Of a stretch of DNA of 64,000 bases, positions 1 to 64,000 are shown piece after piece; within the stretch, counting starts at the first letter, position 1, and every line of letters starts with the position of its first letter. Source of the stretch: a virus (lineage: Duplodnaviria; Caudoviricetes); the IMG/VR virus record IMGVR_UViG_3300042397_003635; one strand, 5' to 3'. The translations under genes were made by a program, and so were the position numbers. The notes beneath the pieces were generated by a model that did no database searches, was not told the DNA's origin, and saw nothing but the letters and a program-made list of their open reading frames with translations.

Positions 1-453
1 ATAGGTAGAATCTGCTCCAGCTTTATGGATGTTAATACCAAAAATACCTTCTTGAATTTTGTTTTCATCGTATTCTAGATCTTTGTCTGCATCACGATAT
101 ACTTTTACAGGTTTTTGTTGCTTAAGAGCTTCATATTTACCTTGGTGTAAACCTAGTGTATGCGAACCTCTATATTGACCTTCAACAAGTCTAGCAACTC
201 CTGCTGCATTATGGTATTCCATAACACCCTTTTTACCTGGATCGGTTGTGGCCATCCAGCAATGAGATTTCCATTCGCCTCCTAGTTTATAGGATACTGT
301 AATGCAATCATCGAATGCATTTGTAACTTTTTGACCAGTTGCTGAATTTCTAACTCCAACAATATTAAGATCATAGTCCTTTGCACCTTCAAACCAAACA
401 TATCCCTTTGATTTTACTGCATTTTCAATCTGTTCTCTAGTGTAACAACTCAT
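1..453 (-). CDS. Hypothetical protein, partial (runs off window); possibly YkuD/L,D-transpeptidase-like cell-wall enzyme
   Basis: ATG at 453; open frame MSCYTREQIENAVKSKGY...FGINIHKAGADST to the window edge; absent from ORF track; GxNIH motif resembles YkuD-like proteins but the catalytic Cys would lie outside the window. Confidence 0.5.
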   Translation of the reverse strand, partial: MSCYTREQIENAVKSKGYVWFEGAKDYDLNIVGVRNSATGQKVTNAFDDCITVSYKLGGEWKSHCWMATTDPGKKGVMEYHNAAGVARLVEGQYRGSHTLGLHQGKYEALKQQKPVKVYRDADKDLEYDENKIQEGIFGINIHKAGADSTY

Positions 454-472
454 AATTTAAAAAATTTTTTAT

Positions 473-1714
473 TTAAAACCAATTTTTAGGATTGGCTTTC
501 TTTGCAGCCTTTTCTAATTCCCTAGCGGCTTTATTTGCTGCATCTTCTGCCGCTCTTGCTGCTTGTTCAGCAGCTCTTTTAGTTTCTTCAGCTGCACGTT
601 GAGCTTCTGCTGCAGCAACTCTAGCTGCTTCGTCTGCTACTCTTTTAGCTTCAGCCGCTTGTCTTTCAATTTCTCTAGCTGCCGCTGCTGCTTGCTCATC
701 AGCAATACGTTTAGCTTCAGCTGCTTGTTTTCTAGCTTCTTCGGCTGCAGCCTTTGCAATACGATCCGCTTCTTCCGCGGCTCTTTGTGCTTCAGCTGCG
801 GCAAGTTCTGCTGCTTTCTTAGCTTCCTCAGCCGCGATTTCAGCTTGTTTATGAGCCTCTTCTGCTGCTGCTTTTGCAATTTCATCTGCATTATTTGCAA
901 GATCAATTGCTGGATTTAAGTCTAAATCAACATTAATATCAGCATCCAAACCTACTAATAAGGCGGCTTCTCCACTAATACCAATTGAAACTTCTCCATC
1001 ATTATATGTTGCATGAGCTTCACCTTCAACTCCAACCTGAACTCCGATACTTGCACCAACTTCAGCGCTTGCATCCGCATTACCAATTGGAGTATCAATA
1101 CCAGCAGATCCGCCAGCTTCAACTCCTGCTCCAGCTCCAGCCATTGCGCCACCACCTACGTCAACTCCATGCTCTCCAACTGAGGCATGTCCTTCAACTC
1201 CAGCATGTGCTTCAGCATAAGCTCCAGCATGACCTTCAGCGTCTGCTCCAACTTTAACTTCTCCAAGTGGAGTGTCTAATCCAGCTTCAGCATGGGCTTC
1301 AGCGCTAGCTTCAACTTCTACTCTAGCATCAACGCTAGCTCCAGCTTCGACTACTGCATCTGTTCCATTCCAACCTGCTTGGGCATGAGCTTCAGCATTT
1401 GCTTCTGCGCTTGCATGAGCCTCTGCATGAGCATCTGTTTCAGCTTCAACACTTACTCCTCCACCTAGTTCTTGACTAGCATGAGCTTCAGCGTTTGTTT
1501 CTGCTGATACTTCGGCACTTACGTGAGCCTCAGCTCCAGCATATGCCATTCCACCATCAATACCAGCTTCAGCACTTGCGCTTGCTTCAGCGTGTGCATC
1601 GTATGAGGCATCAGCGCTTGCGCCAACTTCTTCATTACCAGTTTGTGTAGATACTGAATCAGAAATTTCTACTGAAACTTCTGCCTCTACCTTAACTTCT
1701 TGAGTGTTTTCCAT
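473..1714 (-). CDS. Ala/Gly/Glu-rich repeat protein (AEAHA repeats plus C-terminal AEEAxK coiled coil)
   Basis: 413-aa ORF, co-oriented with neighbours; function unknown. Confidence 0.75.
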   Translation of the reverse strand: MENTQEVKVEAEVSVEISDSVSTQTGNEEVGASADASYDAHAEASASAEAGIDGGMAYAGAEAHVSAEVSAETNAEAHASQELGGGVSVEAETDAHAEAHASAEANAEAHAQAGWNGTDAVVEAGASVDARVEVEASAEAHAEAGLDTPLGEVKVGADAEGHAGAYAEAHAGVEGHASVGEHGVDVGGGAMAGAGAGVEAGGSAGIDTPIGNADASAEVGASIGVQVGVEGEAHATYNDGEVSIGISGEAALLVGLDADINVDLDLNPAIDLANNADEIAKAAAEEAHKQAEIAAEEAKKAAELAAAEAQRAAEEADRIAKAAAEEARKQAAEAKRIADEQAAAAAREIERQAAEAKRVADEAARVAAAEAQRAAEETKRAAEQAARAAEDAANKAARELEKAAKKANPKNWF

Positions 1715-1722
1715 TTTTTATA

Positions 1723-2007
1723 TTATTTGTTTTTTAACTCTTGAATTGCATCTTCAACATACTTATCGCGTTGATCCTGTAAATACTTGATTCGTTCTAA
1801 CATATCTTCCTTATCTTCCTTTGCTGTTTGTTGAATATAAGTTTTTTGTTCTTCGTACAGCTTTTGCCAATATGCAACACGCTCTTCCATCATTACGCCC
1901 TGATACCAAATAACACCTACCATCAATATAATAGTAAAGGATTGTTCCTTTAGCTTTGAAAAGAATGTATCAGCAAATCCACTAACTGGACTCTGGTTTT
2001 CTGCCAT
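1723..2007 (-). CDS. Small single-TM coiled-coil protein, holin/lysis-accessory candidate
   Basis: TM segment FTIILMVGVIWY then coiled coil; near endolysin; start at MAENQ avoids overlap with upstream gene. Confidence 0.55.
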   Translation of the reverse strand: MAENQSPVSGFADTFFSKLKEQSFTIILMVGVIWYQGVMMEERVAYWQKLYEEQKTYIQQTAKEDKEDMLERIKYLQDQRDKYVEDAIQELKNK

Positions 2008-2014
2008 TAGATTT

Positions 2015-2398
2015 TTATCTTTTTCCTTCATGAACCACCTTTAATCCATGGTTTCGGTCAATATACATGTATTCACATGACACTAAACCAAATTGTTCAA
2101 AGTGATCTAAAACTTCATCTGCTGAAAATTCAGAACAAGAGTAAATATCAAATTGAAAAAATGCTGGGTCGGCTTTATCCCAAACGTGAATGGCTGCATG
2201 TGATGTAGCTAAGGTAACTGTACCAGTAATACCTTCATTGCCAGGTTCATCTACATAAATTGAAGTTGGACCGGCTACAACAACCATTCTTACTTTTTTA
2301 ACAAGATCAGTTAGCCACTGATTTAAAATATCTTCATCTTTTGGAGGGTTTTGGATATAGCCTCTTACCAAAAGATGAAGATGATTAGGAGTGAACAT
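2015..2398 (-). CDS. speD: S-adenosylmethionine decarboxylase proenzyme (pyruvoyl, class 1B-like)
   Basis: HLHLLVRG...GITGTVTLATSHAAIHVW...FQFDIYSC matches SpeD/SpeH; cleavage motif TSH rather than ESH. Confidence 0.8.
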   Translation of the reverse strand: MFTPNHLHLLVRGYIQNPPKDEDILNQWLTDLVKKVRMVVVAGPTSIYVDEPGNEGITGTVTLATSHAAIHVWDKADPAFFQFDIYSCSEFSADEVLDHFEQFGLVSCEYMYIDRNHGLKVVHEGKR

Positions 2399-2416
2399 TT
2401 TAAAATTCCTCGAAAA

Positions 2417-3253
2417 TTATTTTAATAGATTGTAATATTCGTTAAAGTGTTTAATACGATCATCAAGACCAATTGTACCACCATTAACTCTTTTAGTTAC
2501 AGCAGTAACGGTTGCAGTATCTGCACCTTTATCGCAAATTGACCAAAGTTTATTTGAATCAAAAAAGAATGCTGCAGAAGCTAAAGGATATTTAGTTGCA
2601 ACTAGGTCTGGATTAGCTACAGTATCTTCACCAATAAACTTAGCGAAATTTGTGTAGTTTGATTTTCCAGTTAATTGAATATAACCACGACCGCGGAATT
2701 TGAAACCATCTTTAGATGCTTCATTACCATTACCCATACGATCTGCATAAACTCTTGAAGCAATTTTCTCAGGATTACGAGCATAAGACTCATTTAGGTT
2801 ACCTGGGAAATATTTACCAAAGATTTTTTTAAGACCATCTGCTGAATAATTAACATTTTCGCTAACGGCTTTAAATCCGCCACTTTCATGACCACACTGT
2901 GCTAAGAAGTGAGCTAAACGCAAAGGAGTAGTAATATTAAATTTAGCAGCAGTATCAGGAATTTGCGCAAGAACTGCATCTGGTACATGACCTTTAAGCG
3001 CAGCTAATTTAAAAGAAGATGGTGGAATTGCGGCAGCAGGGGCTGCAGCTACAGGAGCAGCTGATTCGCTAATACCTAATTTTGCAAGTGTAGCAGGTCC
3101 AGCAATACCATCAGCAGTAAGACCGTTTGCGGTTTGCCATGCTTTTAATTTTGCTTCTGTACCAGGACCAAATGATCCATCTGCACCCGCACCTAATTTT
3201 TCTTGAAGTTTTTTAACTAAGTCTCCGGTAGAACCGATTTTAAGTACTGACAT
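2417..3253 (-). CDS. Endolysin: PG-binding domain 1 plus GH19 lysozyme/chitinase domain
   Basis: N-terminal LQEKLG..ADGSFGPGTEAKLKAWQ..NGL.ADGIAGP.T; C-terminal HFLAQCGHESGGF and FRGRGYIQLTGKSNY. Confidence 0.92.
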   Translation of the reverse strand: MSVLKIGSTGDLVKKLQEKLGAGADGSFGPGTEAKLKAWQTANGLTADGIAGPATLAKLGISESAAPVAAAPAAAIPPSSFKLAALKGHVPDAVLAQIPDTAAKFNITTPLRLAHFLAQCGHESGGFKAVSENVNYSADGLKKIFGKYFPGNLNESYARNPEKIASRVYADRMGNGNEASKDGFKFRGRGYIQLTGKSNYTNFAKFIGEDTVANPDLVATKYPLASAAFFFDSNKLWSICDKGADTATVTAVTKRVNGGTIGLDDRIKHFNEYYNLLK

Positions 3254-3264
3254 TTTGTTAAGTT

Positions 3265-3660
3265 TTATTTTTTAAAGAATAATTCAAAGATGATTCCAAT
3301 AAGTGCAGCGAAAATAATCCACATTGCTTTGTTAATACCGTCTTTCCACTTATTAACTTCATTAAGCACTTCAAACTTTTCGCGCATGCTTTTTTCATTA
3401 TCCTCTCTAAATTGAGTGTTTTTGTTTACTCTAACTACAACTCCTGTTTCAGGGTCAAGTAGGAGTTTTTTAATTTGACTAATGTCATCATGCAACTTTT
3501 CGTGAGATTCCTCAATTGCCTCAACCTTTTCTTGAATAATCTTTAGTTCACCATTGGGCATATGCTTACGGATATGGTCCAGTGCACCAAGGATTTCGTC
3601 CATCATTTGGCTAACCTCTTCGTTATTGCTTTTTCGACGTCTGATAGGCTGATCTGACAT
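3265..3660 (-). CDS. Coiled-coil protein with C-terminal TM helix, holin-like candidate
   Basis: C-terminal AMWIIFAALIGIIFELFF; immediately upstream of endolysin. Confidence 0.55.
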   Translation of the reverse strand: MSDQPIRRRKSNNEEVSQMMDEILGALDHIRKHMPNGELKIIQEKVEAIEESHEKLHDDISQIKKLLLDPETGVVVRVNKNTQFREDNEKSMREKFEVLNEVNKWKDGINKAMWIIFAALIGIIFELFFKK

Positions 3661-3681
3661 TTACCGTGTTCTAATTTTTTA

Positions 3682-3921
3682 TTAAGCTGTAGGTTCTTCT
3701 AGCATTTGAAGACCTTCTTCCCCTTGACCAGGTTCAACTGCAGGCTGTTCCATACTAGGTGCCATAGCTGGTTCAGCTTGAGGCATCATAGGCTCTTCCA
3801 TTGGTTGCTCTTGAGCAATTGGCATCTCTGGTTGCATCTCTGGTTGCATAGCTGGCATTGCATCAACTTGAGGTTGATCTTTTGCTACGAACTCATCGAA
3901 ACTCATGATACGATTATCCAT
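3682..3921 (-). CDS. Small acidic Pro/Met/Glu-rich protein with CTS-like N-terminus
   Basis: MDNRIMSFDEFV; TATAAATA 23 nt upstream. Confidence 0.65.
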   Translation of the reverse strand: MDNRIMSFDEFVAKDQPQVDAMPAMQPEMQPEMPIAQEQPMEEPMMPQAEPAMAPSMEQPAVEPGQGEEGLQMLEEPTA

Positions 3922-3969
3922 TGTTTTTCGGTTTTATTTTTGTTATTTATACGCCAGGAAAAAAGAAAA

Positions 3970-3987
3970 AGGGCCGAAAGGCCCTTT
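3970..3987 (-). terminator. Intrinsic terminator hairpin
   Basis: AGGGCC-GAAA-GGCCCT followed on the minus strand by a long T run. Confidence 0.75.
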
Positions 3988-4010
3988 AAAAAATGTTGAT
4001 TTGCGTAATA

Positions 4011-4394
4011 TTAGAATCCTTGTTCACGACGTAATTGAGCTTCGTCATGATCCATTTGAATTTTAGTCATTCTGTCCATTTCCTCATCACTAATAGATTT
4101 ATTAAATACAATCCTAGGGTACCAATATCTATCATCATCACTATCAAATTCATTATATGATTGATCTTTGTCAACTGAATATCCTTGAGATTCAACCCAT
4201 TGCATCATTTGCGAAAATTCTTCAGGATGAATATCGCCTCTAACCTGAATAGTAATTTTACCATGAGTAGAATACGTATCAGAGTAAGCTCTAACACCAA
4301 ATTGCTCACTAAAGTCCTTACCTAATTGTTCTTCTTGATATTCTCCATATGATTCGGTGATATATTGACCAAATGGCTTAATATGTTTTGACAT
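4011..4394 (-). CDS. Hypothetical protein with CTS-like N-terminus
   Basis: MSKHIKPFGQYITE; GATAAATA upstream. Confidence 0.7.
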   Translation of the reverse strand: MSKHIKPFGQYITESYGEYQEEQLGKDFSEQFGVRAYSDTYSTHGKITIQVRGDIHPEEFSQMMQWVESQGYSVDKDQSYNEFDSDDDRYWYPRIVFNKSISDEEMDRMTKIQMDHDEAQLRREQGF

Positions 4395-4459
4395 TATTTA
4401 AAAATAATTTTTATTATTTATCTGAAAAGAAAAAAGGAGAATCTTTCGATTCTCCTTTG

Positions 4460-4544
4460 CGGAGGCGGTAGGATTCGAACCTACGGTACCTTGCGGTACA
4501 ACAGTTTTCAAGACTGCCGCGATCGACCACTCTGCCACACCTCC
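4460..4544 (-). tRNA. trnS: tRNA-Ser(TGA)
   Basis: Cloverleaf GGAGGTG.., loop CTTGAAA, long variable arm, TTCGAAT T-loop. Confidence 0.95.
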
Positions 4545-4557
4545 AATTAAATATAAC

Positions 4558-4785
4558 TTACCTATTTACTATCATTTCATGCATTCGGTTAAGATCAGAG
4601 TTATCATATATTAGGATCTTTTCATCTCCAACTCGACCGACTGCCCTTAATCCGCAACCTTCACAAATAATTCCGTCTTGATAGTGTTCATCCATCAGAC
4701 TACCAAAAATTTGATCTGTGTCGATGTCTGGTGGAAACTCATCTCCCCACATTTCAGGGGCGCATTTGTCACAAAATTCTGCCAT
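4558..4785 (-). CDS. Small hypothetical protein with two CxxC motifs
   Basis: CDKC...CEGC. Confidence 0.6.
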   Translation of the reverse strand: MAEFCDKCAPEMWGDEFPPDIDTDQIFGSLMDEHYQDGIICEGCGLRAVGRVGDEKILIYDNSDLNRMHEMIVNR

Positions 4786-4889
4786 AGTTTAAAATTTACC
4801 CCATTGGGATTTATGTCTATTTTCTTCAGCTATCTTGAATCCAAGTAGAATCTCTTTAACAATAGCTTTAATTTTAGTTATTATATTTT

Positions 4890-5963
4890 TCATAATAGGT
4901 GTGGTTTGGCTTCTGTTTGACCAGCATTAGTTATTTGTACCCATTTTGGATGGAAAGTTGCAAGTGATTCTGCACCGGCATAGGATAGAGCAGATTTTAC
5001 TCCATCAATTAGGCCTTCTACAATAAATTTAACTCCACCTTTAAATGGAACAATAGTTGATTCGCCTTCAACATTACGTTGAGCTTGACCGTGAACGGTT
5101 TTAGTTTCTAATGAGGCTGCTCCTCTATACCGCTTATACAAACCAGTTGACTTTTCAACAATTTGACCTGGACTTTCTGAAGTTCCAGCTAGGAGAGAGC
5201 CTAACATTACTGTACTTGCGCCTAGTGCTAGGGCTTTTGCAATATCTCCACTAGTTTTAATTCCGCCATCTGCCATTACTGGAGTTTTTGCAACTGCAAC
5301 AATATCATTAACACAGGTTACGTTTGGAATTCCAAATCCAGTTTTAATTCGCGTTGTGCAAAGGGATCCTCCACCAATTCCAACCCGTAAACCATCTGCT
5401 CCCCATGATTCTAAATCTTGAGCTGCTTCTGCAGTTGCAATATTTCCTGCAATAATATCAACATGTTCGGGTAAATTTTCTTTACACCATTCAATCATGG
5501 CTTTTACATTTTTGTGATGCCCGTGTGCAACATCAATTAAGAGGATATTTGCACCAGCTTCCACTAGTGCTTTAGCTCTATCCATATCGCTTGCCATTAC
5601 TCCGATTGCTGCCATAATTGGAACCTGTTTAATTTCAGCGTGCCAATCATCATACATAATTCCCCAATCTTCGTATGGTCCACCAAATCCATCACCATAA
5701 ATTTTATGACTTAGTAGTTTAACCTGTTTAGCCTGCTCTTCAATTGGCATAAATCTGTGAATACAGCCGACTCCTCCTAAAAGAAACATTCTAAATGCCA
5801 TTTCCAATTCGCACACAGTGTCCATTGGCGACGCAACTAGAGGTCGCATTAAACCATAGCGGCGACTTACTAGAGTTTGTAAGTTAATGTTTTGACGACT
5901 TGAAACCTCTGAATAACCAGGTACAAGTTGAATATCGTCATATGTAAGGGCAATATTATTCAT
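4890..5963 (-). CDS. guaB: IMP dehydrogenase / GMP reductase family, CBS-less
   Basis: LTYDDI, ASPMDTV, IDVAHGH, IIAGNIAT, RVGIGGGSLCTTR (catalytic Cys), MADGGI, YRGAAS; likely start MNNIAL; IMPDH vs GMPR not separable by eye. Confidence 0.88.
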   Translation of the reverse strand: MNNIALTYDDIQLVPGYSEVSSRQNINLQTLVSRRYGLMRPLVASPMDTVCELEMAFRMFLLGGVGCIHRFMPIEEQAKQVKLLSHKIYGDGFGGPYEDWGIMYDDWHAEIKQVPIMAAIGVMASDMDRAKALVEAGANILLIDVAHGHHKNVKAMIEWCKENLPEHVDIIAGNIATAEAAQDLESWGADGLRVGIGGGSLCTTRIKTGFGIPNVTCVNDIVAVAKTPVMADGGIKTSGDIAKALALGASTVMLGSLLAGTSESPGQIVEKSTGLYKRYRGAASLETKTVHGQAQRNVEGESTIVPFKGGVKFIVEGLIDGVKSALSYAGAESLATFHPKWVQITNAGQTEAKPHLL

Positions 5964-6693
5964 TATCTGTAAATTTAATAAAGGTGATTTCATTTGTTTT
6001 AGGATCCCAGTCAAATGTTACTGGTTTATTAACATATTCGTAATATTCATTCAAGATTGATGCATTAAACCAGTGAGTATGTCCATCAAACTTGTAACCA
6101 AATCCTCCATGGATATGACCACACACATGAATTTTAGGTTTACGTTCAGCTGAGTCTATATGATTTCTCAATAGAGGACACCCTAAATTTGGTTCATTAT
6201 ATGGAGGCCCACTCGTATCTAAATGACCTTGAGCTGGACCATGTGTAACCAAAATATCAGTATCTGCTGGAATTGCTGCCCATTTAGCAGCTAACTCTTC
6301 TCCTTGACGAGGAAGATTAAATGCCCAGTGATGGAATTCTGGTTGCCATGGACTTCCATAGATTTTTGCAGTGTTTACATTTGGATCATGTGGATCCGCA
6401 TCTCCAACAATAAGCCAATCGTCTTGCAAATAATCAATCCACTTATAAGAGCGAACAATCTCCATTGATTTTTCTGGAAAATCTTCAAACATTCTGTCAT
6501 GATTTCCTGCAATAAACACCTTATGGTCGTATTGGTCTAACCCATCAAACCATTTACAAAAGCTCACAATGTCAACTGGATTTCTTCCAGAGTTCATGAT
6601 ATCTCCTGCATGGATTAATAGATCTCCACCTGGTAAATCATAAGTTACCGCATTGTGCTTTGTGTGCGTGTCGCTAATTAGTGTAATTCTCAT
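5956..6693 (-). CDS. Calcineurin-like metallophosphoesterase
   Basis: SDTH, HAGD, AGNHD, THGP, GHIH motifs. Confidence 0.9.
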   Translation of the reverse strand: MRITLISDTHTKHNAVTYDLPGGDLLIHAGDIMNSGRNPVDIVSFCKWFDGLDQYDHKVFIAGNHDRMFEDFPEKSMEIVRSYKWIDYLQDDWLIVGDADPHDPNVNTAKIYGSPWQPEFHHWAFNLPRQGEELAAKWAAIPADTDILVTHGPAQGHLDTSGPPYNEPNLGCPLLRNHIDSAERKPKIHVCGHIHGGFGYKFDGHTHWFNASILNEYYEYVNKPVTFDWDPKTNEITFIKFTDNE

Positions 6694-6787
6694 CGATTGA
6701 TTCTTTCTTATTTTTTACTTAATATTATTATACAAAAAAAGAGCAGTGTTTAGCTGCTCTTTCTTATATCTTCTATGTTTATTTAGG

Positions 6788-7345
6788 TTATCCCAATTCA
6801 TAAAATTTTTCAAGAGCTGCTTGTATTCTGTCCGAAATGGATGGATCAGCTTGTTCAGCAATATCTGCAAGAATTGCAATACCATTTACGACCTTTTCGT
6901 AACCTGGTAAATAGGTAACGTTTTTATCCTTTTTGTACATTCTTAATATATCAATTAGGGTATTTTCAATAAAACCTGCAATTGCTCCTGAATTAACGTT
7001 CATTGGGTCTTCTCCATCTGGAGAAATTATTTCAGCATATTGCCTAACTTCTTCTCCAATTTCTGCGATTTCTTCAGCATGAGATTTATTGTCATGGTAA
7101 ACATCTGCCTTTTTGGTTTTTGTAATAAGATCGATTGGAACTCTAACAATCTTTTTACTAGAATCTAGGAGTTCAATTTTTGCAAAATTTGCATCCATAT
7201 CAATAACTTGACCAGGTCCTCTGTAACTTGTTACATAGTCGCCAGGTTCGATTTCAGGATTTTCTTCATTTCTTTGAAACTCTGCATCTGGATCTTGCAT
7301 AAATCTATCAAGATCAAAGTCTTCGTATATCTTAATATATTTCAT
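6788..7345 (-). CDS. Hypothetical protein with CTS-like N-terminus
   Basis: MKYIKIYEDF; small SH3-like stretch (GDYVTSYRGPGQVID). Confidence 0.7.
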   Translation of the reverse strand: MKYIKIYEDFDLDRFMQDPDAEFQRNEENPEIEPGDYVTSYRGPGQVIDMDANFAKIELLDSSKKIVRVPIDLITKTKKADVYHDNKSHAEEIAEIGEEVRQYAEIISPDGEDPMNVNSGAIAGFIENTLIDILRMYKKDKNVTYLPGYEKVVNGIAILADIAEQADPSISDRIQAALEKFYELG

Positions 7346-7745
7346 CGTACTTAATAACTAATTCTCCAAAAACTTCAATTTTTCCAACCAATTTTTGGAA
7401 AGCAGTTTGGTCAATTTTAACAGAACTTCTAGTTAAATAGAGCTCCTCAACTAATTGATTATACTCTTTAACTGCTGAATCGCGATCTGCTTTAGTCCAG
7501 CCCTTCATCGCCTTTTTGTAATATGGTAATTTAACAACAAAGTGGTGGTGAGTTAGCATAGCATTTCCGCCTCTTTCCTTTGCGCCTTCTGCTATTTTAG
7601 TAGCGCCCATTAGTCGAGATTCGCTAAACTCTTTAAATTTTTGGTCCAATGCTTCAGTTGAGTTAACTTTAGGTTTTTCTTCAGCCTTAGCTTCAAGTTT
7701 AGCCTCATTAATAAATTCGCTAAACGTGTTAATTTGGTTCTTCAT
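7332..7745 (-). CDS. Hypothetical protein with CTS-like N-terminus
   Basis: MKNQINTFSEFINEA; GATAAATA just upstream. Confidence 0.7.
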   Translation of the reverse strand: MKNQINTFSEFINEAKLEAKAEEKPKVNSTEALDQKFKEFSESRLMGATKIAEGAKERGGNAMLTHHHFVVKLPYYKKAMKGWTKADRDSAVKEYNQLVEELYLTRSSVKIDQTAFQKLVGKIEVFGELVIKYDEIY

Positions 7746-7795
7746 GTAGTTATTTATCTAAAACAAAAAAGGACTGAATTACTTCAGTCCAATTG

Positions 7796-7877
7796 TACCC
7801 CCTAAGAGACTCGAACTCTTACACCTTTCGGCACTAGATCCTAAGTCTAGCGTGTCTACCAATTCCACCAAAGGGGC
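7796..7877 (-). tRNA. trnL: tRNA-Leu(TAG)
   Basis: Loop CTTAGGA, long variable arm, canonical T-arm. Confidence 0.95.
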
Positions 7878-7882
7878 AGGAA

Positions 7883-8140
7883 TTATTTCTTATATTTTAT
7901 AATTTTAATTTGAATACTATCTCCCACTCTAACTGCGTTTCTGGATGTGTAGATTCGACCACAATCTAATTTAACTCTCCATTCTGGATCAGTTTGTAGT
8001 GTGTGTTTTTCTCCAACTTGAAAATACTCGACTTCAGTTGCAACGCAAGTTTGTTCTGTTACTTCACCAATTACTTCGCTTCCGCAACTCGTAATTAAGC
8101 CTGTAAAAATTAAACCAATTATAAAATATATCTTTTTCAT
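7883..8140 (-). CDS. Small lipoprotein
   Basis: MKKIYFIIGLIFTGLITS-C lipobox; track start (8167) overlaps tRNA-Arg so moved to 8140. Confidence 0.65.
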   Translation of the reverse strand: MKKIYFIIGLIFTGLITSCGSEVIGEVTEQTCVATEVEYFQVGEKHTLQTDPEWRVKLDCGRIYTSRNAVRVGDSIQIKIIKYKK

Positions 8141-8152
8141 ATCTAAATTTTG

Positions 8153-8227
8153 TGGTAGTCCCGCCAAGAATCGAACTTGGATCCACTGCTTAGAAGGCAG
8201 TTGTTCTATCCGTTGAACTACAGGACC
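8153..8227 (-). tRNA. trnR: tRNA-Arg(TCT), CCA encoded
   Basis: Loop CTTCTAA, canonical cloverleaf. Confidence 0.95.
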
Positions 8228-8233
8228 ATGCGT

Positions 8234-8422
8234 TTATTGATTTTTATTTAAGTCTCTCCATAGCTTGTCGCTATACAAATTAACTAAAATAAACAGTGTC
8301 CACCATCTAACATCAATGATATCCAACATGCTCTTATCAAATGCTGCAATTGCAAGAACCACCATGAGTAGTAAGTTAATTACAACTTGCATCCAAATTA
8401 AAAATTTACTTGTCTTTTCCAT
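8234..8422 (-). CDS. Small two-TM membrane protein
   Basis: Two hydrophobic segments in 62 aa. Confidence 0.55.
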   Translation of the reverse strand: MEKTSKFLIWMQVVINLLLMVVLAIAAFDKSMLDIIDVRWWTLFILVNLYSDKLWRDLNKNQ

Positions 8423-8443
8423 AATTATATTATACCTAAAATT

Positions 8444-8520
8444 TGGTCGGGATGGCAGGATTCGAACCTACGGCCTCCTGCTCCCAAAGCAGGCGCGATA
8501 CCGGACTACGCTACATCCCG
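8444..8520 (-). tRNA. trnP: tRNA-Pro(TGG), CCA encoded
   Basis: CGGGATG acceptor, loop TTTGGGA. Confidence 0.95.
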
Positions 8521-8543
8521 AGTAGCTAAAACTATTTTACTAA

Positions 8544-8846
8544 TTAGCTATTAATTAGTGTATTCTCTTTTTGTGACTTTGAACCTGTCAATCCTAATTT
8601 TTTATCAAGTCTTGAATCAGTGTAGGATTTGCACTCTAATTCGACCCTTTTTATTTCTAATTCTAAATCGGTTCTCCATATCTGGAGATCTTGGTGGTAA
8701 TCTCGATTTGTTTGATCGAGACCTTGGTGCAGATTTTCAATCTGCTTTGCTTGTCTGTTAACCTTAAGCAAACCAATAACAACTACTACTGCAAATGCAA
8801 TAGCAACCATCGTTAGCATACCTAAAGCGAATGAAGTTAATTCCAT
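8544..8846 (-). CDS. N-terminal TM plus coiled-coil protein
   Basis: Hydrophobic N-terminus then heptads. Confidence 0.6.
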   Translation of the reverse strand: MELTSFALGMLTMVAIAFAVVVVIGLLKVNRQAKQIENLHQGLDQTNRDYHQDLQIWRTDLELEIKRVELECKSYTDSRLDKKLGLTGSKSQKENTLINS

Positions 8847-8907
8847 TGTTTTAAGATTATTTTGTGTCTTAGCTACAATGGTCTTATACTACAGAAAAAA
8901 GAATGGA

Positions 8908-9144
8908 TTAATCGAGATGAAAATAGATCTCAGCCAGTGGATAGAGTTTTTCACTGGGGCTTTTAACTGATACTTGCGGTCGATAAACTCTAGTGTTTGT
9001 TTTCCTGTGGTTTTTTGCCATCCAGATTGTTACAAACTCTTTTACAGTATCTTCTACCTCTTCACCTCTAGAATTTACCATAGTAAATCTCTTGCCGATA
9101 TAAGTATCGTCAATTGTAACAGGTGATTTTAGTAGTGTCGACAT
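8908..9144 (-). CDS. Hypothetical protein
   Basis: ORF co-oriented with neighbours. Confidence 0.55.
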   Translation of the reverse strand: MSTLLKSPVTIDDTYIGKRFTMVNSRGEEVEDTVKEFVTIWMAKNHRKTNTRVYRPQVSVKSPSEKLYPLAEIYFHLD

Positions 9145-9230
9145 GGTAGCAGTTGTTAATTTTAGTTATTTAACAAAGCCGCCACAAAAAGTTTTTAAAA
9201 AATGAAATATTTTGTGAAAATAACATTAAA

Positions 9231-9695
9231 TTAATCTTGAAGTCGCCCTGCTCCTTTGTACGCAGCCTTATATCGAGGTTCCATTAGCGAACTTACTTTA
9301 ACGCCTTCTGCCCTATTTGCTGCATGAACAAACATAGTTTCTCCGATATAAGTTCCGCAGTGCCAACCCGATGGAGATTGACTGCTTCTAAAAAATACGA
9401 GGTCTCCTATTTCAAGGCTGTCCCTTTTAATTCGGATAGTTTGATTCCATTGTTTATAACAGACTCCTTCTAGTTTAACTTCATAAACATCTTGATATAG
9501 TCTTTTATTAAACTGTGAACAGTCGATTCCATATTCAGTCGAACCACCGAGTTTATAAGGTTTACCAATCCAGTGAATAATAAAACTATTAAGCGTAGAG
9601 TCTTTAGTGAAAGGGGGAACCTCTATTAAATCCTGGCCAAACCCTAATGACGATAGTGCAGTAAGAAATACTCCTACCACTAACAATTTTTTCAT
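9231..9695 (-). CDS. Exported NlpC/P60 peptidoglycan endopeptidase
   Basis: Signal peptide; WIGKPYKLGG, GIDCS (catalytic Cys), HCGTY, FVHA. Confidence 0.9.
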   Translation of the reverse strand: MKKLLVVGVFLTALSSLGFGQDLIEVPPFTKDSTLNSFIIHWIGKPYKLGGSTEYGIDCSQFNKRLYQDVYEVKLEGVCYKQWNQTIRIKRDSLEIGDLVFFRSSQSPSGWHCGTYIGETMFVHAANRAEGVKVSSLMEPRYKAAYKGAGRLQD

Positions 9696-9712
9696 AATTT
9701 TAATTTTTAATG

Positions 9713-9946
9713 TTAATCTGGAAGATCCAGAGCAAGCGACCTCATAAAACCAGGGTCAGCTTTTATTTCACTAATTGCATCTAGCAACTCGGATTTAGGC
9801 ATGCCAAAAAGCGAGCATCGCTCCTTAATACAAGCCTCTTCTTTGGTGCCATAATTTTCCCAAACATCATAAAAATATCCTAATGCATGATCCCAACCAT
9901 AAACGATTGTAGTACCAGCTTCAGTTTTCTTGGTATATCTGCTCAT
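9713..9946 (-). CDS. Hypothetical protein
   Basis: Tightly packed ORF. Confidence 0.6.
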   Translation of the reverse strand: MSRYTKKTEAGTTIVYGWDHALGYFYDVWENYGTKEEACIKERCSLFGMPKSELLDAISEIKADPGFMRSLALDLPD

Positions 9947-10260
9947 TAGCCCTTTGGTTTAAGTATACTACTAAAAATTTGAGTAAGTCGATTCAGTCTC
10001 CACTCTCTCTTTTTTTCTTCGATTGTTTTAGGTTCTTCCCCTAAGTTTGAATAGACATTACTATTTGTACCATATTGATATCGAAATGCATCAAAATATA
10101 CTTGATGCAAATGAACCGGAATGGTATTAAAGTCTGCAATACATTCAATTGGTAAAGAGGTTCCGCTACCAGCAATAGAGATACTGCTTTTAATTGTAAC
10201 TTTACCTGAGCCTTTCGTGGTTAGGTGACCAGAATCTGTATTAATTGTTAGTGTGCTCAT
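9946..10260 (-). CDS. Hypothetical protein
   Basis: Stop/start overlap with neighbours. Confidence 0.6.
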   Translation of the reverse strand: MSTLTINTDSGHLTTKGSGKVTIKSSISIAGSGTSLPIECIADFNTIPVHLHQVYFDAFRYQYGTNSNVYSNLGEEPKTIEEKKREWRLNRLTQIFSSILKPKG

Positions 10261-10462
10261 ATGCTTTTGCTTCGTGAAAATAATATCCTGAACTTACTTT
10301 ACCACCTATATCCCAATTCATTTCTGCTTCCCAATGGTAAACTTTATTTTTCTTATTAATTGAAGTAATAGTAACAAAAGTCAACCCATATTCTTCTTTA
10401 TCATAATCGATTGCCTCTAGTTTATCTCCAACTTTAAATATTGGTTCTATATTATTGCTCAT
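10241..10462 (-). CDS. Hypothetical protein
   Basis: Tightly packed ORF. Confidence 0.6.
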   Translation of the reverse strand: MSNNIEPIFKVGDKLEAIDYDKEEYGLTFVTITSINKKNKVYHWEAEMNWDIGGKVSSGYYFHEAKAYEHTNN

Positions 10463-10730
10463 AATCTGATACTTTAAGACCCCATTGCATATCGACCCAG
10501 CTCATATCAATTTCAGCGAGCTTTCTGGTGCGATGCCTATTATTTTTAAGTAGAACTTCAACTCCCCATTCAATCCATTGGGAGCGCTGTTCCATTGTCA
10601 TAGTCCAATCCCAAAACCAATTGTCCTTGCGATCAACCACATCTTCATACTTAACATCATGACCTGCAATCTCAAACATTTTGTCGATAAGGATCTTGGC
10701 CATTTCTTCTGGACTCTTCTTCTTTGCCAT
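10452..10730 (-). CDS. Hypothetical protein
   Basis: Tightly packed ORF, Trp-rich. Confidence 0.6.
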   Translation of the reverse strand: MAKKKSPEEMAKILIDKMFEIAGHDVKYEDVVDRKDNWFWDWTMTMEQRSQWIEWGVEVLLKNNRHRTRKLAEIDMSWVDMQWGLKVSDYEQ

Positions 10731-10731
10731 T

Positions 10732-10995
10732 TTACAGTGATTGAATTTGTGCTAAAATTGTAGTCACTTCAGCTTCGCATAGGTGACCTAGTACATCGCT
10801 GGTTACTGGCGTATCATAGGTAATATGGCCGTCTTTACCAAATACTGCAAGTTCGTATAATCCATTTTTTCCTCCATACGAGAAAGGTGTCTTAACTACA
10901 CTTGCACCATAGCCATTGTCAAACTTGATCCTAGCTTGAACTCCACCCATTCCATTTGGGTGATCCATAAATACTAAATTTTCAAATGTTATCAT
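10732..10995 (-). CDS. Conserved phage hypothetical protein
   Basis: NGYGASVV...YGG..GLYELAV pattern familiar from phage small proteins. Confidence 0.65.
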   Translation of the reverse strand: MITFENLVFMDHPNGMGGVQARIKFDNGYGASVVKTPFSYGGKNGLYELAVFGKDGHITYDTPVTSDVLGHLCEAEVTTILAQIQSL

Positions 10996-10998
10996 TTC

Positions 10999-11238
10999 TT
11001 AAAAATTAAATGGTTCGCCATCTACCTTAACTGCAATAATATCCTTGTAGTTAGATAAACTTTGAATATACTTTTTAGGATTCTTAACCTTATCATAAGA
11101 TAGGGTTTTTCCATTATTGTAGGTAATTTCAACAACTGACCCGCCTGGAGTCAAGCTTAAATTATTTGTTCTAAATTGATCAGAGACATTTAGTGTTCTA
11201 CTTACTTGCATATATCGTTTTAAATTTGCTGGGTTCAT
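10999..11238 (-). CDS. Hypothetical protein
   Basis: Tightly packed ORF. Confidence 0.6.
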   Translation of the reverse strand: MNPANLKRYMQVSRTLNVSDQFRTNNLSLTPGGSVVEITYNNGKTLSYDKVKNPKKYIQSLSNYKDIIAVKVDGEPFNF

Positions 11239-11244
11239 ATTAAA

Positions 11245-11625
11245 CTATTGTCCGCAACCGCAATCTGCATCCTCTGATAGAGGACCTTCAATTGGTGGTT
11301 CACTTGGTTTATAAAATTGTTGATTACGCTCCCAAAGTTCGTCTCCAGTAATATCTGTTTGGCCTTCTTCATCAATGAATCGAATTGACCAATTGCCTTC
11401 GCCGTATCTTTGGTTAAGCTCATCAATTCTTTCAGGTCGGCCTTCAATCAAATCTCCCTTTGCAAAGAGATAGTTTGAACACACATGAGAATAGAGAACT
11501 TCTCCCTCTTCGGTCACAACTACAAATTGTGCATCCTCTGTTTGTCTAATACCTGGATAAATGTATAAATTCATATTCTTAAATTGAATGTAAGATTCCC
11601 CAAATGACGCCTGCTGCCCATGCAC
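11245..11625 (-). CDS. Hypothetical protein
   Basis: ORF; real start possibly MNLYIY. Confidence 0.6.
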   Translation of the reverse strand: MHGQQASFGESYIQFKNMNLYIYPGIRQTEDAQFVVVTEEGEVLYSHVCSNYLFAKGDLIEGRPERIDELNQRYGEGNWSIRFIDEEGQTDITGDELWERNQQFYKPSEPPIEGPLSEDADCGCGQ

Positions 11626-11686
11626 TCATGACCAATATAATCAAAACGTCTCTGCCTGTAATTTTATTTTTCATAGTAATATTATA

Positions 11687-11998
11687 CTAAAATTTTTCTG
11701 GCTTTTGCCAAGGTTTATTGTATTTTTCTTCCCAATATTTTCTATACTCTCGCACATTAATCATGTTAATTGTATATTGCCAATATTCAGTCTCATACCA
11801 AATAGTTACATGTAGCACTAAGCTAGATGGTGGAACATAATTCTCTTTAGCCCATTTGAATAACTGCTTAGTATTTCCCTTTTGTCTAATTTTTTTTGCA
11901 AACGTTGGAAAATCACAATCCCAAATAGTAGGATATGGGGTCAGTATACCTGAATACCCCAATCCCCTATATCCTATATTGTATGCTACTTGTTTCAT
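11687..11998 (-). CDS. Hypothetical protein
   Basis: Stop/start overlap with RNA ligase gene. Confidence 0.55.
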   Translation of the reverse strand: MKQVAYNIGYRGLGYSGILTPYPTIWDCDFPTFAKKIRQKGNTKQLFKWAKENYVPPSSLVLHVTIWYETEYWQYTINMINVREYRKYWEEKYNKPWQKPEKF

Positions 11999-13125
11999 TA
12001 GTGACTATCGCCAACTTCCCAATTTTCTGCATAGATTAAGTAATCTGGATTAATTACTTTTGCAACTTTGCTTCTATCTCCAGTATGGTGTTTTACAACA
12101 ACTCCTTCATGAGGTACTTTAGTTCCAAAGATAAAATTATCAAAGACATACATATCTTCAATTTCTTTATTCCAATCTCCTACATAAAGTACATCAACAT
12201 AAGGTAGGTCCATTTCAATTCCAACAAAATTAAAGGCCTCGTCAGTTGAACAGTATTTGCCATTGATTTCCAAGTCAAATCCTGCAAATTCAATTTCTTT
12301 TAGACCATAGTCATAATTCTTTTGAATACCTGCTCCATAGATTTCTCCATATAGAACAACGCCAATTCCAATACCATCTGGGAATCTTTCGGGATCCTTG
12401 ACAAACTTCCATAAAACCTGTTTAAGATTATACTTTGCCGCAATATCATACCAGACATTAGTGTCGTAGAAGCCCTGAGAGTCTGATCCTTTTTCTACAT
12501 TATGCGAACCTACTACGAATTCGTAATCGACCCACTTTGCACCAAAGAATTTCTTTACCTTATCGAATAGAGATAATTTGTTTTTCTTTACAATACCATA
12601 TCGAGCATTGGTTCCATGGATCTTACGAGTGATCTCAACCCAATCATCTTCAGTAAAAATTCCTGGTACATTCTTTGCATTTGGAAATTTGTAATAGATA
12701 TGGAAGTTTGGATTTTCTGAGTATCTGATCTTTTTACCAGAACTCAATTGAACTTGCTTAACCGGTGGTTCATATTTCCAAATATCCATTGCATACATCA
12801 TGTCCTTACCTTCATAGTAATTTTCCATGAATGGAACATGTTTAATTGGAATGATTAGACACTCTGAATATACTCCACGTAATTTTACAGTACGAACTCT
12901 ACCGCCTTTACGTAAATAATTTGTAACATTTAGGCTGTCAGACAACTCGACTGGAATTACTGCATCAGTTGTTGCAACTACTACAAGATCCCCATTCGAG
13001 TATTGTCCCTTTTGGATAATTGCTTGCCATCCACTGACTAATGCCAATTCAATAGCATCTGCTCCTGGAATAGGTACGATTTCACCAATACTTGCTACAA
13101 AGCAAACTGAATTATTATTTTCCAT
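11998..13125 (-). CDS. RNA ligase (Rnl2 / DRB0094-like family)
   Basis: N-terminal PIPGADAIELA..GWQ..KG domain; motif I KIHGTN; YGEIYG; PHEGVVV; AKVINPDY. Confidence 0.88.
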   Translation of the reverse strand: MENNNSVCFVASIGEIVPIPGADAIELALVSGWQAIIQKGQYSNGDLVVVATTDAVIPVELSDSLNVTNYLRKGGRVRTVKLRGVYSECLIIPIKHVPFMENYYEGKDMMYAMDIWKYEPPVKQVQLSSGKKIRYSENPNFHIYYKFPNAKNVPGIFTEDDWVEITRKIHGTNARYGIVKKNKLSLFDKVKKFFGAKWVDYEFVVGSHNVEKGSDSQGFYDTNVWYDIAAKYNLKQVLWKFVKDPERFPDGIGIGVVLYGEIYGAGIQKNYDYGLKEIEFAGFDLEINGKYCSTDEAFNFVGIEMDLPYVDVLYVGDWNKEIEDMYVFDNFIFGTKVPHEGVVVKHHTGDRSKVAKVINPDYLIYAENWEVGDSH

Positions 13126-13127
13126 TT

Positions 13128-13541
13128 TTATAATTTTATTTCAAAACGATTTTTCATTTGTTCTAACTTATCATCAGGCACACCATGTATATTTACACCA
13201 CCATGTCGATTTTCTACAATTAGGGAAGTAACTCGATAGTTCCACTGTTTAGCTAAATCAAAGTATGCCTCCATTTCCCACTCTTGTGTAAAGGTATTAG
13301 ATACAATAATTGTACTATTATGTCCAGTAGTATGGTTTAGGAGCATCGCCTGTTCAACACTATCTTTGCACCACCTATGAGCATCTTTAATTTTAGCTGG
13401 ATCAAATTTATAAACCCCATCCTCAATAAAATATTGATCTGCTTCAAAGTGAGCGCATCCACTTGCGTTTGCTCCTAATAGGTTTGCAGTTGTACTTTTA
13501 CCTGAACCTGGGATTCCTCTTACTAAAATTAAATTTTTCAT
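13128..13541 (-). CDS. AAA_33-type P-loop kinase (polynucleotide-kinase-like)
   Basis: LILVRGIPGSGKST, HFEAD, VSNTF, ENRH, HGVP; adjacent to RNA ligase. Confidence 0.85.
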   Translation of the reverse strand: MKNLILVRGIPGSGKSTTANLLGANASGCAHFEADQYFIEDGVYKFDPAKIKDAHRWCKDSVEQAMLLNHTTGHNSTIIVSNTFTQEWEMEAYFDLAKQWNYRVTSLIVENRHGGVNIHGVPDDKLEQMKNRFEIKL

Positions 13542-13542
13542 A

Positions 13543-14073
13543 TTAAGTTATATCTGGGTTTAAATATACTAATTCGCAATTATGTTTTACCCATTTAACT
13601 GGAAAGGTTAAGTGATTCGATGAAGCTGACATTTTTTCTAATTTACGTAGAGCCTCATTCAAAAAAACTTGAGTTGATCCTTTCCAGATACGTTGACAAA
13701 TTAATCCGCTTTTTACATCAAACTCTGCAAAGAAAAATGCTGAGTTTCGGGTTATTCTAATTAAATTACCATCGTGAATTCTATCTAATTGAAATCCTCC
13801 TCCCTCTTTACATGATAAGTATTCATATTGTTCCTTACCACATTGAGAATAAGCATCTGCTCCATGTTTAGTAGTATGACACTTATGACCAAGAATTTCA
13901 GCAATCATCCATTCTTTAATAAAACCTGGAGTTAACAAGTCTTGCTGAAAACCTAAATCTGTCTTAAGCTGATCTAGTGTTTCAATTAATAATTTAACTT
14001 TGTTTGGCTCAGATTCTATTATTTTAAGTAGATCGGTGGTTTTCATTTTCTGATTTAGCGTGATTGTATTCAT
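13543..14073 (-). CDS. Possible PD-(D/E)XK restriction-endonuclease-like protein
   Basis: KEWMIAEILGH...GADA...YEYLS; the ExK lysine is not present, so weak. Confidence 0.4.
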   Translation of the reverse strand: MNTITLNQKMKTTDLLKIIESEPNKVKLLIETLDQLKTDLGFQQDLLTPGFIKEWMIAEILGHKCHTTKHGADAYSQCGKEQYEYLSCKEGGGFQLDRIHDGNLIRITRNSAFFFAEFDVKSGLICQRIWKGSTQVFLNEALRKLEKMSASSNHLTFPVKWVKHNCELVYLNPDIT

Positions 14074-14257
14074 TAACTATGTGTGCAGCTAATGCAATAA
14101 CGAATGCAGTAACTAGCATTAATAGTGCAAGTCCTCCAATAAATGAGAGTATACTAGAGTTATTCATTAGGATAAAAGCCTCTTCAATTGTTGAGACTAC
14201 GCCAACGGTCACTAAAAAATATAGTATAACTAGACCGAGTGTTGATGCTATTTTCAT
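14024..14257 (-). CDS. Small two-TM membrane protein
   Basis: Two hydrophobic helices. Confidence 0.55.
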   Translation of the reverse strand: MKIASTLGLVILYFLVTVGVVSTIEEAFILMNNSSILSFIGGLALLMLVTAFVIALAAHIVNEYNHAKSENENHRST

Positions 14258-14276
14258 ATAAATTATTAAAAGTTAG

Positions 14277-14350
14277 TGGTCCATACAGGACTCGAACCTG
14301 TGACCTTCTCGTTATGAGCGAGCTGCTCTAACCAACTGAGCTAAAGGACC
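14277..14350 (-). tRNA. trnI: tRNA-Ile2(CAT) (lysidine type, probable)
   Basis: GGTCCTT acceptor, loop CTCATAA; body resembles bacterial ileX rather than Met tRNAs. Confidence 0.85.
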
Positions 14351-14351
14351 G

Positions 14352-14693
14352 TTAAATTGAATAATACTTTTGAAGATCTTCACGTATTATAACCAAACCA
14401 TCTGGCAAAAACCTAACAACGGCTTGATTTAATTTAGGAGAGTCTTCATTTTCAAAACGTCCATCCATTTCATAAAGAACATAGATAGTTTTTCCTTCAG
14501 CTATTGCGATTTCGCTTAAGTCATCTTTGCTAAGTGTAATGTCAATATCTCCCCACCAAATCTTGCCCTCATCTGTACATACATTAGAATTAAAAATTAC
14601 TAAATTACCAGGGTTATTTTCGCGATAACCGCTTTTGCTACCTGATACAATATGGCCAGGCCAGCCTAATACTTGATTTAATAGATTTTCCAT
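14352..14693 (-). CDS. Hypothetical protein
   Basis: 113-aa ORF. Confidence 0.65.
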   Translation of the reverse strand: MENLLNQVLGWPGHIVSGSKSGYRENNPGNLVIFNSNVCTDEGKIWWGDIDITLSKDDLSEIAIAEGKTIYVLYEMDGRFENEDSPKLNQAVVRFLPDGLVIIREDLQKYYSI

Positions 14694-14756
14694 TTCTGTA
14701 AATTTATAAAGATATTATACTAAAAAGAAGTGAGTTAGAGCCTCTCTGTTCGATTT

Positions 14757-15548
14757 TTAGTCTAAAGATTCGCCACAGCTAGGGCAAAACTTCCAACTAG
14801 ATTTTTTAATACGTGAGCCGCATCCACCACAGTAGTTACGTATTTCAGCAACTTCCAATGGTTTTTTGGAAAGGGGCAGTAGTTTTATAATTACAGTTTC
14901 ATTAACCCAATAATTATAAGTACCATTATCCTGAGAGAATTGTTGTTTTGACTTAGAGCCTTCTTCAACTCTTCCTGTTTCAAGAGAACCTGCAACTGGC
15001 ATTGAGATATTATTAACAGTGGTTCCACCATAACTAACACTACCGATACTATTTGAACTAGTATAAGTTATGTTTGATCCAAGCTGTCTAGTTCCAGTTG
15101 TTGTAAAAAAGGTATTTGGATTAATTGTAGTAGTATGTGAGCCATTCCAATTATTTGAATTAATTGTCATGGAATTACCATACCAGTAATTTCCTCTTAA
15201 GTTTTGTTCATAGTAGAATTCAACTTTAACTTCGCCATTTTTAGCAATTGCCTCCTTAGCGTCATCTGAATCTTCGACTTCATACGTTTCAAACTTAAAT
15301 TTTTTAGCAACATCAATATAGCGCTCAAGATAAATTCTTTGGCCAGGTCTAATAACTAGTCCAGCTTGAGAAATTGCTTTACCATTAATTGAAATTTTTG
15401 CTAATACTTTGCACTGGTGAGGATTAAAAATTTCCAGTTCAAATTGTTGTCCGTCTTTTAGGTAGACAGAGCTTTCGTATTGTTTAATACGATTCTTGTT
15501 GCTGGTGATATTCACCGAACACCGCTTTTGTTCTTGTAGTGTATACAT
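14757..15548 (-). CDS. Hypothetical protein with C-terminal zinc ribbon
   Basis: CGGCG...WKFCPSCG. Confidence 0.75.
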   Translation of the reverse strand: MYTLQEQKRCSVNITSNKNRIKQYESSVYLKDGQQFELEIFNPHQCKVLAKISINGKAISQAGLVIRPGQRIYLERYIDVAKKFKFETYEVEDSDDAKEAIAKNGEVKVEFYYEQNLRGNYWYGNSMTINSNNWNGSHTTTINPNTFFTTTGTRQLGSNITYTSSNSIGSVSYGGTTVNNISMPVAGSLETGRVEEGSKSKQQFSQDNGTYNYWVNETVIIKLLPLSKKPLEVAEIRNYCGGCGSRIKKSSWKFCPSCGESLD

Positions 15549-15656
15549 TTTAGATTTATATTTTTTGCTTACCTCTTTATGACCGTAAGATCATTCAAGG
15601 GCTATTAACCCGAGGCGAACAAGGAGAGGCTCTAATTCTCTCTTCTTCAGTATTAT

Positions 15657-15896
15657 TTACTTTTTATTCCTAAAAAGTTTTACTGTTCTGATTAGCTGTG
15701 CACAAGTTTCAACAACTGCAAGACATAACGAAATCTTAACTGCCCATTCAATTGACCAGTGTTGATTTTCAAGATGACCTAACGCAATTGAACAAAGCGT
15801 GAGCAAAGAAATTGGAACAATAAAATTTACCCCAACCATTACATAAAATATGATGTTTAGGAATGAGTGCAGTTTTGCTTTAGCAGTTTCTTTCAT
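15657..15896 (-). CDS. Small membrane protein
   Basis: Two hydrophobic segments. Confidence 0.5.
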   Translation of the reverse strand: MKETAKAKLHSFLNIIFYVMVGVNFIVPISLLTLCSIALGHLENQHWSIEWAVKISLCLAVVETCAQLIRTVKLFRNKK

Positions 15897-16044
15897 TAGA
15901 ATAAGATTTTAATTATAAGGGCAACAAGTGCAGCAAAGGCTCCAGTAATTAATACTATCGCCACTATTTCTTGATGACCTTCGACCTGTTTTTTACTACG
16001 ACCTTGATGTTCATTTGGATCCCAGTTTTCCATAGTGCTTTACT

Positions 16045-16572
16045 TTATTTAACTATGCGTCTAGCATAATCATTGACAAGAGGTCTTCCTGTATTATAAC
16101 AGCCAAGAGCAACTGGCCAACTATCATATCTTTTATACAAATACGCCAAAAGTTTCATTGAGATTTGAACATTTAGTTCAAGATTATTCAACAATTGCTT
16201 TTTTGTAACAGGTGCATCCCATATAAAATTTGCAGTTGGAACCTGTATCTGCATTGCGCCGTATGCGGCAGCCGATGATGTTAATTTAGGATTATATTTC
16301 CAATGAAATGGTCCTTTATAACCTGTTTCTTCTCGAGCAACTCCCATTGCAATGTGGAACGGAACACCGTATTCTTCAGAGTATTTCTCTAAATAATAAT
16401 AAAGAGCTAAACTTGGCGGTGACTTCTCATTGATTGTTCCGCTGCTTAGCTCTTTAGGTTTTTCGGTATTTAATAGTCTCCAAAGGAAACCGAATGCTAA
16501 AATTCCAGCCAATACAATGAGAGTTTTAAATGATTTTACTCCCATATTTTTAATATTAGTGGCCAGTAGCAT
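16045..16572 (-). CDS. Membrane-anchored lytic transglycosylase (SLT domain)
   Basis: N-terminal TM; YGVP..IAMGVAREETG, AYGAMQIQVPTA, ALGCYNTG. Confidence 0.88.
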   Translation of the reverse strand: MLLATNIKNMGVKSFKTLIVLAGILAFGFLWRLLNTEKPKELSSGTINEKSPPSLALYYYLEKYSEEYGVPFHIAMGVAREETGYKGPFHWKYNPKLTSSAAAYGAMQIQVPTANFIWDAPVTKKQLLNNLELNVQISMKLLAYLYKRYDSWPVALGCYNTGRPLVNDYARRIVK

Positions 16573-16885
16573 TTACATATGCCTTTTGTGCATATATGTT
16601 AAAAATAACACGTCCAATTGAATCTGAATAGATTGTATAAACCCCAGTCTTTCTATCAATAATTAGCAAATCTTCTTTTTCATTTACGGCAACTGACGTA
16701 TTTTTAAGAGTTTTTGCTTCTCTCCAAGCCTCTCCTTTGACTTTGTTTAGGGCTAGTTCGTAATAGTAACCAATACAAAATCCAGAGATTAGTGCACTAG
16801 CTAAAACTACAACTGTTCCAAGCCGCTTAAGTAAAGCTGATGCTTTTTCAATTAGTTGTTGGGCGAAGTTTTTTTGATTTTCCAT
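16556..16885 (-). CDS. Single-TM membrane protein
   Basis: GTVVVLASALISGFCIGYYY. Confidence 0.6.
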   Translation of the reverse strand: MENQKNFAQQLIEKASALLKRLGTVVVLASALISGFCIGYYYELALNKVKGEAWREAKTLKNTSVAVNEKEDLLIIDRKTGVYTIYSDSIGRVIFNIYAQKAYVNATGH

Positions 16886-17891
16886 TTTTTCTTTCTTTAG
16901 GTTTATCTGAATCTAATATACCTAAGTAATAGTCTTTTTGGTCTTTAAACAATTCTCTAGCCTCTGCTAATAAAACCGGATAAGACTTATCAATTTCTGG
17001 AAAATCTTTATCTAAATCACTTAGAATTCTGCCTAATACTGCTTGTCGAACTATTGCATAATTTAAGTTATGCTTTAGTCCCCAGATATGAAAAACATTA
17101 TCAAATTTTTCTTTAGCTTCTTCAATGGGCTCATTGTGAATCCACCCATACATATCTGCCGAAATGTGCATAACATCGACCTTTGGTCCAGGAATCCAGC
17201 TTGAATTTAAATATGTCTGTATATTAATGCCACGTTCCTTTGCTAAACTCGGCAATAAATATTGTTCAACAAAAATCATATCGCCGGCTCCAGGAAGAGT
17301 TTCCCATTTATGACTGTTTTCAATAATTGAATCAACATGATCCATCCATTCGTGTACAAATGGAGCAACCTTATTTAAATACAGAATTGCAGTGTTAGTT
17401 GCTTTATTGTCCCAATTAGTAATTGGACTTTCAATTTCAGCTAATTCATATATGCTAGGCCCACTAACATATTCAACGTCTGGATATTTAATTGGATCGA
17501 TTTCCTCATAATGAAATGTTAAAATCGGAGCGTCTATACTAAAGTTATATCTGGATTTGATGTATAGGTCTGTGTCCAATATGCAAAACTTATCAAAGTC
17601 TCGGGAAAGGTGCTTAGCTATCATCAGTTTCGGATATGCCCAAAATCTAGGGCTACCGTTCATTAATACTTGTTCATGATGAATTGTATCAACGAATGAA
17701 TATGCATTATGTAGGCCATAATGAAATACTTGAGATTCCCTTTCTGGACTAATGTATAATCCCATTGGGCCAAAGTTTTTTCTCCAGTATAGAGCAGATG
17801 CCAATTGGCAAAGTAATTCTACAGATTTAAACTTTCCTTCATCAACATCGCTTGAATAGAATGCATGTACTCCTAAAATTGGTTCACTCAT
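16848..17891 (-). CDS. Putative GT-A fold glycosyltransferase-like protein
   Basis: WAYPKL...FCILDTDLY (DxD), late FHIWG. Confidence 0.6.
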   Translation of the reverse strand: MSEPILGVHAFYSSDVDEGKFKSVELLCQLASALYWRKNFGPMGLYISPERESQVFHYGLHNAYSFVDTIHHEQVLMNGSPRFWAYPKLMIAKHLSRDFDKFCILDTDLYIKSRYNFSIDAPILTFHYEEIDPIKYPDVEYVSGPSIYELAEIESPITNWDNKATNTAILYLNKVAPFVHEWMDHVDSIIENSHKWETLPGAGDMIFVEQYLLPSLAKERGINIQTYLNSSWIPGPKVDVMHISADMYGWIHNEPIEEAKEKFDNVFHIWGLKHNLNYAIVRQAVLGRILSDLDKDFPEIDKSYPVLLAEARELFKDQKDYYLGILDSDKPKERKNGKSKKLRPTTN

Positions 17892-17895
17892 AGGA

Positions 17896-18168
17896 CTAAG
17901 CTAGTAGCTCATTAATTTTTTCAATAATATCAGCTTGCGCTTTTACGCCAACTGACTGGTATGCAGTTTCGCTATCCTTTAAATAGACTAATGCTGGAAT
18001 TGATCTAATTCCATGCAGAGCGGCTGTATCTGGATCTTCATCTGCATTTACTTTAGTAATTTCAACTAAAGAGTTTTCACTAAAATGTTCAGCAACCCTT
18101 TCCATAACTGGTCCAAACGTTCTGCACGGTCCACACCATGGTGCTGAAAAATAAATTACGTTAATCAT
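17896..18168 (-). CDS. trxA: Thioredoxin
   Basis: FSAPWCGPC, GIRSIPAL. Confidence 0.92.
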   Translation of the reverse strand: MINVIYFSAPWCGPCRTFGPVMERVAEHFSENSLVEITKVNADEDPDTAALHGIRSIPALVYLKDSETAYQSVGVKAQADIIEKINELLA

Positions 18169-18181
18169 TGTTTTCTTTATT

Positions 18182-18469
18182 TTATTTTACTCTTAAAACT
18201 TGTTTAGATTTTTCTTCTATCCATTCAAGCTTTCTATATTTAAAATCTTTCCACTCTTCAAAATCATCTAATATATCGATAACTTCGTGTGGAACTAGCA
18301 CAAATCCGTCTGGTGCAATACCTGCAAATTTATAATAGTTTGAATCCTTTAATTTTTCTTTGACTAGTGGATTATCAAATGGCTCGTCATATAAACCAGC
18401 TTCTTGATCTAATCTCATCATTTCAGCAAGTATTTTACCTTGCTCTTCTTTAGTAAGATCCTCTGACAT
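18182..18469 (-). CDS. Hypothetical protein
   Basis: 95-aa ORF. Confidence 0.6.
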   Translation of the reverse strand: MSEDLTKEEQGKILAEMMRLDQEAGLYDEPFDNPLVKEKLKDSNYYKFAGIAPDGFVLVPHEVIDILDDFEEWKDFKYRKLEWIEEKSKQVLRVK

Positions 18470-18486
18470 TTAGTTGAGGTTATTTT

Positions 18487-18575
18487 TGGTACCGACGGCC
18501 GGAGTCGAACCGGCACGGGCATTACGGCCCAAGAGATTTTAAGTCTCTCATGTCTACCTATTTCATCACGTCGGC
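18487..18575 (-). tRNA. trnL: tRNA-Leu(TAA), CCA encoded
   Basis: Loop CTTAAAA, long variable arm. Confidence 0.95.
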
Positions 18576-18656
18576 ATTTAACTAAGTTATTATACTAAGT
18601 TTATTAACTGGGTTATCAGTCGAAGATAAATATTTATAGAAATAACTCAATTATTA

Positions 18657-19568
18657 ATGGGAAATCACATTAAAAATTTTAAAGGTTGGAAGAACGTTTC
18701 AGAAGCTGGTTCTTGGGGAGAGTGGATGCAATCATTAGTTACTGGCGTAGGAGCAGAGACTCCAGAATTAGGAGCAGATGCAAAGGCTGCATTAACCGGC
18801 GTAAAGACATTAGCTGGTACTGTTGTAGATAAAATTGCAGATACACTAGGAATAGAAACTGACAAAAAGGAAGAACCAAAATCTTCTAAAGCTTTTAAAT
18901 CAAATAGCGGAAAAATTCCAGAAGAACACATTGCCGCATTAGAAGCAGCCATGGATAGACATGGAATTACAAATGAATTTGCAAGAAAGGCTATTCTTGG
19001 AGTAGTATCAAAGGAATCTCCAGATCTAAGACCTGAAGTTGACTATAGTAAAACTTCCAACTCTAGAATTAGAGAAGTATTTGGATCAAGAGTTTCAGAA
19101 TTATCAGATTCTCAACTTGATGCATTAAAAGCTAATCCAACTAAGTTTTGGGATAGAGTATATGGACCAACCGATCCAACTGGAAGAGGCTCAAAATATG
19201 GGAATTCTGAACCGGGCGATGGCGAAAGATATAGGGGTCGCGGATTTAATGGAATTACATTTAAAAGTAATTATATCAATCTTCAAAAAGTATACAATGA
19301 AATTGGTAAACTCGAAACTAATGATACAATCGATATAGTTGATAATCCAGAACAGTTGGAAGATCCAGCGATTGCAGCAGAATTTGCAATTCTTTATTAT
19401 ATCGATAGTTTTAAACGAGCAAATAAAAACCTAAATAACTTTAGTGATTTAGAATCTGCCGTAACTGATTATGTTAGATCAACTGCGGGTTGGGGTTCAG
19501 ATATTACAAGCGGAGTTAAGGCTCAGGGTTTTGCTAGAGCTCTAGACTATGCACAATCATTAGCATAA
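18657..19568 (+). CDS. GH19-like muramidase with CTS-like N-terminus (candidate virion-associated PG hydrolase)
   Basis: MGNHIKNFKGWKNVSE; ILGVVSKES, GNSEPGDGERYRGRGFNGITFKSNY; GATAAATA at 18625-18632. Confidence 0.8.
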   Translation: MGNHIKNFKGWKNVSEAGSWGEWMQSLVTGVGAETPELGADAKAALTGVKTLAGTVVDKIADTLGIETDKKEEPKSSKAFKSNSGKIPEEHIAALEAAMDRHGITNEFARKAILGVVSKESPDLRPEVDYSKTSNSRIREVFGSRVSELSDSQLDALKANPTKFWDRVYGPTDPTGRGSKYGNSEPGDGERYRGRGFNGITFKSNYINLQKVYNEIGKLETNDTIDIVDNPEQLEDPAIAAEFAILYYIDSFKRANKNLNNFSDLESAVTDYVRSTAGWGSDITSGVKAQGFARALDYAQSLA

Positions 19569-19569
19569 T

Positions 19570-19746
19570 ATGAAGATTAGAGATATTAAACCCCAAGATA
19601 AAGATATGGTCGACGGAATAGTCGATATTATAAAACAAGTAAGGGACAAAGATAATCGAGAAGAGATTGCAACCAATATGGTTAAGCAATTAAAGCGAGA
19701 AAAGATTATCTTAAACTACGAAGACTTTTTAAAAGCCTGTAAATAA
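19570..19746 (+). CDS. Small hypothetical protein (58 aa)
   Basis: MKIRDIKPQDKDMVDGIVDII...KACK; directly follows the GH19 gene; below ORF-track cutoff. Confidence 0.55.
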   Translation: MKIRDIKPQDKDMVDGIVDIIKQVRDKDNREEIATNMVKQLKREKIILNYEDFLKACK

Positions 19747-19747
19747 C

Positions 19748-19777
19748 AAAAGCCTCATTAAGCGGCTTTTTCTTTTT
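19748..19777. terminator. Bidirectional intrinsic terminator
   Basis: AAAAGCC-N9-GGCTTTT between the convergent + gene and tRNA-fMet. Confidence 0.65.
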
Positions 19778-19852
<75 letters not shown>

Positions 19853-19894
19853 CTATAATATTTTCAAGATGTGATTGTTGGAAAGTAAAAAAGA

Positions 19895-20750
19895 AAAACG
19901 CTGAGATTATACGTTTTAACGTTAGATCTTTACATAGGATTATTGTTTCCCTACTTATCCAGAGACTTTTGATCTCTACTCTAACAGTGCCGGTTTTTTA
20001 GGTGTACCACTCCTTGAGCTGCGGGTTTGAACTACTCTCCTCATATTATATCTACCAGAACCTGCCGATCCCGTTAACCCTTGCGAGGCTATAGATTTTT
20101 CTGAGAACTCGTATTGGACTTGCGATCCTTTACGGCAACTGACAACCAGTTACTAGGTAGGCACCTTTCGTTCGCAGCTGACGAGCGCTTAAGCTTTGTT
20201 TTAAAATGGATTTTAGTTATTCACCAAAAGAACTTTTTATTTCCAAAGTTTATTGACTCTGTGGATTGTGAAAGTAGTGGCTCGTCACTAGGCCAGCCCC
20301 GATTTTGTCAGGGTCGATACTTAACTACTCTCTGAGATATCCCTACCTCAATTTTTCCGGATTCCTCTTAACTGCAGTCTTGGTAGACTGATGATAAGGT
20401 TAATAACAGCACCACCTGTACATCAACTTGTCTTTCGACTTTAAGGCTCCCATTAAATTGGAGTTCGCAATCATGGAGTCGGATGATTCCACTCCTTGCA
20501 AATATCCTACGAGTTAATCTTATTGAGGTTCCCCTCTCAACTAAACGACCCACATCGCCTAGTCAGCATTCCAGTTCTCCTACAGTGTTACCCTCAGATA
20601 CTTAGGACTTCTGATATCCCGCTTGCCTACTCGAGTTCCTTGCGAAACCGCAGAGCTGATAAGTCATATAGCTCCACTTTATACCTGTTTCCAGGTTTAT
20701 TTGACGATCATAGGCGACCGTTTTGCAACCTAGCAAGCTAGGCTACATAT
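19895..20750 (-). ncRNA. Giant structured ncRNA, GOLLD-like (~850 nt)
   Basis: No credible ORF; elevated GC; many minus-strand hairpins with GNRA loops (e.g. ACCTG-GAAA-CAGGT 20683-20696); four GAGUAG motifs; boxA-like leader; size and tRNA-adjacent phage context match GOLLD; family not confirmed by covariance model. Confidence 0.7.
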
Positions 20751-21038
20751 ATCAATAAGATTCAAAGAACTTGTTTGTGTTACTTATTTATTATACCTAC
20801 TTTATTTGATTTTGGTTTAAATAAGTAAAAAAAAATTAAGGGTTTGAAAAGAGATCCGAAAAAATTTTCGCTAAAAGAGTGTTAAATGTTGATAGGTGCC
20901 ATTTTTGAATTTCTTAAATCTTGAATTTTAAATTCAGAGTCCCTGTCTTAACATCAATTGGATTGCTAGAATAAGTATGTAAATGACGTGCAGTCATATG
21001 CTACCGATTCCTCTTCACTCTTTTCTCTCCCCTATATT

Positions 21039-21467
21039 TTAAATTTTGGTTTTTGCATTGTGAGCTTCTAGCTCCTCTTGCAACATCTCGATTTGAGACT
21101 CCAATTTTTCAATCAATTGATCTTTTTCAACGATTGAGATTTGTGAAGTGTACTTCACTGGAGAATCCATTCGATATGATTGGTGCATTCCTTCTTTGCA
21201 GTCTAAACCTTTCAATTTAGAAACCAAAGATTTTAGTTCAGCTAATCTAAAGATTTTATCATAAACCTTTGCATTAGCTTTGTGAATAGCTGTTTTTAAT
21301 GCAACTAATTCATCAACCGATGTCATTGCTTTTTCCAACGCTTCCTTTGCATCATAAGGACGTGTAGTTCCTTCTTGAATAGAGTTGTACGCTGAAACAT
21401 GCGAAATGTACTCATTAGTTTTTGAAACTAATTTGTTTTTCTGTTTAAGTGCTTTTGTGATATTCAT
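21039..21467 (-). CDS. DIP1984-like all-helical protein
   Basis: MNITKALKQKNKL...LKTAIHKAN...RLAELK...L...NAKT pattern. Confidence 0.6.
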   Translation of the reverse strand: MNITKALKQKNKLVSKTNEYISHVSAYNSIQEGTTRPYDAKEALEKAMTSVDELVALKTAIHKANAKVYDKIFRLAELKSLVSKLKGLDCKEGMHQSYRMDSPVKYTSQISIVEKDQLIEKLESQIEMLQEELEAHNAKTKI

Positions 21468-21522
21468 GTTTTATTGTATTACTTAGTTAATAATAGTTTT
21501 TAATATACCTAAAAAATTTTTG

Positions 21523-21594
21523 AGCGGATGGAGAGAATCGAACTCTCATCTCCAGTTTGGAAGACTGGAGTAATGGCCATTATACGACATCCGC
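21523..21594 (-). tRNA. trnG: tRNA-Gly(TCC)
   Basis: Loop CTTCCAA, U73. Confidence 0.95.
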
Positions 21595-21709
21595 AAATTG
21601 CTGTCTTTCCAAGCTGTCAACCAGTGCACGTTCCAAACCCTTGTTTGGATGACTGCTTCTATTACTAGAATGCTTTATTTGCAAGTCGTCGTTGTGTTGG
21701 ATTTCTGCG

Positions 21710-21815
21710 TAGTCATAATTGGATTCGAACCAATTACAGGCTTTACCATAAAGAGTGCCATTAGCAGTTAATCTCAACCTTGGGGAGGTGCCCTTCAACC
21801 AATGAATTTATGACT
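21710..21815 (-). ncRNA. tRNA-like RNA (106 nt) with the anticodon arm replaced by an extended hairpin
   Basis: Perfect acceptor AGTCATA/TATGACT plus A73, T-arm ATTGG-TTCGAAT-CCAAT, D-like arm TTCA-TTGGT-TGAA; about 55 nt central region with no 7-nt anticodon loop. Confidence 0.6.
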
Positions 21816-21820
21816 ATTTG

Positions 21821-21894
21821 CGGTCCGTACGGGACTCGAACCCGTGATCTCCTACGTGACAGGCAGGCGTCCACTCCAACTGGACCGACAGACC
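21821..21894 (-). tRNA. trnD: tRNA-Asp(GTC)
   Basis: Loop CTGTCAC, G73. Confidence 0.95.
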
Positions 21895-21997
21895 ATTTAG
21901 ATATTTCAGAAGAGGTTACTAAACTTCAGCTCTTCAAAGCTTCTCAGCTTACAGCGTTCCGTCAATTGTTTACGCTGCTAACTTATTCGGTAAAGCG

Positions 21998-22069
21998 TAG
22001 CCCGTACGAGAATCGAACTCGTCTCTCACCCGTGAAAGGGGCGTGTCCTAACCGATAGACTAACGGGCC
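21998..22069 (-). tRNA. trnE: tRNA-Glu(TTC)
   Basis: Loop CTTTCAC. Confidence 0.95.
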
Positions 22070-22074
22070 AAGGA

Positions 22075-22260
22075 CAAATCTTGCATGCTCACCATGCTTG
22101 TGGATTTGATTGAACATAGTTTACTGTTCACCTGTTTTGAGTGCACCAAAGAGCAGGGTCCATCACATAATACCTTGGGTCATGTATACTTCATTGGGTA
22201 GCTACTCCCACGAAGCCAAGGTCTCTTTCAACGGTGCTAATCCGTCTTATGTAAGATTTG
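22075..22260 (-). ncRNA. Candidate structured RNA (~186 nt) between tRNA-Ala and tRNA-Glu
   Basis: Ends pair (CAAATCTT/AAGATTTG); internal ACCTTGG/CCAAGGT, TGGG-AGTAGCTA-CCCA, TGAACA/TGTTCA and GCATG/CATGC helices. Confidence 0.55.
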
Positions 22261-22263
22261 TAG

Positions 22264-22337
22264 TGGAGATGACAGGAATCGAACCTGCGACCCTCTGCGT
22301 GCAAGGCAGATGCTCTAGCCAACTGAGCTACATCCCC
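22264..22337 (-). tRNA. trnA: tRNA-Ala(TGC)
   Basis: G3-U70, loop CTTGCAC. Confidence 0.95.
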
Positions 22338-22382
22338 GTTTACTGTAATTATTATACTATAAACAAGCTAATAATTGCATTG

Positions 22383-22455
22383 AGCCTCCTGTCGGAATCG
22401 AACCAACGACCTACTGATTACAAATCAGTTGCTCTACCAGCTGAGCTAAGGAGGC
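22383..22455 (-). tRNA. trnT: tRNA-Thr(TGT)
   Basis: Loop TTTGTAA. Confidence 0.95.
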
Positions 22456-22574
22456 AAATAGATGAAGTATGACGTCTACTTAATTTACAGCAACCTTCTG
22501 ATAAATTAAGGGTTCTCTTCATCATTGTGGACATAGACTCATCGTCTACTCTTGGGCTTCCACTAGCCCCTTTG

Positions 22575-22645
22575 TTGTCCCGCAAGGATTCGAACCTCGA
22601 TTATCTGGACCAAAACCAGATGTGCTGCCGTTACACCACAGGACA
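22575..22645 (-). tRNA. trnQ: tRNA-Gln(TTG)
   Basis: U1-A72, loop TTTTGGT. Confidence 0.95.
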
Positions 22646-22648
22646 GTA

Positions 22649-22671
22649 TACTTTCCAATACGTCAAAGACC
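22649..22671 (-). promoter_or_regulatory. boxA-like antitermination/leader element
   Basis: GGTCTTTGACGTATTGGAAAGTA, near copy of 25085-25108. Confidence 0.5.
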
Positions 22672-22677
22672 AATTTG

Positions 22678-22759
22678 TGCCTGCAGATGGACTCGAACCA
22701 CCGAACCCGTAAGGGAGCTGATTTACAGTCAGCCGCAATTGCCGCTATGCGATACAGGC
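22678..22759 (-). tRNA. trnY: tRNA-Tyr(GTA)
   Basis: Loop CTGTAAA, long variable arm. Confidence 0.95.
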
Positions 22760-22765
22760 ATTATT

Positions 22766-23437
22766 CTATTTTCTAGGCTTTTTAGAAATTACCTCATCGA
22801 TAATTCCATATGCCTTTGCTTCTTCAGCACTAAGCCAAAAGTCTCTAGTTGCATCTGCTTTAACTTGTTCTGGATCTTTATCACAATATCCACCAAGTAA
22901 AACAAATAGCTCGTCATTTACTTTTTGCCACTCTTTCCAATCAATTTCAGCATCTTGGATATTTCCACTGAAACCTCCTGAAGATTGATGCAACATTGTA
23001 GTTGAGTGTTTTAGTGAGCTCCGCTTTCCTTTTGTGCCAGCTCCTAACAACACTGATCCCATTGATGCAGCCATTCCAGTATTAACTGTTCTGATATCAC
23101 AGTTAATATAATCCATTACATCAACCATTGATAAGCCGCTCTTAACACTTCCACCTGGACTATCAATATGCATAGTAATATCTAATCCATCAACTGAATC
23201 CAAAAACATTAGCTGAGCTTGCACAATAGTCGACATATGATCGTTGACTGGACCTGCTACCCAAATTAGTCTTTCCATCATTAATCTGGAAAAAATATCC
23301 ATTTGAGTTGCACGTAATTCGCGCTCTTCTAAAATATAAGGAGTCATTGACGACTCAATCTGCTTTTGATGGTAGTGCATATTCAATGAAGAAATGCCAT
23401 GCTTACTCATCGCGTATTTTTCAAATTCGTTTCTCAT
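22766..23437 (-). CDS. clpP: ATP-dependent Clp protease proteolytic subunit
   Basis: DIFSRL..ERLIW, IDSPGGSV, AASMGS (Ser), TMLHQ (His), RDFWLSAEEAKAYGIID. Confidence 0.95.
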   Translation of the reverse strand: MRNEFEKYAMSKHGISSLNMHYHQKQIESSMTPYILEERELRATQMDIFSRLMMERLIWVAGPVNDHMSTIVQAQLMFLDSVDGLDITMHIDSPGGSVKSGLSMVDVMDYINCDIRTVNTGMAASMGSVLLGAGTKGKRSSLKHSTTMLHQSSGGFSGNIQDAEIDWKEWQKVNDELFVLLGGYCDKDPEQVKADATRDFWLSAEEAKAYGIIDEVISKKPRK

Positions 23438-23468
23438 ACAATTATTATACTAATTTAGTTATACTATG

Positions 23469-23543
23469 TGCTTTCTACAGGGTTCGAACCTGTGACCTCC
23501 TCGGTGTAAACGAGGCGCTCTGAACCAGCTGAGCTAAGAAAGC
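23469..23543 (-). tRNA. trnV: tRNA-Val(TAC)
   Basis: Loop TTTACAC. Confidence 0.95.
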
Positions 23544-23632
23544 ATATATACGTCTTTCCGTATTGTCATCAATTTTGATGGGCTCATCTGACAGTCTTTA
23601 AACTAACCAGCACTTGAGATTGAAACTCCTTG

Positions 23633-23706
23633 TGATCCCGAATGGACTCGAACCATTGACTCCCTCATTAAAAGTGAGGTGCTCTAACCAACTGAGCTAC
23701 GAGATC
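23633..23706 (-). tRNA. trnK: tRNA-Lys(TTT)
   Basis: Loop CTTTTAA. Confidence 0.95.
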
Positions 23707-23711
23707 ATTTG

Positions 23712-23786
23712 TTGCGGGACTGGGACTCGAACCCAGAACTTCAGCTTATGAGACTGACGAGATAGCCACTTTCTACGCATCCCGCA
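23712..23786 (-). tRNA. trnM: tRNA-Met(CAT), probable elongator
   Basis: Loop CTCATAA; U1-A72 paired; lacks initiator GGG/CCC; slightly irregular D arm. Confidence 0.8.
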
Positions 23787-23790
23787 ATAT

Positions 23791-23865
23791 TGGCGTCCCA
23801 GGAAGGATTCGAACCTACGACCTAGCGGTTAACAGCCGCTTGCTCTACCACTGAGCTACTGAGAC
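23791..23865 (-). tRNA. trnN: tRNA-Asn(GTT), CCA encoded
   Basis: Loop CTGTTAA, G73. Confidence 0.95.
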
Positions 23866-23868
23866 TTT

Positions 23869-23942
23869 TGGCACGCCTGAAAGGATTCGAACCTCTAACA
23901 GCGGTTTTGGAGACCGACATGATACCATTTCACCACAGACGT
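23869..23942 (-). tRNA. trnW: tRNA-Trp(CCA), CCA encoded
   Basis: Loop CTCCAAA, G73. Confidence 0.95.
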
Positions 23943-23950
23943 GTATGTTG

Positions 23951-24020
23951 AGTACAAGGTTGGAATCGAACCAACACCAATAGTTTTGCAGACCATCCGA
24001 CCACCACGATCATCCTGTAC
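23951..24020 (-). tRNA. trnC: tRNA-Cys(GCA)
   Basis: Loop CTGCAAA, U73; A rather than U at position 8. Confidence 0.85.
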
Positions 24021-24027
24021 TTATATG

Positions 24028-24099
24028 TAGTCAATAAAGGACTCGAACCCTTACCTCTTGATCCGTAGTCAAGTGTTCTATCCATTGAACTAATCGACT
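24028..24099 (-). tRNA. trnR: tRNA-Arg(ACG)
   Basis: Loop CTACGGA. Confidence 0.95.
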
Positions 24100-24196
24100 A
24101 AAACTATGTGTCTCTCCACATCTGTCATACTTCCCTTGTATTCTGTTCTGGCGAATAGCCGTTCCTAACGGTAAAGCAGTATCAAAAACCAGTATG

Positions 24197-24270
24197 TCGA
24201 ACTGGATGGACTCGAACCATCGACCACTCGCGTATCAGGCGAGTGCTCTAACCAACTGAGCTACAGTTCG
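24197..24270 (-). tRNA. trnI: tRNA-Ile(GAT)
   Basis: Loop CTGATAC. Confidence 0.95.
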
Positions 24271-24317
24271 ATTGAATTAGAGCAAATATAAAACAAATAT
24301 TTGACACTAAAAAATTT

Positions 24318-24746
24318 TTAATCAACTTTTTTCCAATCTTTTTCTTCTCCTAATCTGATAGGAACAAAGAGGGCGAATCCATTATCATCTTCAAAATGAT
24401 TGCAGGTATCAATATAAGTGTTACCGAACTTATATCTCCAATATTCAAATTCCTGCTTCTCAGCATTCCATTTAGCTGTTGTGGCATTACGAGTGTCGCC
24501 AATATAAACTTGACCATGGATCAGGTCGAGTTTTGGAATCGCTCCTCTTTGTATAAGTTTTGGAACATAAAAGTTTTTATATTCTTCGGGCTCTGCTCTA
24601 GGAATAGTTGGAACTTCATGTGGCTCCTTAAATGGAGTAGTTTCAGTTTCCCAATATTCCCTAATACGCTTAGCCCTTTCTGCTCTTTCATGCTCAAGTT
24701 GCTTTTGTATCTTGAGTTTCATAAACTCTTTGTCTATATTTTCCAT
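24318..24746 (-). CDS. Hypothetical protein embedded in tRNA cluster
   Basis: 142-aa ORF with phage-like codon use. Confidence 0.7.
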   Translation of the reverse strand: MENIDKEFMKLKIQKQLEHERAERAKRIREYWETETTPFKEPHEVPTIPRAEPEEYKNFYVPKLIQRGAIPKLDLIHGQVYIGDTRNATTAKWNAEKQEFEYWRYKFGNTYIDTCNHFEDDNGFALFVPIRLGEEKDWKKVD

Positions 24747-24769
24747 AATAACAATTTACTAATTTTAAG

Positions 24770-24854
24770 CGGAAGCTGAAGGATTCGAACCTTCGGGACC
24801 GTTAAGTCCACAGCTTTAGCAAAGCTGCACAATAGACCACTCTGACAAACTTCC
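24770..24854 (-). tRNA. trnS: tRNA-Ser(GCT)
   Basis: Loop TTGCTAA, long variable arm, G73. Confidence 0.95.
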
Positions 24855-24855
24855 T

Positions 24856-24932
24856 TGGGGTAATTAATGGGATTCGAACCCATACTAGCAGAACCACAAT
24901 CTGACGTGCTAACCATTAACACTATAACTACC
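24856..24932 (-). tRNA. trnH: tRNA-His(GTG), G-1 and CCA encoded
   Basis: G-1:C73, loop TTGTGGT. Confidence 0.95.
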
Positions 24933-25008
24933 ATAAAACCCCACTTCACCAGCTTAACGGACTGGCTGCCATATGGGAGTGGGGGTACCCCGTTAATTCG
25001 GGACTCCG

Positions 25009-25081
25009 TGGACAGGGGCGGGATCGAACCGCCGACACCAGGATTTTCAGTCCTGTGCTCTACCTACTGAGCTACCTGTCC
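25009..25081 (-). tRNA. trnF: tRNA-Phe(GAA)
   Basis: Loop CTGAAAA. Confidence 0.95.
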
Positions 25082-25084
25082 AAA

Positions 25085-25108
25085 TACTTTCCAACATGTC
25101 AAAGAACC
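25085..25108 (-). promoter_or_regulatory. boxA-like element at the head of the tRNA cluster
   Basis: GGTTCTTTGACATGTTGGAAAGTA, resembling rRNA-operon boxA (B. subtilis GTTCTTTGAAAA). Confidence 0.55.
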
Positions 25109-25120
25109 TATTCTATAAAA

Positions 25121-25150
25121 ATAAAAAACCCGAACTTTTTGGGTTCGGGC
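25121..25150 (-). terminator. Intrinsic (attenuator) terminator upstream of the tRNA cluster
   Basis: GCCCGAAC-CCAAAAA-GTTCGGGT-TTTTTAT. Confidence 0.85.
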
Positions 25151-25186
25151 TCAGTGTTTCTATAGCTACTAACTTTATAATACCTA

Positions 25187-25285
25187 TCAACTCCTGAACC
25201 CTGTTGCACGATCATTGCCTGTCCACTTCGCATACGCTACTTGGCTAAAGCAATTCTCGGTAATATGGTTCATTTGTGTTTGCAT
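25187..25285 (-). CDS. Leader peptide (32 aa) of a putative transcription attenuator
   Basis: MQTQMNHITENCFSQVAYAKWTGNDRATGFRS*; codons 29-31 (GGGTTCAGG) complement the 5' arm of the terminator (CCCGAACCC); TATAAATA 22 nt upstream. Confidence 0.75.
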   Translation of the reverse strand: MQTQMNHITENCFSQVAYAKWTGNDRATGFRS

Positions 25286-25306
25286 CACTTTTGTTATTTG
25301 TATAGT

Positions 25307-25314
25307 TATTTATA
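25307..25314 (-). promoter_or_regulatory. T4-late-like promoter TATAAATA driving the leader/tRNA unit
   Basis: Exact T4 gp55 late consensus; same (G/T)ATAAATA motif recurs upstream of about 10 genes in the window. Confidence 0.55.
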
Positions 25315-25460
25315 TTAGCTAATATACAAAAAGTTTTTGACAATTAGCACTTTTATTTAAAAAATTTAAAAATTAACCTTCAGGGGCTTCACCTGCCTTC
25401 TAGTATACTTAGAACCTCCAATCTAATGGTCAGTTCAGAGCTTTTGACTTTGGTTAATTT

Positions 25461-25913
25461 TTATGCTGTGTGTTCAATCATTACCCTTACACAAGTTTGA
25501 GGTTGGGCTTCGTTCATTAAGAAGTTATTAATATACCCCATAATATTGGCACTTCCAATTGGATTTGCTGAGTGAGTATAGACCAGTGGAAATGGAAAAG
25601 GCTTTCCGCGTTTTACATCTCTCGCCAAGTCGATCCACTTTGGATTCTCATTATAAAACTGGTCAACTAACCATTTAGCACAGTCATATCCAGTTTTCTC
25701 ATTAATGTGAGTATAATCTAAAATATAATTAGGGCTTACATTATTGAAGTACTCACTCATGGCAGAATCCCCTAAGTCATGGTCAAGAGAAATTACTTCA
25801 ATATTTGCTAAACCTGTTTCCTTAACTAGGCTTACAAATTCTTCATAATTTCTAACTACAACCCAGTCAGTTCCAACTGGAGTTCGGACATCGTCTAAAT
25901 AAATTCTAATCAT
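25461..25913 (-). CDS. Cyclic-phosphate-processing receiver domain protein (RNA repair associated)
   Basis: IYLDDVRTP, ISLDHDLG, TGYDCAKWL, HSANPIG..NI. Confidence 0.8.
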   Translation of the reverse strand: MIRIYLDDVRTPVGTDWVVVRNYEEFVSLVKETGLANIEVISLDHDLGDSAMSEYFNNVSPNYILDYTHINEKTGYDCAKWLVDQFYNENPKWIDLARDVKRGKPFPFPLVYTHSANPIGSANIMGYINNFLMNEAQPQTCVRVMIEHTA

Positions 25914-26191
25914 ATCTTTTTATTTTCTCTTAATTGCTGACGCAATTCATCAATTTCTTTTATACTAAACCAAGTTCGACTTTCCCAAATATCAATTAAC
26001 AATTTAGCCAATTCATTTTCGGTATAGGTTGAACTAGCGAATAAATTATTTGGCGAGACCGGGCCATTTGCTTGAGCATAGCCATCTTCAATTGCAAAGT
26101 CGGCTAACTCTTCTTTTTCTCTGTTTGAACATTCGCTCCAATACTCTGATGGATCGATATCTAATTCGGCTTCTGTGTAAAATTCTGGCAT
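25910..26191 (-). CDS. Hypothetical protein
   Basis: Overlapping stop/start chain. Confidence 0.6.
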   Translation of the reverse strand: MPEFYTEAELDIDPSEYWSECSNREKEELADFAIEDGYAQANGPVSPNNLFASSTYTENELAKLLIDIWESRTWFSIKEIDELRQQLRENKKI

Positions 26192-26192
26192 T

Positions 26193-26420
26193 TTATTTTC
26201 TATTTAAGATTTCAACTTTAAGTAGGTCATCTGAGTCTTTGGAAACTTTAAATGTTACTTCCCTAGCACCCTTTGCCCAAAATAGCAATTCTAACATTTC
26301 AGATATTTCGTCTGGATATTGTTCACGTAAAACTGCACCAGCTCGGAATGGATCATTTTCGATCTTGTCTTTAAACTCGTCCATTGTTTCTTTAAATAAC
26401 TTTAGGTTTAACTTTGCCAT
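26193..26420 (-). CDS. Hypothetical protein
   Basis: Tightly packed ORF. Confidence 0.6.
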   Translation of the reverse strand: MAKLNLKLFKETMDEFKDKIENDPFRAGAVLREQYPDEISEMLELLFWAKGAREVTFKVSKDSDDLLKVEILNRK

Positions 26421-26437
26421 TTGATATTAATATACCC

Positions 26438-26665
26438 TTAGTGAGGCCATTTTTGCTGAGGACATGCGCTTGGACCCTTAGGTGAAAATATTTTCTTACT
26501 TAGTGGACAGCCGCATGCTCCGCAATAGTGAATATTTAATTGATTAACCTTTGCTTCAGGACAGGCTTGACAAATTGCAAGTCTTTCGTCAGCAGTTTCT
26601 TTTTGTTCTGGAGTTGGATTAAACGACCTAAACCAGGCAATTGACACTTCCTTTAAATCTATCAT
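26438..26665 (-). CDS. Small Cys-rich (Zn/Fe-S binding) protein
   Basis: CQAC...CGACGCPL..K...CP..KW. Confidence 0.65.
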   Translation of the reverse strand: MIDLKEVSIAWFRSFNPTPEQKETADERLAICQACPEAKVNQLNIHYCGACGCPLSKKIFSPKGPSACPQQKWPH

Positions 26666-26710
26666 GACGATTGATTATTTTAGCTATTATACTATGAAAT
26701 AGAAATTGGA

Positions 26711-29005
26711 TTACTGGCGAAATCCAGTTCTGACTAGATAAAAATTAGTAGTTGAGCCAGATACAAGAGCATCGACGGTTAGCACCTGTAAACCAGGATA
26801 GGTTGAAGTTAAGTTAGTAGTTCCATTATTAATAGGAGTCCAATCGCTAGCTTTAAATATTCTGTAAGCTGGAGTTGAGTTTGGCCAAGCTGAAAGATTA
26901 GAATTTGCTTTAGAATAAACTAGAAAAATATCCGTTATTGATAGAGTTGAATTTCCATTCGCATCCATTCTATAATAATCCTTTGAATTAAATGATTGAC
27001 TTAAAACTTTTTGAGTAAATGATTGAGCATCAGTTGAGGTTGGATTATCTACAGTAATAGAACCAATAACTATTCTAAAATCATTTTTATTTGCACTCAA
27101 TTGGGTCGAAAAAGAATACGCTCCACTTGAATTAGTTGTACTTGAACTAAGTAGATTATAATTTGAATCGGATTTTGGTTTTGAATAAAGCTGAATTGAA
27201 ATATTTGCGATACCAACTCCTTCAGAATTATACACATTTCCAGTTTGTGTAAATGGAGCAACTATAATCATTCCAGCGCTTGAAAAGGTAAATCCACAAG
27301 TTCCATTTTGTAATTGAGCTCTATACAAAACTCCATCAGTTTGATTTGAATATGAATTAGTAGCAGAGGTATTTGTAATATCTGACCAAGTTACTCCATC
27401 ATTAATTGAACGCTGCCATTTAACAATAGTTCCAGTGTAACCGCTTAGAGTTAAGGTACCTGAGTTAGTTGAAGTTGCATGCACAGCAGATGAAACTGAT
27501 CCTCCAACTGGTGGAGTTCCTGAAGTTACAGTAATTGTTTTTGCAGTAGACAGTACCGCGCCTCCGCAGTTTGGCGTTTGTACTTCAACTCGATAATAAT
27601 AAGTTCCAGCTGTAGTAAGTGTTTGATTTAAACTGGCAGTAGTATTTGAAATGTCAGTCCAGTTAACATTATCTGTGGATCTCTGCCATTTATTAATATT
27701 TCCTTGTTGACCGGAAAGGGTAAGTTCAGCCTGTCCACCTGAACAAATTGAATTGTTTGCTGCAAATATTGTTCCTGCATTAGTTGGCTTAACCGATAAA
27801 AAAACACTTGAAGTTGCAAGGCCAGTACATGAAGTTGGACTAGTTGAATTTATAATTGCTCTATAATAAGTGGTTTTAGTTAAGTTAGTTACGGTTATAC
27901 TAGAGGAAGTACTTGTTATAGTTGTTCCAGCTGTAAAGAAGTTATCAAATGAAGATTCCCATCTAACTATACTTCCTGTGTAATTGTTTAAGGTTAAGGT
28001 TGTACTGTTTGAGCCAGAACATACATTAAGATTTCCACCTGATATCCAACCACTTGATGCTCCACTGATTTCAATATTTCTAGTTGAGATAGTTACGCTT
28101 GAAGTTATATCTCCTGGCATATCTCCGTATTCACAAATATAACCCGGTAAGCTTGTATTTGGTAAGTCATTCCATGATCCGCTATTTGCCGAATAAAATT
28201 GTGCATAGTGTTCGCCTCCAGCATTGTTCGGTTCTCCTCCTGCCCATTTGGCATATTGTCCAGTTACTGCAGTTGATGAATTTGAAAATTGAGTTCCTTT
28301 TTCTGGCCCAGTTACCCAGTGCCATTTTTGTTCTACTGCAGCTTGTGAAGCAAATGCAGTTGTACCTTTTGCTGTATTAACTTCACTGACTTCATCGGAT
28401 CCACCAAACCAACCGTCTGATGACATTAACTTCCAAATAAAATTGTTCTCAGCCTCTGACATCATTGTTGCAAGATAACCAGCTCTACCAAAATACGATC
28501 GATTGGAGGCAGAAGTTTTAGCCGCTGTCCATGAACCGCTTGATGAAACGTATTCATAGAAGTGCTCAGTTAGAGGATTATAAAATACTGTACCTGCAAC
28601 AAATGTTACACGTCTTTGGAGAGCATAACAGGTTGCAGTAGTGGATTTAAACTCTACTCCTCTTAAAACGGTTTGCCAATCAGCTGCGCTCGCTGTACCA
28701 TTAAATACTAAAATTCCAGTTGTTGTGTTAAACGCTGAAACACTTACACCTGATGGAAGAGTTGCAGTTGATCTTAATTGATCTCCACTTGCACCACTTG
28801 TATAGGCTTGAGATATCTGAACCCTAAATCCAGTAATTGTTCCATTTGCAGTTACCGCTACGTTTGGATCAACCTTTGTCCAAGTATTATAACTAACAGA
28901 TAGAGTCGAAGAGCTTCCTCCCAAACTAACAGATGTTGCTTGGGCATTTACCAAAGTTGGTGCTAACCAAATAATACTTAGTAATATGAGAGCTCTTTTA
29001 AACAT
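26711..29005 (-). CDS. Exported adhesin-like protein: C-type lectin domain, Ig-like repeats, dockerin-like module
   Basis: SPI then Q; HFYEYV..WT.AK...YLAT..EAEN..WFGG..W.GGEPNN.GGEHY..WND..YICEY; three L.LSG..G.I.KWQ.S repeats; DANGNSTLSITD. Confidence 0.8.
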   Translation of the reverse strand: MFKRALILLSIIWLAPTLVNAQATSVSLGGSSSTLSVSYNTWTKVDPNVAVTANGTITGFRVQISQAYTSGASGDQLRSTATLPSGVSVSAFNTTTGILVFNGTASAADWQTVLRGVEFKSTTATCYALQRRVTFVAGTVFYNPLTEHFYEYVSSSGSWTAAKTSASNRSYFGRAGYLATMMSEAENNFIWKLMSSDGWFGGSDEVSEVNTAKGTTAFASQAAVEQKWHWVTGPEKGTQFSNSSTAVTGQYAKWAGGEPNNAGGEHYAQFYSANSGSWNDLPNTSLPGYICEYGDMPGDITSSVTISTRNIEISGASSGWISGGNLNVCSGSNSTTLTLNNYTGSIVRWESSFDNFFTAGTTITSTSSSITVTNLTKTTYYRAIINSTSPTSCTGLATSSVFLSVKPTNAGTIFAANNSICSGGQAELTLSGQQGNINKWQRSTDNVNWTDISNTTASLNQTLTTAGTYYYRVEVQTPNCGGAVLSTAKTITVTSGTPPVGGSVSSAVHATSTNSGTLTLSGYTGTIVKWQRSINDGVTWSDITNTSATNSYSNQTDGVLYRAQLQNGTCGFTFSSAGMIIVAPFTQTGNVYNSEGVGIANISIQLYSKPKSDSNYNLLSSSTTNSSGAYSFSTQLSANKNDFRIVIGSITVDNPTSTDAQSFTQKVLSQSFNSKDYYRMDANGNSTLSITDIFLVYSKANSNLSAWPNSTPAYRIFKASDWTPINNGTTNLTSTYPGLQVLTVDALVSGSTTNFYLVRTGFRQ

Positions 29006-29007
29006 AA

Positions 29008-29454
29008 TTACATTTTGCTAACTGCGTCTAATAAACTTTTCTTTATAGCGCTAGCGAAAGTTGTTTTTTCAAATGGAAGGTTCTCATCCTTTAATTCAAT
29101 TAAGGTAGATTTAACTGTTGTTTTAGCAGTACCTTCTCCAATATATTCTTTACCATCTTTGGTAACTTTAACTTTAATAATAGTTTCCTTTTTAATTGCA
29201 GTAAAGGGTCCAATTGCAATTCCTGTAGTTGGAGCTTCAATTGAAAATACGTCTACTGTAATTGGCGAACCGTCATTACAAATTGTAAATTTTTCTGAAA
29301 CGATTTCTTCGGCTAATTGTTTAATACCGAAAATTACTCTTTCCTTTTTCATATCAGGCGCATCTGCACTTGCTACAACACTTGTTACTTTATAACAAGG
29401 TTCAGTAAATGAAAGTAGAGTAAGCGTTGATAAAACTAATAATACCTTCTTCAT
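29008..29454 (-). CDS. Exported hypothetical protein
   Basis: Signal peptide MKKVLLVLSTLTLLSF; in operon with CsgG-like gene. Confidence 0.65.
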   Translation of the reverse strand: MKKVLLVLSTLTLLSFTEPCYKVTSVVASADAPDMKKERVIFGIKQLAEEIVSEKFTICNDGSPITVDVFSIEAPTTGIAIGPFTAIKKETIIKVKVTKDGKEYIGEGTAKTTVKSTLIELKDENLPFEKTTFASAIKKSLLDAVSKM

Positions 29455-29468
29455 TTGTTTTTATTTTT

Positions 29469-31166
29469 TTAAAGCATAACCTTACCACCAGTTAAGACCT
29501 GATAGTTAAGCATATTTTTATTCATTTCATAAGTTCCCGAGAAACTTATATTAAATTTAAATTTCTTTGTGATTGAATAATCCCATGAACTAAATGGAAC
29601 TACTAATAAACCTGAACTCCACCATTGGCCTTCATAGAATTGAGTAAATGGAGAATAGACTCCAAGTACTAAAAGGGTACCTGTTATTTTTTTACCTGCG
29701 TTAAACATGTAAAATCCACCTCCAACTGCTGATAAGTTCTGAAACCCAGTTTCTCCAATTTTACCTGCAGTAAAGTTTAAACCGCCCATTAGGGAAAGCT
29801 TAGTAAATCTCTTTGATCCAAGTAAAGTCGTAGTATTAAAGAAGTCCCTTGCTGGATTTACCATTGACGAGTTTGCTGCAATAATTGTAGTTTTACTCTT
29901 AGGTAAAGTCCAAGCTCCATAAAAGGTAATATTTGAATTATTAATTTGAGTAGTAAAGTTTCCTAAAAATCCTCTAGCAAAAGTATTTTTAGTATTAGAC
30001 TTAGTCATACTCATTGTAAATTTAAACTGATCCTTTTCTCCCTCTTCTGCGCTTCGTACTGCAACAATATCTCCTGTTCCAATTAAGGCTCCAGTTCTTG
30101 CTCGGTTTTTATCTCCATTCTTTGAGCTACCTCCGCTTGAACTGTTACCTCCACTGCTACCTCCGCTTGAAGTTGCTTCAGCTGCATTTGATACTGAGTT
30201 AGTTGTTCCACCATTACCTCCGCTTGAATTAGATTGAGTTAATCCACCAGACTCTGTGGTGTTTCCTGTACCTCCGGCTGATCCCGAACCTGTGCCATTA
30301 GTGTTACCATTAGATCCAGTTCCAGTTGTACCAGATGATCCCGTATTACCTACAGGTGGCTGAGACGACGAACCTCCTCCTTGAGTTGACCCACCTGAAC
30401 CTGAACCGTTTCCTCCCGAGCCTGAAGCAGGGTTTCCACCTGTTTGGCCAGATCCTGAACCTGATCCAGTGTTTCCGCTTCCAGTATTTCCACTAGAACC
30501 TGTTGTATTTCCTCCGTTATTAGTAGATGATCCATTTCCTTGATTATTTCCTGAGCCTACTGATCCCGACGAGCTTTGATTGCTGCCTTGACCTGACCCA
30601 CTAGATTGACTACCCCCATTAGAACTAGAGGAGCCATTATTATTGCTGCTATTACTGCCGCCGCTATTCCCATTTCCGCCATTACGATTGTTATTATTTT
30701 TCTTTTCACCACTGCCTCCGTTACCGGTACCGTCTCCACTTGATCCATTATTTACAGTGTTTCCAAGATTACCTCCAACCGTACTTGATGCGCCAGCTAT
30801 GTTTGATGCAAGACTTGACGCCATCATTGATACTGACGTAATATTAGTCAGGGTTGAAATAATATTATTTGTAACAATTAAATTTGTTGATTGAACTGCT
30901 TGTGTTGTTGCTTGATCACAAGGTTTTCCAGCATTTGCGCCAGATGTTTGATTTAACCAAGCTAAAAATGCTCCATTACTAAAATCGGTATTAGTAAATG
31001 TTCCAACTTGTCCATAATATGTAACAGCAATAGCTGCTCCACTTAATGGAACTGAAACAAATTTAATATTTTTTGTACATGGATCTACATATTGATAAAT
31101 GTAGCTTTGCGCTTTTACTAAGGAAGTAGAAGCAAATAAAAATACCAGTAAGATTAGGTTTTTCAT
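29469..31166 (-). CDS. Exported protein with long Gly/Ser/Asn low-complexity linker and probable C-terminal beta-barrel
   Basis: SPI then Q; over 200 aa G/S/N-rich; C-terminal alternating aromatic/hydrophobic strands. Confidence 0.7.
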   Translation of the reverse strand: MKNLILLVFLFASTSLVKAQSYIYQYVDPCTKNIKFVSVPLSGAAIAVTYYGQVGTFTNTDFSNGAFLAWLNQTSGANAGKPCDQATTQAVQSTNLIVTNNIISTLTNITSVSMMASSLASNIAGASSTVGGNLGNTVNNGSSGDGTGNGGSGEKKNNNNRNGGNGNSGGSNSSNNNGSSSSNGGSQSSGSGQGSNQSSSGSVGSGNNQGNGSSTNNGGNTTGSSGNTGSGNTGSGSGSGQTGGNPASGSGGNGSGSGGSTQGGGSSSQPPVGNTGSSGTTGTGSNGNTNGTGSGSAGGTGNTTESGGLTQSNSSGGNGGTTNSVSNAAEATSSGGSSGGNSSSGGSSKNGDKNRARTGALIGTGDIVAVRSAEEGEKDQFKFTMSMTKSNTKNTFARGFLGNFTTQINNSNITFYGAWTLPKSKTTIIAANSSMVNPARDFFNTTTLLGSKRFTKLSLMGGLNFTAGKIGETGFQNLSAVGGGFYMFNAGKKITGTLLVLGVYSPFTQFYEGQWWSSGLLVVPFSSWDYSITKKFKFNISFSGTYEMNKNMLNYQVLTGGKVML

Positions 31167-31876
31167 CGTCTAAAAACTCCCTTTTTGATCAACTTGCTTA
31201 CAACTCGTGAAGCAGCAGTCTCAAGGGATTTCTTAGTAGATATACCGATCGTTGATTGATTAAATTTAACTTCATCAACTCCGTCCAATAGACTTGCTTT
31301 CTTAACGGTGATGGCTTCTCCAAGACCTGAGCCAGTAATTATTTCACCGGTTTCAGCATCAACAAATCTTACTTGAAGGCCGATTGTGGTTTTTTGTTTA
31401 ACCTCTGCACCAGATACTTGAATTTCTTCATCTTCTGAAATTGCAAAGTCATAAACTTCGATATACACAAAATATTTAGCAAGGATAACATTTCCTTTTA
31501 CCTGAATAGTATTTGCTGAGATTCCCTTATCTGATGCTTTTTGTTGAGCAATCATTTTTTGTTTAATCTCTTCTCTGTCCTCTGTGAATTTAAATCTATC
31601 GGTTGATTCTAAAAATTCAAGAACAATATTGGCAACACCAAGACCCACACGATTGTCCTTTAATTCAGGGTACATTGCATAGAGTTCTTCGTTAATACCA
31701 ATTTTTAATACCTGTATAGGAATTACAATAGTATCATCGTAATTTGCAACAAGGTTTATTGACTGTTTCTTTTCAAAATCAGCCTGATAGGTTTCAGTTT
31801 TAGTTGAACCAATGGTTTGAGCTTGAGCACCCACCGCCAATAGCAGCATGATGCAAATTACGATTAACTTTTTCAT
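31163..31876 (-). CDS. CsgG/HfaB-family outer-membrane secretion/assembly protein
   Basis: SPI then Q; FLESTDRFKFTEDREEI, YIEVYDF, IGLQVRFVDAETGEII.GSG.GEA. Confidence 0.75.
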   Translation of the reverse strand: MKKLIVICIMLLLAVGAQAQTIGSTKTETYQADFEKKQSINLVANYDDTIVIPIQVLKIGINEELYAMYPELKDNRVGLGVANIVLEFLESTDRFKFTEDREEIKQKMIAQQKASDKGISANTIQVKGNVILAKYFVYIEVYDFAISEDEEIQVSGAEVKQKTTIGLQVRFVDAETGEIITGSGLGEAITVKKASLLDGVDEVKFNQSTIGISTKKSLETAASRVVSKLIKKGVFRR

Positions 31877-31991
31877 ATTCCAAATTTATAGGCAATAAAT
31901 CCAATACCACCGAACCATGCCGCTGCTATTAAAATTATTTTCCAGTTTTCTTCAAAAAAGGAGTAAACCTTTTTCATAGGACTCAATTTTT

Positions 31992-32381
31992 TTATTCAGC
32001 AGTATTAGATAAAGACTGACCGTCTTCTTCGTCAACTTTCTGAATTAACATTTTGTCGCGATCTTCTGAATTAAACCAGTAGTCAACAACTTTATTTAGG
32101 TTACCAACGAATGCACCTAAAAGAATTAATAACATTTCTTTCCAGTCTTCTCCGATAGTAGCACCCATAAATACGCCAGCATTAATTCCTACAATAATTA
32201 AAGTGAATAACCCTAATACAATTGCAGTAATTCTCCATCTGTTTGCTTGCATTTGCTGTAACATGTAATAGAATCTGTTCTTATCATCTACTTTTACATA
32301 TTCTTCTTTTCCGAAGCCTAATGCATTTTTAACCGTTTCTTTAATAGACATTTTAGTGTTCTTTATTTTTTTAATTACCAA
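31992..32381 (-). CDS. Two-TM membrane protein
   Basis: Two hydrophobic helices then VVDYWFNSED. Confidence 0.65.
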   Translation of the reverse strand: MVIKKIKNTKMSIKETVKNALGFGKEEYVKVDDKNRFYYMLQQMQANRWRITAIVLGLFTLIIVGINAGVFMGATIGEDWKEMLLILLGAFVGNLNKVVDYWFNSEDRDKMLIQKVDEEDGQSLSNTAE

Positions 32382-32698
32382 GACTCTTCTTCTTTCTTAG
32401 GTTCAGCCTTAGGTTTTGCAGGTTCTGCTGCAGGTTTTTCAATAACACGCTCTTTAATAATTGTGTTAGTTCCACCAGATTGTTTTTGTTGGTTAGTGTT
32501 ATTGTTTTCAAGGTTGATTACAACTGGAGCAGGGGCTGGGGCAGCTTGTTCAGTTTTAGTCTCTTCCTTGTCGCTTCCACCACCGAAAAGAGTAGTAGTC
32601 AAATAGGTTCCACCTGCTAATACTGCAGTTGAAAGAGTTCCTATGATGGTCTTTTTAAGACCTGACCAAGTGCCTTCGTTTTGTGTTTCTTCAGACAT
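32375..32698 (-). CDS. Single-TM protein with Pro/Asn-rich tail
   Basis: TIIGTLSTAVLAGGTYL hydrophobic segment. Confidence 0.65.
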   Translation of the reverse strand: MSEETQNEGTWSGLKKTIIGTLSTAVLAGGTYLTTTLFGGGSDKEETKTEQAAPAPAPVVINLENNNTNQQKQSGGTNTIIKERVIEKPAAEPAKPKAEPKKEEESW

Positions 32699-32724
32699 TG
32701 TGAGTTTGTTTTTTTATTATTTAA

Positions 32725-34659
32725 TTACTTTGAAACTATTTCTTTTGCGGATGCAATTTTCTTACCTGCGGTTAGGATCGCATAGTAAATTCCACCTTGA
32801 ACATGACTTAAGTCTGTACTATAAGTATAGGTTCCAGCTGGCATAAATTGATTTACTAGGGTTTTAATTGGCTGACCTAATTGATCTCTAAATGTAAGAT
32901 TAACCATTGCATCTTCTAAAACGTTAAAGGTTACTGCAACATGACCTTGAGTTGGGTTTGGTGCAAGTTTAACTGTCATTAAATTATTTTCAATAGTTCC
33001 TACTCCCCATCCTGGATTAACAATTAAGACTTGAATAATTCCGTCAGTCGGGGTAATGTTTAAATCTTTATGAGTTGTATTAACTCCAGCATATTTTCTA
33101 GTCACATAAAGCGGGCTTTTATTCCATTGATCTTTTGGAACAAGCGCTAGGAATTGAAGATTAAACGCAGTTTGTCCATCTGCAATTGGGTGAGTTGTTG
33201 TAAAATCTGCACCGCCCCATTCGATAGTTCCATCTTGTGGGTTTACAAAAGACAACCAGTGTGAAATATTTTCAGTAGCTGCGATTGATTTGAATTCAAG
33301 TAATTGTGGATCGTATTTTAAAGCTAATTGAAGAGATCCTACTTGAACATTGCTAGATAAAACTTTAACTGGAACATTAAGAAGATTACCTGCTTCAACT
33401 GTAATTTCTGGCATGTTTACTTCAATTGTTTCTAAAGTGGCTGCATTATCATATTGAGTTGTTGCATCAATAATATGGTTTGGTGCATTGTTTGGATTAA
33501 CAATTTGAATAGGAACCATACGCGCCATGTGGAAACCAGTGCCGTTTGCATCTCCTTTACCTAATACATAGAATGTTACAGAATCGGGTTGACCCGCAAC
33601 AATATCAAATGTAATATCGGTTACACCTGGAATTGATGCAGTATAATTGGTAGTTGAACCATTGATTGTTGCATATTGAGAAGCAGTAAAGAATTTAACA
33701 TCCATTGTATTATTTGGCCATGCCGAGAATCTTCCAGCTAATCTACCATAGATACCATAAGCATCTGTAATTGAGATAGTATTATCTGAGTTTACATCAG
33801 CTGCATAGTAATCAAATCCAGTTGGAGTTGCTTGTCCTAATACATATTGGTTTACTTTAGCAGCATCTGCTGTTGAAATTGTATTACCTACAGTAAGGGT
33901 ATCACCTTTAACATAGAGGCGTGCATTGAAATAAGTTGTATCGACAACTACATCATTAAATGCAAATGCTCCAGATACGGCAGTCGTATCCATTTTGATA
34001 GTTGTCCAAGTACCACCAGTTTTTGGTCTTTGTTGTAATTGAACAATAATGTTTTTAGAACCAGAACCTGTTACGTTAGTGAATGTACCATGGTAATTAA
34101 GAGATGGGCGTAAGAAGATACCACCGTAATTGTGTTGGCTTAGTGTACCATCAGTACCATCTTGTTTTGCTAACAATTGAGGGAAAGAGTTACCAGTAGT
34201 TGGTGACCAAGTTAAGTTTGAAATTGCAGTTAGGGCTTGGAATGTAGTATTCGCAGCATGTGTAAATGTAATTTCAAAAGTTTCGCCTTCAGCTAGCGTC
34301 CATGTACTACTTGAACCAGTATAAACTAAGGTAATTGTAATAAACCCGTTTACTGAATCAGTTTGATATGAAAGAACTTCATTTGATGCAGATGTAACAG
34401 CCGCCACAGTTGCACCAGTAAACGCAGTCTTATCATAGAATACTCTAAATTGAAGACCTGTTACTAGAGTCGAAGTGTTATTTTTATAAGTAATTCTTGC
34501 TTTAGTTTGACCAAGCAAAGACGATCCAACTGTATAGTTGGTGTCAATAATTACCCAAGCTCCTGAAGATGGGGCTGGGGGACCCGTTTGGGCATAAGTT
34601 TCTGTGGTAGCCGCAAAACATAATACAGCACACAAAATGGTTAATAACCAGTTTTTCAT
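32725..34659 (-). CDS. T9SS cargo protein with cohesin-like and dockerin-like modules
   Basis: SPI then Q; VTGLQFRVFYD and VGSLQLALKYDPQLLEF cohesin-like; DVNSDNTISITD dockerin-like; C-terminal APNP...G.Y...GIYYAIL...K.IVSK type A sorting domain. Confidence 0.82.
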   Translation of the reverse strand: MKNWLLTILCAVLCFAATTETYAQTGPPAPSSGAWVIIDTNYTVGSSLLGQTKARITYKNNTSTLVTGLQFRVFYDKTAFTGATVAAVTSASNEVLSYQTDSVNGFITITLVYTGSSSTWTLAEGETFEITFTHAANTTFQALTAISNLTWSPTTGNSFPQLLAKQDGTDGTLSQHNYGGIFLRPSLNYHGTFTNVTGSGSKNIIVQLQQRPKTGGTWTTIKMDTTAVSGAFAFNDVVVDTTYFNARLYVKGDTLTVGNTISTADAAKVNQYVLGQATPTGFDYYAADVNSDNTISITDAYGIYGRLAGRFSAWPNNTMDVKFFTASQYATINGSTTNYTASIPGVTDITFDIVAGQPDSVTFYVLGKGDANGTGFHMARMVPIQIVNPNNAPNHIIDATTQYDNAATLETIEVNMPEITVEAGNLLNVPVKVLSSNVQVGSLQLALKYDPQLLEFKSIAATENISHWLSFVNPQDGTIEWGGADFTTTHPIADGQTAFNLQFLALVPKDQWNKSPLYVTRKYAGVNTTHKDLNITPTDGIIQVLIVNPGWGVGTIENNLMTVKLAPNPTQGHVAVTFNVLEDAMVNLTFRDQLGQPIKTLVNQFMPAGTYTYSTDLSHVQGGIYYAILTAGKKIASAKEIVSK

Positions 34660-34721
34660 TTTAAATCTAGACCTTTTCTTATTATTTATCTAAATCAATA
34701 TTTTTAAAGGTCACCTGAAAC

Positions 34722-34750
34722 AAAAAAAGAGGAACAATTTGTTCCTCTTT
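34722..34750 (-). terminator. Intrinsic terminator
   Basis: AAAAGAGGAACA-ATT-TGTTCCTCTTTT palindrome with A/T tracts. Confidence 0.75.
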
Positions 34751-34773
34751 TGGCCGGAGTTAATGTCTCCCGA

Positions 34774-34941
34774 TTACTTAGTTGCAGTAGTGTCTACGGT
34801 TGCAGTCGAGTCTGCTGCTACTACAGTTGAGTCTACTTGTGTAGAGTCAGCCGCAGGAGCGTCAGCGGTCGTTGCACCATTTCCACATGCAGTAAATCCT
34901 ACTGCAGCAACTAGAATCATTACGATTGCGTACTTTTTCAT
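34774..34941 (-). CDS. Small lipoprotein (55 aa) with D-S/T-T motifs
   Basis: MKKYAIVMILVAAVGFTA-CGNG...DSTQVDSTVVAADSTATVDTTATK; missing from track (only the antisense ORF listed). Confidence 0.8.
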   Translation of the reverse strand: MKKYAIVMILVAAVGFTACGNGATTADAPAADSTQVDSTVVAADSTATVDTTATK

Positions 34942-35000
34942 AGCTATGGTTTTTGGTTTTGTTTTGTAAAGATATTATACCCAATTTGGGCACTTTGGTT

Positions 35001-35615
35001 TTAAATTCCAGACTCTTCAAATGCTTGCCTCATTCTTGCAGAGAGTTGATCATATCTCATGTTAAATTTTGGCGAACAGGCATTAAGAACAGTCTTATTT
35101 GAATATGGTGTGTTACCAGGTTTACACCATTTTCTAGAAGTAAGCATCCAATTATAGAAGAGAACATAAGCGTTTGCACTCTTAGTATACTTTTCAATAT
35201 TAATAGGCAAATTGAAGTCCCTTATTAATTGAACACTACGTTTTTCGTTATCTAGTTCAAGATCTCTAGATAGGGCCATCCATTTTTCAATATTACGTTT
35301 AGTTGCACCATTTAACCACTCTTCAATATGACCCATTGCATAGCCAGATTCTTTCCAAATAGGAATCTTTTCATTCCATTGGGTAAAGTGTCCAAATTCG
35401 TGTACTAAAACTTCAACTGATACTGGATTTAACATGGCAACCACAAGTTTTCGATTTTGGTCATCGAAATAACCTGAACACTTCATACCCTGACCAAGTC
35501 TTAGGTATCTAACGTTTCTCAGTTCGACTTTGATTCCAGTATTTTTACATTCAGACTTTACGTGCTTAATGAATGCTTTAATACGTGGATGTTCTAGTCG
35601 ACTGGCGGTTGTCAT
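35001..35615 (-). CDS. Putative Zn metalloprotease-like protein
   Basis: VLVHEFGH (HExxH), downstream ELDNE. Confidence 0.55.
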   Translation of the reverse strand: MTTASRLEHPRIKAFIKHVKSECKNTGIKVELRNVRYLRLGQGMKCSGYFDDQNRKLVVAMLNPVSVEVLVHEFGHFTQWNEKIPIWKESGYAMGHIEEWLNGATKRNIEKWMALSRDLELDNEKRSVQLIRDFNLPINIEKYTKSANAYVLFYNWMLTSRKWCKPGNTPYSNKTVLNACSPKFNMRYDQLSARMRQAFEESGI

Positions 35616-35621
35616 ATAAAA

Positions 35622-36356
35622 TTATTTATTTGGCTTCCATACGAGGCCGATTTGAAAGACCCCATCGTATGGTTTAACCTCTGGTTTTACCCAAGTTTGA
35701 TAAGTTTGGTGATTAACGTCACCGCCAAGTGAAAATGATAGGCTTTTTGATAGTGGGTGCTCTACTAAAACAATAACCCTGCTTACCATGTTATTACTTG
35801 CACTAGCACCGGTGTTAGAAAATAAAGGCGGCTGCACAAGGGCAGTAACTGTTAACTTAGTTAATGTACCCAAAACCAGCTTAGTTCTGGTCGAACTTCT
35901 TATGGTCCAGGTTCGGTTTCCTTCTATTAGCTGAAGCTGCTCGGTTGTTACTGCTTGTGAAACTTCCAGTTTTTTGCCAGGCAGATCAATTACAGTAACC
36001 TTATAACCAGCCCCTCCGGTCACCCTGAAATCCACCTTTCTGGTATATGAATGTTCCCCTTCGCTAAATAATATAAGTGACTGGACCTTATCCAGAGTCT
36101 TCCAGCCATATACCGAGGCTGTAATATCCCGTCTTTGTAGAACCATTACCTCATTAATTGAAGCATATTGAACCTGTCCAGAAAGGGTTGCAATTCCACC
36201 AAGCTTTCCAGTGTCCTTTGACTTGTATTCTCCCTTTGCGCCAATTAAATAGCCAGCTCGATTACCAACATTGAGCATGCCATTTATGGAATAGGCTTGT
36301 GTTTGAGCCTTTACCAAACTTGGTAAAAAGCATAATATAAAAATTAGTTTCTTCAT
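35622..36356 (-). CDS. Exported outer-membrane beta-barrel-like protein
   Basis: SPI then Q; alternating strands; ends FQIGLVW. Confidence 0.65.
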   Translation of the reverse strand: MKKLIFILCFLPSLVKAQTQAYSINGMLNVGNRAGYLIGAKGEYKSKDTGKLGGIATLSGQVQYASINEVMVLQRRDITASVYGWKTLDKVQSLILFSEGEHSYTRKVDFRVTGGAGYKVTVIDLPGKKLEVSQAVTTEQLQLIEGNRTWTIRSSTRTKLVLGTLTKLTVTALVQPPLFSNTGASASNNMVSRVIVLVEHPLSKSLSFSLGGDVNHQTYQTWVKPEVKPYDGVFQIGLVWKPNK

Positions 36357-37321
36357 TGTGGAATTAAGGTTTGGGCAACTGATACAGATTTAGTCATTGC
36401 AAAAATTGTTTTAGCAATTGGTTTTGCACAGCTAACAGTTTTTATTTTTTCATGAAAATTTGAGGGAATTGACGTACTAATAACTAGAGAATCTAGAAAT
36501 TGGCCGTTTTCACCGCTTAGTCTTTCATAAGCTGGGCCAGATAAAACGCCGTGCGTACAAATAGCATGGACCCGTAATGCTCCAGCTTCCTTTAGTAGCT
36601 TTGCTGCTAGCAAAAGAGTTCCACCAGTATCGACCATATCATCAATTAAGATTACACATCGACCTTTAACGTCTCCAATAAGATCCATTCGCTCAATTGA
36701 ATTTGGCTTGTCTCTTAATTTAGATAGCATTGAAAAAGTCGCTGTTTCATGGGTCTTAACAAAGTGTTGATAAAAACGGTTGGCTCGCTTTACTCCACCT
36801 GCATCAGGGGAACATACTGTCCAATCACAAGTTGGATCCAATTCTTTTACATAATCAGTAAATGCAACCCATCCAGGAATGTGTTCAACTGGCATATCAA
36901 AGAAACCTTGAATTTGTTCTGAATGTAGATCAAATAAGATGGCTTTGTCTGCTCCAGCATTTTTAATAAGATCAGCTATTGCTTTTCCACCAATTGAACC
37001 GCGATGTCCCTCTCTACGATCTTGTCTTGAATATGCAAGGTACGGTAGAATAACAATAATTTCAGATGCGGATGCACGTTTAGCTGCATCAATTGAAAGT
37101 ACTAATTTAATTATTGCATCTGAACTTGTTAGGGTTGTAACAAGAAAAACAGATTTATCTCTAATTGATTCTAAGAATTGAGGACTAAACTCTCCATCAG
37201 AGAATTTATCAATTTTAAATTTACCTACTCTAATATCAGAATCAGTTAATTCTGAAAGGTGCTCGCAAATTTCATTTGCAATTGGACGGCCGTCGATTGA
37301 GAAAATCTTGTATTGTTTCAT
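36353..37321 (-). CDS. prs: Ribose-phosphate pyrophosphokinase
   Basis: FSDGE, PYLAYSRQDR, DLHSEQIQGFF, CSPDAGG, LIDDMVDTGGT, THGVLSG; start MKQYKI. Confidence 0.93.
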   Translation of the reverse strand: MKQYKIFSIDGRPIANEICEHLSELTDSDIRVGKFKIDKFSDGEFSPQFLESIRDKSVFLVTTLTSSDAIIKLVLSIDAAKRASASEIIVILPYLAYSRQDRREGHRGSIGGKAIADLIKNAGADKAILFDLHSEQIQGFFDMPVEHIPGWVAFTDYVKELDPTCDWTVCSPDAGGVKRANRFYQHFVKTHETATFSMLSKLRDKPNSIERMDLIGDVKGRCVILIDDMVDTGGTLLLAAKLLKEAGALRVHAICTHGVLSGPAYERLSGENGQFLDSLVISTSIPSNFHEKIKTVSCAKPIAKTIFAMTKSVSVAQTLIPQ

Positions 37322-37322
37322 T

Positions 37323-37628
37323 TTAGTTTTGTTCTTTAACAAAGGTTCCGTTAACCATTTTACCTGTACGCTTGGCAATAACATCATAAGATCCGTTAAT
37401 GCACTCTTCAATTGTATAACCCTTTAATTTGGCTAGGTTTGTAAGTACCACGACGCAATCGCCAATTGCATCTTTAAATTCAGCTTCATCCTGTTTTAAG
37501 AGTGATTGAGCAAGCTCTCCCATCTCTTCGCATAATTTAATGTACTGTGTTTTAGGATCGCCTTTAGCGTAGATTCCTTTGTTTTCTGCCCAATCTCTAA
37601 TGGATTGGAATTCATTTGTTAATTGCAT
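37323..37628 (-). CDS. mazG: MazG-like nucleotide pyrophosphohydrolase
   Basis: KLCEEMGEL...DAIGD. Confidence 0.85.
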   Translation of the reverse strand: MQLTNEFQSIRDWAENKGIYAKGDPKTQYIKLCEEMGELAQSLLKQDEAEFKDAIGDCVVVLTNLAKLKGYTIEECINGSYDVIAKRTGKMVNGTFVKEQN

Positions 37629-38353
37629 TATGATACGTATTTAGAAAAATTAATTGCTGCTTGTTTGGCCTCATTATTTGTTTCAATAACCTTTGGCCCT
37701 CTTTGTTTAAATGGTATTACATGGGAAATTCCATCTTCAATAATCCACTTTCTATCTAAATCATCGGCTGCTGAGTCTAAACTTTTTTGATAAGCAATTG
37801 AAAATTTAGTCCACTCTTCTTCAGTATAATCAGATTCAACTGGTTTATATTTTTCATCAAATAGTCTATCGCCCTTTTTAAATGCAGCCTTTGCTCTATG
37901 TGACCAACCGATCCATGCATTATCAGTTAGGGAATATCCTGCACTTGGAAAGTCATCACATATAACAACGGATCTTTCAAGCATCCAATAGCAATCATCT
38001 AGTGTTCCAACTAATTTTTTACTAATTGGAGTAACCACTGCATCGGGTAAAGACCAATCGTCATAGGTATTTTGTGAAGCATCTTTAACTTGATAATTGC
38101 CAACCTTAACTCCACACGTTGATTCAAAAATCTTAATTAGTTTTTGATCCTTTCGGAAACCTTTTACTGTGTCTCTCTTTTTTAGTCTGCTCACAAAGTA
38201 GAGACCTAAAAATTTAAAGTGTACATTATTTAAGATATCTCCGCCTGATCGGTAATATGGAGATTCCTTTGAGATTGAAAAATAAAGTTTGCCTACATAG
38301 AAACTTCTTTTCTTAATTCTGAATAGATCGCAAAACCATTGTCCAAATTTCAT
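37628..38353 (-). CDS. Hypothetical protein
   Basis: 241-aa ORF, stop/start overlap. Confidence 0.7.
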   Translation of the reverse strand: MKFGQWFCDLFRIKKRSFYVGKLYFSISKESPYYRSGGDILNNVHFKFLGLYFVSRLKKRDTVKGFRKDQKLIKIFESTCGVKVGNYQVKDASQNTYDDWSLPDAVVTPISKKLVGTLDDCYWMLERSVVICDDFPSAGYSLTDNAWIGWSHRAKAAFKKGDRLFDEKYKPVESDYTEEEWTKFSIAYQKSLDSAADDLDRKWIIEDGISHVIPFKQRGPKVIETNNEAKQAAINFSKYVS

Positions 38354-38408
38354 ATAAGTATAATTAGTATGTTAAGCTATTATACTAAAAAAATAAAATT
38401 AGATTAAC

Positions 38409-38666
38409 TTAATCTTGAGGAATTTCTAATACCCACTTAGAGTCTCCGAAATTATATGAACCGGAGTTTGGTTCGGCTATAATTGACTCGCCTTTTTCTG
38501 GGGTAAGTTTAAGCCTTCTGCTAACACCATCCATTGTAATGTCAGCAGAAGGAATAATATTATAAGGGTTTGTATTGTTGGGAGATGAGTCTAGATATCC
38601 ATCATGATTTACATGATCGGCCTGCTTTAATTTAGCCCACTCATCATATGATAATACCTTTGGCAT
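38409..38666 (-). CDS. Hypothetical protein with CTS-like N-terminus
   Basis: MPKVLSYDEW. Confidence 0.65.
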   Translation of the reverse strand: MPKVLSYDEWAKLKQADHVNHDGYLDSSPNNTNPYNIIPSADITMDGVSRRLKLTPEKGESIIAEPNSGSYNFGDSKWVLEIPQD

Positions 38667-38669
38667 AGA

Positions 38670-39575
38670 TTAACGACGACCGTATCTATTTAACATGCTC
38701 CAGTTTTTAGGTCCACCATTAACCGTGCAAATCTTAATAGATTTGTGGCCGCTAGATTCTGCACAAACTGAAAGTTCTCTGCTTGTAATTCCACACTGAT
38801 CTGCAATGTCAAATGCAACATGAGCAAGTTCGTCTGGATAATTAAATCCTAATTCAACTATAACATCGTCATTTGTTAAAGTAATCTTTGCACCTTTACC
38901 GCTTGCTCTAAATTCATCGCAGAATTTTTCGAATTTTACGTCTAGCCCTAAATCATTTTCAAATTCAATATTTTCTTCAACTGATTTAGATTTTGAATCT
39001 CCGCTAAAGAATGGTTCAACATCCTGTTTTTCATTCTTTTTAGGGTTTTCTTTAGGATTAGTAAAGTGATCCTTTGGATATGTTGTAACGTTTAAAACAA
39101 ATTTCTTGTTTTTAAAATCTACTTCGTAAGATTTTGAAATTTTGGATCCATCTTCTTGTTCTTCCCATCCACCAACTGAAGCGCCTTTGGGCTTTTCTCC
39201 ATTTAGTGTATCAAGACCAACTCCACCTTTAGAATATTGAAGTGGCTTGTATTCAGATAATTTTTCAATTGCCTCAGCATCAGACTTAGCTTTAACTAAC
39301 ATCCAATCCTGATCAAAGTCTCCATAACTAGGAACCCAACCATACCAAGTAAAGTAGTAATCTTGTTCTTCAGCTTGAGGCTCGTCAGCTTTAACTTCTT
39401 CCTTAGGCTCATCTTCCATTTTAGGCTCTTCTGCTGCAGGTTCTGCTTCTGGAGTAGGAACTTCTGGTGTAGCAGGTTCTGTTTCTGGTGCAGGAGCAGG
39501 AGGAGTTGGAACCGCTGGAGTTTCGTTTTCTTCTTCGTTTACTGTAAATTTATCGAAGTTTGTTACAATTGACAT
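38670..39575 (-). CDS. Acidic Pro/Glu-rich protein with CTS-like N-terminus
   Basis: MSIVTNFDKFTVNEE; GATAAATA at 39598-39605. Confidence 0.75.
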   Translation of the reverse strand: MSIVTNFDKFTVNEEENETPAVPTPPAPAPETEPATPEVPTPEAEPAAEEPKMEDEPKEEVKADEPQAEEQDYYFTWYGWVPSYGDFDQDWMLVKAKSDAEAIEKLSEYKPLQYSKGGVGLDTLNGEKPKGASVGGWEEQEDGSKISKSYEVDFKNKKFVLNVTTYPKDHFTNPKENPKKNEKQDVEPFFSGDSKSKSVEENIEFENDLGLDVKFEKFCDEFRASGKGAKITLTNDDVIVELGFNYPDELAHVAFDIADQCGITSRELSVCAESSGHKSIKICTVNGGPKNWSMLNRYGRR

Positions 39576-39596
39576 AATTTTAGATCTTTTTCAGAA

Positions 39597-40004
39597 TTAT
39601 TTATCTTCCGCTGTTATATCATAATGGAATCCATTACGTACCTTATCTGAAATAGGGATAGGGCTTCCATCCTCGTCAATTCTAACAAATGTAATATGAG
39701 TAGACAGAACAATATCTTCTTCGTGAGTGTAGACATTAAATGATCTTGCCTCCATATAAAGAGTAATGCTAGTATTTCCGACTTTAGTTATGGCACCATA
39801 GATTTTAAGTAGACTGCCTTCCTTTGCCGGCTTTTTAAAAATACACTCGTCAATTTTAACAGTAACCATTCTGCGATTATGTGCATATTCCATTGCATAA
39901 CCAGCGGCAGCTGCATCAATCCAAGCTAGGAGCTTACCTCCAAATAAGTTACCATGAAATCCTAGATCAGATTTCTTGATAGGGTGTTGATTCAAAAACT
40001 TCAC
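39597..40004 (-). CDS. Acyl-CoA thioesterase (HotDog, YciA-like)
   Basis: GNLFGGKLLAWID..A, VTVKID..IFKKP, VGNTS, FVRIDEDG. Confidence 0.85.
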   Translation of the reverse strand: MKFLNQHPIKKSDLGFHGNLFGGKLLAWIDAAAAGYAMEYAHNRRMVTVKIDECIFKKPAKEGSLLKIYGAITKVGNTSITLYMEARSFNVYTHEEDIVLSTHITFVRIDEDGSPIPISDKVRNGFHYDITAEDK

Positions 40005-40191
40005 GTTTGTATATTGTTTTAAATTTTACCGGAAGATTTTTATAAAGATCCTCCTTTAACTTTTGAAATGCCACATCTAAAATATCAATACTAGAATTTT
40101 CTACCATTTCTTCAGTTAATCTAACTTGAACTTGAACAGTATCATCGGGAGTTGCGCCCCGTTTTCTAATTAGTATTTCGTAATCGTGCAT
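39967..40191 (-). CDS. Hypothetical protein
   Basis: Overlaps neighbours in operon. Confidence 0.55.
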   Translation of the reverse strand: MHDYEILIRKRGATPDDTVQVQVRLTEEMVENSSIDILDVAFQKLKEDLYKNLPVKFKTIYKREVFESTPYQEI

Positions 40192-41543
40192 TATTTAGTT
40201 TTTAGATTCTTCTTTAATTCTGCAAGATCAGTTCTGTACATATCGATTGGTGCAGTTTTCTTTACTGTTACCAATTCTGCAGATTTCTCTTTAACTTCAT
40301 TTACTAACTGTTCGTATTTCTCTTTGGTTAAAGTTTGAATTTGCATGCTCAACAAATAGTCAAAGCTAGAATTAATGCGGTCAAATTTTAGTTCTTCTAA
40401 TTCGGTAACAATTTCTTGTTTTGGACGATTACCTAATTTAAGTTTACCATCAATAATCATCTTAATAAATCTAGCTCTATTTGAAAGATACACTAAATCC
40501 TTTTCTAAACTATCGATTAAGTAGGCTTTACGTTTATCATAATAGGTTAACCGGAATTTTACAAAGTATTCTACTAATTCAGGTAAAGCTGTAAATATTT
40601 TAAGCTTACCTCTTTCATCTAGACAAGTTAAGTTTTCGCTTTCTGTTTCGACTAATTTAAGAGTAGATTCTAATCTATCCTTTGCAATTAATTCTGAAAG
40701 TTTTGCTCGTTGAAACTTAAGAGTATACGAAATTCCATTTGAACAATTATCTTCGTATGAAAAGATAATTCCTTTTTCTTGCAGAGAATTTAAATGGTTC
40801 TCATATTTTTGAAATGTCATTGATGGAGGCAATTCTGTAATTTCAACAGTTGTAGTATTAACTACTCGAGCAACCCCTTTAAATTGATATTGGTTATCTC
40901 CAATTCTAGAGATTGGCCCATTGAAATCCTTAAACCATGGTAAAAGTTCTCCGATTTTTTTACCATCTAAGACTTTGGTACAAGCGTCGATTAATTGAAC
41001 CGGATTCCGGTTTAAGATATTTGTTGCAAATCCTACAGCAATACCCGAACTTCCATTTAGGAGAACTGTTGGAATAATTGGTAGGAAATATTTAGGTTCG
41101 ATTTCATTACCCTCTTCGATTTGAGAAGTTAAGAGCTCAAAATCTTTATAGAGTAGTCTGAAATTTGGAGTTAGCTTAGTTGAAATATAACGAGGGGCTC
41201 CAGCTTCTGGAGAACGTAGCGATCCAAACTGACCGACCTCATCTAATAGAGGAAGCGAGTTCTTAAATGATTGAGCCATTCCAATAATAGCTCCATTAAG
41301 GGATCCATCTCCATGATGATAGTGAGCATCTGCTGCAATTCTACCACCCAATTGAAATATCTTTAGAGGTTTATCATTAGAACCTTTCCAAACTTTATCT
41401 GCAATAAAAATAATTTTACGCTGAGTTGGTTTAAATCCATCTATTACAGAAGGAATTGCCCGATTCTCAAGAGTATACATACCATACATTGCATAGTCTT
41501 GATCTAAATATTCGGTTACTGTTTTATTATTTACTTTTATCAT
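40191..41543 (-). CDS. gp52: Type IIA topoisomerase, GyrA/ParC-like subunit (T4 gp52-like)
   Basis: RAIPSVIDGFKPTQRK, YHHGDGSL, AGAPRY (catalytic Tyr), LLNGSSGIAVGFAT; no C-terminal pinwheel. Confidence 0.93.
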   Translation of the reverse strand: MIKVNNKTVTEYLDQDYAMYGMYTLENRAIPSVIDGFKPTQRKIIFIADKVWKGSNDKPLKIFQLGGRIAADAHYHHGDGSLNGAIIGMAQSFKNSLPLLDEVGQFGSLRSPEAGAPRYISTKLTPNFRLLYKDFELLTSQIEEGNEIEPKYFLPIIPTVLLNGSSGIAVGFATNILNRNPVQLIDACTKVLDGKKIGELLPWFKDFNGPISRIGDNQYQFKGVARVVNTTTVEITELPPSMTFQKYENHLNSLQEKGIIFSYEDNCSNGISYTLKFQRAKLSELIAKDRLESTLKLVETESENLTCLDERGKLKIFTALPELVEYFVKFRLTYYDKRKAYLIDSLEKDLVYLSNRARFIKMIIDGKLKLGNRPKQEIVTELEELKFDRINSSFDYLLSMQIQTLTKEKYEQLVNEVKEKSAELVTVKKTAPIDMYRTDLAELKKNLKTK

Positions 41544-42666
41544 AGCTTAGTATTAATTTACCAACATAGAATACAATTGAACCCAAAATTACGCCTATTG
41601 CTAAATTATGTGTAACCACCGAAACTATAATTGTAGAAACGGTTGTTGTAAAATATAAAGGATTCTTATTAGTTAAACTGCGCCAATCTCCAGTTTCATA
41701 TACAACAATTAGCATAACTCCAATTAGGCCAGCTAACGGTAACTGTTCTATATAGTTACCAAACACTAGAATTATTGAAATTAGCCCAACTGCGGCAACT
41801 ATTCCAGATAGTCTGTGCTTTGCGCCAGCTCCAACATTAAGATTAGTTTGACCGACTAATACGCAACCGCCCATTGCTCCAAACAGGCCGCTTATAATAT
41901 TGCCTAGACCTTGGGCAAATGTTTCTTTGGCTTTGCTGCCAGTTTCATTTAACTTATAAGATACTGAATCGACTGTCAATAGAGATTCAGTTAGACCTGA
42001 TATTGCCATACCAAAAGAATAGGGCAACACAGTTAAGATTGAAGCTATTGTTATTTCGGGTAGGTTAAAACTTGGCAAGCTTGCCGTAACTGGCGAAAGA
42101 TCACCAACTGTTGATAGCCCAAGTGGTATGCCAATAATACAGCCAGCTGCGATAGCAATAAGGGCTGGTGGAAAACTGAATTTCTTAGCTGACCACCACA
42201 TTACTCCTGAACAGACTGCAACTGTTACTAACGTTAAACTTAGTGTTGCTGTACTGGGCAAGCCAACTGACAAATACCTGAATTGACTAGTAAGAATCAT
42301 AATAGCTAGTGCAACCAAAAACCCTGAAATTGCGGATGGCGGAATTTTGCCAAATATTTTCCAAGCAGATGTTGACCAAATTATAAGTTGAATAAGTCCT
42401 GCTACAATAACTCCAAGGAAAAGCAGATCCATTCCAGATTTTGCAACAAGACCTGCCATAATTACAGCAGTTGCACCAGTTGCACCAGAAATAAGACCAG
42501 GTCGACCACCAAAAATTGCAGTAGATAACGCCATAAATACAGCAGCCCATAATCCAACTTGAGGAGCTGCTCCAGCCAATAGCGCAAACGAAATTGCTTC
42601 AGGCACAAGTGCAACGGCAATAGTTAGACCCGATAAAATTTCGGTTCGTGTTTGAGATAATTGCAT
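41527..42666 (-). CDS. sulP: SulP/SLC26-family anion transporter (no STAS domain)
   Basis: EILSGLTIAVALVPEAISF, GGRPGLISGATGA, ESLLT, AQGLGNIISGLFG.MGGC. Confidence 0.88.
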   Translation of the reverse strand: MQLSQTRTEILSGLTIAVALVPEAISFALLAGAAPQVGLWAAVFMALSTAIFGGRPGLISGATGATAVIMAGLVAKSGMDLLFLGVIVAGLIQLIIWSTSAWKIFGKIPPSAISGFLVALAIMILTSQFRYLSVGLPSTATLSLTLVTVAVCSGVMWWSAKKFSFPPALIAIAAGCIIGIPLGLSTVGDLSPVTASLPSFNLPEITIASILTVLPYSFGMAISGLTESLLTVDSVSYKLNETGSKAKETFAQGLGNIISGLFGAMGGCVLVGQTNLNVGAGAKHRLSGIVAAVGLISIILVFGNYIEQLPLAGLIGVMLIVVYETGDWRSLTNKNPLYFTTTVSTIIVSVVTHNLAIGVILGSIVFYVGKLILSYDKSK

Positions 42667-44501
42667 TAAAATGAAAGTTTAAGTAGTTTCTCTTTTCTTG
42701 GTGCAGAGTCGTTACCAAACCAATCTTCAAGAGACTGCTTGCTCTGCTTATCATTTGTTAACTGAACTAGATTTGGATTATGAATAATCTCACGATACTC
42801 ATCATCTTCTAGAGCGGCAAGACCTTTTTTGTATTCAACATTCCAGCCAGTCATTTTAGTTTTAGCCTCCCATTTTAAGTAATCTTCTGCAGTATAGAAT
42901 GGAACAATATCCTTTCCTTTTTTTGCAACAACTAACGGAGTCATAACTTTAAAAATCTTTCCTTCGTTAACTAATTCTGGCCAATACTTATTAAAAAAGT
43001 TAATTAGCAATGCAGCAATAGAATCTCCATCTGGATCTGCATCAGTATAGATTAAGATTTTATTATATCGCATGTCCTTAGGATCTTCGCCAAGTTTAAT
43101 TCCTAGCGATGCCATTAATTGAACGACTTCGTCATTTTTAATAACATCACTGTTTTTCATTTCGCTTACATTAAGGAATTTACCTTTAAGAGGAAATGCG
43201 CCAAAAACTTGAGGATCTCTAAACTTACGAACAGCCGAAAGTGCAGACATACCTTCAAATATTCCAAGCGAACATTTATTGCGGTCTTTACCTTTAGCAT
43301 CAATTAATTTAAGAACTTTAGTTGTGGCTAAAGATTTATTTAGTTTACGTAATTCAGCACGCTCTTCAGCTTGTTTCTTTTGTTGAATCCAATCCAATAA
43401 AGACTCAACTACTTCTGATGTAAAAACCGCCTTTGCAAATTTTTCAGAAACTGTGTGAGCCGTTCCAAATTCTTTGGGTTCGGTAATTAGCTTCTCTTTA
43501 GTTTGTGAAGAGAACGCTGGATTAATTACTGTACAGTTAATGAATAAGAAAACATGATTACGGATTTCCGAAGGTTTAACTTCAACCTTATGCTTCTTTT
43601 TAATTAAGACTCTTAAGTCTTCAATTACCTGATTTAGGATATAGTTCTCATGGGTTCCACCATCTTTAGTTTCAATTGAGTTAACAAAAGAAATAGATTG
43701 ATACCCATCTTTTGAATGACCTACTGCAAATTCCCAATGCTCGCTCTTTTCCCAAATAGGATTTTGAACATAGAGCTCAACATATTCTTTAAAGTTTTTA
43801 AATCTAAATTTCTCTCCATTAAATTCTAACTTAAGACCAGGATTTGCTGCTGCAATATCAATAACACGTTTACGCATCATTTTAATATGAGCTTCATCAA
43901 GAGCCTGCATTTCAAATCGGCTAAGGTCTGGTTCATATGAAATTTCGGTAAAACCTTGATTTGACGCAGATGTTTTAGCATCGCCTTTAACTGACATGTT
44001 TTTAGTAAAGAGCTGAACATATCTCTTTTTACCATCAGCCGTTTCAATCTTAAACTTATTAGAAAAGATATTTACTAGTGATGCACCAACACCATTGGTT
44101 CCAGCAACAGTTCTGCCTTCTTCATCATTAAAATTTGAACCGGCTCTAAGATTAGAGAAGATTAATTCGGGAATCCAAACTTTATGTTCTGGATGCTGAA
44201 GAACTGGAATACCTCCATTGTCCCAAACTGAAATAGAGTTGTCTTTAACTACAACTTTAATTTGGTTAATTTTGCCTGAGCGTTTATGCTCATCGACTGA
44301 GTTTGAAATAATCTCATCGAATAACTTTAGAAAGCCGGGATTGTAAGTCAATTCCTCTTTCTCATACATACCATCTTTTAAGATCCATTCCTGACTTGTA
44401 TGTGGTTTAGTTGAACCAATATACATGCCAGGTCTTTTTAGGACGTGCTCGATCTCATCAAGCAGCTGGTATTTCTTACTAATTTCTTTTGTTGATGCCA
44501 T
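42666..44501 (-). CDS. gp39: Type IIA topoisomerase, GyrB/ParE-like subunit (T4 gp39+gp60-like)
   Basis: HVLKRPGMYIG, FDEIISNSVDE, GTNGVGA, EGMSA, PLKGKFLNV, DADPDG. Confidence 0.93.
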   Translation of the reverse strand: MASTKEISKKYQLLDEIEHVLKRPGMYIGSTKPHTSQEWILKDGMYEKEELTYNPGFLKLFDEIISNSVDEHKRSGKINQIKVVVKDNSISVWDNGGIPVLQHPEHKVWIPELIFSNLRAGSNFNDEEGRTVAGTNGVGASLVNIFSNKFKIETADGKKRYVQLFTKNMSVKGDAKTSASNQGFTEISYEPDLSRFEMQALDEAHIKMMRKRVIDIAAANPGLKLEFNGEKFRFKNFKEYVELYVQNPIWEKSEHWEFAVGHSKDGYQSISFVNSIETKDGGTHENYILNQVIEDLRVLIKKKHKVEVKPSEIRNHVFLFINCTVINPAFSSQTKEKLITEPKEFGTAHTVSEKFAKAVFTSEVVESLLDWIQQKKQAEERAELRKLNKSLATTKVLKLIDAKGKDRNKCSLGIFEGMSALSAVRKFRDPQVFGAFPLKGKFLNVSEMKNSDVIKNDEVVQLMASLGIKLGEDPKDMRYNKILIYTDADPDGDSIAALLINFFNKYWPELVNEGKIFKVMTPLVVAKKGKDIVPFYTAEDYLKWEAKTKMTGWNVEYKKGLAALEDDEYREIIHNPNLVQLTNDKQSKQSLEDWFGNDSAPRKEKLLKLSF

Positions 44502-44697
44502 CTATTAGACGTAATTTAAATTAATATACCCAATTGATTTGGGTTTGGGCTAAGCAATTAGCCAGGCAATGAGTTTACCCCAAATAAAGCCACCGATAAG
44601 TAGGACGATTATCCAAGTAATAAGGAAGGTCCAGTTGTATTTTTTCCATTTCATGGAATATTATACTGGAACAATCTCTGAGAGTTTTAGTCAAAAA

Positions 44698-44720
44698 AAT
44701 AGGGAGTCTGGGCTCCCTAT
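44698..44720 (-). terminator. Intrinsic terminator
   Basis: AATAGGGAG-TCTGG-GCTCCCTATT with A tract on + strand. Confidence 0.65.
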
Positions 44721-44740
44721 TTAAATTATAATAGATTAGG

Positions 44741-45949
44741 TTAAAATCCCTTTACTGGAAATCTGGTCCAGCCATTAGACCAACTAGGCTTTGCAAGCGC
44801 ATCCATTTCTGATTTAGTATATGATTTTTCTACAGTACCTTGGCTTAGGGCTTTGGCTTTAACTGAGTCAGAAGTCATAATTGAAGTTGCCTTACTAATA
44901 AAATTTAAAGAAGGATCAAATGCCTGAACTTCATTATTTAAAAATATGCTTGTTCCATTTTTGTAGTGTTGAACTGTTTCAGTTGATTCCATACTAAAAC
45001 TACCTTTTTGATAACCCAATACTTTAGAGTTAGTCATTGTAAATTGAGTGGCTCTTCTAAATCTTAAACCTAGATTATGATTGGCTAGTGATCCAGCATC
45101 AAATGGCCCAATTAAAATTACATTATCTAACTTTGGATGGGTAGTTGGAATTGCAGCAGAACCTGTTCCATCATTATCGCACTCAACTCCATTTCCAGCA
45201 TCGCCATTATCTACAAATTGTGGATCTCTTTTTGATGCTGAATATGAAATAGTACCTCTATATCCAAAATCGAAATCGAAATCATCGTCAGCTGTTGCAA
45301 ATGCATATAGGTTTTTTGCATTAACAGTTCCGCCGAAAAATTCAAAGGCATCGTCATTTGCATAGACCGTTTGAATATTCTCAAGGATTGTTCCACTACC
45401 AACTCCACCTAAGGTTAAGGCATTAATTTCTGAATTTGGCATTGCTGCAATACCAGCATATTCAATTCTTACATATTTTAAAATTCCAGAATTATCATAA
45501 TCATCAGATCCACCGAATGGTCTACCAATACCGCCTTCAATTGTTGGTTCAGATGTTCTATTTGTGGTGGCTTTACCTAATATTACAATACCACCCCAAT
45601 CGCCTGGAGAACGTTGACCAATTGGTTGACCGGATGTAAATACAATTGGTTTGGTTGAAGTACCCTCAGCAATAATTTTTCCGCCTCTTTCAATACAAAG
45701 AGCTCCCTTTTCAATAAGATCGCTTTTTATAATTGTGCCAGGTTGAATAATTAATTTAGCGCCATTTACTACATAAACATATCCTTTAAGAATCCATTCT
45801 CTATCTGAAGTAAGAGTTACGGTTTGAGTTATGTTTCCTGTAATAGTATTGGTAGATGGAACTCCAATTGGATCGTCTGCTCCGCCTAAATCTTTTTCGC
45901 AGCTCATTAAGGTTAGAGCAGAAATTAAAGTTAATAAAATCTTTTTCAT
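44741..45949 (-). CDS. Lipoprotein with parallel beta-helix repeats, partner of TonB-dependent receptor
   Basis: LTLMS-C lipobox; GDWGGIVILG, DNSGILKYVRIEYAG, NALTLGGVG, DDAFEFFGG, DDDFDFD. Confidence 0.8.
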   Translation of the reverse strand: MKKILLTLISALTLMSCEKDLGGADDPIGVPSTNTITGNITQTVTLTSDREWILKGYVYVVNGAKLIIQPGTIIKSDLIEKGALCIERGGKIIAEGTSTKPIVFTSGQPIGQRSPGDWGGIVILGKATTNRTSEPTIEGGIGRPFGGSDDYDNSGILKYVRIEYAGIAAMPNSEINALTLGGVGSGTILENIQTVYANDDAFEFFGGTVNAKNLYAFATADDDFDFDFGYRGTISYSASKRDPQFVDNGDAGNGVECDNDGTGSAAIPTTHPKLDNVILIGPFDAGSLANHNLGLRFRRATQFTMTNSKVLGYQKGSFSMESTETVQHYKNGTSIFLNNEVQAFDPSLNFISKATSIMTSDSVKAKALSQGTVEKSYTKSEMDALAKPSWSNGWTRFPVKGF

Positions 45950-45955
45950 AGTTTT

Positions 45956-48442
45956 TTAAATTTTTAAAGTTAGTGAAATTGAAATATTTTTTTCATTTTT
46001 AATATTGATTAGATCGGCCGATCTATTATGTTGAAAAAACCTAGAGTCTTGTGATAAAATGTCTGCTATTGATAGTTTTATTTCGCCACTCTTTATTTTT
46101 TTAATAAGAACTAAATCTAAAATATCTCTAGCATTTTCATAAATATCTGGATAACCTTGAAAACCTACGGCTGAAATTCTTTCGCCAATTCGATTATATG
46201 TAATTGATCCAGATAAGGTACCTTTATTGATAGTTGCACCAGCATTAATAATATATGGAGACTGTCCTTGTAAAGGTCGAGTTTGACCTCTTTCGGTTAC
46301 AGTTGAAATTATTCCAGAAACATTTGAATATAGAGTTAACCACTCTGTAACCTTTTTTCTGGCATCTACTTCTATACCAGCTACAATTGCTGAGGCTGGA
46401 TTTGAATATGTCATTAAGAGATTTGATGGAACTGACCCAGCATCAACCACCAATTCAATCGGCTTATTAAAGTGTTTTGCAAATACTCCAACCGAAATAT
46501 TCTCTCCATTTTTTGGATAGCGTTCAAACTTAAAATCAATATTACTAACCTTTGTTCTTTCTAAATTTGGATTGCCTATTATTTGAGCACCTCTTATAAA
46601 ATCATAATAAGCAAAATTAGCAATCTCTCTAAATTCTGGTCGAGCTAAGGTTTGACTTGCAGCAAATCTAATTTTATTTTTATCAGTAAGCGAATAGGTT
46701 ATATTTAAAGATGGTAGTATGTCTAAATAGTTTCTATTAATTACTAACGCGGCTCCTCCAAAATCTGCAGTATTAACTGAAAATTGATTGTATTCTGTTC
46801 TAATACCTGCATTGATTTTTAAATTATTAAAAGTTGAATCGAACATTACATAACCTCCAACTAAATCAAATGCAGCTGAATATTTGTCAGTATTATTTGT
46901 AATCTCATTTAATAAATCGGCGGCTTCATATCTAAAGGTTCGGGCTTTAAAGTGTCTTAACTTTGTTAAGTATGATCCACCAAATTTTAATTGTTTAACT
47001 GAATAATTAGCTGAAGCATTTATTGAATTTTCGTTCATTACACTCCAAAATCTATAAGTATCTCGCCATACAGTTGAAAAATTATCAGAGGTTCCCAATG
47101 ATTTAGCTAATGGCTGAACTCGATAATCTGGTTGATCTCTCAACATTAAGTTATATCCAAGATTAAAATCAAACCTATCTTTCTTAAGATCTATTTGTGA
47201 ATTTAAAATAGATTTAATTATATGGTTAGAGACTTCAGACGAAATATTCTGCATATTGTCATAGTTTTCACCAAACCTTTTTAAATAATTAGATTCAATA
47301 TTTCTATTAAAAATATTCTTAAATCCAATTCGGGTTTTTCCAAGATACGTTAGATTAAGAAGGCCGTTTATTGATTTAGTATTTGTAAAAGAAAGATCTC
47401 TATAATCGTATGCAAATTCAGTTGAAGAAAAATATTCTTTTCTGGTAATAGTTGAAGTTGAATTGGATTCTCTATAGTTAGAGCTTAATATAATATTAAG
47501 TTTCTTTTTAGTATAACCTCCAGCCAAATTAAAGGTTGAATTTGGAAGAGCTGTTGTAAAATTAGCAGATGGATTTGCAATAAGAGTAGTAAAATATTTT
47601 CTATCTGAAATATCGCTTAGTCTAAATTTATAAATGGATGGAAAATTGGTTGGAAAATCTACTTTGGCAATTTGACCAACTTCCTTAAATGTAGTAAGCG
47701 TTCCAATTCCAAATGAAGCTCCACCAGAAATAAAATTATCACCAGCTTCCTTTGTTGTTATTTGAACTAATCCACCTGAAAAATCTCCTGGTAAATTGGC
47801 AGCCGCTGATTTAATAATAATTAGATTGTCAATAAGTGCAGTTGGAATAATATCAAACGAAAATGAACGACGATCGGGTTCAGTTGAAGGTAGTGGAGTC
47901 TTGTTTAGCTGAACAGAATTATATCGGTCAGCCAAGCCTCTAACTAAAACAAACTTGTCATTTTGTATAGTTACGCCACTTACTCGCTTAAGTGCATCGC
48001 TTACGGTTCTGTCTGGAGTCTTTTTAATTGTTTCAGAAGAAATACCATCTGCAACTGGCGTACTGTTTTTTACAATATTAATAACAGAAGCGGCTGATTC
48101 CTTTTTAGCAATACCCCTTACCTCGACTGCGCCAAGCGTTTGGGTTATTTCTTCTAATTCAAAATCTATTTGGGTTGGGCCTTTAATAGAAACTTCTTTA
48201 GTTAAAGGCGTATGTCCAATATAGGATGCCTTAGCTAAATAGGATGACTCAGATAAAAAGAGTTCATAATATCCGGTCGTTGATGTAATAGCTGCGTCAG
48301 TTTTACCGGTTGTAGAATTTGTAAACTGAACTACGACTCCAATTAGAGTATCGCTTTTAGATTTAACAAAGCCACTGACTTTGGTTTGGGAATAGGCTAG
48401 GGTTGGTAGTATTACCAAGGCTAGCAGGAATAATCTTAACAA
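45956..48442 (-). CDS. TonB-dependent receptor
   Basis: SPI then Q; N-terminal carboxypeptidase-regulatory-like domain; plug ALKRVSGVT...VRGLADRYN...LPGDFSGGLV; barrel with RPEFRE, NP.LE, C-terminal strand. Confidence 0.88.
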   Translation of the reverse strand: MLRLFLLALVILPTLAYSQTKVSGFVKSKSDTLIGVVVQFTNSTTGKTDAAITSTTGYYELFLSESSYLAKASYIGHTPLTKEVSIKGPTQIDFELEEITQTLGAVEVRGIAKKESAASVINIVKNSTPVADGISSETIKKTPDRTVSDALKRVSGVTIQNDKFVLVRGLADRYNSVQLNKTPLPSTEPDRRSFSFDIIPTALIDNLIIIKSAAANLPGDFSGGLVQITTKEAGDNFISGGASFGIGTLTTFKEVGQIAKVDFPTNFPSIYKFRLSDISDRKYFTTLIANPSANFTTALPNSTFNLAGGYTKKKLNIILSSNYRESNSTSTITRKEYFSSTEFAYDYRDLSFTNTKSINGLLNLTYLGKTRIGFKNIFNRNIESNYLKRFGENYDNMQNISSEVSNHIIKSILNSQIDLKKDRFDFNLGYNLMLRDQPDYRVQPLAKSLGTSDNFSTVWRDTYRFWSVMNENSINASANYSVKQLKFGGSYLTKLRHFKARTFRYEAADLLNEITNNTDKYSAAFDLVGGYVMFDSTFNNLKINAGIRTEYNQFSVNTADFGGAALVINRNYLDILPSLNITYSLTDKNKIRFAASQTLARPEFREIANFAYYDFIRGAQIIGNPNLERTKVSNIDFKFERYPKNGENISVGVFAKHFNKPIELVVDAGSVPSNLLMTYSNPASAIVAGIEVDARKKVTEWLTLYSNVSGIISTVTERGQTRPLQGQSPYIINAGATINKGTLSGSITYNRIGERISAVGFQGYPDIYENARDILDLVLIKKIKSGEIKLSIADILSQDSRFFQHNRSADLINIKNEKNISISLTLKI

Positions 48443-48542
48443 ATGATGTCAATAGATTTTTTTCAATATTATCTATTGAGAGCTGTCTATCAAGATCAGT
48501 AAATTTAGATTAACAAATTATTATCAAATTGGAATATTAGTG

Positions 48543-48794
48543 TTAATCTTCCTCGAAATGTTCTAGGCTAAATGAGATGGGTTCCAGTTCAGAATAAGAT
48601 TTATTCTTATCGATTGCTGAAACTGTTGAATAGGCAGCCCAACTTCCAGTTACAGTCCAGTGTAGAGTAGACTCGTCAGAGTGGGTCTTCCATTTTTTAA
48701 CATGTCCGCCATCAGCCAACTGAGTCAGGACTGTTTCAATAACTCGTTCAGAAGTTGAGTTATAGGTTGTGATATAAAATTCTATAATTTGCAT
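48543..48794 (-). CDS. Hypothetical protein
   Basis: 83-aa ORF with GATAAATA upstream. Confidence 0.55.
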   Translation of the reverse strand: MQIIEFYITTYNSTSERVIETVLTQLADGGHVKKWKTHSDESTLHWTVTGSWAAYSTVSAIDKNKSYSELEPISFSLEHFEED

Positions 48795-48809
48795 AACTGA
48801 AAATATTTA

Positions 48810-49175
48810 TCAATTACTGTGGAGGCCTTTTAGGATAAGGCGTGCACAACTTGGATTAGTTGCAAGTGGGACATTGTGTACATCACAGATTCGCATTAGC
48901 ATCTGTACATCGGGTTCATGTGGATGGGCATCAAGTGGATCCCTAAAAAATATAACTGCCCCGATTTCTTTTTCTGCAACTTTAGTTGCAATTTGAGCAT
49001 CTCCACCCATAGGACCAGACAGGACCCGAGTTACCTTGAGTCCTGCCTGTTCTACGAATTTTCCGGTAGTGCCGGTTGAGATAAGATTAATTCCATCTAA
49101 TGCTTCACGGTTTTCCATTAGGAATGCAACCATTTCTGCTTTTTTGCCATCGTGTGCAATTAGTGCAATTTGCAT
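48810..49175 (-). CDS. mgsA: Methylglyoxal synthase
   Basis: IALIAHDGKK, STGTTG, SGPMGGDAQI, FFRDPL..HPHEPDV, CDVHNVPLATN; start MQIAL (track starts at 49208). Confidence 0.93.
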   Translation of the reverse strand: MQIALIAHDGKKAEMVAFLMENREALDGINLISTGTTGKFVEQAGLKVTRVLSGPMGGDAQIATKVAEKEIGAVIFFRDPLDAHPHEPDVQMLMRICDVHNVPLATNPSCARLILKGLHSN

Positions 49176-49180
49176 GTTGT

Positions 49181-49384
49181 TTAGTTCTGTTTTTCTGTTA
49201 CTAACCATGTGTTTATTACTGCGCCAAACATGTCTCGATTACTCTTGGCATGTTGGAATCTTTGACTTGCTCTAACTGCGCATTTTTCGCGCTGCTCGAC
49301 TACAAGTTTCTCAGCTTCAGCAACTGTTAAATATCCTGCCTTTTTTGCAAGACTATCCATCAGTTCTCTTAACTTTCTTTTCAC
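49181..49384 (-). CDS. Hypothetical protein
   Basis: Short ORF in operon. Confidence 0.5.
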   Translation of the reverse strand: MKRKLRELMDSLAKKAGYLTVAEAEKLVVEQREKCAVRASQRFQHAKSNRDMFGAVINTWLVTEKQN

Positions 49385-49721
49385 GTGCTTTCTTTATATT
49401 TTTGAGATGATTAACTACTCTCTGTAGTTTATCAGCATCCTTTGGGTTTAGTATTACCTCGTCAAAAGCCCCAAAGCGGCTCTTACGACCAAACGCATAG
49501 GCTAATCCATACCATAAGCGTTTCCAAAAACTTCGATGGTTTGTTAGGTGAATATGCATAAACGCTAGTTGATCATCTATTTGTTTATCATACTCCCACA
49601 TAAATAGTATTTGATGGTCAGTCGAGTGACACTCACAAATTAAAACTTCTTGGTTTTCCATATATTTTATACTAAGGTTATTAAATAGGGTCTCCGGATT
49701 TCCACTGATGTCCACAGTCAC
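49353..49721 (-). CDS. Hypothetical protein
   Basis: LICECHSTDH, FWKRLW; real start probably MENQ. Confidence 0.6.
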   Translation of the reverse strand: MTVDISGNPETLFNNLSIKYMENQEVLICECHSTDHQILFMWEYDKQIDDQLAFMHIHLTNHRSFWKRLWYGLAYAFGRKSRFGAFDEVILNPKDADKLQRVVNHLKNIKKAREKKVKRTDG

Positions 49722-49810
49722 TGCAATAGGTGCTAGATCTTAAATCATAGTTGCTACCGCAATTAGTGCACTTATGCCAGATTTCATGGTTAAAGATTCT
49801 TTGTATTAAC

Positions 49811-50350
49811 TTAATCACGTTTTATTTCAATTTTATGTTTTTCACCATTTGCCATTGAATAAACTGCATGACTTGGATGGATTTGATATTCCTTACCTTT
49901 AAATTGATCCGCATATTTTTTACCCATACCTTTTTTAATATAGGCGACTGTCATATGAGGATGATAGTCTGGAAAGTCTGATGTAAAAGGAAACTGCTTT
50001 AACTTAGTATTAAGTTCTGATAATTGATCGCCTTTAATATCAAACTTTAAGACATCATACTTATCATTCTCAAATAGAGATGGGTTATGTGCCTTAACTG
50101 TTGTGTAAGTAGGCTCGCTAACAATTGGTTCAACCTTATCTAAGCCAACATTATTATGTAGACCATAAAGTAGTGTTACATGAGGTTCATCCTCTAACCC
50201 AAATGTTTGATCTTCTGGATCCACATACACATCATCGCGATCGATTTGACCATGCAATTCTGACATTTGCGGAAAATCTAGATAAAGCATTGCACATGAA
50301 AAATCATAAGCTGCTTTCTTTTCATTAATAAAATCTTTAATTGTTTTCAT
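49811..50350 (-). CDS. 2H phosphoesterase, T4 gp57B/Acb1-like, with CTS-like N-terminus
   Basis: PHVTLLYG and PHMTVAY (two HxT motifs); MKTIKDFINE. Confidence 0.8.
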   Translation of the reverse strand: MKTIKDFINEKKAAYDFSCAMLYLDFPQMSELHGQIDRDDVYVDPEDQTFGLEDEPHVTLLYGLHNNVGLDKVEPIVSEPTYTTVKAHNPSLFENDKYDVLKFDIKGDQLSELNTKLKQFPFTSDFPDYHPHMTVAYIKKGMGKKYADQFKGKEYQIHPSHAVYSMANGEKHKIEIKRD

Positions 50351-50364
50351 TTTATATTTTAATT

Positions 50365-50865
50365 TTAACAGAATTCAGTTGAGCTTGAAACTCTTAGTCC
50401 ATCAATTTCACGATCAGCATAGGCTTTCCAATTATTTCCTAAGTAGTGTTCCTTATCTCTCATGTATGCTTCGTCAGCGACTAATCCATCAGGTTGACCC
50501 CATTCCATAGCCATTTGAATAAACTCATCAGCTTCAAATTCTGTTCCATACTCATCAACTACTCTACCACTCTTAATAAACTTAAGTAGAGTTTCTTTAT
50601 TGGTGTAATATCTTTCACCATTAAAATTCCAGCAGAATTTCCAACCACTTGACCTTTTACCTAAGTGAATTAGAGTTTGATCACAGAACTCGTCCCATGG
50701 AGATTCGTGTTCCCATACATAATCAGAATCATGAGTAGGAATTGTAGAAAATCTACGTTCAATATTTGAAGGTGTCATCTCTAATTCCTGAATACGCTTA
50801 GCTAATCTAGCTTTACGCTCTTCCATTTCTTGTTCAGTTGGAATTCTGTAATAGTTAGTTCCCAT
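50365..50865 (-). CDS. Conserved phage hypothetical protein
   Basis: MGTNYY...IHLGKRSSGWKF...VDEYG pattern. Confidence 0.7.
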   Translation of the reverse strand: MGTNYYRIPTEQEMEERKARLAKRIQELEMTPSNIERRFSTIPTHDSDYVWEHESPWDEFCDQTLIHLGKRSSGWKFCWNFNGERYYTNKETLLKFIKSGRVVDEYGTEFEADEFIQMAMEWGQPDGLVADEAYMRDKEHYLGNNWKAYADREIDGLRVSSSTEFC

Positions 50866-51451
50866 TTCCTAAAAATTTTAAAATTGATTCTTTGACCCCA
50901 CTTTGTTTTATTCCTTCTCTTGATTTTGGAGTTAAGACAAAATTAGAGAGACCCCAATCTCTATCCATATCTCCCCAATCTGGATCTGTGTATGGCGCTC
51001 CCATATTTAAATCGTCGACTGCAACCCAATGTGTTATTTCTGGATGATCGATTAAGTATTGCTTGATTTCAATTGCGCGAGTCTGTTCTAAATCCCATTT
51101 AGGCGCCCAAACAAATGTACCTGCATTATACCAATTACACTCAGCCAGATTTGGAGTATATGCAATTGGTTTTTTAATAATACCTTTTGCCTCATAGTAT
51201 TCTCCCATCTCTTCTACATTTGCCCAACGTTTCCAATCTGAACTAACTACAATTTCTGCTCCAGTTTCTTGCAAAATTTCATTTAAGACTGCGACTGCTT
51301 TCTTATTGAAATTATCAAAACGTGCATCAACAGATAATGACAAAACAGATTGGCTCAGTTTTCGGCCAGCCTTTTGTTGCTTCTTAAATCTACCGCCCCA
51401 TTCAGTTGCTAAGCAAATTACTCCATCATGATCTAAAAATATTACTTTCAT
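50855..51451 (-). CDS. HAD phosphatase (HAD_SAK_2, RNA-repair-like)
   Basis: VIFLDHDGV, IVVSSDW, WVAVDD. Confidence 0.85.
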   Translation of the reverse strand: MKVIFLDHDGVICLATEWGGRFKKQQKAGRKLSQSVLSLSVDARFDNFNKKAVAVLNEILQETGAEIVVSSDWKRWANVEEMGEYYEAKGIIKKPIAYTPNLAECNWYNAGTFVWAPKWDLEQTRAIEIKQYLIDHPEITHWVAVDDLNMGAPYTDPDWGDMDRDWGLSNFVLTPKSREGIKQSGVKESILKFLGNGN

Positions 51452-51459
51452 AGTTTGTA

Positions 51460-52038
51460 TTAATAATATAAATCTACTAATGATTGGTTTAAGATTGCAA
51501 TAGCCTTATCTGCAAGATCATCCGTTAGACCAGTTGGGTGCTGAGTTTTAATAAAATGTTCACGTTGTCCATATAACATATCCGAATCATCGTCTAAAAT
51601 AATATAGTTCTTAACTATGGCTTTATCAATATGCTCGATTTGTTTCTCTTCGCTCCAATTAATTCTTTGAAAATCTCCATGATTATCTAACCACCAGTCA
51701 ATTTCACAACCTCTTGGCATTCGGTATCCATCAAATTCTTCATATGGTTTTTTACACCAAAGATGAGGTGTTACTCCAATAACTTCTCCAACAATACCAA
51801 CTTGATCAAATAGCCTTTGTAAAGATTCGACAGTTTCGCCGCTTCTCCAACTTGAACTAACTACAATTTTAGCATCAGTTTCCTTTATAATTCGGTTTAG
51901 TCTCTCAATTGCACGGGGATCAAATTCATAGAATGGATATTGTGCATTAACTGAATCCATTTCAACCACATCTCTACGATAGACATACCAATCCTGTGAA
52001 TTTAAAACTCCATCTATATCTAAAAATATTACTTTCAT
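51460..52038 (-). CDS. HAD phosphatase (HAD_SAK_2), tandem paralogue
   Basis: VIFLDIDGVLN, IVVSSSWR, RGCEI, YIILDDD. Confidence 0.88.
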   Translation of the reverse strand: MKVIFLDIDGVLNSQDWYVYRRDVVEMDSVNAQYPFYEFDPRAIERLNRIIKETDAKIVVSSSWRSGETVESLQRLFDQVGIVGEVIGVTPHLWCKKPYEEFDGYRMPRGCEIDWWLDNHGDFQRINWSEEKQIEHIDKAIVKNYIILDDDSDMLYGQREHFIKTQHPTGLTDDLADKAIAILNQSLVDLYY

Positions 52039-52286
52039 TTTGTATCTAATTTAGTAGAAATCCATACTAAGCTTTTCCAAATAAGGGAAATAACCATAGC
52101 TGCCCAAAACAGTGGCCACATAAAACTAATAGTTGCATAGGCTTCAGCATTTGAGTCATAATCATCATAGTAGTCTGGATGCGGCGGATCATAGTTATTA
52201 AGATCTAAGCCATTTTTAAATTTGTGCATTACATATAGGGATATAAAATATCCAACTACGTAAATTAAGAATATTAGATTTATCAT
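52035..52286 (-). CDS. Small two-TM membrane protein
   Basis: Two hydrophobic helices. Confidence 0.6.
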   Translation of the reverse strand: MINLIFLIYVVGYFISLYVMHKFKNGLDLNNYDPPHPDYYDDYDSNAEAYATISFMWPLFWAAMVISLIWKSLVWISTKLDTK

Positions 52287-52299
52287 AAATTTATTTTAA

Positions 52300-52503
52300 T
52301 TACCAACTATCAATATCGGTTAGGTCTAATTCAACCTTTGCTAAATGACTAAAGACACTAAGTTCCATACCAATTCCGTTTGGTGTGTATTTCCAAGTAA
52401 GTAGCCCAACCTGACCATATAGAGCCTTAATATGCTCAATCCATTCCTCATACTTTGCCTGTTCTTTATCGTTTAATTCTATTTCAATTTTGTGATTTGC
52501 CAT
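52300..52503 (-). CDS. Hypothetical protein
   Basis: Tightly packed ORF. Confidence 0.6.
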   Translation of the reverse strand: MANHKIEIELNDKEQAKYEEWIEHIKALYGQVGLLTWKYTPNGIGMELSVFSHLAKVELDLTDIDSW

Positions 52504-52504
52504 C

Positions 52505-52804
52505 TTATCTGTTGGTTAAAAGGTATTCTGAGTTTTTGGTTTTAAATCTAACAAATTTTAAGTAACCTTCTTCATCCCTTTCCTCTTCTAAGATTTCAGT
52601 TACGACAGTTGTCAACCAATAGTCTTGATTAGAATAACTGCGAGCAGTAACAGATCCTACTAGGAGTGAACACCCGACTACCGGTTTATGATCGACTACT
52701 TCTTTAAATGTCTTGTCTTCATTCCAAGCAATAGCATCGACCCTTGCTCCTTGCTCCATAAATTCTTCTCGACCGTCTGGATGTATTTTAATTAGAGTTG
52801 GCAT
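52505..52804 (-). CDS. Hypothetical protein
   Basis: YWLTTVVTEILEE...FKTKNSEY. Confidence 0.6.
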   Translation of the reverse strand: MPTLIKIHPDGREEFMEQGARVDAIAWNEDKTFKEVVDHKPVVGCSLLVGSVTARSYSNQDYWLTTVVTEILEEERDEEGYLKFVRFKTKNSEYLLTNR

Positions 52805-52805
52805 C

Positions 52806-53006
52806 TTAGTTACATTTACACTGGGATCCAGTTAAGTTATCAATTTCGCAATCAGCTAGGTAAAGAGCTCCAGCGATTTTAGTCATTTGCTCTGCAGTTA
52901 AGGTATAAGTTGGCTGATCAAATCCAATTGTCATTGCGCCAGCTTCGTCAAAACTTTCCATAATGGCACGAGCTTCATTAATTGCCTTTTGTGTCGGTGT
53001 TTCCAT
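52806..53006 (-). CDS. Hypothetical protein
   Basis: Tightly packed ORF. Confidence 0.55.
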   Translation of the reverse strand: METPTQKAINEARAIMESFDEAGAMTIGFDQPTYTLTAEQMTKIAGALYLADCEIDNLTGSQCKCN

Positions 53007-53139
53007 CTTCTTCTATTACTAAATAATTAATACCAGATTCTGTCTTTTTAACAGTACCTGATTGAATAAGGTTATTAACTAGGTGTGGATCAATTTGAGC
53101 AAGCCAATTAATAGTCTGCTCCATGTATACTACTTTCAT
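52978..53139 (-). CDS. Small hypothetical protein
   Basis: Start moved to MKVVY to avoid overlap with 53147-53353. Confidence 0.45.
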   Translation of the reverse strand: MKVVYMEQTINWLAQIDPHLVNNLIQSGTVKKTESGINYLVIEEDGNTDTKGN

Positions 53140-53146
53140 AGTACTA

Positions 53147-53353
53147 TTATACTTTAATCTTGACAGATTTGGTAAAAATGTTATTGCGGATTTTGTGGTG
53201 TAGAACCCACAGTTTAGAATTGTGCTCACTTATAATTAGATCTTGATATCGATCTAATAGCTTTTCACAAACTTTAAGATGGGCTTTGGTAGTTGCCGAC
53301 TCGACTATCTTGTCAATCCATTGTGCTATTGCAATATAGTCGAGTTGCTTCAT
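53147..53353 (-). CDS. Hypothetical protein
   Basis: 68-aa ORF. Confidence 0.55.
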   Translation of the reverse strand: MKQLDYIAIAQWIDKIVESATTKAHLKVCEKLLDRYQDLIISEHNSKLWVLHHKIRNNIFTKSVKIKV

Positions 53354-53520
53354 GCTAGTTTTGAATTATACAGTACTTAACAAATAGTGCAATAAAACGA
53401 AGTGCAATACTTATACTTAATAGAGTAAAGACAAAATTCCAAATGCTTGAAAATGCAAAATTTGAAAGTGATTTAATTTTTGATCGCATAGTATAGAGAT
53501 TTATTCTATATTTTACTCTA

Positions 53521-54285
53521 TTATGCAATAGGGTTTCCGTCAGAGTGACGTTTACGATAGGCTTCCTTGCCTAAGTCAATTAGTTTTTCAATATGGCCTG
53601 AATTTCTTAAAGCTTTAAACGTTAGGTTCTCAACTGAGAACTCTCCCCGTTCACTCAGACCATCCTTACGAGCTTTCATGATTTTCTCTTTAAGCCAATC
53701 AACCCTTGAAATTAGAGGCTCCTGAATTAACCCGAAATCGCTTGTATCAATTTCCTTAGCTAACATTTCAATCTCAGTTTGTAGAGCTTCAACTCTGCGA
53801 CTAACGTCCTTAGGATCAATTGAAGGTGGGGTAAAGCGAGGAATTGTAATCCATTCGTCCTTTAGGAGAGAATAGAGTCCACTGGCAATATGCGGTTCGC
53901 TAATATCTTGTGCATAGAGTTCAACATCATGATCTAAGATCCTAACTGGATGACGCTGATTCCACATAAATCTCTGACCGTCTAGAGCTTTTTTAACTAG
54001 AGCTGTATCTTCATTGATCTTTGTAAAATCAAAAAGTACATGCACATCAAAATCAGAGTATTTGGTCCAGTTATAATTGGCAAGAGATCCAGTTAAGTGG
54101 ATATCTTCAATTGGAATCTCAACCTTAAGGGCTTCATAAAAATCCTGAGCAATTACAAGTAGTCTGTTACGTAGAGTTGGATGTATTTTCGGTGCAGAGT
54201 TTACATCAGCGATACCCCAAACTCTTGGATTAAGTTTAGGTTGATAAAATGGTTCTAGGTCTTCAAATAGTTTAATGTATCGCAT
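53521..54285 (-). CDS. Pol-beta-superfamily nucleotidyltransferase with CTS-like N-terminus
   Basis: LTGSLANYNW..YSDFDVH (GS...DxD), VELYAQD; MRYIKLFEDL. Confidence 0.82.
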   Translation of the reverse strand: MRYIKLFEDLEPFYQPKLNPRVWGIADVNSAPKIHPTLRNRLLVIAQDFYEALKVEIPIEDIHLTGSLANYNWTKYSDFDVHVLFDFTKINEDTALVKKALDGQRFMWNQRHPVRILDHDVELYAQDISEPHIASGLYSLLKDEWITIPRFTPPSIDPKDVSRRVEALQTEIEMLAKEIDTSDFGLIQEPLISRVDWLKEKIMKARKDGLSERGEFSVENLTFKALRNSGHIEKLIDLGKEAYRKRHSDGNPIA

Positions 54286-54292
54286 GCGTAAA

Positions 54293-55642
54293 TTAATACA
54301 TTATTAAATTTTCTTTTGCAATTGCAACTGAGTTCATTTCTAATATTCCCCATTGACCATCTCCAATTGCAGTATAGAATATTACAAATGGCATACCTGT
54401 TTTTATTCCTTGCTGATCGGTTCCATATCCATATCTGTTTAGATATCTACTGTTTTCGGTTGAACACGTAACAGTATTGCCTTCATCAGATGGAGCAAAT
54501 ACTTTTCCTGATGGAACATTAAATGAAATCGAATAGGTTCTTTCTTTACCATATGAATTTTGAAGAGTATCAGCTTCACCCATTTCAATTGTTGCAGTAA
54601 GATTAGCAACTTCATCTGAACTCAATAATTCACCGCCTAAATATTCTTTAGCCCATGCTTGTAGTGCGCCTATTTCAATTTTTTGGAAATCAGATTTTCC
54701 ATTTTTATCTGGTCTAAATGGAGTAATTGCGCTAGATTCAATTTTATGGTTGCTAGCATCTCCAAAAAAGAATTCCAATAGATTATCAGTTAAGACTGAA
54801 TAGGTTTTAGACGTTTCGCCGCTTGATCCAACTTGACCTGGAGTTTCTGTTCCTGGCGTAGTAGTTCCTGGAGTAACAACACCTGGAGTTTTTACATCGT
54901 ATGGAGTAGCACTAGTTGTTATTTTAACATAACGACCGCCTCTAGGCAAGCCAACCTTAAATGAGGTTGTAATTTTACCTGAAATAAATGTAACCAAATC
55001 TGGAGTAAGTTTACCGGTTGCAGTTAAGGCCTTAACTATTTCTTCCTTCATTTTAATTGCGCGATTCTCTGCAAGAAATTCATTGCTTGGTTTAGCACCA
55101 CCATAATTATGGTCTAGTTTAGTATAACCAGCTGGAATATCTAGAGTTGCATTTGCAATATCGGCTGCTCCTTCAATTGCAATTGATTTGAAATTGTTTT
55201 TTGCTTGTGTTGCATCTAACCTAAAATATTCAACTAGGTTTGTAATAAAACCATCAAATAAAACTTTAGCGGTTTGAGCAACTGTCCAGTTTGGTGTAAT
55301 AATATTATCTGGGTAAGGAAAATCTGTTCCTTTAAAATCAACCGATGGGGTAACAGTCGGTGGTGCAACTTGTGGTTGAGTTGTTACAGCTGGTGTTGAT
55401 TTAGGAGGGGTAACACTGGACCATTTAGATCCACGTTTAGCAGCTGAGCCGAATGATATACCAAGTGCTCCTTCTTTTCCGGATTTTTCAGCAATTCCAA
55501 TTATACGTTGACCGCTTCCAGCCAAGCCTAATTTTGGGAATTTGCCACTTAGTTTTCCTCGCCAATCAATAAAAAGACTTGCATCTTGTTCAAAAATTCT
55601 ATTTTCGCTTAACCAATTTTGGTATCTTAAAATATTTGCCAT
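54293..55642 (-). CDS. CTS-like N-terminus plus degenerate OmpA-C-like domain
   Basis: MANILRYQNWLSE; DFPY...SIAIEGAAD...NEFLAENRA...YVKI. Confidence 0.65.
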   Translation of the reverse strand: MANILRYQNWLSENRIFEQDASLFIDWRGKLSGKFPKLGLAGSGQRIIGIAEKSGKEGALGISFGSAAKRGSKWSSVTPPKSTPAVTTQPQVAPPTVTPSVDFKGTDFPYPDNIITPNWTVAQTAKVLFDGFITNLVEYFRLDATQAKNNFKSIAIEGAADIANATLDIPAGYTKLDHNYGGAKPSNEFLAENRAIKMKEEIVKALTATGKLTPDLVTFISGKITTSFKVGLPRGGRYVKITTSATPYDVKTPGVVTPGTTTPGTETPGQVGSSGETSKTYSVLTDNLLEFFFGDASNHKIESSAITPFRPDKNGKSDFQKIEIGALQAWAKEYLGGELLSSDEVANLTATIEMGEADTLQNSYGKERTYSISFNVPSGKVFAPSDEGNTVTCSTENSRYLNRYGYGTDQQGIKTGMPFVIFYTAIGDGQWGILEMNSVAIAKENLIMY

Positions 55643-55669
55643 TAATAATTATGGTTTGTTTGTAGTTAT

Positions 55670-56155
55670 TTATCTTACAGGTTCAGGTCCTGTTGAGTAG
55701 AGGATAACACATACACTCCAGTCCTTGGTTTCAATTCGGCTATAACCAAATCTAACTTCAGTAAATTGACTGACTCCTCTAGTCATAATATCCCAATGTT
55801 TATCACTAAGTTTAAAATAGTAGATTGCAGATTTGGTTGAAGCTGGAATACCTGTATAGTTAGGATCCCCAGCCCAGCACACTTCATAGATTCCTAGGCC
55901 TGCATCTCCAAACTTTTCTGCACGTTTCATTGGAGTCCTGGTTTGAGGACGATCCTCTTCATAGTGGCCAGCCTTTTTACCAGAAATTAGATAGTTTGCA
56001 TGAAGTGCAGCAGCTGAATCTAGTTTAGAGGTTCTGGTTACCTTTGTAGATGGAGCAATTAGACCTCTAACGAGGGTATAAACTGAATCCCTTTGAACCT
56101 GTGCAGTTGCAGCAGAACCAGTTGCAATAAGAATTAAGATTATCAGCTTCTTCAT
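55670..56155 (-). CDS. Exported CAP/SCP-domain protein
   Basis: SPI then Q; LDSAAALHANYL...GHYE...RAEK..IYEV...SDKHWDIM. Confidence 0.7.
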   Translation of the reverse strand: MKKLIILILIATGSAATAQVQRDSVYTLVRGLIAPSTKVTRTSKLDSAAALHANYLISGKKAGHYEEDRPQTRTPMKRAEKFGDAGLGIYEVCWAGDPNYTGIPASTKSAIYYFKLSDKHWDIMTRGVSQFTEVRFGYSRIETKDWSVCVILYSTGPEPVR

Positions 56156-56248
56156 ATAGTTAATATACAAAAGAATACGTTATTTGATTTAGTATATTAA
56201 AAAATAATAATTGGTATATTAATTATAGTAACAATAGTATAGAGATTT

Positions 56249-56812
56249 ATGAAAAGGTTAATTATTTCTTCTGTATTTGCACTATTATCAACTGGTGCAT
56301 ATACTCAATCTGGAACTCCGATAAGCGTTACGGAAGATAAAGAGTTATCTAAATATGTATTCAATCATATTAATAACTATCGATCAACTCTACCTGAAAA
56401 ACCTTTTATTTGGACAGAATTCTGGTATAGCTCAGCCAAGAGGTGGAATAATGAAGTTTCAAAAAATGGTAATTGGGGCCACAATCGAGGAAAGGAGTGG
56501 GAAGACTTTAGAGGACAGGAAATGATTGTAGCTGTTCCAATTTTATCTGAAGCAGAAGATAATTACCAATATATTGCAGAGACTGCCCTAACCAAATGGT
56601 TACAATCTAAATATCATGTTAGTGGAATTGTTGCACCAAGACAAGAAAAGGTTGGCGATACTGCAACTGTTCAGTTTGGAGATGCTCAAGTTACTGGAGT
56701 ATTGTTATGTAGGTACGGAGCTATCTCTGTAAATATAATAAAATACCCTAACTACAAAATCGCATATATCGTTTTCCAGTTAGGGTATTATGGGAACAGT
56801 AGTGGTCTTTAG
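56249..56812 (+). CDS. Exported CAP/SCP-domain protein
   Basis: SPI then Q; VFNHINNYR...WGHN..QEMI...KWLQSKYH. Confidence 0.65.
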   Translation: MKRLIISSVFALLSTGAYTQSGTPISVTEDKELSKYVFNHINNYRSTLPEKPFIWTEFWYSSAKRWNNEVSKNGNWGHNRGKEWEDFRGQEMIVAVPILSEAEDNYQYIAETALTKWLQSKYHVSGIVAPRQEKVGDTATVQFGDAQVTGVLLCRYGAISVNIIKYPNYKIAYIVFQLGYYGNSSGL

Positions 56813-58005
56813 GAGTTTTTTCCTTGAGGATTTGTAATTGCTGTCCAGGCGCTTAGAGTTCTAGTTGAGTCCAATCCAGTAGTTTGCTTAGGTTTTGATA
56901 AAATAGTGTCTAACTCAGTTTTAGTGAAAAGCTCAGCAGGTTTGCCTACTTTTTCAACGGTTACTGTAAGTTTAGCATACTGTGCATCATCTCCACCATT
57001 TTGAATAACTGCTTTAGTTGTTGTAGGAACGCCTAATCCTTTTAATTTTGATACAATTGCGTCAGCTCTACCAAATGCTAATGTTGCATTTCCAGATTCG
57101 CCCGCAGTCTTTGGAAAATACTGAGTACCTGCTGGATGGTTTGCTGGATAACCGCTTTTTCCATCTGCTGCTTTACGATCACCGGATGCACTAGCCTCAA
57201 CTTGAATTGTTTTAATTTTAGTACTTTTATCGGCCAATAGTGCTTGTAATTCAGCAATTGCTGAATCTAATTCTTTAGTATTAGATAAGGTAGTTTTTCC
57301 AGTTTCAAACATTGTACCAGGTAATGCCTTAACAATAGTTTTTCCAGTTGCTGGAACTTCCCAAGTGGTAGTCGTTGCAACTTCTTTAGACACAGCTGAC
57401 GTTGTAGCCTTAGTTCCATACAATTTAAATTTAAATCCTGTTACAGGTTTTTCCCAGGTTAGAGTACCTTCTGGACTTACTTCTAAGATTACTCCACCTC
57501 CGGGTAAACCACCCTTTTGATATTTTATTCGATACGCAATTTCAGATAAAGATTTATTATTGCAATATAGTGCAATATTCTCATATTTTGAAGCTTGATC
57601 AGGATTTCCTGGATCGCTTATTAACTCATTTGTGAAAACTCCAGTTGTAAGAACTTCGGTAGGCTTTTCTGGGTGGGGCATTAGTTTAATATCTCCACTT
57701 TTATTAATCCATGTAGCTGGAGTTAAATCAGTAATAGTTTGTTTAATACCAATAAACAAATTAGTTAAAATTGCAGCAGCGTGTTCAGGGGTGACTGAGA
57801 AAACTATGCCGTTTCTTATTAAAATCGATTTAATTTTTTCATAATTTAAATTGTCTTCTCCTCCAAAATATTGCCGTAATCCTTCGTACATGCCGTCTGA
57901 GTCAAAGGCCTGCGTGATGTAACTCATTTCTATATCTCCATGAGGACCAAATTCATTGATTGCTTGAGACTGCAACCAAGATTCAAATAGTTTAATTGTT
58001 GCCAT
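56809..58005 (-). CDS. CTS-like N-terminus plus degenerate OmpA-C-like domain
   Basis: MATIKLFESW...INE; MFETGKTTL...IQVEASAS...GNATLAFGRADAIVSKL. Confidence 0.68.
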   Translation of the reverse strand: MATIKLFESWLQSQAINEFGPHGDIEMSYITQAFDSDGMYEGLRQYFGGEDNLNYEKIKSILIRNGIVFSVTPEHAAAILTNLFIGIKQTITDLTPATWINKSGDIKLMPHPEKPTEVLTTGVFTNELISDPGNPDQASKYENIALYCNNKSLSEIAYRIKYQKGGLPGGGVILEVSPEGTLTWEKPVTGFKFKLYGTKATTSAVSKEVATTTTWEVPATGKTIVKALPGTMFETGKTTLSNTKELDSAIAELQALLADKSTKIKTIQVEASASGDRKAADGKSGYPANHPAGTQYFPKTAGESGNATLAFGRADAIVSKLKGLGVPTTTKAVIQNGGDDAQYAKLTVTVEKVGKPAELFTKTELDTILSKPKQTTGLDSTRTLSAWTAITNPQGKNS

Positions 58006-58079
58006 TTTAAAATTGTTAAATTTATTTGTAGTTATTTATCTTGTACTAAAAGCTATGATTTAGTTAATTGATCTTAGCC

Positions 58080-59048
58080 TTAACTTCCATGGCCTAACGC
58101 CTTGGCTAGTGCTGCTTTATTGGCTGCACTGACGCCGACCGCACCCTTCGGTAACATCCGTACTGGCTGTTTTACTGCAGTTGCATCTTGAGCCGATCGA
58201 CTAAAGTCTGTGTTATGAATTGGCATTTTTAAATATGAACCAAAGTTAGAACCAGTATTAGATGAATAAAAAGAATTAAAGGTTGCAGCTGTTTGTTTGA
58301 CCGTATTGTGTATAACCTGTGCTGATTGATTTACGGCAGCATCTGTTGCAAAAACAGTTACTAGGCCTTTACCGCCTGCCTTTGTAATAAGCTCAGCAAG
58401 CTCTCCACTCAGTGGCTGTGACCCTGCTCCAGATGGATTTAATCTAGCTAATAGTTCTAAAAAGGTTTTAATATAACCGGGTAGAGTTTGAGTTATAAAT
58501 CTCCTAAGCCAACCAAGGACATCAGTTATTCCAAGTCTTCCACTTAACCATGAAATAACTTGACCAAATCTTGATTGAGATAGAGTTGTTATAACATTTC
58601 CGATAACCCTAAGCGCACTGTTTTTGAGTGCAATAATACCATCACCCACACTACGAGCAGCCAAGCGAGCCGCGGCAATTGTAGTTGGTGAGGCTCCACC
58701 CCTAAGAGCAGTAAAAATTTGATTGAGTCCAGTCTTAAGCGTGGTTACTATATTAAGCGGATCAAATATTGCAACAAATTGAATAAGTCCACTGAGCGAA
58801 AGTTTAATAATATCATTGAGTTGAGTCTTTGCATTTTTAAAACTAGCCTCAACAAAATAGGAAAGCATGTTAATAACATCAATTACCATACCCGAACCTG
58901 GAACAACCACATCGGCAACTGCTGCTGAAATATCACCAATTGCATGTAGAACCGTTGAAAGATCAAGATCAAATTCAAAGATTGGCACGGCTCCCGGACT
59001 AAGTTGACCGGTTGCACACCACTCTTCATATAGCATAAGGTGTTTCAT
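58080..59048 (-). CDS. CTS-like N-terminus, amphipathic/hydrophobic helical protein
   Basis: MKHLMLYEEW; IGDISAAVADVVVPGSGMVIDVINMLSYFVEA resembles pre-toxin TG-like helices. Confidence 0.7.
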   Translation of the reverse strand: MKHLMLYEEWCATGQLSPGAVPIFEFDLDLSTVLHAIGDISAAVADVVVPGSGMVIDVINMLSYFVEASFKNAKTQLNDIIKLSLSGLIQFVAIFDPLNIVTTLKTGLNQIFTALRGGASPTTIAAARLAARSVGDGIIALKNSALRVIGNVITTLSQSRFGQVISWLSGRLGITDVLGWLRRFITQTLPGYIKTFLELLARLNPSGAGSQPLSGELAELITKAGGKGLVTVFATDAAVNQSAQVIHNTVKQTAATFNSFYSSNTGSNFGSYLKMPIHNTDFSRSAQDATAVKQPVRMLPKGAVGVSAANKAALAKALGHGS

Positions 59049-59383
59049 CGGGTTAATTCGCTAATTGATTTAAGAATATCATTAATTGTTTGGATTTTAC
59101 CGCTCTTTACTCTTGCCTTAAGTTCCTTTTCTAATTGAGCAAATGAGGCTCCACTCTTATCGGCTTTGCGAATTGCATCAATGCCTTCATCAACAAGATT
59201 AAGAAGGTCCGCTTCTTCAAGTTTTTGTTTGCCACCAACCCGCTTTGCGATATTTAAGAAAATTTGACGTAGACCAGCAAAACCAATTATAGCAAGTGCA
59301 ATTGCTGCTTGAAGAGTTATTTCATAACCTTCATTAATTTGGCTAGTCTCCCTCCAGCTATTAAAGTTATTTACGTGTTTCAT
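59045..59383 (-). CDS. CTS-like N-terminus, single TM helix
   Basis: MKHVNNFNSW...INE; AAIALAIIGFAGL. Confidence 0.7.
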   Translation of the reverse strand: MKHVNNFNSWRETSQINEGYEITLQAAIALAIIGFAGLRQIFLNIAKRVGGKQKLEEADLLNLVDEGIDAIRKADKSGASFAQLEKELKARVKSGKIQTINDILKSISELTR

Positions 59384-59399
59384 ATACTTTATTTATTTC

Positions 59400-60272
59400 C
59401 TAGAAGCCGGTGCCGATTGAAAAAAGAATAGGGTTACTCTTTTTAAAACCTTGACTGTTTTTTTCAATTGTACTATTAAATCTTAAACCGCTATTTAAGA
59501 TAAAGTTTTTTCCTATTTTCCAATCTGCCTGTATACCATAATAGGCATCCAAATTAAAATCTGCTAGGTAACTAATATTAAGAGTACCATCACTAAATGA
59601 CCTGTGAATATCACTAACTAAAATAATTTGTGGTGAAAGGGTCACCCGTTTCTTTTTAATTGGATAAGAATAGACAATCATGGCACGGGTTGTCAGCTGT
59701 CTAGATGGTGGCATTATCGGATAGATGTTAGCGACCCAATTACCCAGCGAATCAACTGTGTATTCGCCTTGCCATGGGCCTTCCCACTCGCCCCAAAATG
59801 TTTGGCTTGCAGTTAAGTTATAGCCAATTGTGCCAAATCTATGGGTCTTAATCATATCAATAAATGATACATTAATATTTTTCTGAAAATCAAAATCAAA
59901 CGAACCAACTACCTGTAGAGTTGTGCTACGCCAATCGCTCTTTCGGGTAAGGCCATAACCTATGCCATAATATTTCCAGCCTGGATTAATTGATAGGATT
60001 CCAGCATGATTCCACTCCCCACTAGTCGAAGCCCTGTTAAGGGTTAAGTTAAGTGTAGTTGATACCTTACGACCCACAACACCAAGCGAAAGATCTGAAG
60101 TATTTAGGACGTCCTTTGAAAAATCAATATAGGCTTGAGTTGTTCCCAATCCCAACCATTGAGAGTTAAATTCAAATAGTTCTTGTGGTGTCAGCTTTAG
60201 GGTATCGGCTGGGGTTTGTGCGGTTGCGGCTAGGCCAGTCACCAATAGTAGTATGGTTAATAAAGTTTTCAT
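59400..60272 (-). CDS. Exported outer-membrane beta-barrel-like protein
   Basis: SPI then Q; alternating strands, terminal FSIGTGF. Confidence 0.7.
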   Translation of the reverse strand: MKTLLTILLLVTGLAATAQTPADTLKLTPQELFEFNSQWLGLGTTQAYIDFSKDVLNTSDLSLGVVGRKVSTTLNLTLNRASTSGEWNHAGILSINPGWKYYGIGYGLTRKSDWRSTTLQVVGSFDFDFQKNINVSFIDMIKTHRFGTIGYNLTASQTFWGEWEGPWQGEYTVDSLGNWVANIYPIMPPSRQLTTRAMIVYSYPIKKKRVTLSPQIILVSDIHRSFSDGTLNISYLADFNLDAYYGIQADWKIGKNFILNSGLRFNSTIEKNSQGFKKSNPILFSIGTGF

Positions 60273-60278
60273 AATAGT

Positions 60279-60716
60279 TTATAATCTTGAACCTAATTCA
60301 TTAAATGCGCCAGTTGCAATAGCTCGGCCATCTGCAACTGCTTGTGACCAACGATCCTTAACCAAGAATCCATTTGACAAATAGTTGTCTAGATAATTAT
60401 GGATTGGACAGCCTCGACCAGTTTGTTCCTGCCACCAACTATCTAATTCGATAAAGGCTTCTTCTGGTCCAGCAATAGCAACTGTTTGTGCAATTGGCTG
60501 GGTCCTCGATCTAAATACTTTAACAACAAGTACAACCAATCCAAGCTCAACCAACTTTTCTTTAAACTCTGCTTCATCGACTAGGCCACTTAGGAGTTTA
60601 CCATGCAGATCAATGCGTTTAGTTGTAATACCACCTTCACCAAGACCTAGATCTTGAAGCCTTTGCCAAGTAGCAAAGGAAAATGATTCGGATATAGTAT
60701 GGCGATTAATCAACAC
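60279..60716 (-). CDS. Hypothetical protein
   Basis: RLQDLGL motif shared with 60706-61380. Confidence 0.65.
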   Translation of the reverse strand: MLINRHTISESFSFATWQRLQDLGLGEGGITTKRIDLHGKLLSGLVDEAEFKEKLVELGLVVLVVKVFRSRTQPIAQTVAIAGPEEAFIELDSWWQEQTGRGCPIHNYLDNYLSNGFLVKDRWSQAVADGRAIATGAFNELGSRL

Positions 60717-61380
60717 GGCGCTCGCTAAATAATTGGTCTATCTTTTGTACAACTTTCCAAGGATCGCTTGAGTCAATTGACTCTTCCCTTACTGGATCCT
60801 TGCTTGAGTGCCACAAGATTCGTAGAGTACCAGGCTCTGCACCATAGTCGCTAACTGTAAAGTTATAGTAGTTAGGATATTTCTTTTGGTGACGAGCTCC
60901 CATTCGCGAAAGATAAGTCGACTCTGCTTCCCAACGTACCAATTCAATATTAAGAGAGCCGTCCGCTGATTTGCTCCACTTCCAGCGTCTGCGTTGAATA
61001 AGATCCTCAACCGCATTTAGGGCTGAGTCAGCAAGACCCAAGTCCTCTAGTCGGCGCTTGTCAATATGTTGCTTTTGAATCTGATCCCACTGTTCGGGGT
61101 CAAAGCCCTCATTTTTCTTTAATTGACGTTTAACCTCTTCACGAACCTTTTCCATTTTTTTGGCATAGGCTGGATTATCTCCACGATTAAAGACAATTTG
61201 CTGGTTTAGGGAACCAGTAATTTTACGCATATCACCCTTACGGCTAGAGATAAGCCACTTTGCTAGGGCCTTGATTCCAAGATCGCGGAATCGGCCATTG
61301 GCATCGGGTGCATCTGAGTCTTTCCACTCTGGGCGCCTTGCCTCATTAATCCAAGCTGTGAATGTTTTAATTGAAGACAT
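60706..61380 (-). CDS. Hypothetical protein with CTS-like N-terminus
   Basis: MSSIKTFTAWINEA; internal RLEDLGL. Confidence 0.72.
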   Translation of the reverse strand: MSSIKTFTAWINEARRPEWKDSDAPDANGRFRDLGIKALAKWLISSRKGDMRKITGSLNQQIVFNRGDNPAYAKKMEKVREEVKRQLKKNEGFDPEQWDQIQKQHIDKRRLEDLGLADSALNAVEDLIQRRRWKWSKSADGSLNIELVRWEAESTYLSRMGARHQKKYPNYYNFTVSDYGAEPGTLRILWHSSKDPVREESIDSSDPWKVVQKIDQLFSERRVD

Positions 61381-61387
61381 ATTCTAT

Positions 61388-61780
61388 TTAGATTTTTGTA
61401 AATTTAACACCAACTCCTAGGGTAGTATGGTCAACTGATTTACCATTAGCAAGATCAGGTAAGATTTTGGTTAGATCGTCATACTCTACCGTATATGGAT
61501 CAACGCCGCCCTGTACAGTACGACCAATTTGCATGCCGCCGTCTCCTAATTTCTTAAGCCAATTAAAATTAATTGCATATTGGTTATTAAGAGCAACTCC
61601 AATTATTTTGTAATTAAATACTTTGCCAGCACCGTTCTTAACTGCAATTGCATTGCCGCCTTTGTCCGCTGCCTTTGAAATAGTAGCCTTTACTGGATTT
61701 GCCCAGCTAATTGACCCTGGTCCAGGTACAGCTACATCAGCATCTTCCCGTAACCAACCTTCAAACAATTTTACCCACAT
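61388..61780 (-). CDS. Hypothetical protein with CTS-like N-terminus
   Basis: MWVKLFEGWLRE; GATAAATA at 61804-61811. Confidence 0.7.
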   Translation of the reverse strand: MWVKLFEGWLREDADVAVPGPGSISWANPVKATISKAADKGGNAIAVKNGAGKVFNYKIIGVALNNQYAINFNWLKKLGDGGMQIGRTVQGGVDPYTVEYDDLTKILPDLANGKSVDHTTLGVGVKFTKI

Positions 61781-61846
61781 AATAGAATTAGTCTATTTCT
61801 TATTATTTATCCCCCAAATAAATAGCTATAACAAGACCATTATACT

Positions 61847-62476
61847 ATGAATCATAACTATTACTATATCCTCTTAGGAAAAAAGGCAGGTGGACCGGGT
61901 ACCCAACCCACATCTAACTGTTCGGACTCTCTACAATTTAGATACTATTCAATTAATACTCCAGCTGGCCAAAGTGGCGATTGGTATTATGGTATATCGG
62001 ATCCAGATCCTGCGCTTGCCTGGTCAGGTCTGGTCTTTGGCGGAATCGTTGAGGTATGGGCTTCAACTCAAGTCCTAGAGGTCGGTACAAAACTCTATAC
62101 GGACCAAGCCCAAACCCAAGAAATAAGGGCAGTAGATGACGGTGCGCAATTCAGGATAGAGGCAAATCTCTTTACCTATAAGGTTGGGCTTGGTATTATG
62201 GCGATTACCCAAATGGCTGAACCCCCTGATATTCAAATCAGGATGAGCGGACCGGAGCCTGGTTCCTGTGCCCTAAGCGGACCCTATACCCAAACCGTAT
62301 GGGTTGCCAGGGACCTGTGGCAGCAAGTTGACCGGGTATGGCTAGACCCTGCCCTAACCCAGCCCTATGTAGGCGGTGATAACTGGTACTATGCTGATGA
62401 TACTACTATTCCAGCAGCCGGTACAACCTTACAGATTAATAACTGCGGTTGGGTTATTGGCTTCTATGCTTGCTAG
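61847..62476 (+). CDS. Hypothetical protein with an internal duplication
   Basis: Two V......V...LYTD/WLD...TQ repeats; divergent from upstream block. Confidence 0.6.
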   Translation: MNHNYYYILLGKKAGGPGTQPTSNCSDSLQFRYYSINTPAGQSGDWYYGISDPDPALAWSGLVFGGIVEVWASTQVLEVGTKLYTDQAQTQEIRAVDDGAQFRIEANLFTYKVGLGIMAITQMAEPPDIQIRMSGPEPGSCALSGPYTQTVWVARDLWQQVDRVWLDPALTQPYVGGDNWYYADDTTIPAAGTTLQINNCGWVIGFYAC

Positions 62477-62652
62477 TTCTAGGCTTTTTTCCGCCTCTAA
62501 ACTTCGAGGGGCGGCTCTTTACCTATAATATGGGTACTGGTATCTAGACTACTCTTATTTCTATAGATACTATCTCTACTTATATTAATAATAGAAAGAA
62601 CAAGCCTAACCCTATACCAGCCAGTCTAGACTCTTCTCTATATTATACCTAT

Positions 62653-62807
62653 CTCTATATAGACCAGACCCTACCAGACCGGGACTACGGAGTACTCTAT
62701 ATAGACCAGACCCCAGCCAGCCAGTATACCTATAACCGGGACTACGGAGTGCCGCCTGCCAGCCGACCCAAAGGAGTCCACTTGGTCCAGCTTAAGGACT
62801 ACGGAGT
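62653..62807. repeat. Cluster of direct repeats (19-mer x2, 12-16-mer x3)
   Basis: CTCTATATAGACCAGACCC at 62653 and 62695; ACCGGGACTACGGAGT at 62678 and 62735; GGACTACGGAGT at 62796. Confidence 0.85.
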
Positions 62808-62937
62808 GGTGCGTCTCTTCGTCGGGGCCCGCTACGGAAATCCTCGGGGTCGGGCGACCGCAGGAGAATCGGACATTAGGTAGAAGCTTGTAGACACCGG
62901 GCGCCAGGCTGTCTACTAGTCTGGTATAAATAACCTT

Positions 62938-63573
62938 ATGAAGAAGCAAGACATACCCCAGCCAGACTCTATACCTACTGGCAGTCTGGTATCGCGAAAG
63001 ATCGCAGCCCAGAGACTAGGTGTAACCTTAAGAACACTAGACCGCTATATAGAGCAGGGTAAGCTAAGTCCCTATAAGAACAGGGTTAATGGTAGACTCT
63101 ATATAGACTCAGACCAGATACTCTATCTACTAGGGAGTAGGGTACCCCAAGACCGGTTGGTTATAATATATTGTAGAACGGCCCCCATTCCGGACTCTGG
63201 AGCCTCGGGAATCTCCAGCGCGACTCGTCTCAAGGAGCAGGTAGACAGGGTACAGGGCTATTGTACGGCTAGGGGAATCCGGGTCGATGAGGTAATCCAA
63301 GAGGTACGTCGCGCGAATAGACTAGATGATAATGCACCGGGCTTGAATAAGATTATGGATTTAGTTGTACGCAAGAAGGTCAGTACCCTGATAATAGAGA
63401 CCCCAGACAGGCTTGCTCGTTTTCTTGCTTGGGATATACTCGAACGTGTCCTTATCTATCATGGTGTAGATGTACATATAATCCAGCCCAAGGTCGGGCG
63501 GCAGGAATTCGTCGACGAAATAAAGGAAGAATTAGTAGATATAATAGCTAGCGCCAAGGAGCTCGGCATATAA
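62938..63573 (+). CDS. IS607-family TnpA-like serine recombinase (MerR HTH plus resolvase), probably catalytically degenerate
   Basis: AAQRLGVTLRTLDRY HTH; EQV..V..YC; DRLARF; catalytic YARVS reads YCRTA; no tnpB downstream. Confidence 0.78.
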   Translation: MKKQDIPQPDSIPTGSLVSRKIAAQRLGVTLRTLDRYIEQGKLSPYKNRVNGRLYIDSDQILYLLGSRVPQDRLVIIYCRTAPIPDSGASGISSATRLKEQVDRVQGYCTARGIRVDEVIQEVRRANRLDDNAPGLNKIMDLVVRKKVSTLIIETPDRLARFLAWDILERVLIYHGVDVHIIQPKVGRQEFVDEIKEELVDIIASAKELGI

Positions 63574-63929
63574 TTAAAAACTTTAATATAGAGCAGAGTA
63601 GTATAGACCATTAGTCCACCTCCCCTAGAGAGAGGTAGGTCGGAGTATACTCTCCTGGATCTCTATGCGGGGTCCAGCCCTGGTCGGAGTTCTTGTCCTT
63701 ATACCTATAGCTAATATACCACTTTTCCATGACACTGGACAATTTTTTTAAATAAAGTTATTAACAATTTCCCGGGCCTCTATTAGGCGGACATTTCTCC
63801 AGGGGCCGGGGATCCCCACGGAGCGGGGTGCGTAAAAATACCTATGCCCCGTCGGCATGGCCCAGGGGTTTGGGCCTATTTCTATTATACCTATTTCTAA
63901 TAAATAATTGCAAATAACCCGGTCTAGAT

Positions 63930-64000
63930 ATGGCAGCAAAGAAAGGCGCTACCGCTGGAACCCCCTTCCGAGTAAAGGTAAAGAAGGTTGGCAAAGCGAA
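63930..64000 (+). CDS. Possible basic protein, partial (runs off window)
   Basis: MAAKKGATAGTPFRVKVKKVGKA..; AATAAATA about 25 nt upstream. Confidence 0.35.
   Translation, partial: MAAKKGATAGTPFRVKVKKVGKA

Follow-up and report, generated by a model that had tools for sequence, protein, structure and literature searches.

A short N-terminal tag on unrelated proteins

The window, a 64,000-nt stretch from a large uncultured phage of Bacteroidetes with 108 called ORFs, holds about 15 unrelated proteins with one short N-terminal tag in common (consensus M-K-H-I-K-x-F-x-x-[F/W]-[I/L]-[N/T]-E). A sequence-only reading of this DNA had likened these N-termini to the T4 capsid-targeting sequence (CTS) and described the bodies behind them as unrelated. 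We found all 15 as quoted there, each under the low-end coordinate of its ORF; 14 of the ORFs lie on the minus strand and one (18657-19568) on the plus strand. Every tag starts at the first ATG of its maximal ORF, which leaves no room for extension upstream. BLASTP among the tagged bodies bore out their unrelatedness, the sole pair below E = 0.1 being 59045-59383 and 18657-19568 (E = 0.001).

Full tags open the products of 7332-7745 (137 aa; heptad FSEFINE, the closest match to T4's YQEFIAE) and 4011-4394 (127 aa; FGQYITE), both with a predicted cut after residue 14. Heptads are also present in 54293-55642 (449 aa; YQNWLSE) and in the basic 224-aa product of 60706-61380 (FTAWINE), each with a predicted cut after residue 13, and in the basic 130-aa product of 61388-61780 (FEGWLRE; predicted cut after residue 12), downstream of which 60706-61380 is located. 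In 38670-39575 (301 aa; tag FDKFTVNE), the cut is predicted after residue 14, and a Pro/Glu-rich linker comes next. An aromatic pair with INE at residue 18 occurs both in 56809-58005 (398 aa), which has a C-terminal OmpA/MotB-like fold, and in 59045-59383 (112 aa), where it is followed by a hydrophobic segment that is possibly membrane-active. The tag of a GH19-type muramidase (18657-19568; 303 aa) is followed by VSE at residue 16, and an Acb1-like 2H phosphoesterase (49811-50350; 179 aa) has a short leader ending in INE at residue 10. Among the remaining tags, 6788-7345 (185 aa; MKYIKIYEDF), which lies downstream of 7332-7745 and overlaps its end, has no canonical cut site nearby; 58080-59048 (322 aa; YEEW), downstream of 59045-59383, has its first [ILV]xE only at residue 25; and a Pol-beta-type nucleotidyltransferase (53521-54285; 254 aa; phrog_36119) starts with MRYIKLFEDL. 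Nearby sites were likewise not found in 38409-38666 (85 aa; YDEW), directly downstream of 38670-39575, or in 3682-3921 (79 aa; FDEF), a very acidic, low-complexity product that may be a core or accessory protein rather than cargo. In all, [ILV]xE is present within 18 residues in 10 of the 15 tags, but not in the other 5.

Enrichment at ORF starts, one of the checks named in the sequence-only reading, proved strong for [ILV]-x-x-[FY]-x-x-[FWY], a motif that [ILV]-x-E usually follows: 13 to 16 ORFs have it, where about 3 to 5 would be expected. When the pattern [ILVM]xx[FY]xx[FWYL] was sought in the first 14 residues, 16 of the 108 ORFs matched, while the internal-position rate predicted 2.7 and shuffled N-termini gave 4.7 +/- 2.1 (maximum 12 in 2000 shuffles); clean matches numbered 13 against 2.7 expected (Poisson p = 5e-6). 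The strict T4-like heptad [FY]xx[FWY][ILV]xE occurred at five N-termini in the window (0.41 expected), and at 9 (1.2 expected) and 14 (1.35 expected) in two relatives, G001 and G002, respectively. We also compared N-terminal with internal anchors at positions outside the selecting pattern, where N-terminal anchors were enriched for Lys at -2 (52% versus 6%, p = 2e-20), Glu at +6 (44% versus 7%, p = 5e-14) and an aliphatic residue at +4 (p = 5e-5). Genome-wide, 34 of the 264 ORFs of the 217-kb G002 match the pattern (about 8 expected), and about 27 of these look like true tags on inspection; in contig L046, 9 of 32 ORFs are tagged. Codons at the conserved positions are mixed (TTT/TTC/TAC/TAT, TGG/TTT, ATT/GTA, GAA/GAG), which argues for selection on the protein level. 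AlphaFold2 modelled the tag as a helix with low confidence; the aliphatic and two aromatic residues, being at helix spacing, would therefore share one helix face.

Late-type promoter motifs upstream of tagged genes

Many of the tagged genes had been credited with a (G/T)ATAAATA late-type promoter, and the counts agree: 9 of the 15 tagged genes have ATAAATA in the 60 nt upstream, compared with 5 of the 93 other ORFs (Fisher p = 2e-6), and 14 of the 24 ATAAATA copies precede a start by no more than 70 nt (p = 7e-12). On the minus strand, TATAAATA (3944-3951) precedes 3682-3921, AATAAATA (59390-59397) precedes 59045-59383, and GATAAATA is found at 4415-4422, 7751-7758, 39598-39605, 55667-55674, 58033-58040 and 61804-61811, upstream of 4011-4394, 7332-7745, 38670-39575, 54293-55642, 56809-58005 and 61388-61780, respectively; a plus-strand copy of GATAAATA (18625-18632) precedes the muramidase gene. 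Of the six tagged genes without ATAAATA, five sit immediately downstream of a tagged gene with the motif.

Tagged enzymes and their homologues

The cargo identities suggested earlier were upheld, with an Acb1-like match above Pfam's cut-off, a nucleotidyltransferase signature, and GH19 and OmpA-like folds detected by fold search. In the muramidase (18657-19568), a GH19-type endolysin by fold, the tag helix spans residues 8-15 and is joined by a low-confidence linker of ~70 residues to a catalytic domain that begins at about residue 86. Across 44 homologues (37-83% identity), M1 and E16 never vary and F8 hardly does, while residues 17-97 show no conservation. Most of the best 120 homologues match the tag pattern, across four domain architectures, and homologues of the OmpA-like protein (56809-58005) bear two other leader classes in place of the tag, both of which fit the proposal that the tag is portable. 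Neither G001 nor G002 has a homologue of the OmpA-like gene, whose place in G001 is taken by a different, unrelated tagged gene. An untagged PG_binding_1+GH19 paralogue (2417-3253), likely the lysis enzyme, coexists with the tagged muramidase.

The tag pattern is also carried by most homologues of the nucleotidyltransferase (53521-54285), whose own tag is a derived form without the INE present in most of them. Cyanophage S-CREM2 ORF156 matches this protein (blastp 2e-33), has its own 7-residue leader ending in I-S-E, and was detected in CsCl-purified virions (PMC10665884 Table 3), although the authors of that study noted that some non-structural virion proteins could be contaminants (PMC10665884). 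This distant homologue is the sole experimental link to packaging.

The weakest member is the Acb1-like protein (49811-50350). Its identity, with both HxT motifs present, and its INE leader stand, but the tag is truncated, with just a single aromatic residue, and a late motif is missing upstream. Homologues in roughly 158-kb T4-like contigs keep a comparable leader among untagged neighbours that look like replication-region genes, so the leader could be the family's own; the homologue in Molly is without one. The case is ambiguous, and the protein may not be cargo.

Head genes in relatives

The head genes lie outside the window and were read from G001, a colinear relative 95% identical to it, rather than from the window's own genome. 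There we found the gp21-like protease and the scaffold with the same motif that had been expected elsewhere in the genome: G001 encodes a Peptidase_S77 (gp21-type) prohead protease fused to a scaffold, along with a Gp23 capsid protein (Pfam E = 2.5e-47). The scaffold bears 8-9 tandem 14-residue repeats with the tag's heptad, in the form Y-x-x-[Y/H]-[I/L/V]-A-E, and supplies 6 of the 17 strict internal heptads across all of G001; the upstream Ile stands two residues before the first Tyr in the repeat and three in the tag. The capsid protein has an N-terminal extension ahead of its Gp23 domain, with I-N-E at residue 52, where its propeptide probably ends. The late-type motif also precedes this protease-scaffold/capsid operon, as TATAAATAAT about 68 nt ahead of the start codon of the protease-scaffold gene.

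Scaffold heptad repeats also occur in L025, a relative at 33% identity, and three of its head-module neighbours have clear tags, with a fourth doubtful. In pieces of two phages with related capsids, PTm1 and LR756500, tags were found at chance level only; since the LR756500 scaffold has degenerate repeats, scaffold repeats and tags do not strictly co-occur.

Interpretation and comparison with known systems

The T4 CTS is MKTYQEFIAE (10.1101/2021.01.19.427310), in which mutagenesis assigned targeting to residues 4 and 7 and found residues 8 and 10 to be needed for cleavage by gp21, which cuts after L/I-x-E (PMC9026906). The tag's four conserved positions are these four functional positions. As in T4, the tag occupies the very N-terminus over about 10-14 residues, has two aromatics three apart directly followed by aliphatic-x-Glu, and is common to otherwise unrelated proteins; a gp23-type capsid and S77 protease (known here from G001 genes), late-type TATAAATA promoters, and tagged loci that are hypervariable between near-identical genomes are further likenesses. 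Unlike in T4, the aromatic pair starts at residue 7-9 instead of residue 4, an extra I-K turn lies upstream, Trp is common at the second aromatic position, and Asn or Thr is favoured ahead of the Glu. Tagged genes number about 15 in 64 kb here and roughly 27 in the 217-kb relative, whereas T4 has three, and they include recognisable enzymes; the scaffold forms one protein with the protease and contains repeated copies of the heptad, which is absent from T4 gp22; and the hosts are Bacteroidetes, with a capsid protein <40% identical to that of any isolate.

We consider it likely that the tag is a T4-type capsid (prohead-core) targeting propeptide, adapted to a lineage of large freshwater Bacteroidetes phages, and infer from the sequences that tagged proteins would be packaged, cleaved and injected. 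Late in infection, the tag helix may dock into the scaffold core through the helix packing that joins the scaffold repeats, and the docked proteins would be enclosed while the gp23-type shell forms. The protease would then cut after the tag's Glu, and probably likewise at the capsid propeptide I-N-E and at each scaffold repeat, so that scaffold fragments would exit while mature cargo would remain in the head, to leave with the DNA at the next infection. The envelope would be the site of action of the GH19 muramidase, the OmpA-like peptidoglycan binder and the small hydrophobic protein, and the cytoplasm that of the nucleotidyltransferase and perhaps the Acb1-like 2H phosphodiesterase, ahead of any phage gene expression. 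Proteins whose tags have no nearby cut site might be targeted but untrimmed, like T4 mutants with Asp at position 10, or might be core proteins. This phage's packaged, and probably injected, proteins could then be recognised from sequence by the tag.

It is unlikely, though the best placed of the alternatives, that the tag targets the prohead core and yet marks mostly assembly or core components (like T4 gp67, gp68 and gp22) that are degraded or expelled at maturation instead of being delivered. Several members are small, acidic and of low complexity (the body of 3682-3921 has a pI of 4.1, with similar products from 38409-38666 and 4011-4394), tagged genes sit within the head module adjoining the capsid gene in G001 and L025, and the scaffold itself bears the heptad; some small acidic members may indeed be core proteins that get degraded and not injected payload. 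Against this, the set includes many folded enzymes whose catalytic motifs are intact and for which no assembly role is obvious, among them the muramidase, nucleotidyltransferase, 2H phosphoesterase and OmpA-like domain; in most members just one cut site is predicted, close to the tag, instead of many along the chain; their hypervariability is unlike that of essential assembly genes; and the homologue in S-CREM2 is retained in mature virions (PMC10665884).

We give little credence to the tag being an amphipathic helix for another job (membrane or envelope sorting, chaperone binding or a degron) with a convergent likeness to T4. The hydrophobic spacing and low-confidence helix model fit a short amphipathic helix, several cargoes are predicted to act on the envelope, and the Acb1-like family keeps its leader in phages without other tagged genes, but a signal or SAR sequence would be less polar than the tag, the window's true signal peptides look quite unlike it, and the invariant Glu, the identical heptad in the protease-scaffold, the late-type promoters common to the head operon and the homologue in virions would all go unexplained. 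Conservation at the RNA level, as a 5′ coding-region signal for Shine-Dalgarno-less initiation or selective late translation by phage-encoded bS21, would suit a lineage without Shine-Dalgarno sequences, the A/U-rich first codons, a bS21 gene between two tagged genes in G002, and the proposal in PMC9723584 that bS21 phages favour late transcripts, but is highly improbable given that amino-acid class is kept while codons vary (Phe/Tyr/Trp, Ile/Val/Leu, GAA/GAG), that the signal spans 13-18 codons and ends in a protease motif, and that the heptad recurs far inside the scaffold gene.

The targeting-propeptide reading also has parallels in phiKZ, 201phi2-1 and SPN3US, large-capsid phages with dozens of different head-internal proteins, in which inner-body or ejection proteins are processed by a gp21-like protease (PMC9026906, PMC10052503). 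N-terminal propeptides are removed there after Glu by a diverged gp21 homologue, and the proteins are ejected into the host, as those tagged here would be. Cleavage in those phages is at S/A-x-E, and their proteins have no defined targeting peptide in common, unlike the single recognisable tag with aliphatic-x-Glu that marks the set here; neither a virion RNA polymerase nor nucleus-forming genes were seen in the sequence examined. In the T4-like cyanophage S-CREM2, ORF154-156 and two endolysins are virion-associated non-structural proteins (PMC10665884), and both a homologue of the tagged nucleotidyltransferase and endolysins were found in its purified virions; the homologue's leader has no aromatic pair, unlike the tag, and PMC10665884 describes no shared tag. 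The phage studied here probably belongs to the same clade as, or one neighbouring, the bS21-encoding freshwater Bacteroidetes phages (PMC9723584), whose genomes, uncultured and of myovirus type, reach 331 kb and include T4-like head genes. Searched by terms, that paper yielded nothing about an N-terminal tag or packaged cargo. As in those phages, bS21 is encoded by G002 and by contig L046.

A shared N-terminal leader on otherwise unrelated proteins

All 15 N-termini that the sequence-only reading had grouped together for their likeness to the T4 capsid-targeting sequence were found as quoted, each at the first start codon of a maximal ORF, and the bodies behind them are unrelated, as had also been claimed, with no similarity between them by BLASTP. 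The pattern [ILVM]xx[FY]xx[FWYL] was present within the first 14 residues of 16 of 108 ORFs, compared with 4.7 +/- 2.1 for shuffled N-termini and 2.7 expected from internal positions. For the strict heptad [FY]xx[FWY][ILV]xE at N-termini, we observed 5 occurrences versus 0.41 expected in the window, 9 versus 1.2 in its close relative G001, and 14 versus 1.35 in a second relative, G002. Three positions outside the hit selection were compared between N-terminal and internal anchors; Lys at -2 (p = 2e-20), Glu at +6 (p = 5e-14), and an aliphatic residue at +4 (p = 5e-5) were conserved at the N-terminal anchors and not at the internal ones. We rejected a chance origin of the motif on these enrichment statistics, and conservation at the nucleotide level on codon diversity: codons are mixed at the conserved positions and Phe, Tyr, and Trp interchange, which places selection on the peptide rather than the RNA.

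The tag consensus is M-K-H-I-K-x-F-x-x-[F/W]-[I/L]-[N/T]-E, with Met exactly 6 residues ahead of the first aromatic in 18 of 41 non-redundant tags. Thirteen of the 15 tags have the aromatic pair [FY]xx[FWY]; in the tag of 53521 (genes are named here by their low-end coordinate) Leu takes the second position, and that of 49811 has a single aromatic. A potential processing site, [ILV]xE, occurs within 18 residues in ten tags: straight after the aromatic pair in five, one residue further on in 38670, in 49811 with its one aromatic only, and 5-9 residues later in 56809, 59045, and 18657. The five tags without it may belong to core proteins; in T4, targeting can persist when processing is lost.

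Late-type promoter motifs

The proposal that many tagged genes carry a late-type promoter was borne out, as ATAAATA lies no more than 60 nt upstream of 9 of the 15 tagged genes versus 5 of 93 other ORFs (p = 2e-6). Most of these copies have the form GATAAATA. Six tagged genes lack the motif, and five of them come immediately after a tagged gene that possesses it. Across the window, 14 of 24 ATAAATA copies precede a same-strand start by no more than 70 nt (p = 7e-12). In G001, TATAAATAAT is located approximately 68 nt upstream of the start codon of the prohead protease-scaffold gene, ahead of the head operon. Given this strong association, the tagged genes may be expressed late, together with the head genes.

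Head genes and scaffold repeats

Head genes were read not in the window's own genome but in G001, a 114-kb IMG/VR contig that is colinear across the entire window at approximately 95% identity and extends 51 kb upstream. There we found both a gp21-like protease (PF03420, E = 9e-12) and a scaffold bearing the motif of the tag, fused in one protein of 663 residues (10106-12097 of this contig) that lies directly upstream of the capsid gene. The S77/S80 protease domain is N-terminal, and beyond it are 8-9 tandem 14-residue repeats, each containing Y-x-x-[Y/H]-[I/L/V]-[A/G]-E; the whole of G001 has 17 strict internal heptads, and 6 of them are in this one protein. The capsid protein belongs to the Gp23 family (PF07068, E = 2.5e-47), with the Pfam match beginning at residue 89, and I-N-E at residue 52 is a plausible candidate for the propeptide cut. 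The head region of G001 also holds tagged genes. In the more distant contig L025, the corresponding protease-scaffold is just 33% identical and has eight such heptads, with small tagged genes right before the protease gene and between it and the capsid gene. Also neighboring the protease-scaffold gene of G001 is a 159-aa ORF (7498-7977) in which an internal Met precedes a tag-like peptide with INE at its end, suggesting that either a start or a tag lies inside the ORF.

On this evidence, the tag would dock into the scaffold core as one copy of the scaffold repeat, and would be cleaved at the same type of site. A complex prediction that paired two copies of residues 305-445 of the G001 protease-scaffold with residues 1-40 of 60706-61380 gave a score of 0.00 and a partner pLDDT of 28, and is evidence neither way.

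Tagged proteins proposed as cargo

The GH19 protein among the proposed cargo is 18657-19568, an assignment supported by three lines of evidence. It matches the phrog_181 endolysin (E = 7e-23); its AlphaFold2 model has a short helix at the tag, a linker modeled with low confidence, and a confidently modeled GH19-type domain (pLDDT >90 across the domain); and the best PDB matches in a fold search were the SPN1S and GH19 endolysins (probability 1.0). Pfam PF00182 gave no match to this protein. Most of the best 120 homologues of this muramidase fit the tag pattern, typically with I/L-N-E at its end, and the tag occurs on four architectures: GH19 alone or combined with VanY, Amidase_2, or PG_binding_1. 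In an alignment of 44 homologues (37-83% identity), M1 and E16 never vary and F8 hardly does; residues 17-97 lack conservation. The window also encodes an untagged paralogue with 27% identity, a 278-aa PG_binding_1 plus Glyco_hydro_19 protein (2417-3253, minus strand) that is probably the lysis endolysin, and the two form a natural untagged/tagged pair that serves as an internal control.

For the proposed OmpA-like cargo, 56809-58005, the Pfam OmpA match was weak (E = 0.0024, below the cut-off) and was found in only 1 of 20 family members. The approximately 150 C-terminal residues of its structural model matched dozens of OmpA/MotB/Pal domains (probability 1.0, target TM-scores 0.55-0.65), in agreement with the proposed OmpA-like identity; the protein ends in an OmpA/MotB-like fold, as predicted from the model. 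Its close homologues bear its tag, and more distant ones bear two quite different leaders, one of them ending in L-N-E. Among homologues P0364-P0383, one alternative leader has an approximately 19-residue ...AENMLRFG.KNL.E form and the other contains ...TEEERSRIL...; the leader classes on this family thus suggest lineage-specific address labels. Neither G001 nor G002 has a counterpart of 56809-58005, and in G001 an unrelated gene with the same tag occupies the slot. The idea of a portable tag is well supported by the lack of BLASTP similarity between bodies, the four muramidase architectures, and the exchange of leader class on the 56809 homologues.

The Pol-beta nucleotidyltransferase signature of 53521-54285 supports its proposed identity as an NTase. 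Its own tag is derived and has no I/L-N-E site, while most of its homologues have a canonical tag ending in I/L-N-E; homologues also occur in T4-like cyanophages and Caulobacter phage Cr30. One of these, ORF156 of cyanophage S-CREM2 (blastp 2e-33), has a 7-residue leader with I-S-E at its end and was detected by 6 unique peptides in CsCl-purified virions (PMC10665884 Table 3), for which the authors considered contamination possible (PMC10665884). This detection, distant and indirect, is the sole experimental link to the packaging of tagged proteins.

For the Acb1-like protein, 49811-50350, the proposed identity held: it scored 32.4 bits against PF23474 (cut-off 27; E = 9e-8) and has both candidate catalytic HxT motifs, H57-V-T and H132-M-T, which make it a putative Acb1-like 2H phosphodiesterase. 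It is the weakest tag case, with one aromatic and no late motif. Homologues in T4-like contigs have a comparable leader next to untagged neighbors, and the one in Maribacter phage Molly, which is not T4-like, has no leader at all. Of the other tagged proteins, 59045-59383 has a hydrophobic segment and 54293-55642 retrieved only an unnamed viral cluster in an atlas look-up; family searches recovered no recognizable family for the remainder.

Relation to the T4 targeting signal

The T4 capsid targeting sequence is MKTYQEFIAE (10.1101/2021.01.19.427310); suppressor analysis assigned residues 4 and 7 to targeting and residues 8 and 10 to processing, with gp21 cleaving after L/I-x-E (PMC9026906). 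The tag consensus keeps T4 positions 4, 7, 8, and 10 and has one additional upstream turn (I-K), and the T4 capsid cut site, FGSFLTE|A, matches the tag heptad. In contrast, T4 gp22 is without the heptad that the protease-scaffold repeats. The slot of 56809-58005, with its swapped cassette, resembles the variable internal-protein loci of T-even phages. Overall, we consider it likely that the tags constitute a T4-type capsid-targeting propeptide system, one that is much expanded and linked to a scaffold in which the tag recurs.

A more far-reaching reading, which we advance tentatively and regard as somewhat less probable than its negation, is that the tag mimics a single copy of the scaffold repeat, such that the scaffold dictates the label of a lineage and cargo genes changing lineage must swap leaders; the exchange of leaders on the OmpA-like family fits this required swap. 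If mimicry were true, the scaffold repeat would predict the tag accepted by a given capsid, and the whole packaged and injected protein set of a very large uncultured environmental phage clade could be read from sequence, including pre-loaded counter-defence enzymes such as the 2H/Acb1-like nuclease and nucleotidyltransferases. The suggested copying of the scaffold repeat is also relevant to how recognition of the T4 signal works.

Head-borne proteins act ahead of any phage gene expression and are thus prime candidates for counter-defence and entry functions, yet finding head cargo normally requires cultured phages and proteomics of their virions. A recognizable tag together with a recognizable scaffold repeat would allow cargo lists to be drawn from metagenomes alone for widespread uncultured Bacteroidetes phages. 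Tagged genes in this group would number approximately ten times those of T4, and the system would make a second tag, with a different tuning, available for packing phage capsids with foreign proteins.

Distribution and phage lineage

In G002 (217 kb, estimated 84% complete, protease 92% identical), 34 of 264 ORFs matched the pattern versus about 8 expected, and about 27 seem to be true tags on inspection. Two more uncultured contigs, found via muramidase homologues, have tags on 9 of 32 and 9 of 34 ORFs. Matches were at chance level in the final 50 kb of Tenacibaculum phage PTm1 (3 of 61) and in 49 kb taken from the 462-kb phage LR756500 (1 of 46), and the expansion is therefore lineage-specific. 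No LAENMLRFG- or EERSRIL-type leader was found in the window, G001, or G002; this lineage uses a single leader class only. The tag is not borne by any isolate with proteomics, and no account of it appeared in the literature searched, which included the bS21-phage paper (PMC9723584) and a jumbo-phage genomics survey.

The 64-kb phage DNA has a GC content of approximately 36% and carries most genes on the minus strand, with many Bacteroidetes-type signal peptides and no Shine-Dalgarno sequences in the window. A protein identical to one from the window is encoded by a contig of 262,644 bp, probably the size of this phage's genome. The capsid protein, as read in G001, has at most 37% identity to any entry of the phage collection, and its nearest relatives are from uncultured huge phages, Lak phages, and Tenacibaculum jumbo phages. 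Ribosomal protein bS21 is encoded by G002 and by a more distant tagged contig, and on this gene content we assign the lineage to the freshwater Bacteroidetes bS21 phages (PMC9723584) or to their close surroundings. The bS21 gene of G002 (41662-41814) has a tagged gene on either side (41150-42432).

Other features of the window

We identified 24 tRNA genes, of which 18 form one minus-strand array (19778-25081); the others are at 4459, 7795, 8153, 8444, 14276, and 18487. Spurious ORFs overlie the array and make simple ORF counts too high. A row of large untagged genes on the minus strand (26711-37387) codes for proteins that have signal peptides of the Bacteroidetes type (764, 565, and 644 aa, among others), one of which, 32725-34659, is preceded by a GATAAATA motif.

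Megablast with 40000-48500 as query found no match in the phage collection. Within this region, a sulfate-permease-family membrane transporter gene (41527-42666, minus strand; PF00916, E = 4e-38) sits between the topoisomerase II subunit genes 40191-41543 and 42666-44501 and is missing in the 95%-identical G001. Also not in G001, and found in the distant tagged contig L046, is a minus-strand pair (44741-48442) consisting of a gene for an outer-membrane protein that resembles TonB-dependent receptors (828 aa, Plug plus beta-barrel) and an adjoining 402-aa lipoprotein-like gene; an outer-membrane receptor gene is unusual on a phage. In the final 4 kb of the window, GC content rises to 45%. A 211-aa IS607 TnpA-like protein combining MerR-HTH and serine-resolvase domains is encoded at 62938-63573 on the plus strand, with TATAAATA 12 nt upstream of its start.

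Follow-up and report, generated by a model that had tools for sequence, protein, structure and literature searches.

We identified a complete GOLLD RNA gene in the window, the stretch of 64,000 nucleotides of phage DNA analyzed here. The gene runs on the minus strand from 19898 to ~20747 and, at ~825-850 nt, represents an ordinary full-length member of this known family. Its identity is supported by a covariance-model score together with covariation, and we consider it essentially settled. For the region as a whole, the explanation that we regard as very probable is that of a complete phage GOLLD gene that is led by a boxA motif, is accompanied by an initiator tRNA and, by likeness to the env-38 GOLLD, gives rise to an RNA cage. 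GOLLD is among the largest non-coding RNAs of bacteria and phages, and the family is said to go back to Weinberg et al. 2009. While the copy in the window adds little by itself, in this phage group a boxA almost always leads the GOLLD gene, and an initiator tRNA is often its partner. The features described below are collected in Table 1.

Table 1. Features of the GOLLD region and of the tRNA array in the window
Feature	Position	Strand	Basis or remark
Terminator-like hairpin, then U-rich run	19748..19770	-	fold -9.5 kcal/mol (weak)
Initiator-type tRNA-Met (CAT), encoded CCA	19778..19852	-	ARAGORN and Rfam
Unstructured U-rich spacer, GOLLD to tRNA	19853..19897	-	fold 0 kcal/mol
GOLLD 3' domain	19898..20332	-	RF02032 match, covariation
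Hairpins P21a (loop CGCAAG) and P21b (loop with GGCA core)	20056..20091	-	consensus fold
A/U-rich unpaired linker J13/15 in 3' domain	20181..20268	-	Rfam alignment, gaps, low conservation
GOLLD 5' domain (cap domain in env-38)	20333..20722	-	homology, covariation
Variable 5' hairpin (10 bp, tetraloop)	20724..20747	-	-13.3 kcal/mol, z = -4.1
Putative boxA, GTTCTTTGA	20762..20770	-	leader, ~40 nt before conserved GOLLD core
Second copy of the boxA-type motif	25099..25107	-	17 nt before first tRNA (Phe) of tRNA array; outside GOLLD

Identity and extent of the GOLLD RNA

The first-pass annotation of this DNA, made from its letters alone, had read 19895-20750 as a GOLLD-like giant RNA, and a cmscan search against Rfam confirmed this reading. 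The region 19898-20332 (-) matches GOLLD (RF02032) with 242.6 bits (E = 1.1e-67), well above the gathering score of 150 bits, and the match extends over model positions 1-416 of 416 with every helix of the model intact. ROOL, HEARO and OLE, the other large RNAs considered, gave no Rfam match even at E <= 1 in a permissive scan of 19700-21520; besides GOLLD, that scan returned just the tRNA and one chance-level match to a snoRNA. The RF02032 model (416 positions) describes the 3' region only, equivalent to residues 421-833 of env-38 (Kretsch et al. 2025, PMC12286853), and the remaining 400 nt on the 5' side therefore needed a separate test.

Several searches indicate that the 5' side belongs to the same RNA. 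By blastn, the region matched two huge uncultured phages in its 5' half only, and both phages carry the Rfam 3' domain directly downstream of the match. A pattern made from two invariant blocks of the 5' domain found 11 loci in IMG/VR, with the Rfam 3' domain adjoining in all 11. With a less strict pattern and an nhmmer filter applied after it, we recovered ~60 full-length matches from IMG/VR that comprise 57 distinct sequences, 58-68% identical to the window RNA except for three near-identical ones. Column conservation in the alignment of these 57 sequences rises at 20722. The conserved core thus spans 19898-20722 on the minus strand, or up to 20747 with the extra 5' hairpin, and the span first proposed agrees with these limits to within a few bases. 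The 5' hairpin itself is variable: relatives have a hairpin of another sequence or length at this place, or none, and it corresponds to 43% gap in the alignment.

Both domains show extensive covariation. The 5' domain has 111 consensus pairs with 97.2% of cells paired, 81 of them with compensatory changes (counted where the change is seen in at least two sequences), and the 3' domain has 82 consensus pairs with 96.3% of cells paired and 68 with compensatory changes. When the 3' partner was shifted by 1-2 columns as a control, the 5' domain fell to 36-40% of cells paired and 22-34 compensatory pairs; the consensus structure was derived from the same alignment on which it is scored, so that the figures are flattered, but the margin over the controls is large.

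The lack of a credible reading frame was also borne out. The largest ORFs within 19895-20750 encode 81 aa (+), 73 aa (+) and 61 aa (-), and no ORF longer than 81 aa is present between the plus-strand ORF that ends at 19568 and the minus-strand ORF that ends at 21039, while the window elsewhere consists of a dense minus-strand gene array. Although frames of 61-81 aa are present on both strands, the probability that the stretch hides a short protein-coding gene is next to nil: these frames are mechanical, with TTG or GTG as their starts, and the substitutions across the 57 relatives follow the pattern of paired RNA helices, unlike codons.

The motifs first noticed in the sequence were recovered as well. 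All four GAGUAG motifs are present (as GAGTAG, minus strand) at exactly the positions originally given, 19976, 20032, 20325 and 20627, that is, four copies in ~850 nt where the window-wide rate of 34 per 128,000 strand-positions predicts ~0.2. Hairpins with GNRA loops are likewise found in the consensus fold, with GAAA loops at ~20694 and ~20436 and GCAA loops at ~20643, ~20123 and ~20086. Folding of the GOLLD stretch as a single sequence gave z = -3.3.

It is highly improbable that the region is a decayed, non-functional remnant of GOLLD, or an element that acts at the level of DNA such as an origin or a packaging site. The RF02032 match covers the full model without the loss of a helix, and the RNA-library contigs from four studies described below cover the stretch. 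In addition, the relative G001 (an IMG/VR fragment of 114 kb, estimated to be 44% complete) has only 3 differences in the ~850 nt of GOLLD, while its flanks are more diverged.

A scan of genome contigs for this GOLLD subtype returned two metagenome-bin contigs only, and hence neither a host nor a prophage. These are L128 and L129, whose bins bear the labels Candidatus Saccharibacteria and Candidatus Woesearchaeota; both fit the 5'-domain pattern of the subtype and are probably phage contigs that were put in the wrong bins.

Comparison with solved GOLLD cages

The env-38 GOLLD was shown by cryo-EM to form a D7 14-mer cage (Kretsch et al. 2025, PMC12286853), and its structure is listed as PDB 9MEE (PMC12990946). 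The window RNA resembles env-38 in its full match to the 3'-domain model, in the type of its 5' domain and in its length (~825-850 nt vs 833 nt). Both RNAs have the GAAA hairpin, the P21a/P21b module with its GC kissing loop and the A/U-rich internal linker, and both are phage-borne and adjoin a tRNA-Met. The env-38 sequence printed for the construct (Kretsch 2025 supplement, PMC12286853) starts at the equivalent of ~20721, just past the 5' hairpin. Within the 5' domain, blocks common to the two RNAs were recognized by eye from PDF text with lost letters (816 of 833 nt counted); these are the opening helix with AAAUAAA-hairpin-GAUAAAGUG, followed by GAGUAGGCAAG, GAGGGUAAC, UUGAG-UUCGGAAG and the GGUGGUGC hairpin. 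An exact 28-nt probe from env-38 had no match in IMG/VR.

The P21a and P21b loops join the two half-cages of env-38, and a switch between the palindromes GC and CG in L21a is part of the evidence for the intermolecular bridge B8 (Kretsch 2025, PMC12286853). The core of the P21a loop is GC in the window and is GC or CG, both self-complementary, in 55 of the 57 relatives. Among the bridge contacts of env-38, L21a/L21b alone were mapped onto the window RNA. A GAAA hairpin that is kept across the subgroup also fits the description of L11a in env-38 (Kretsch 2025, PMC12286853).

The GOLLD of Streptococcus agalactiae (Sag), which forms a 12-mer, belongs to the same family and has the same conserved 3' domain as the window RNA, but at ~700 nt it is without the P9, P11a-c and P21b of the 14-mer env-38 (2026 review, PMC12990946). 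Because the window RNA has P21b and a P11a-type GAAA hairpin, both absent from the 12-mer, we expect that its cage is probably of the 14-mer type. The cage is known for env-38, whereas the case made here comes from sequence comparison, and the window RNA is 58-68% identical to the other members of its subgroup. The two RNAs also differ in that the tRNA-Met is downstream of the window GOLLD, while env-38 is described as downstream of its tRNA-Met, and in that the window RNA has the extra variable 5' hairpin and a linker that is ~27 nt longer. ROOL RNA is like GOLLD in its phage and tRNA context and in forming an RNA-only cage, but it is unrelated in sequence and fold and had no Rfam match here.

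The linker J13/15 faces the interior of the cage in env-38 (Kretsch 2025, PMC12286853). In the window its extra length is relative to most relatives, the Rfam alignment shows a 16-nt insertion here, and ARAGORN detected no tRNA inside it. The linker contains GUUCUUUUGG at 20223-20232 (-), one base longer than the boxA core, which may be due to chance; this sequence abuts extra linker sequence that is confined to close relatives of the window phage.

A boxA-type motif in the GOLLD leader

The sequence just 5' of the RNA had been described as boxA-like, a description that gained strength on comparison with related loci and with rRNA operons. The motif, which is part of GTTCTTTGAA at 20761-20770, fits the general boxA pattern, G-y-T-C-T-T-T-r-A. 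As a 9-mer, GTTCTTTGA has two minus-strand copies only in the window, each placed before a stable-RNA unit. When the upstream sequences of the 57 relatives were aligned on the start of the core, GTTCTTT(G/A)A was found in nearly all. Among 70 related loci with enough upstream sequence, 68 have the motif within 140 nt upstream on the GOLLD strand, at a median distance of 61 nt from the GOLLD core (range 16-109 nt). Across 696 kb of GOLLD loci, we counted 121 copies of the motif on the same strand vs 21 on the opposite strand. In many relatives a Bacteroidota-type -7 box (TAnnTTTG) comes first, then a small hairpin and then the motif. Such a hairpin is not found directly before the boxA at 20770 in the window.

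To place the motif in rRNA operons, metagenome contigs were scanned with an extended 17-mer, GTTCTTTGACATATTGG, of which the GOLLD copy in the window has the 9-nt core and the tRNA-array copy matches 15 of 17 positions. Among 122 metagenome occurrences of the 17-mer, 34 are located 33-227 nt before the start of 23S and 26 are located 22-108 nt before a tRNA. Of 20 unselected loci annotated with Rfam, 8 have it in the gap from the spacer tRNAs to 23S and 5 have it ahead of phage-like runs of tRNAs. A Bacteroidota probe site is present in 12 of the 15 loci that include 16S, and one locus carries Flavo-1 RNA. A search of 600 nt around the 17-mer detected no start of 16S in these metagenome loci, so that the copies seen in rRNA operons are those of the spacer and not of the leader. 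In the rrn operons of E. coli, the 16S-23S spacer is the classical place of the second boxA. We infer that the GOLLD leader contains a putative boxA of the rrn type, the type found in rRNA operons that are mostly from Bacteroidota.

The antitermination leader of the E. coli rrn operons is arranged as boxB-boxA-boxC and works with NusA/B/E/G, SuhB and S4. As in that leader, the boxA-type motif in the window heads a long, untranslated and highly folded RNA with a tRNA after it, and rRNA operons, mostly from Bacteroidota, have the same motif in their 16S-23S spacer. Unlike the rrn leader, the window has phage GOLLD as the cargo, and it has neither an adjacent boxB-like hairpin nor a recognizable host promoter. 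A literature search found no paper that links GOLLD to boxA or to antitermination, and a search with the motif string returned unrelated primer matches only.

Alternatively, GTTCTTTGA may not be a boxA bound by NusB/NusE but a promoter element, an RNase processing signal or a site for a phage protein that marks stable-RNA genes, although we think this unlikely. No promoter was found upstream of the motif in the window, and its position often just 22-32 nt before tRNA genes in metagenome contigs, like the 17 nt that separate it from tRNA-Phe in the window, would also suit a processing or promoter signal. However, the separate -7 box and small hairpin that precede it in many relatives place the motif inside the transcript, its location between spacer tRNAs and 23S in rRNA operons argues for boxA, and a cutting site with a fixed position would hardly fit a distance to the GOLLD core that ranges over 16-109 nt.

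An additional copy of boxA was seen in each of three GOLLD loci (L033 at ~773, L095 at ~1207 and L038 at ~2987), and each is followed within ~15 nt by GGGGATG(T/C)TTGGAAT(C/T)GA, which looks like the 5' end of tmRNA.

An initiator tRNA downstream of GOLLD

The presence of tRNA-fMet just 3' of the RNA, also proposed in the first-pass annotation, is upheld by the features of the tRNA. It has a CAT anticodon, is located 46 nt downstream of the GOLLD 3' end and shows the initiator features of a U1-U72 mismatch, a GGG/CCC anticodon stem and A11. The mismatch is U-U instead of the usual C-A, and near relatives keep a 1:72 mismatch with varied bases (C-A, C-U or U-U). All relatives have a T-run after the last GOLLD hairpin. 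At the equivalent of 19748-19770, beyond the tRNA, the relative G001 has a stronger stem that results from changes on both sides.

In 27 of 61 loci, a same-strand tRNA(CAT) is found no more than 500 nt from GOLLD. These proximal tRNAs (n = 28) are mostly of the initiator type, with the 1:72 mismatch in 23 and the GG/CC stem in 25, compared with 5 and 3, respectively, of the same-strand tRNA(CAT) genes that are more distant from GOLLD (n = 19). In many loci the GOLLD-proximal tRNA(CAT) is the sole tRNA present. This association, in 27 of 61 loci and often without another tRNA, is what suggests that GOLLD might act on translation initiation. Taken to its full extent, the proposal is that GOLLD and the phage initiator tRNA form one rRNA-style unit (boxA leader, giant RNA and tRNA-fMet) whose cage acts on translation initiation, and we hold it to be a doubtful one. 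If true, the GOLLD cage might, for example, hold or deliver the initiator tRNA or engage ribosomes in the infected cell. Ribosome pull-downs with GOLLD are cited in Kretsch et al. 2025 (PMC12286853).

The upstream leader and the tRNA array

A scan for sigma-70-type promoters and for terminators stayed at chance level. No Bacteroidota -7 box (TAnnTTTG) was seen by eye in the GOLLD leader, and a 15-mer that contains TATAAT at 20783-20797 is not repeated in the window. Further upstream, a small hairpin is present at ~20965-20985 (-), ~55 nt past the stop of the ORF at 21039-21467. Its stem is kept through wholly different sequences in the window and in the relatives L006, L011 and L013, and it could either terminate the upstream ORF or belong to the GOLLD leader.

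We also considered whether GOLLD is part of a long tRNA transcript that is gated by a leader-peptide attenuator (~25085-25314) and made under tRNA shortage or translation stress, a reading that we judge improbable. In its favor, all 24 tRNAs and GOLLD are on the minus strand, the stretch that separates the array from GOLLD yielded no convincing promoter or terminator, and an RNA-library contig from one relative reaches 20971, at least 200 nt beyond boxA on the upstream side. GOLLD, however, is 4.3 kb downstream of the attenuator, past three ORFs (24318-24746, 22766-23437 and 21039-21467), and has a boxA of its own, and the covarying hairpin at ~20965-20985 could end the upstream unit. Furthermore, GOLLD is not beside any tRNA array in most relatives; no tRNA is within reach in 13 of 61 loci, and many GOLLD loci have a single tRNA-Met.

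The site at the head of the array has a structure of its own. A strong hairpin followed by U7 is present within 25099-25165 (-) (-21.4 kcal/mol, z = -5.2), with boxA 14 nt later and then tRNA-Phe, and the order of GC hairpin, T-run, boxA and, ~25 nt on, tRNA is also seen in L140, L142, L150, L163, L183 and L185. Since there is no room for a promoter between this hairpin and boxA, the hairpin must be read through at least sometimes, and such read-through bears on the attenuator reading of that site.

Presence of the region in RNA libraries

The stretch is present in twenty public runs, six of which are metatranscriptomes from six studies. We placed contigs from four metatranscriptome studies on 18600-21600. 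X16 provided a single 815-nt contig that corresponds to 19901-20713 with 3 differences. X18 has contigs at 19980-20662 and 20633-20748, X17 at 19949-20402 and 20396-20775, and X15 at 19878-20202 and 20269-20543, in addition to a more divergent contig at 20621-20971. Together, the contigs of the four studies cover 19878-20775 at >=99% identity, and those that extend to 20775 (X17) and to 20971 (X15) span the boxA leader. These data are a hint that the GOLLD RNA is expressed; contigs from RNA libraries give neither the strand nor the true ends of a transcript, and carried-over DNA is possible. The flanking ORFs are left mostly uncovered and depth within X15 differs hundredfold; neither a lack of cover nor contig depth can rank expression.

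Two high-depth contigs of X15 jump within the 3' domain, one from 19916 to 19985 (68 nt) and the other from 19961 to 20261 (299 nt). Each skip was seen in one contig, with short sides of 26-28 nt, and we treated these as likely assembly joins between GOLLD variants.

A model for GOLLD production and function

Taken together with what is known of rRNA operons and of env-38, the region suggests the following model. GOLLD would be transcribed through a leader with a boxA of the rRNA-operon type, where host NusB/NusE antitermination, which has this role for rRNA, would keep Rho from terminating RNA polymerase along the long untranslated RNA. An rRNA-type boxA ahead of GOLLD could thereby explain how an untranslated RNA of 850 nt escapes Rho termination and reaches high levels. 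Transcription may then run on into the initiator tRNA 46 nt downstream, as their spacing suggests, and stop at the hairpin at ~19748-19770, and a cut by RNase P at the 5' end of the tRNA would free the 3' side of GOLLD. By likeness to env-38, the RNA would have its 5' part folded as a cap domain and its 3' part as a ring domain, and kissing loops and A-minor contacts would join copies of it into a hollow cage made of RNA only, probably a 14-mer.

Our best guess is that the GOLLD cage is a particle with a role related to translation, which infected cells would produce at high level together with the phage tRNAs. GOLLD turns up in lake metatranscriptomes and, together with the boxA and the initiator tRNA, this points future work toward translation and toward hosts of the Flavobacterium type.

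The phage and its genomic neighborhood

The window carries genes for topoisomerase II subunits, a prohead protease and an endolysin, which are phage genes, and its 24 tRNA genes are all on the minus strand. The nearest record compared, G001, has 38% of the window's words in common. By topoisomerase, the nearest phages in GenBank are two uncultured phages of ~640 kb with 55% amino-acid identity. The host of this large freshwater phage is probably a Bacteroidota bacterium.

Other features were noted near the tRNA genes. A match to freshwater-1 RNA (RF02979) is located at 22105-22167 (-), between tRNA-Ala and tRNA-Glu, with 72.4 bits at a cut-off of 72, and a match to this RNA is likewise found in the relatives L006, L011 and L013. 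An RNA ligase with a PHA02142 OB-fold domain is encoded at 11998-13125 (-), and a protein of the GMP-reductase/IMPDH fold at 4890-6014 (-).

Follow-up and report, generated by a model that had tools for sequence, protein, structure and literature searches.

How does a phage that carries a long array of tRNA genes decide when to transcribe it? To our knowledge, little is known of how phage-carried tRNA genes are regulated; for tRNA genes in general, control is assumed to act at initiation and through the stringent response rather than by attenuation. The question is raised by a 64,000-nucleotide stretch of DNA (hereafter the window) from a virus of the Caudoviricetes (IMG/VR record IMGVR_UViG_3300042397_003635), where a short ORF and a terminator hairpin lie immediately before a cluster of tRNA genes. 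A preliminary description, made from the letters alone, proposed that the codons of this ORF mirror the tRNAs downstream and that the locus is an attenuator. The parts it described (ORF, terminator, boxA-like motif and array) were all found in the sequence and are arranged as follows.

25208-25282, minus strand: sensor region, codons 2-26, each amino acid sampled 1-3 times; supported by cross-family cognate enrichment
25285-25187, minus strand: leader ORF, ATG at 25285, stop codon at 25189-25187, 32 codons plus stop
25263-25267, minus strand: CATAT nucleotide motif, at +18 from the leader ATG
25193-25201, minus strand: predicted 5' strand of the antiterminator, codons 29-31, GGGTTCAGG, 4-12 nt before the stop codon
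25126-25154, minus strand: terminator hairpin, 10-bp GC-rich stem (25152-25143 with 25135-25126), loop CCAAAAA
25113-25125, minus strand: U-tract of the terminator, directly after the hairpin
25091-25107, minus strand: rrn-type boxA motif GTTCTTTGACATGTTGG, a 17-mer between the terminator and tRNA-Phe
19778-25081, minus strand: regulated unit with 20 tRNA genes, 3 ORFs, a freshwater-1 RNA and a GOLLD RNA; a single transcript is inferred

The strong intrinsic terminator begins 37 nt after the leader stop codon and tRNA-Phe starts 45 nt past the stem. Leader-peptide attenuators are defined in part by a short ORF that ends shortly 5' of a Rho-independent terminator, with the regulated genes behind it; the locus has this layout, as do the 33 leader families described below.

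The array contained tRNAs for Phe, His, Ser-GCT, Ile-GAT, Arg-ACG, Cys, Trp, Asn, a tRNA with a CAT anticodon, and tRNAs for Lys, Val, Tyr, Gln, Thr, Ala, Glu, Asp, Gly and an initiator-like Met. ARAGORN identified 19 tRNAs from 25081 to 19778, starting with tRNA-Phe at 25081 and ending with tRNA-Met (CAT) at 19852-19778. All 19 tRNAs reported in the preliminary description were present, and Rfam added a 20th with a CAT anticodon at 23712-23786 that ARAGORN had missed. This tRNA could be Ile2, so that the earlier 'not Ile2' is unproven. The other features of the unit and its surroundings are listed below.

24746-24318, minus strand: ORF of 142 aa, unknown, inside the unit
23437-22766, minus strand: ORF encoding ClpP, inside the unit
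22167-22105, minus strand: freshwater-1 RNA, inside the unit
21467-21039, minus strand: ORF near DUF6847, inside the unit
20332-19898, minus strand: GOLLD RNA, inside the unit
19741-19770, minus strand: weak 7-bp hairpin and T-tract past the final tRNA, where the unit probably ends; it faces a convergent gene
18657-19568, plus strand: convergent gene, beyond the end of the array

The terminator said to follow fMet thus has a counterpart, but only a weak one of 7 bp (~19770-19741). The tRNAs for Leu, Pro, Arg(TCT) and Ser(TGA) were located outside the array, beyond the convergent gene on the plus strand, in agreement with the placement originally given for Leu and Pro. No upstream leader/terminator module was found for the window's other tRNAs (Leu, Pro, Arg-TCT, Ser-TGA and a Met at 14350), which are located among protein genes. 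The window is a clear 'pan-array' example, with one leader for one 20-tRNA array. Genes of the RNA-repair type adjoin the leader, for example one encoding a cREC_REC protein directly upstream. Metatranscriptome contigs from lakes and rivers covered the array, with very deep coverage of the GOLLD region only; contigs cannot show leader ends or levels.

The composition of the leader peptide matched the array. The peptide contains 18 residue types, all of them within codons 1-26, and has neither Leu nor Pro; as had been claimed, this set is the amino-acid set of the downstream tRNAs (18/18; F H S I R C W N K V Y Q T A E D G M). Given the amino-acid frequencies of the window, the chance of finding 18 or more residue types in 26 codons is P=0.005, and that of the exact set, which lacks only Leu and Pro, is P ~8e-6. 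Only 1/217 small ORFs of the window has 18 types, presumably the leader ORF itself. Standard wobble rules applied by hand indicated that the anticodons of the array can read 29/32 leader codons, all but ACC, GGC and AGG, so that AGG is not the only codon outside the array's reach, contrary to what had been stated. Leader codons cognate to the regulated product are another defining property of leader-peptide attenuators, and it is met both by the residue set of the window and by the families of leaders described below.

RNA folding showed that the 5' arm of the terminator (25154-25147) doubles as the 3' strand of an antiterminator. The register preferred by RNAfold pairs GGGUUCAG (25201-25194) with CUGAGCCC (25154-25147). 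An antiterminator formed by codons 29-31 and exclusive with the terminator had been predicted, but in the register GGGUUC:GAACCC; both registers exclude the full terminator. In the fold of the whole leader (-51.4 kcal/mol, z -4.4) the terminator was intact. Without the 5' half of the ORF, which mimics a ribosome retained further upstream, the antiterminator formed in the MFE fold, with -22.6 kcal/mol once the 5' arm of the terminator was made. When the RNA was complete and the antiterminator strand was not occupied, the antiterminator (-28.8 kcal/mol) was 5.7 kcal/mol more stable than the enforced terminator (-23.1 kcal/mol). Constrained folding with a ribosome footprint masked at the stop codon restored the full 10-bp terminator (-20.5 kcal/mol). 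Alternative structures, for which folding had been suggested as a check, thus exist, and their energies together with the masking result indicated that the switch is energetically coherent. An antiterminator that excludes the terminator, with a 5' strand that a terminating ribosome can mask, is part of the definition of the class; the folds and the complementarity to the leader's own terminator (see below) satisfy it.

The immediate relatives of this leader were of limited help. The ORF was kept in 17 related contigs representing 10 distinct sequence variants including the window. Differences among them amounted to three third-position changes, all of them synonymous, and to the replacements Thr9 to Ile (the array has tRNAs for both) and Ser32 to Arg; in most relatives codons 27-28 were replaced, which brought Leu (TTA at codon 28) into a zone that does not sense. 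With so few substitutions, this nearly invariant family cannot alone prove coding. The nearest virus record has 38% of sampled words in common with the window, and a leader that is 95% identical; its upstream intergenic DNA is unrelated. Searches for divergent homologues gave little more. A degenerate back-translated pattern retrieved 13 stretches from metagenome contigs, all nearly identical, and nhmmer with the window leader against all collected loci returned the 95%-identical group only. GenBank phage records contained no relative of the window leader, and tblastn against the same records with a 47-aa leader of another family gave no match. The upstream gene has its nearest named relative in Flavobacterium phage immuto, which lacks an attenuator of this kind.

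Unrelated leaders in related phage contigs were more informative. Loci were gathered in two ways, via a protein encoded inside the array and via the 17-mer after the terminator. Leaders were selected by geometry alone (an ATG ORF of 20-50 codons with its stop 20-45 nt before a terminator, itself at most 260 nt from a tRNA) and clustered into 33 unrelated families. Unit boundaries were often truncated or set by rule, and the families are perhaps not fully independent. They are built alike, with a TAnnTTTG promoter of the Bacteroidota type followed by an ORF of ~20-50 codons, a terminator, in many cases the 17-mer, and finally the tRNAs. Of the leader residues in the 33 families, a fraction of 0.617 was cognate to a tRNA of the unit, against 0.463 in permuted units (z 9.75, p<1e-5; 0/100,000 permutations reached the observed value). 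All amino acids tested (19/19) were commoner in the leader when their own tRNA was present in the unit. Peptide composition therefore tracks array content, a check that the preliminary description had proposed. The signal was found in the ORF frame only; the remaining five frames, two sense and three antisense, gave z values of -2.2 to 1.4. This specificity excludes base composition or an RNA motif as the explanation and favours decoding. In contigs with two leaders, each peptide favoured those amino acids that only its own array serves (combined Fisher p=2e-10), which excludes genome-wide composition as the cause.

Individual loci illustrate the rule. One leader rich in F, K, W, S and H precedes Phe-Lys-Trp-Ser-His, and another rich in S and R precedes Arg-Ser-Arg-Ser. 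Locus L093 has two arrays; its first leader uses the amino acids of the first array, and its second leader, rich in L, P, N, Q, Y and G and with AGA and ATA codons, precedes tRNAs for Leu, Arg(TCT), Pro, Asn, Tyr, Ile(TAT), Gly and Gln. The match extended in part to isoacceptors, as had been described for the window. When the unit held a U34 tRNA, four-fold-box leader codons ended in A/G rather than in another base at 96:33, compared with 47% in the long ORFs of these phages (p=2e-10), and the choice between the CGN and AGR boxes of Arg followed the anticodons of the unit (p=0.02). The Ser (TCN vs AGY) and Leu (CTN vs TTR) boxes did not match significantly across families, and the isoacceptor claim holds for Arg and for U34 wobble but not for these two.

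The position of the signal along the leader was also informative. Cognate enrichment was 1.6- to 2-fold and was seen solely in codons -21 to -4 upstream of the antiterminator strand; the 3 codons adjoining the strand on its upstream side, the strand itself and the first ~5 codons were at baseline. This zone is as expected from the footprint of a ribosome, since a stall within ~10 nt of the strand would leave the strand covered, and codons that close to it have no means of signalling. For the same reason, the Leu at codon 28 in relatives of the window leader would be harmless.

Pairing of the ORF with the terminator was a general property as well. The 3' end of the ORF (its last 36 nt plus 12 nt) was complementary to the 5' arm of its own terminator over a mean run of 7.6 nt, as against 4.4 nt when the ORF 5' end was used, 5.3 nt in shuffles and 5.5 nt with the terminators of other leaders (z 10.2 for the own terminator). 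Leaders L093 and L098 provide a clean compensatory pair, CCCGAGGT/ACCTCGGG against CTCGAGGT/ACCTCGAG. The pairing thus matches in the way that the proposed test for covariation anticipated. An anti-antiterminator (1:2) pairing was not supported: the best upstream partner measured 6.0 nt, compared with 5.9 nt in shuffles (26 leaders). The window has a 6-bp candidate, UGAACC:GGUUCA, which was likewise not above chance, and the trp-type 1:2 anti-antiterminator was dropped from the model. This hairpin is a feature of the trp subtype and not of the class. The trp/his-type logic initially invoked is thus retained in the sense that, in the folds, a ribosome at the ORF end favours the terminator; the general 1:2 hairpin that goes with it was not found. 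A nucleotide motif, CATA[TC], was present in the first 45 nt of the leaders of 21/33 families (4.4 expected), mostly at +15 to +21 and in different reading frames.

The 17-mer after the terminator has a host counterpart. The sequence GTTCTTTGACATGTTGG (R at position 13) stands before the tRNA arrays of many phage contigs, and it was found in 120 stretches of bacterial DNA, mostly from Bacteroidota as judged by record title. In 70/122 occurrences it directly follows the rrn spacer tRNA-Ile/Ala, and in 6/8 loci checked it lies between tRNA-Ala and 23S rRNA, in the 16S-23S spacer. The spacer between tRNA-Ala and 23S rRNA is the site of the spacer boxA known from E. coli rrn antitermination. By hand comparison, the 17-mer agrees with the E. 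coli boxA core GCUCUUUAACA at 9/11 positions. A sequence common to the host rrn boxA and located in the rrn leader or spacer fulfils the definition of an rrn-type boxA, and the element called boxA-like at the outset thereby gains a counterpart of the same sequence in Bacteroidota rrn spacers, which also identifies the host phylum. Judging by sequence alone, the phage appears to have placed a host rRNA antitermination signal right after its attenuator; function as a boxA and binding of NusB/NusE are inferred. This placement makes sense because the array transcript is long and untranslated.

Transcription of the leader could start from either of two sites, and a third candidate lies inside the unit.

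25319-25350, minus strand: start of the conserved block and candidate host-type (Bacteroidota) promoter, with TTTTTG at 25332-25327 and TATATTAG at 25326-25319; function not shown
25307-25314, minus strand: TATAAATA, a T4-late-promoter-like octamer (exact match), 22 nt before the ATG; alternative promoter candidate, function not shown
24283-24290, minus strand: TATATTTG, candidate internal promoter that matches TAnnTTTG perfectly, 13 nt upstream of tRNA-Ile and with flanks similar to the leader promoter block

Conservation of the leader among relatives sets in abruptly at ~25350, and the intergenic DNA further upstream is unrelated. The TATATTAG block is homologous to the TTTTGTATATTTG or TAnnTTTG elements preceding other leaders. 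The TATAAATA octamer, which had been taken for the promoter, is present as reported, but a second candidate with homology to the promoters of other leaders lies just upstream of it. The octamer occurs in 4 copies in the window, compared with 8.7 expected, and another of these copies lies ~55 nt upstream of tRNA-Leu(TAA). Whether the leader promoter is the TATATTAG block or TATAAATA is undecided. The internal candidate TATATTTG may add unregulated transcription of the distal tRNAs and so feed most of the array independently. Because it sits 13 nt before tRNA-Ile, single-point control of the array is open to doubt. Transcription of most tRNAs from internal promoters had been named in advance as a result that would refute the proposal, and this cannot be excluded.

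This internal candidate underlies the only alternative that accepts the attenuator as real. It would then be local, controlling tRNA-Phe, His and Ser and the 142-aa ORF, while the other 17 tRNAs would be transcribed mainly from the promoter before tRNA-Ile and perhaps from others. The perfect TAnnTTTG of TATATTTG (24290-24283), its position, its leader-like flanks and its retention in close relatives all speak for such an arrangement, although the relatives are too close for conservation to carry weight and TAnnTTTG is not enriched in the window (73 matches, 84 expected). A leader serving only these genes would be expected to sample F, H and S, yet it samples all 18 amino acids of the array, and the boxA that immediately follows the attenuator points to a long transcript made processively. 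We regard local control as unlikely, though it deserves to be kept in mind. That the ORF is the gene of a small protein with an independent role, the downstream terminator merely ending its mRNA, is very improbable: the ORF is kept in all close relatives, as a functional protein would be, but peptides of different families resemble each other only in a nucleotide-level motif while each mirrors its own tRNA set, their 3' codons are dictated by RNA pairing, and the gap of 40 nt between the terminator and tRNA-Phe is too small for a promoter.

Two further explanations dispense with a translated leader. The ORF might have arisen by chance, with an ordinary terminator ending a short non-coding transcript or an upstream gene, the tRNAs being expressed by leaky readthrough and the peptide composition being a coincidence. 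The leader indeed has no Shine-Dalgarno sequence (which Bacteroidota rarely use), the 1:2 pairing of the window is not above chance and there is no evidence of expression, since metatranscriptome contigs cannot reveal leader ends or levels. Insofar as sequence comparison can settle the matter, the statistics argue strongly against this explanation: the residue-set coincidence in the window (P ~8e-6), the frame-specific composition signal over 33 families (z 9.75), the within-genome contrast (p=2e-10), a positional pattern of enrichment that fits a ribosome, and pairing specific to each leader's own terminator (z 10.2) would all have to be accidental, and we consider a chance ORF exceedingly improbable. 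Direct sensing of tRNA by the RNA, in the manner of a T-box or another riboswitch and without translation, receives almost no credence from us. A structured leader that regulates genes of the translation apparatus by antitermination does recall a T-box. At Rfam gathering thresholds, however, neither the T-box model nor any other riboswitch matched in the 64-kb window, so that the definition of a T-box is not met; the association with tRNA identity exists only in the reading frame of the ORF and at the wobble position, and one RNA could hardly bind 18 different tRNAs.

Collectively, the anatomy, the alternative folds and the comparative statistics, which are the computed basis of this reading, indicated that the element is very probably a ribosome-mediated (leader-peptide) transcription attenuator gating the phage tRNA array. 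Translation of the ORF, termination at the hairpin, the response to tRNA supply, the single transcript and the function of the boxA are inferred, and there is no direct evidence for translation, termination or the response. According to the model we propose, transcription would start ~15-35 nt before the ORF, and a ribosome would translate the 32-codon leader while RNA polymerase moves toward the terminator. If decoding is fast everywhere, the ribosome would arrive at the 3' end or stop codon of the ORF and cover GGGUUCAGG (codons 29-31), the 10-bp terminator would form and transcription would stop before tRNA-Phe. If the ribosome lags at any of ~20 sensor codons (~6-26) whose matching charged tRNA is scarce, the strand would remain free to pair with the 5' arm of the terminator, resulting in readthrough. 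The polymerase would then transcribe the rrn-type boxA, probably recruiting host rRNA antitermination factors that allow the long untranslated array to be completed. The predicted outcome is closed-loop control, in which a tRNA set for 18 amino acids is made when the pool of host and phage tRNAs decodes slowly. Without a conserved anti-antiterminator, an untranslated leader would read through, unlike that of trp; the best model is therefore two-state, with readthrough unless a ribosome reaches the end of the ORF in time. That anticodon nucleases or starvation provide the trigger is an inference.

The logic is that of classical leader-peptide attenuation, known from trpL, hisL, pheL, leuL and thrL and from the multivalent ilvGMEDA leader (Ile/Leu/Val), and it is closest to the multivalent ilv and the pheST leaders. 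Attenuators of biosynthetic operons have the same short ORF before a Rho-independent terminator, codons that report charged tRNA, mutually exclusive antiterminator and terminator, and termination when the ribosome is at the ORF end. They regulate enzymes, whereas the targets here are tRNAs; their leaders contain runs of one to three amino acids, whereas the phage leader samples 18 amino acids 1-3 times each. In trp-type attenuators a 1:2 hairpin is present, in contrast to the phage element, where a conserved one was not found and readthrough would be the untranslated default. The phage element also differs in being followed by an rrn-type boxA, and in being phage-borne and in Bacteroidota. In the pheST operon of E. 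coli (pheM leader), too, the supply of charged tRNA acts through a leader-peptide attenuator on part of the decoding machinery, phenylalanyl-tRNA synthetase, but this attenuator senses a single amino acid and belongs to a protein-coding host operon. T-box riboswitches similarly use tRNA status to choose between antiterminator and terminator upstream of translation-related genes; they bind one uncharged tRNA directly and without an ORF, whereas the phage element has no T-box match and a reading-frame-specific signal. With processive antitermination at rrn boxA or lambda nut boxA it has in common the 17-mer, which is the motif of Bacteroidota rrn 16S-23S spacers, but the phage copy heads a tRNA array downstream of a regulated terminator. 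The element thus differs from known systems in its target (tRNA genes), its breadth (18 amino acids here, 20 in some families), the absence of a 1:2 hairpin and its coupling to a boxA. A full-text search limited to open-access papers found no description of attenuation of tRNA arrays, in line with the original statement that no description of an all-amino-acid attenuator was known to its author.

With a leader sampling as many as 18-20 amino acids, a textbook mechanism would reach a new class of target genes and multiplexed sensing, and the leader would represent a natural, compact and programmable sensor of decoding speed. The rule that leader codons match downstream anticodons predicts transcription units in uncultured phage genomes, and the boxA links phage tRNA arrays to host rRNA antitermination signals. 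More broadly, and only as a tentative proposal that still falls short of being probable, large Bacteroidota phages may run their tRNA supply as a closed loop: an evolvable 'codon panel' at the head of each array would measure ribosome speed on the codons that the array reads, co-evolve with the gain and loss of tRNAs, and pass the polymerase on to the rrn antitermination machinery hijacked from the host. Cleavage or depletion of tRNAs by host defences would also set off such a sensor, which would then act as an infection-time trigger of counter-defence. The attenuator may be a phage answer to tRNA-targeting host immunity or to starvation, and it offers a testable route to this possibility.

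The tRNA unit downstream of the leader, which is inferred to form a single transcript, encodes more than tRNAs. Rfam and Pfam matches identified the following features within it or beside it:

19898-20332, probably reaching ~20960, (-), GOLLD RNA, full-length Rfam match (242.6 bits)
22105-22167, (-), freshwater-1 RNA motif, Rfam match barely at the gathering score (72.4 bits)
22766-23437, (-), gene for a ClpP-family protease (Pfam, E=2e-56)
23712-23786, (-), tRNA with a CAT anticodon, Rfam match missed by ARAGORN
25461-25913, (-), gene whose product carries a cREC_REC domain ('cyclic-phosphate processing receiver'; Pfam, E=1.5e-21)

Within the unit, the GOLLD match lies immediately upstream of the initiator-like tRNA-Met (19852-19778). 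Read by hand, this tRNA is mismatched at 1:72 and has an anticodon stem with three G-C pairs, both of which are hallmarks of initiators. In three metatranscriptome runs, contigs covered 19934-20960 at a depth of hundreds to thousands, whereas depth in the flanks was near zero to tens. As high coverage is confined to this interval, the RNA expressed at the GOLLD locus may be ~1 kb long. The freshwater-1 motif was placed between tRNA-Ala and tRNA-Glu, and the ClpP-family gene sits in the middle of the array, flanked by tRNA-Val and tRNA-Tyr. The additional CAT tRNA may be either tRNA-Ile2 or an elongator tRNA-Met. The cREC_REC gene is the immediate upstream neighbour of the leader; the Pfam name of the domain points to the processing of RNA cyclic-phosphate ends, a suggestive role for a gene beside a tRNA array.

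The organization of the leader region varied among related phage contigs. Some relatives, such as L152 with its two leaders in tandem, have two serial attenuators ahead of one Phe-Lys-Trp-Ser-His array. All 20 amino acids are used in a widespread family of 44-48-codon leaders (L188, L123, L149 and L200; 19 amino acids in its shortest member), which precedes arrays of more than 20 tRNAs and often has a separate promoter after the terminator. In three viral contigs (L205, L179 and L193), a tRNA-like sequence, entered in the ARAGORN-based tables as a tRNA-Thr(TGT) heading the unit, separates the leader terminator from the boxA motif, indicating that boxA can be internal to the array and is not only found at its head.

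A short motif recurred at the start of the leaders, with one copy inside the leader ORF of the window:

25263-25267, (-), CATA[TC] motif

Of the 33 leader families, 21 carry CATA[TC] within their first 45 nt (4.4 expected), with examples in the leaders of L041, L091, L093, L098, L123 and L233; most copies start between +15 and +21 relative to the leader ATG. Since the motif occurs in differing reading frames, we infer that it acts as RNA or DNA. Its sequence is similar to ACATAT, the core of the boxA 17-mer, and it may be a pause site, a factor site or an initiation signal.

Besides its copy upstream of the leader, the T4-late-promoter-like octamer TATAAATA occurs at three sites:

18631-18638, (-)
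3944-3951, (-)
62925-62932, (+)

These 4 copies are fewer than the 8.7 expected by chance in the window, and one lies ~55 nt upstream of tRNA-Leu(TAA). This pattern would fit a late promoter motif of the T4 type, with avoidance of the octamer at other positions.
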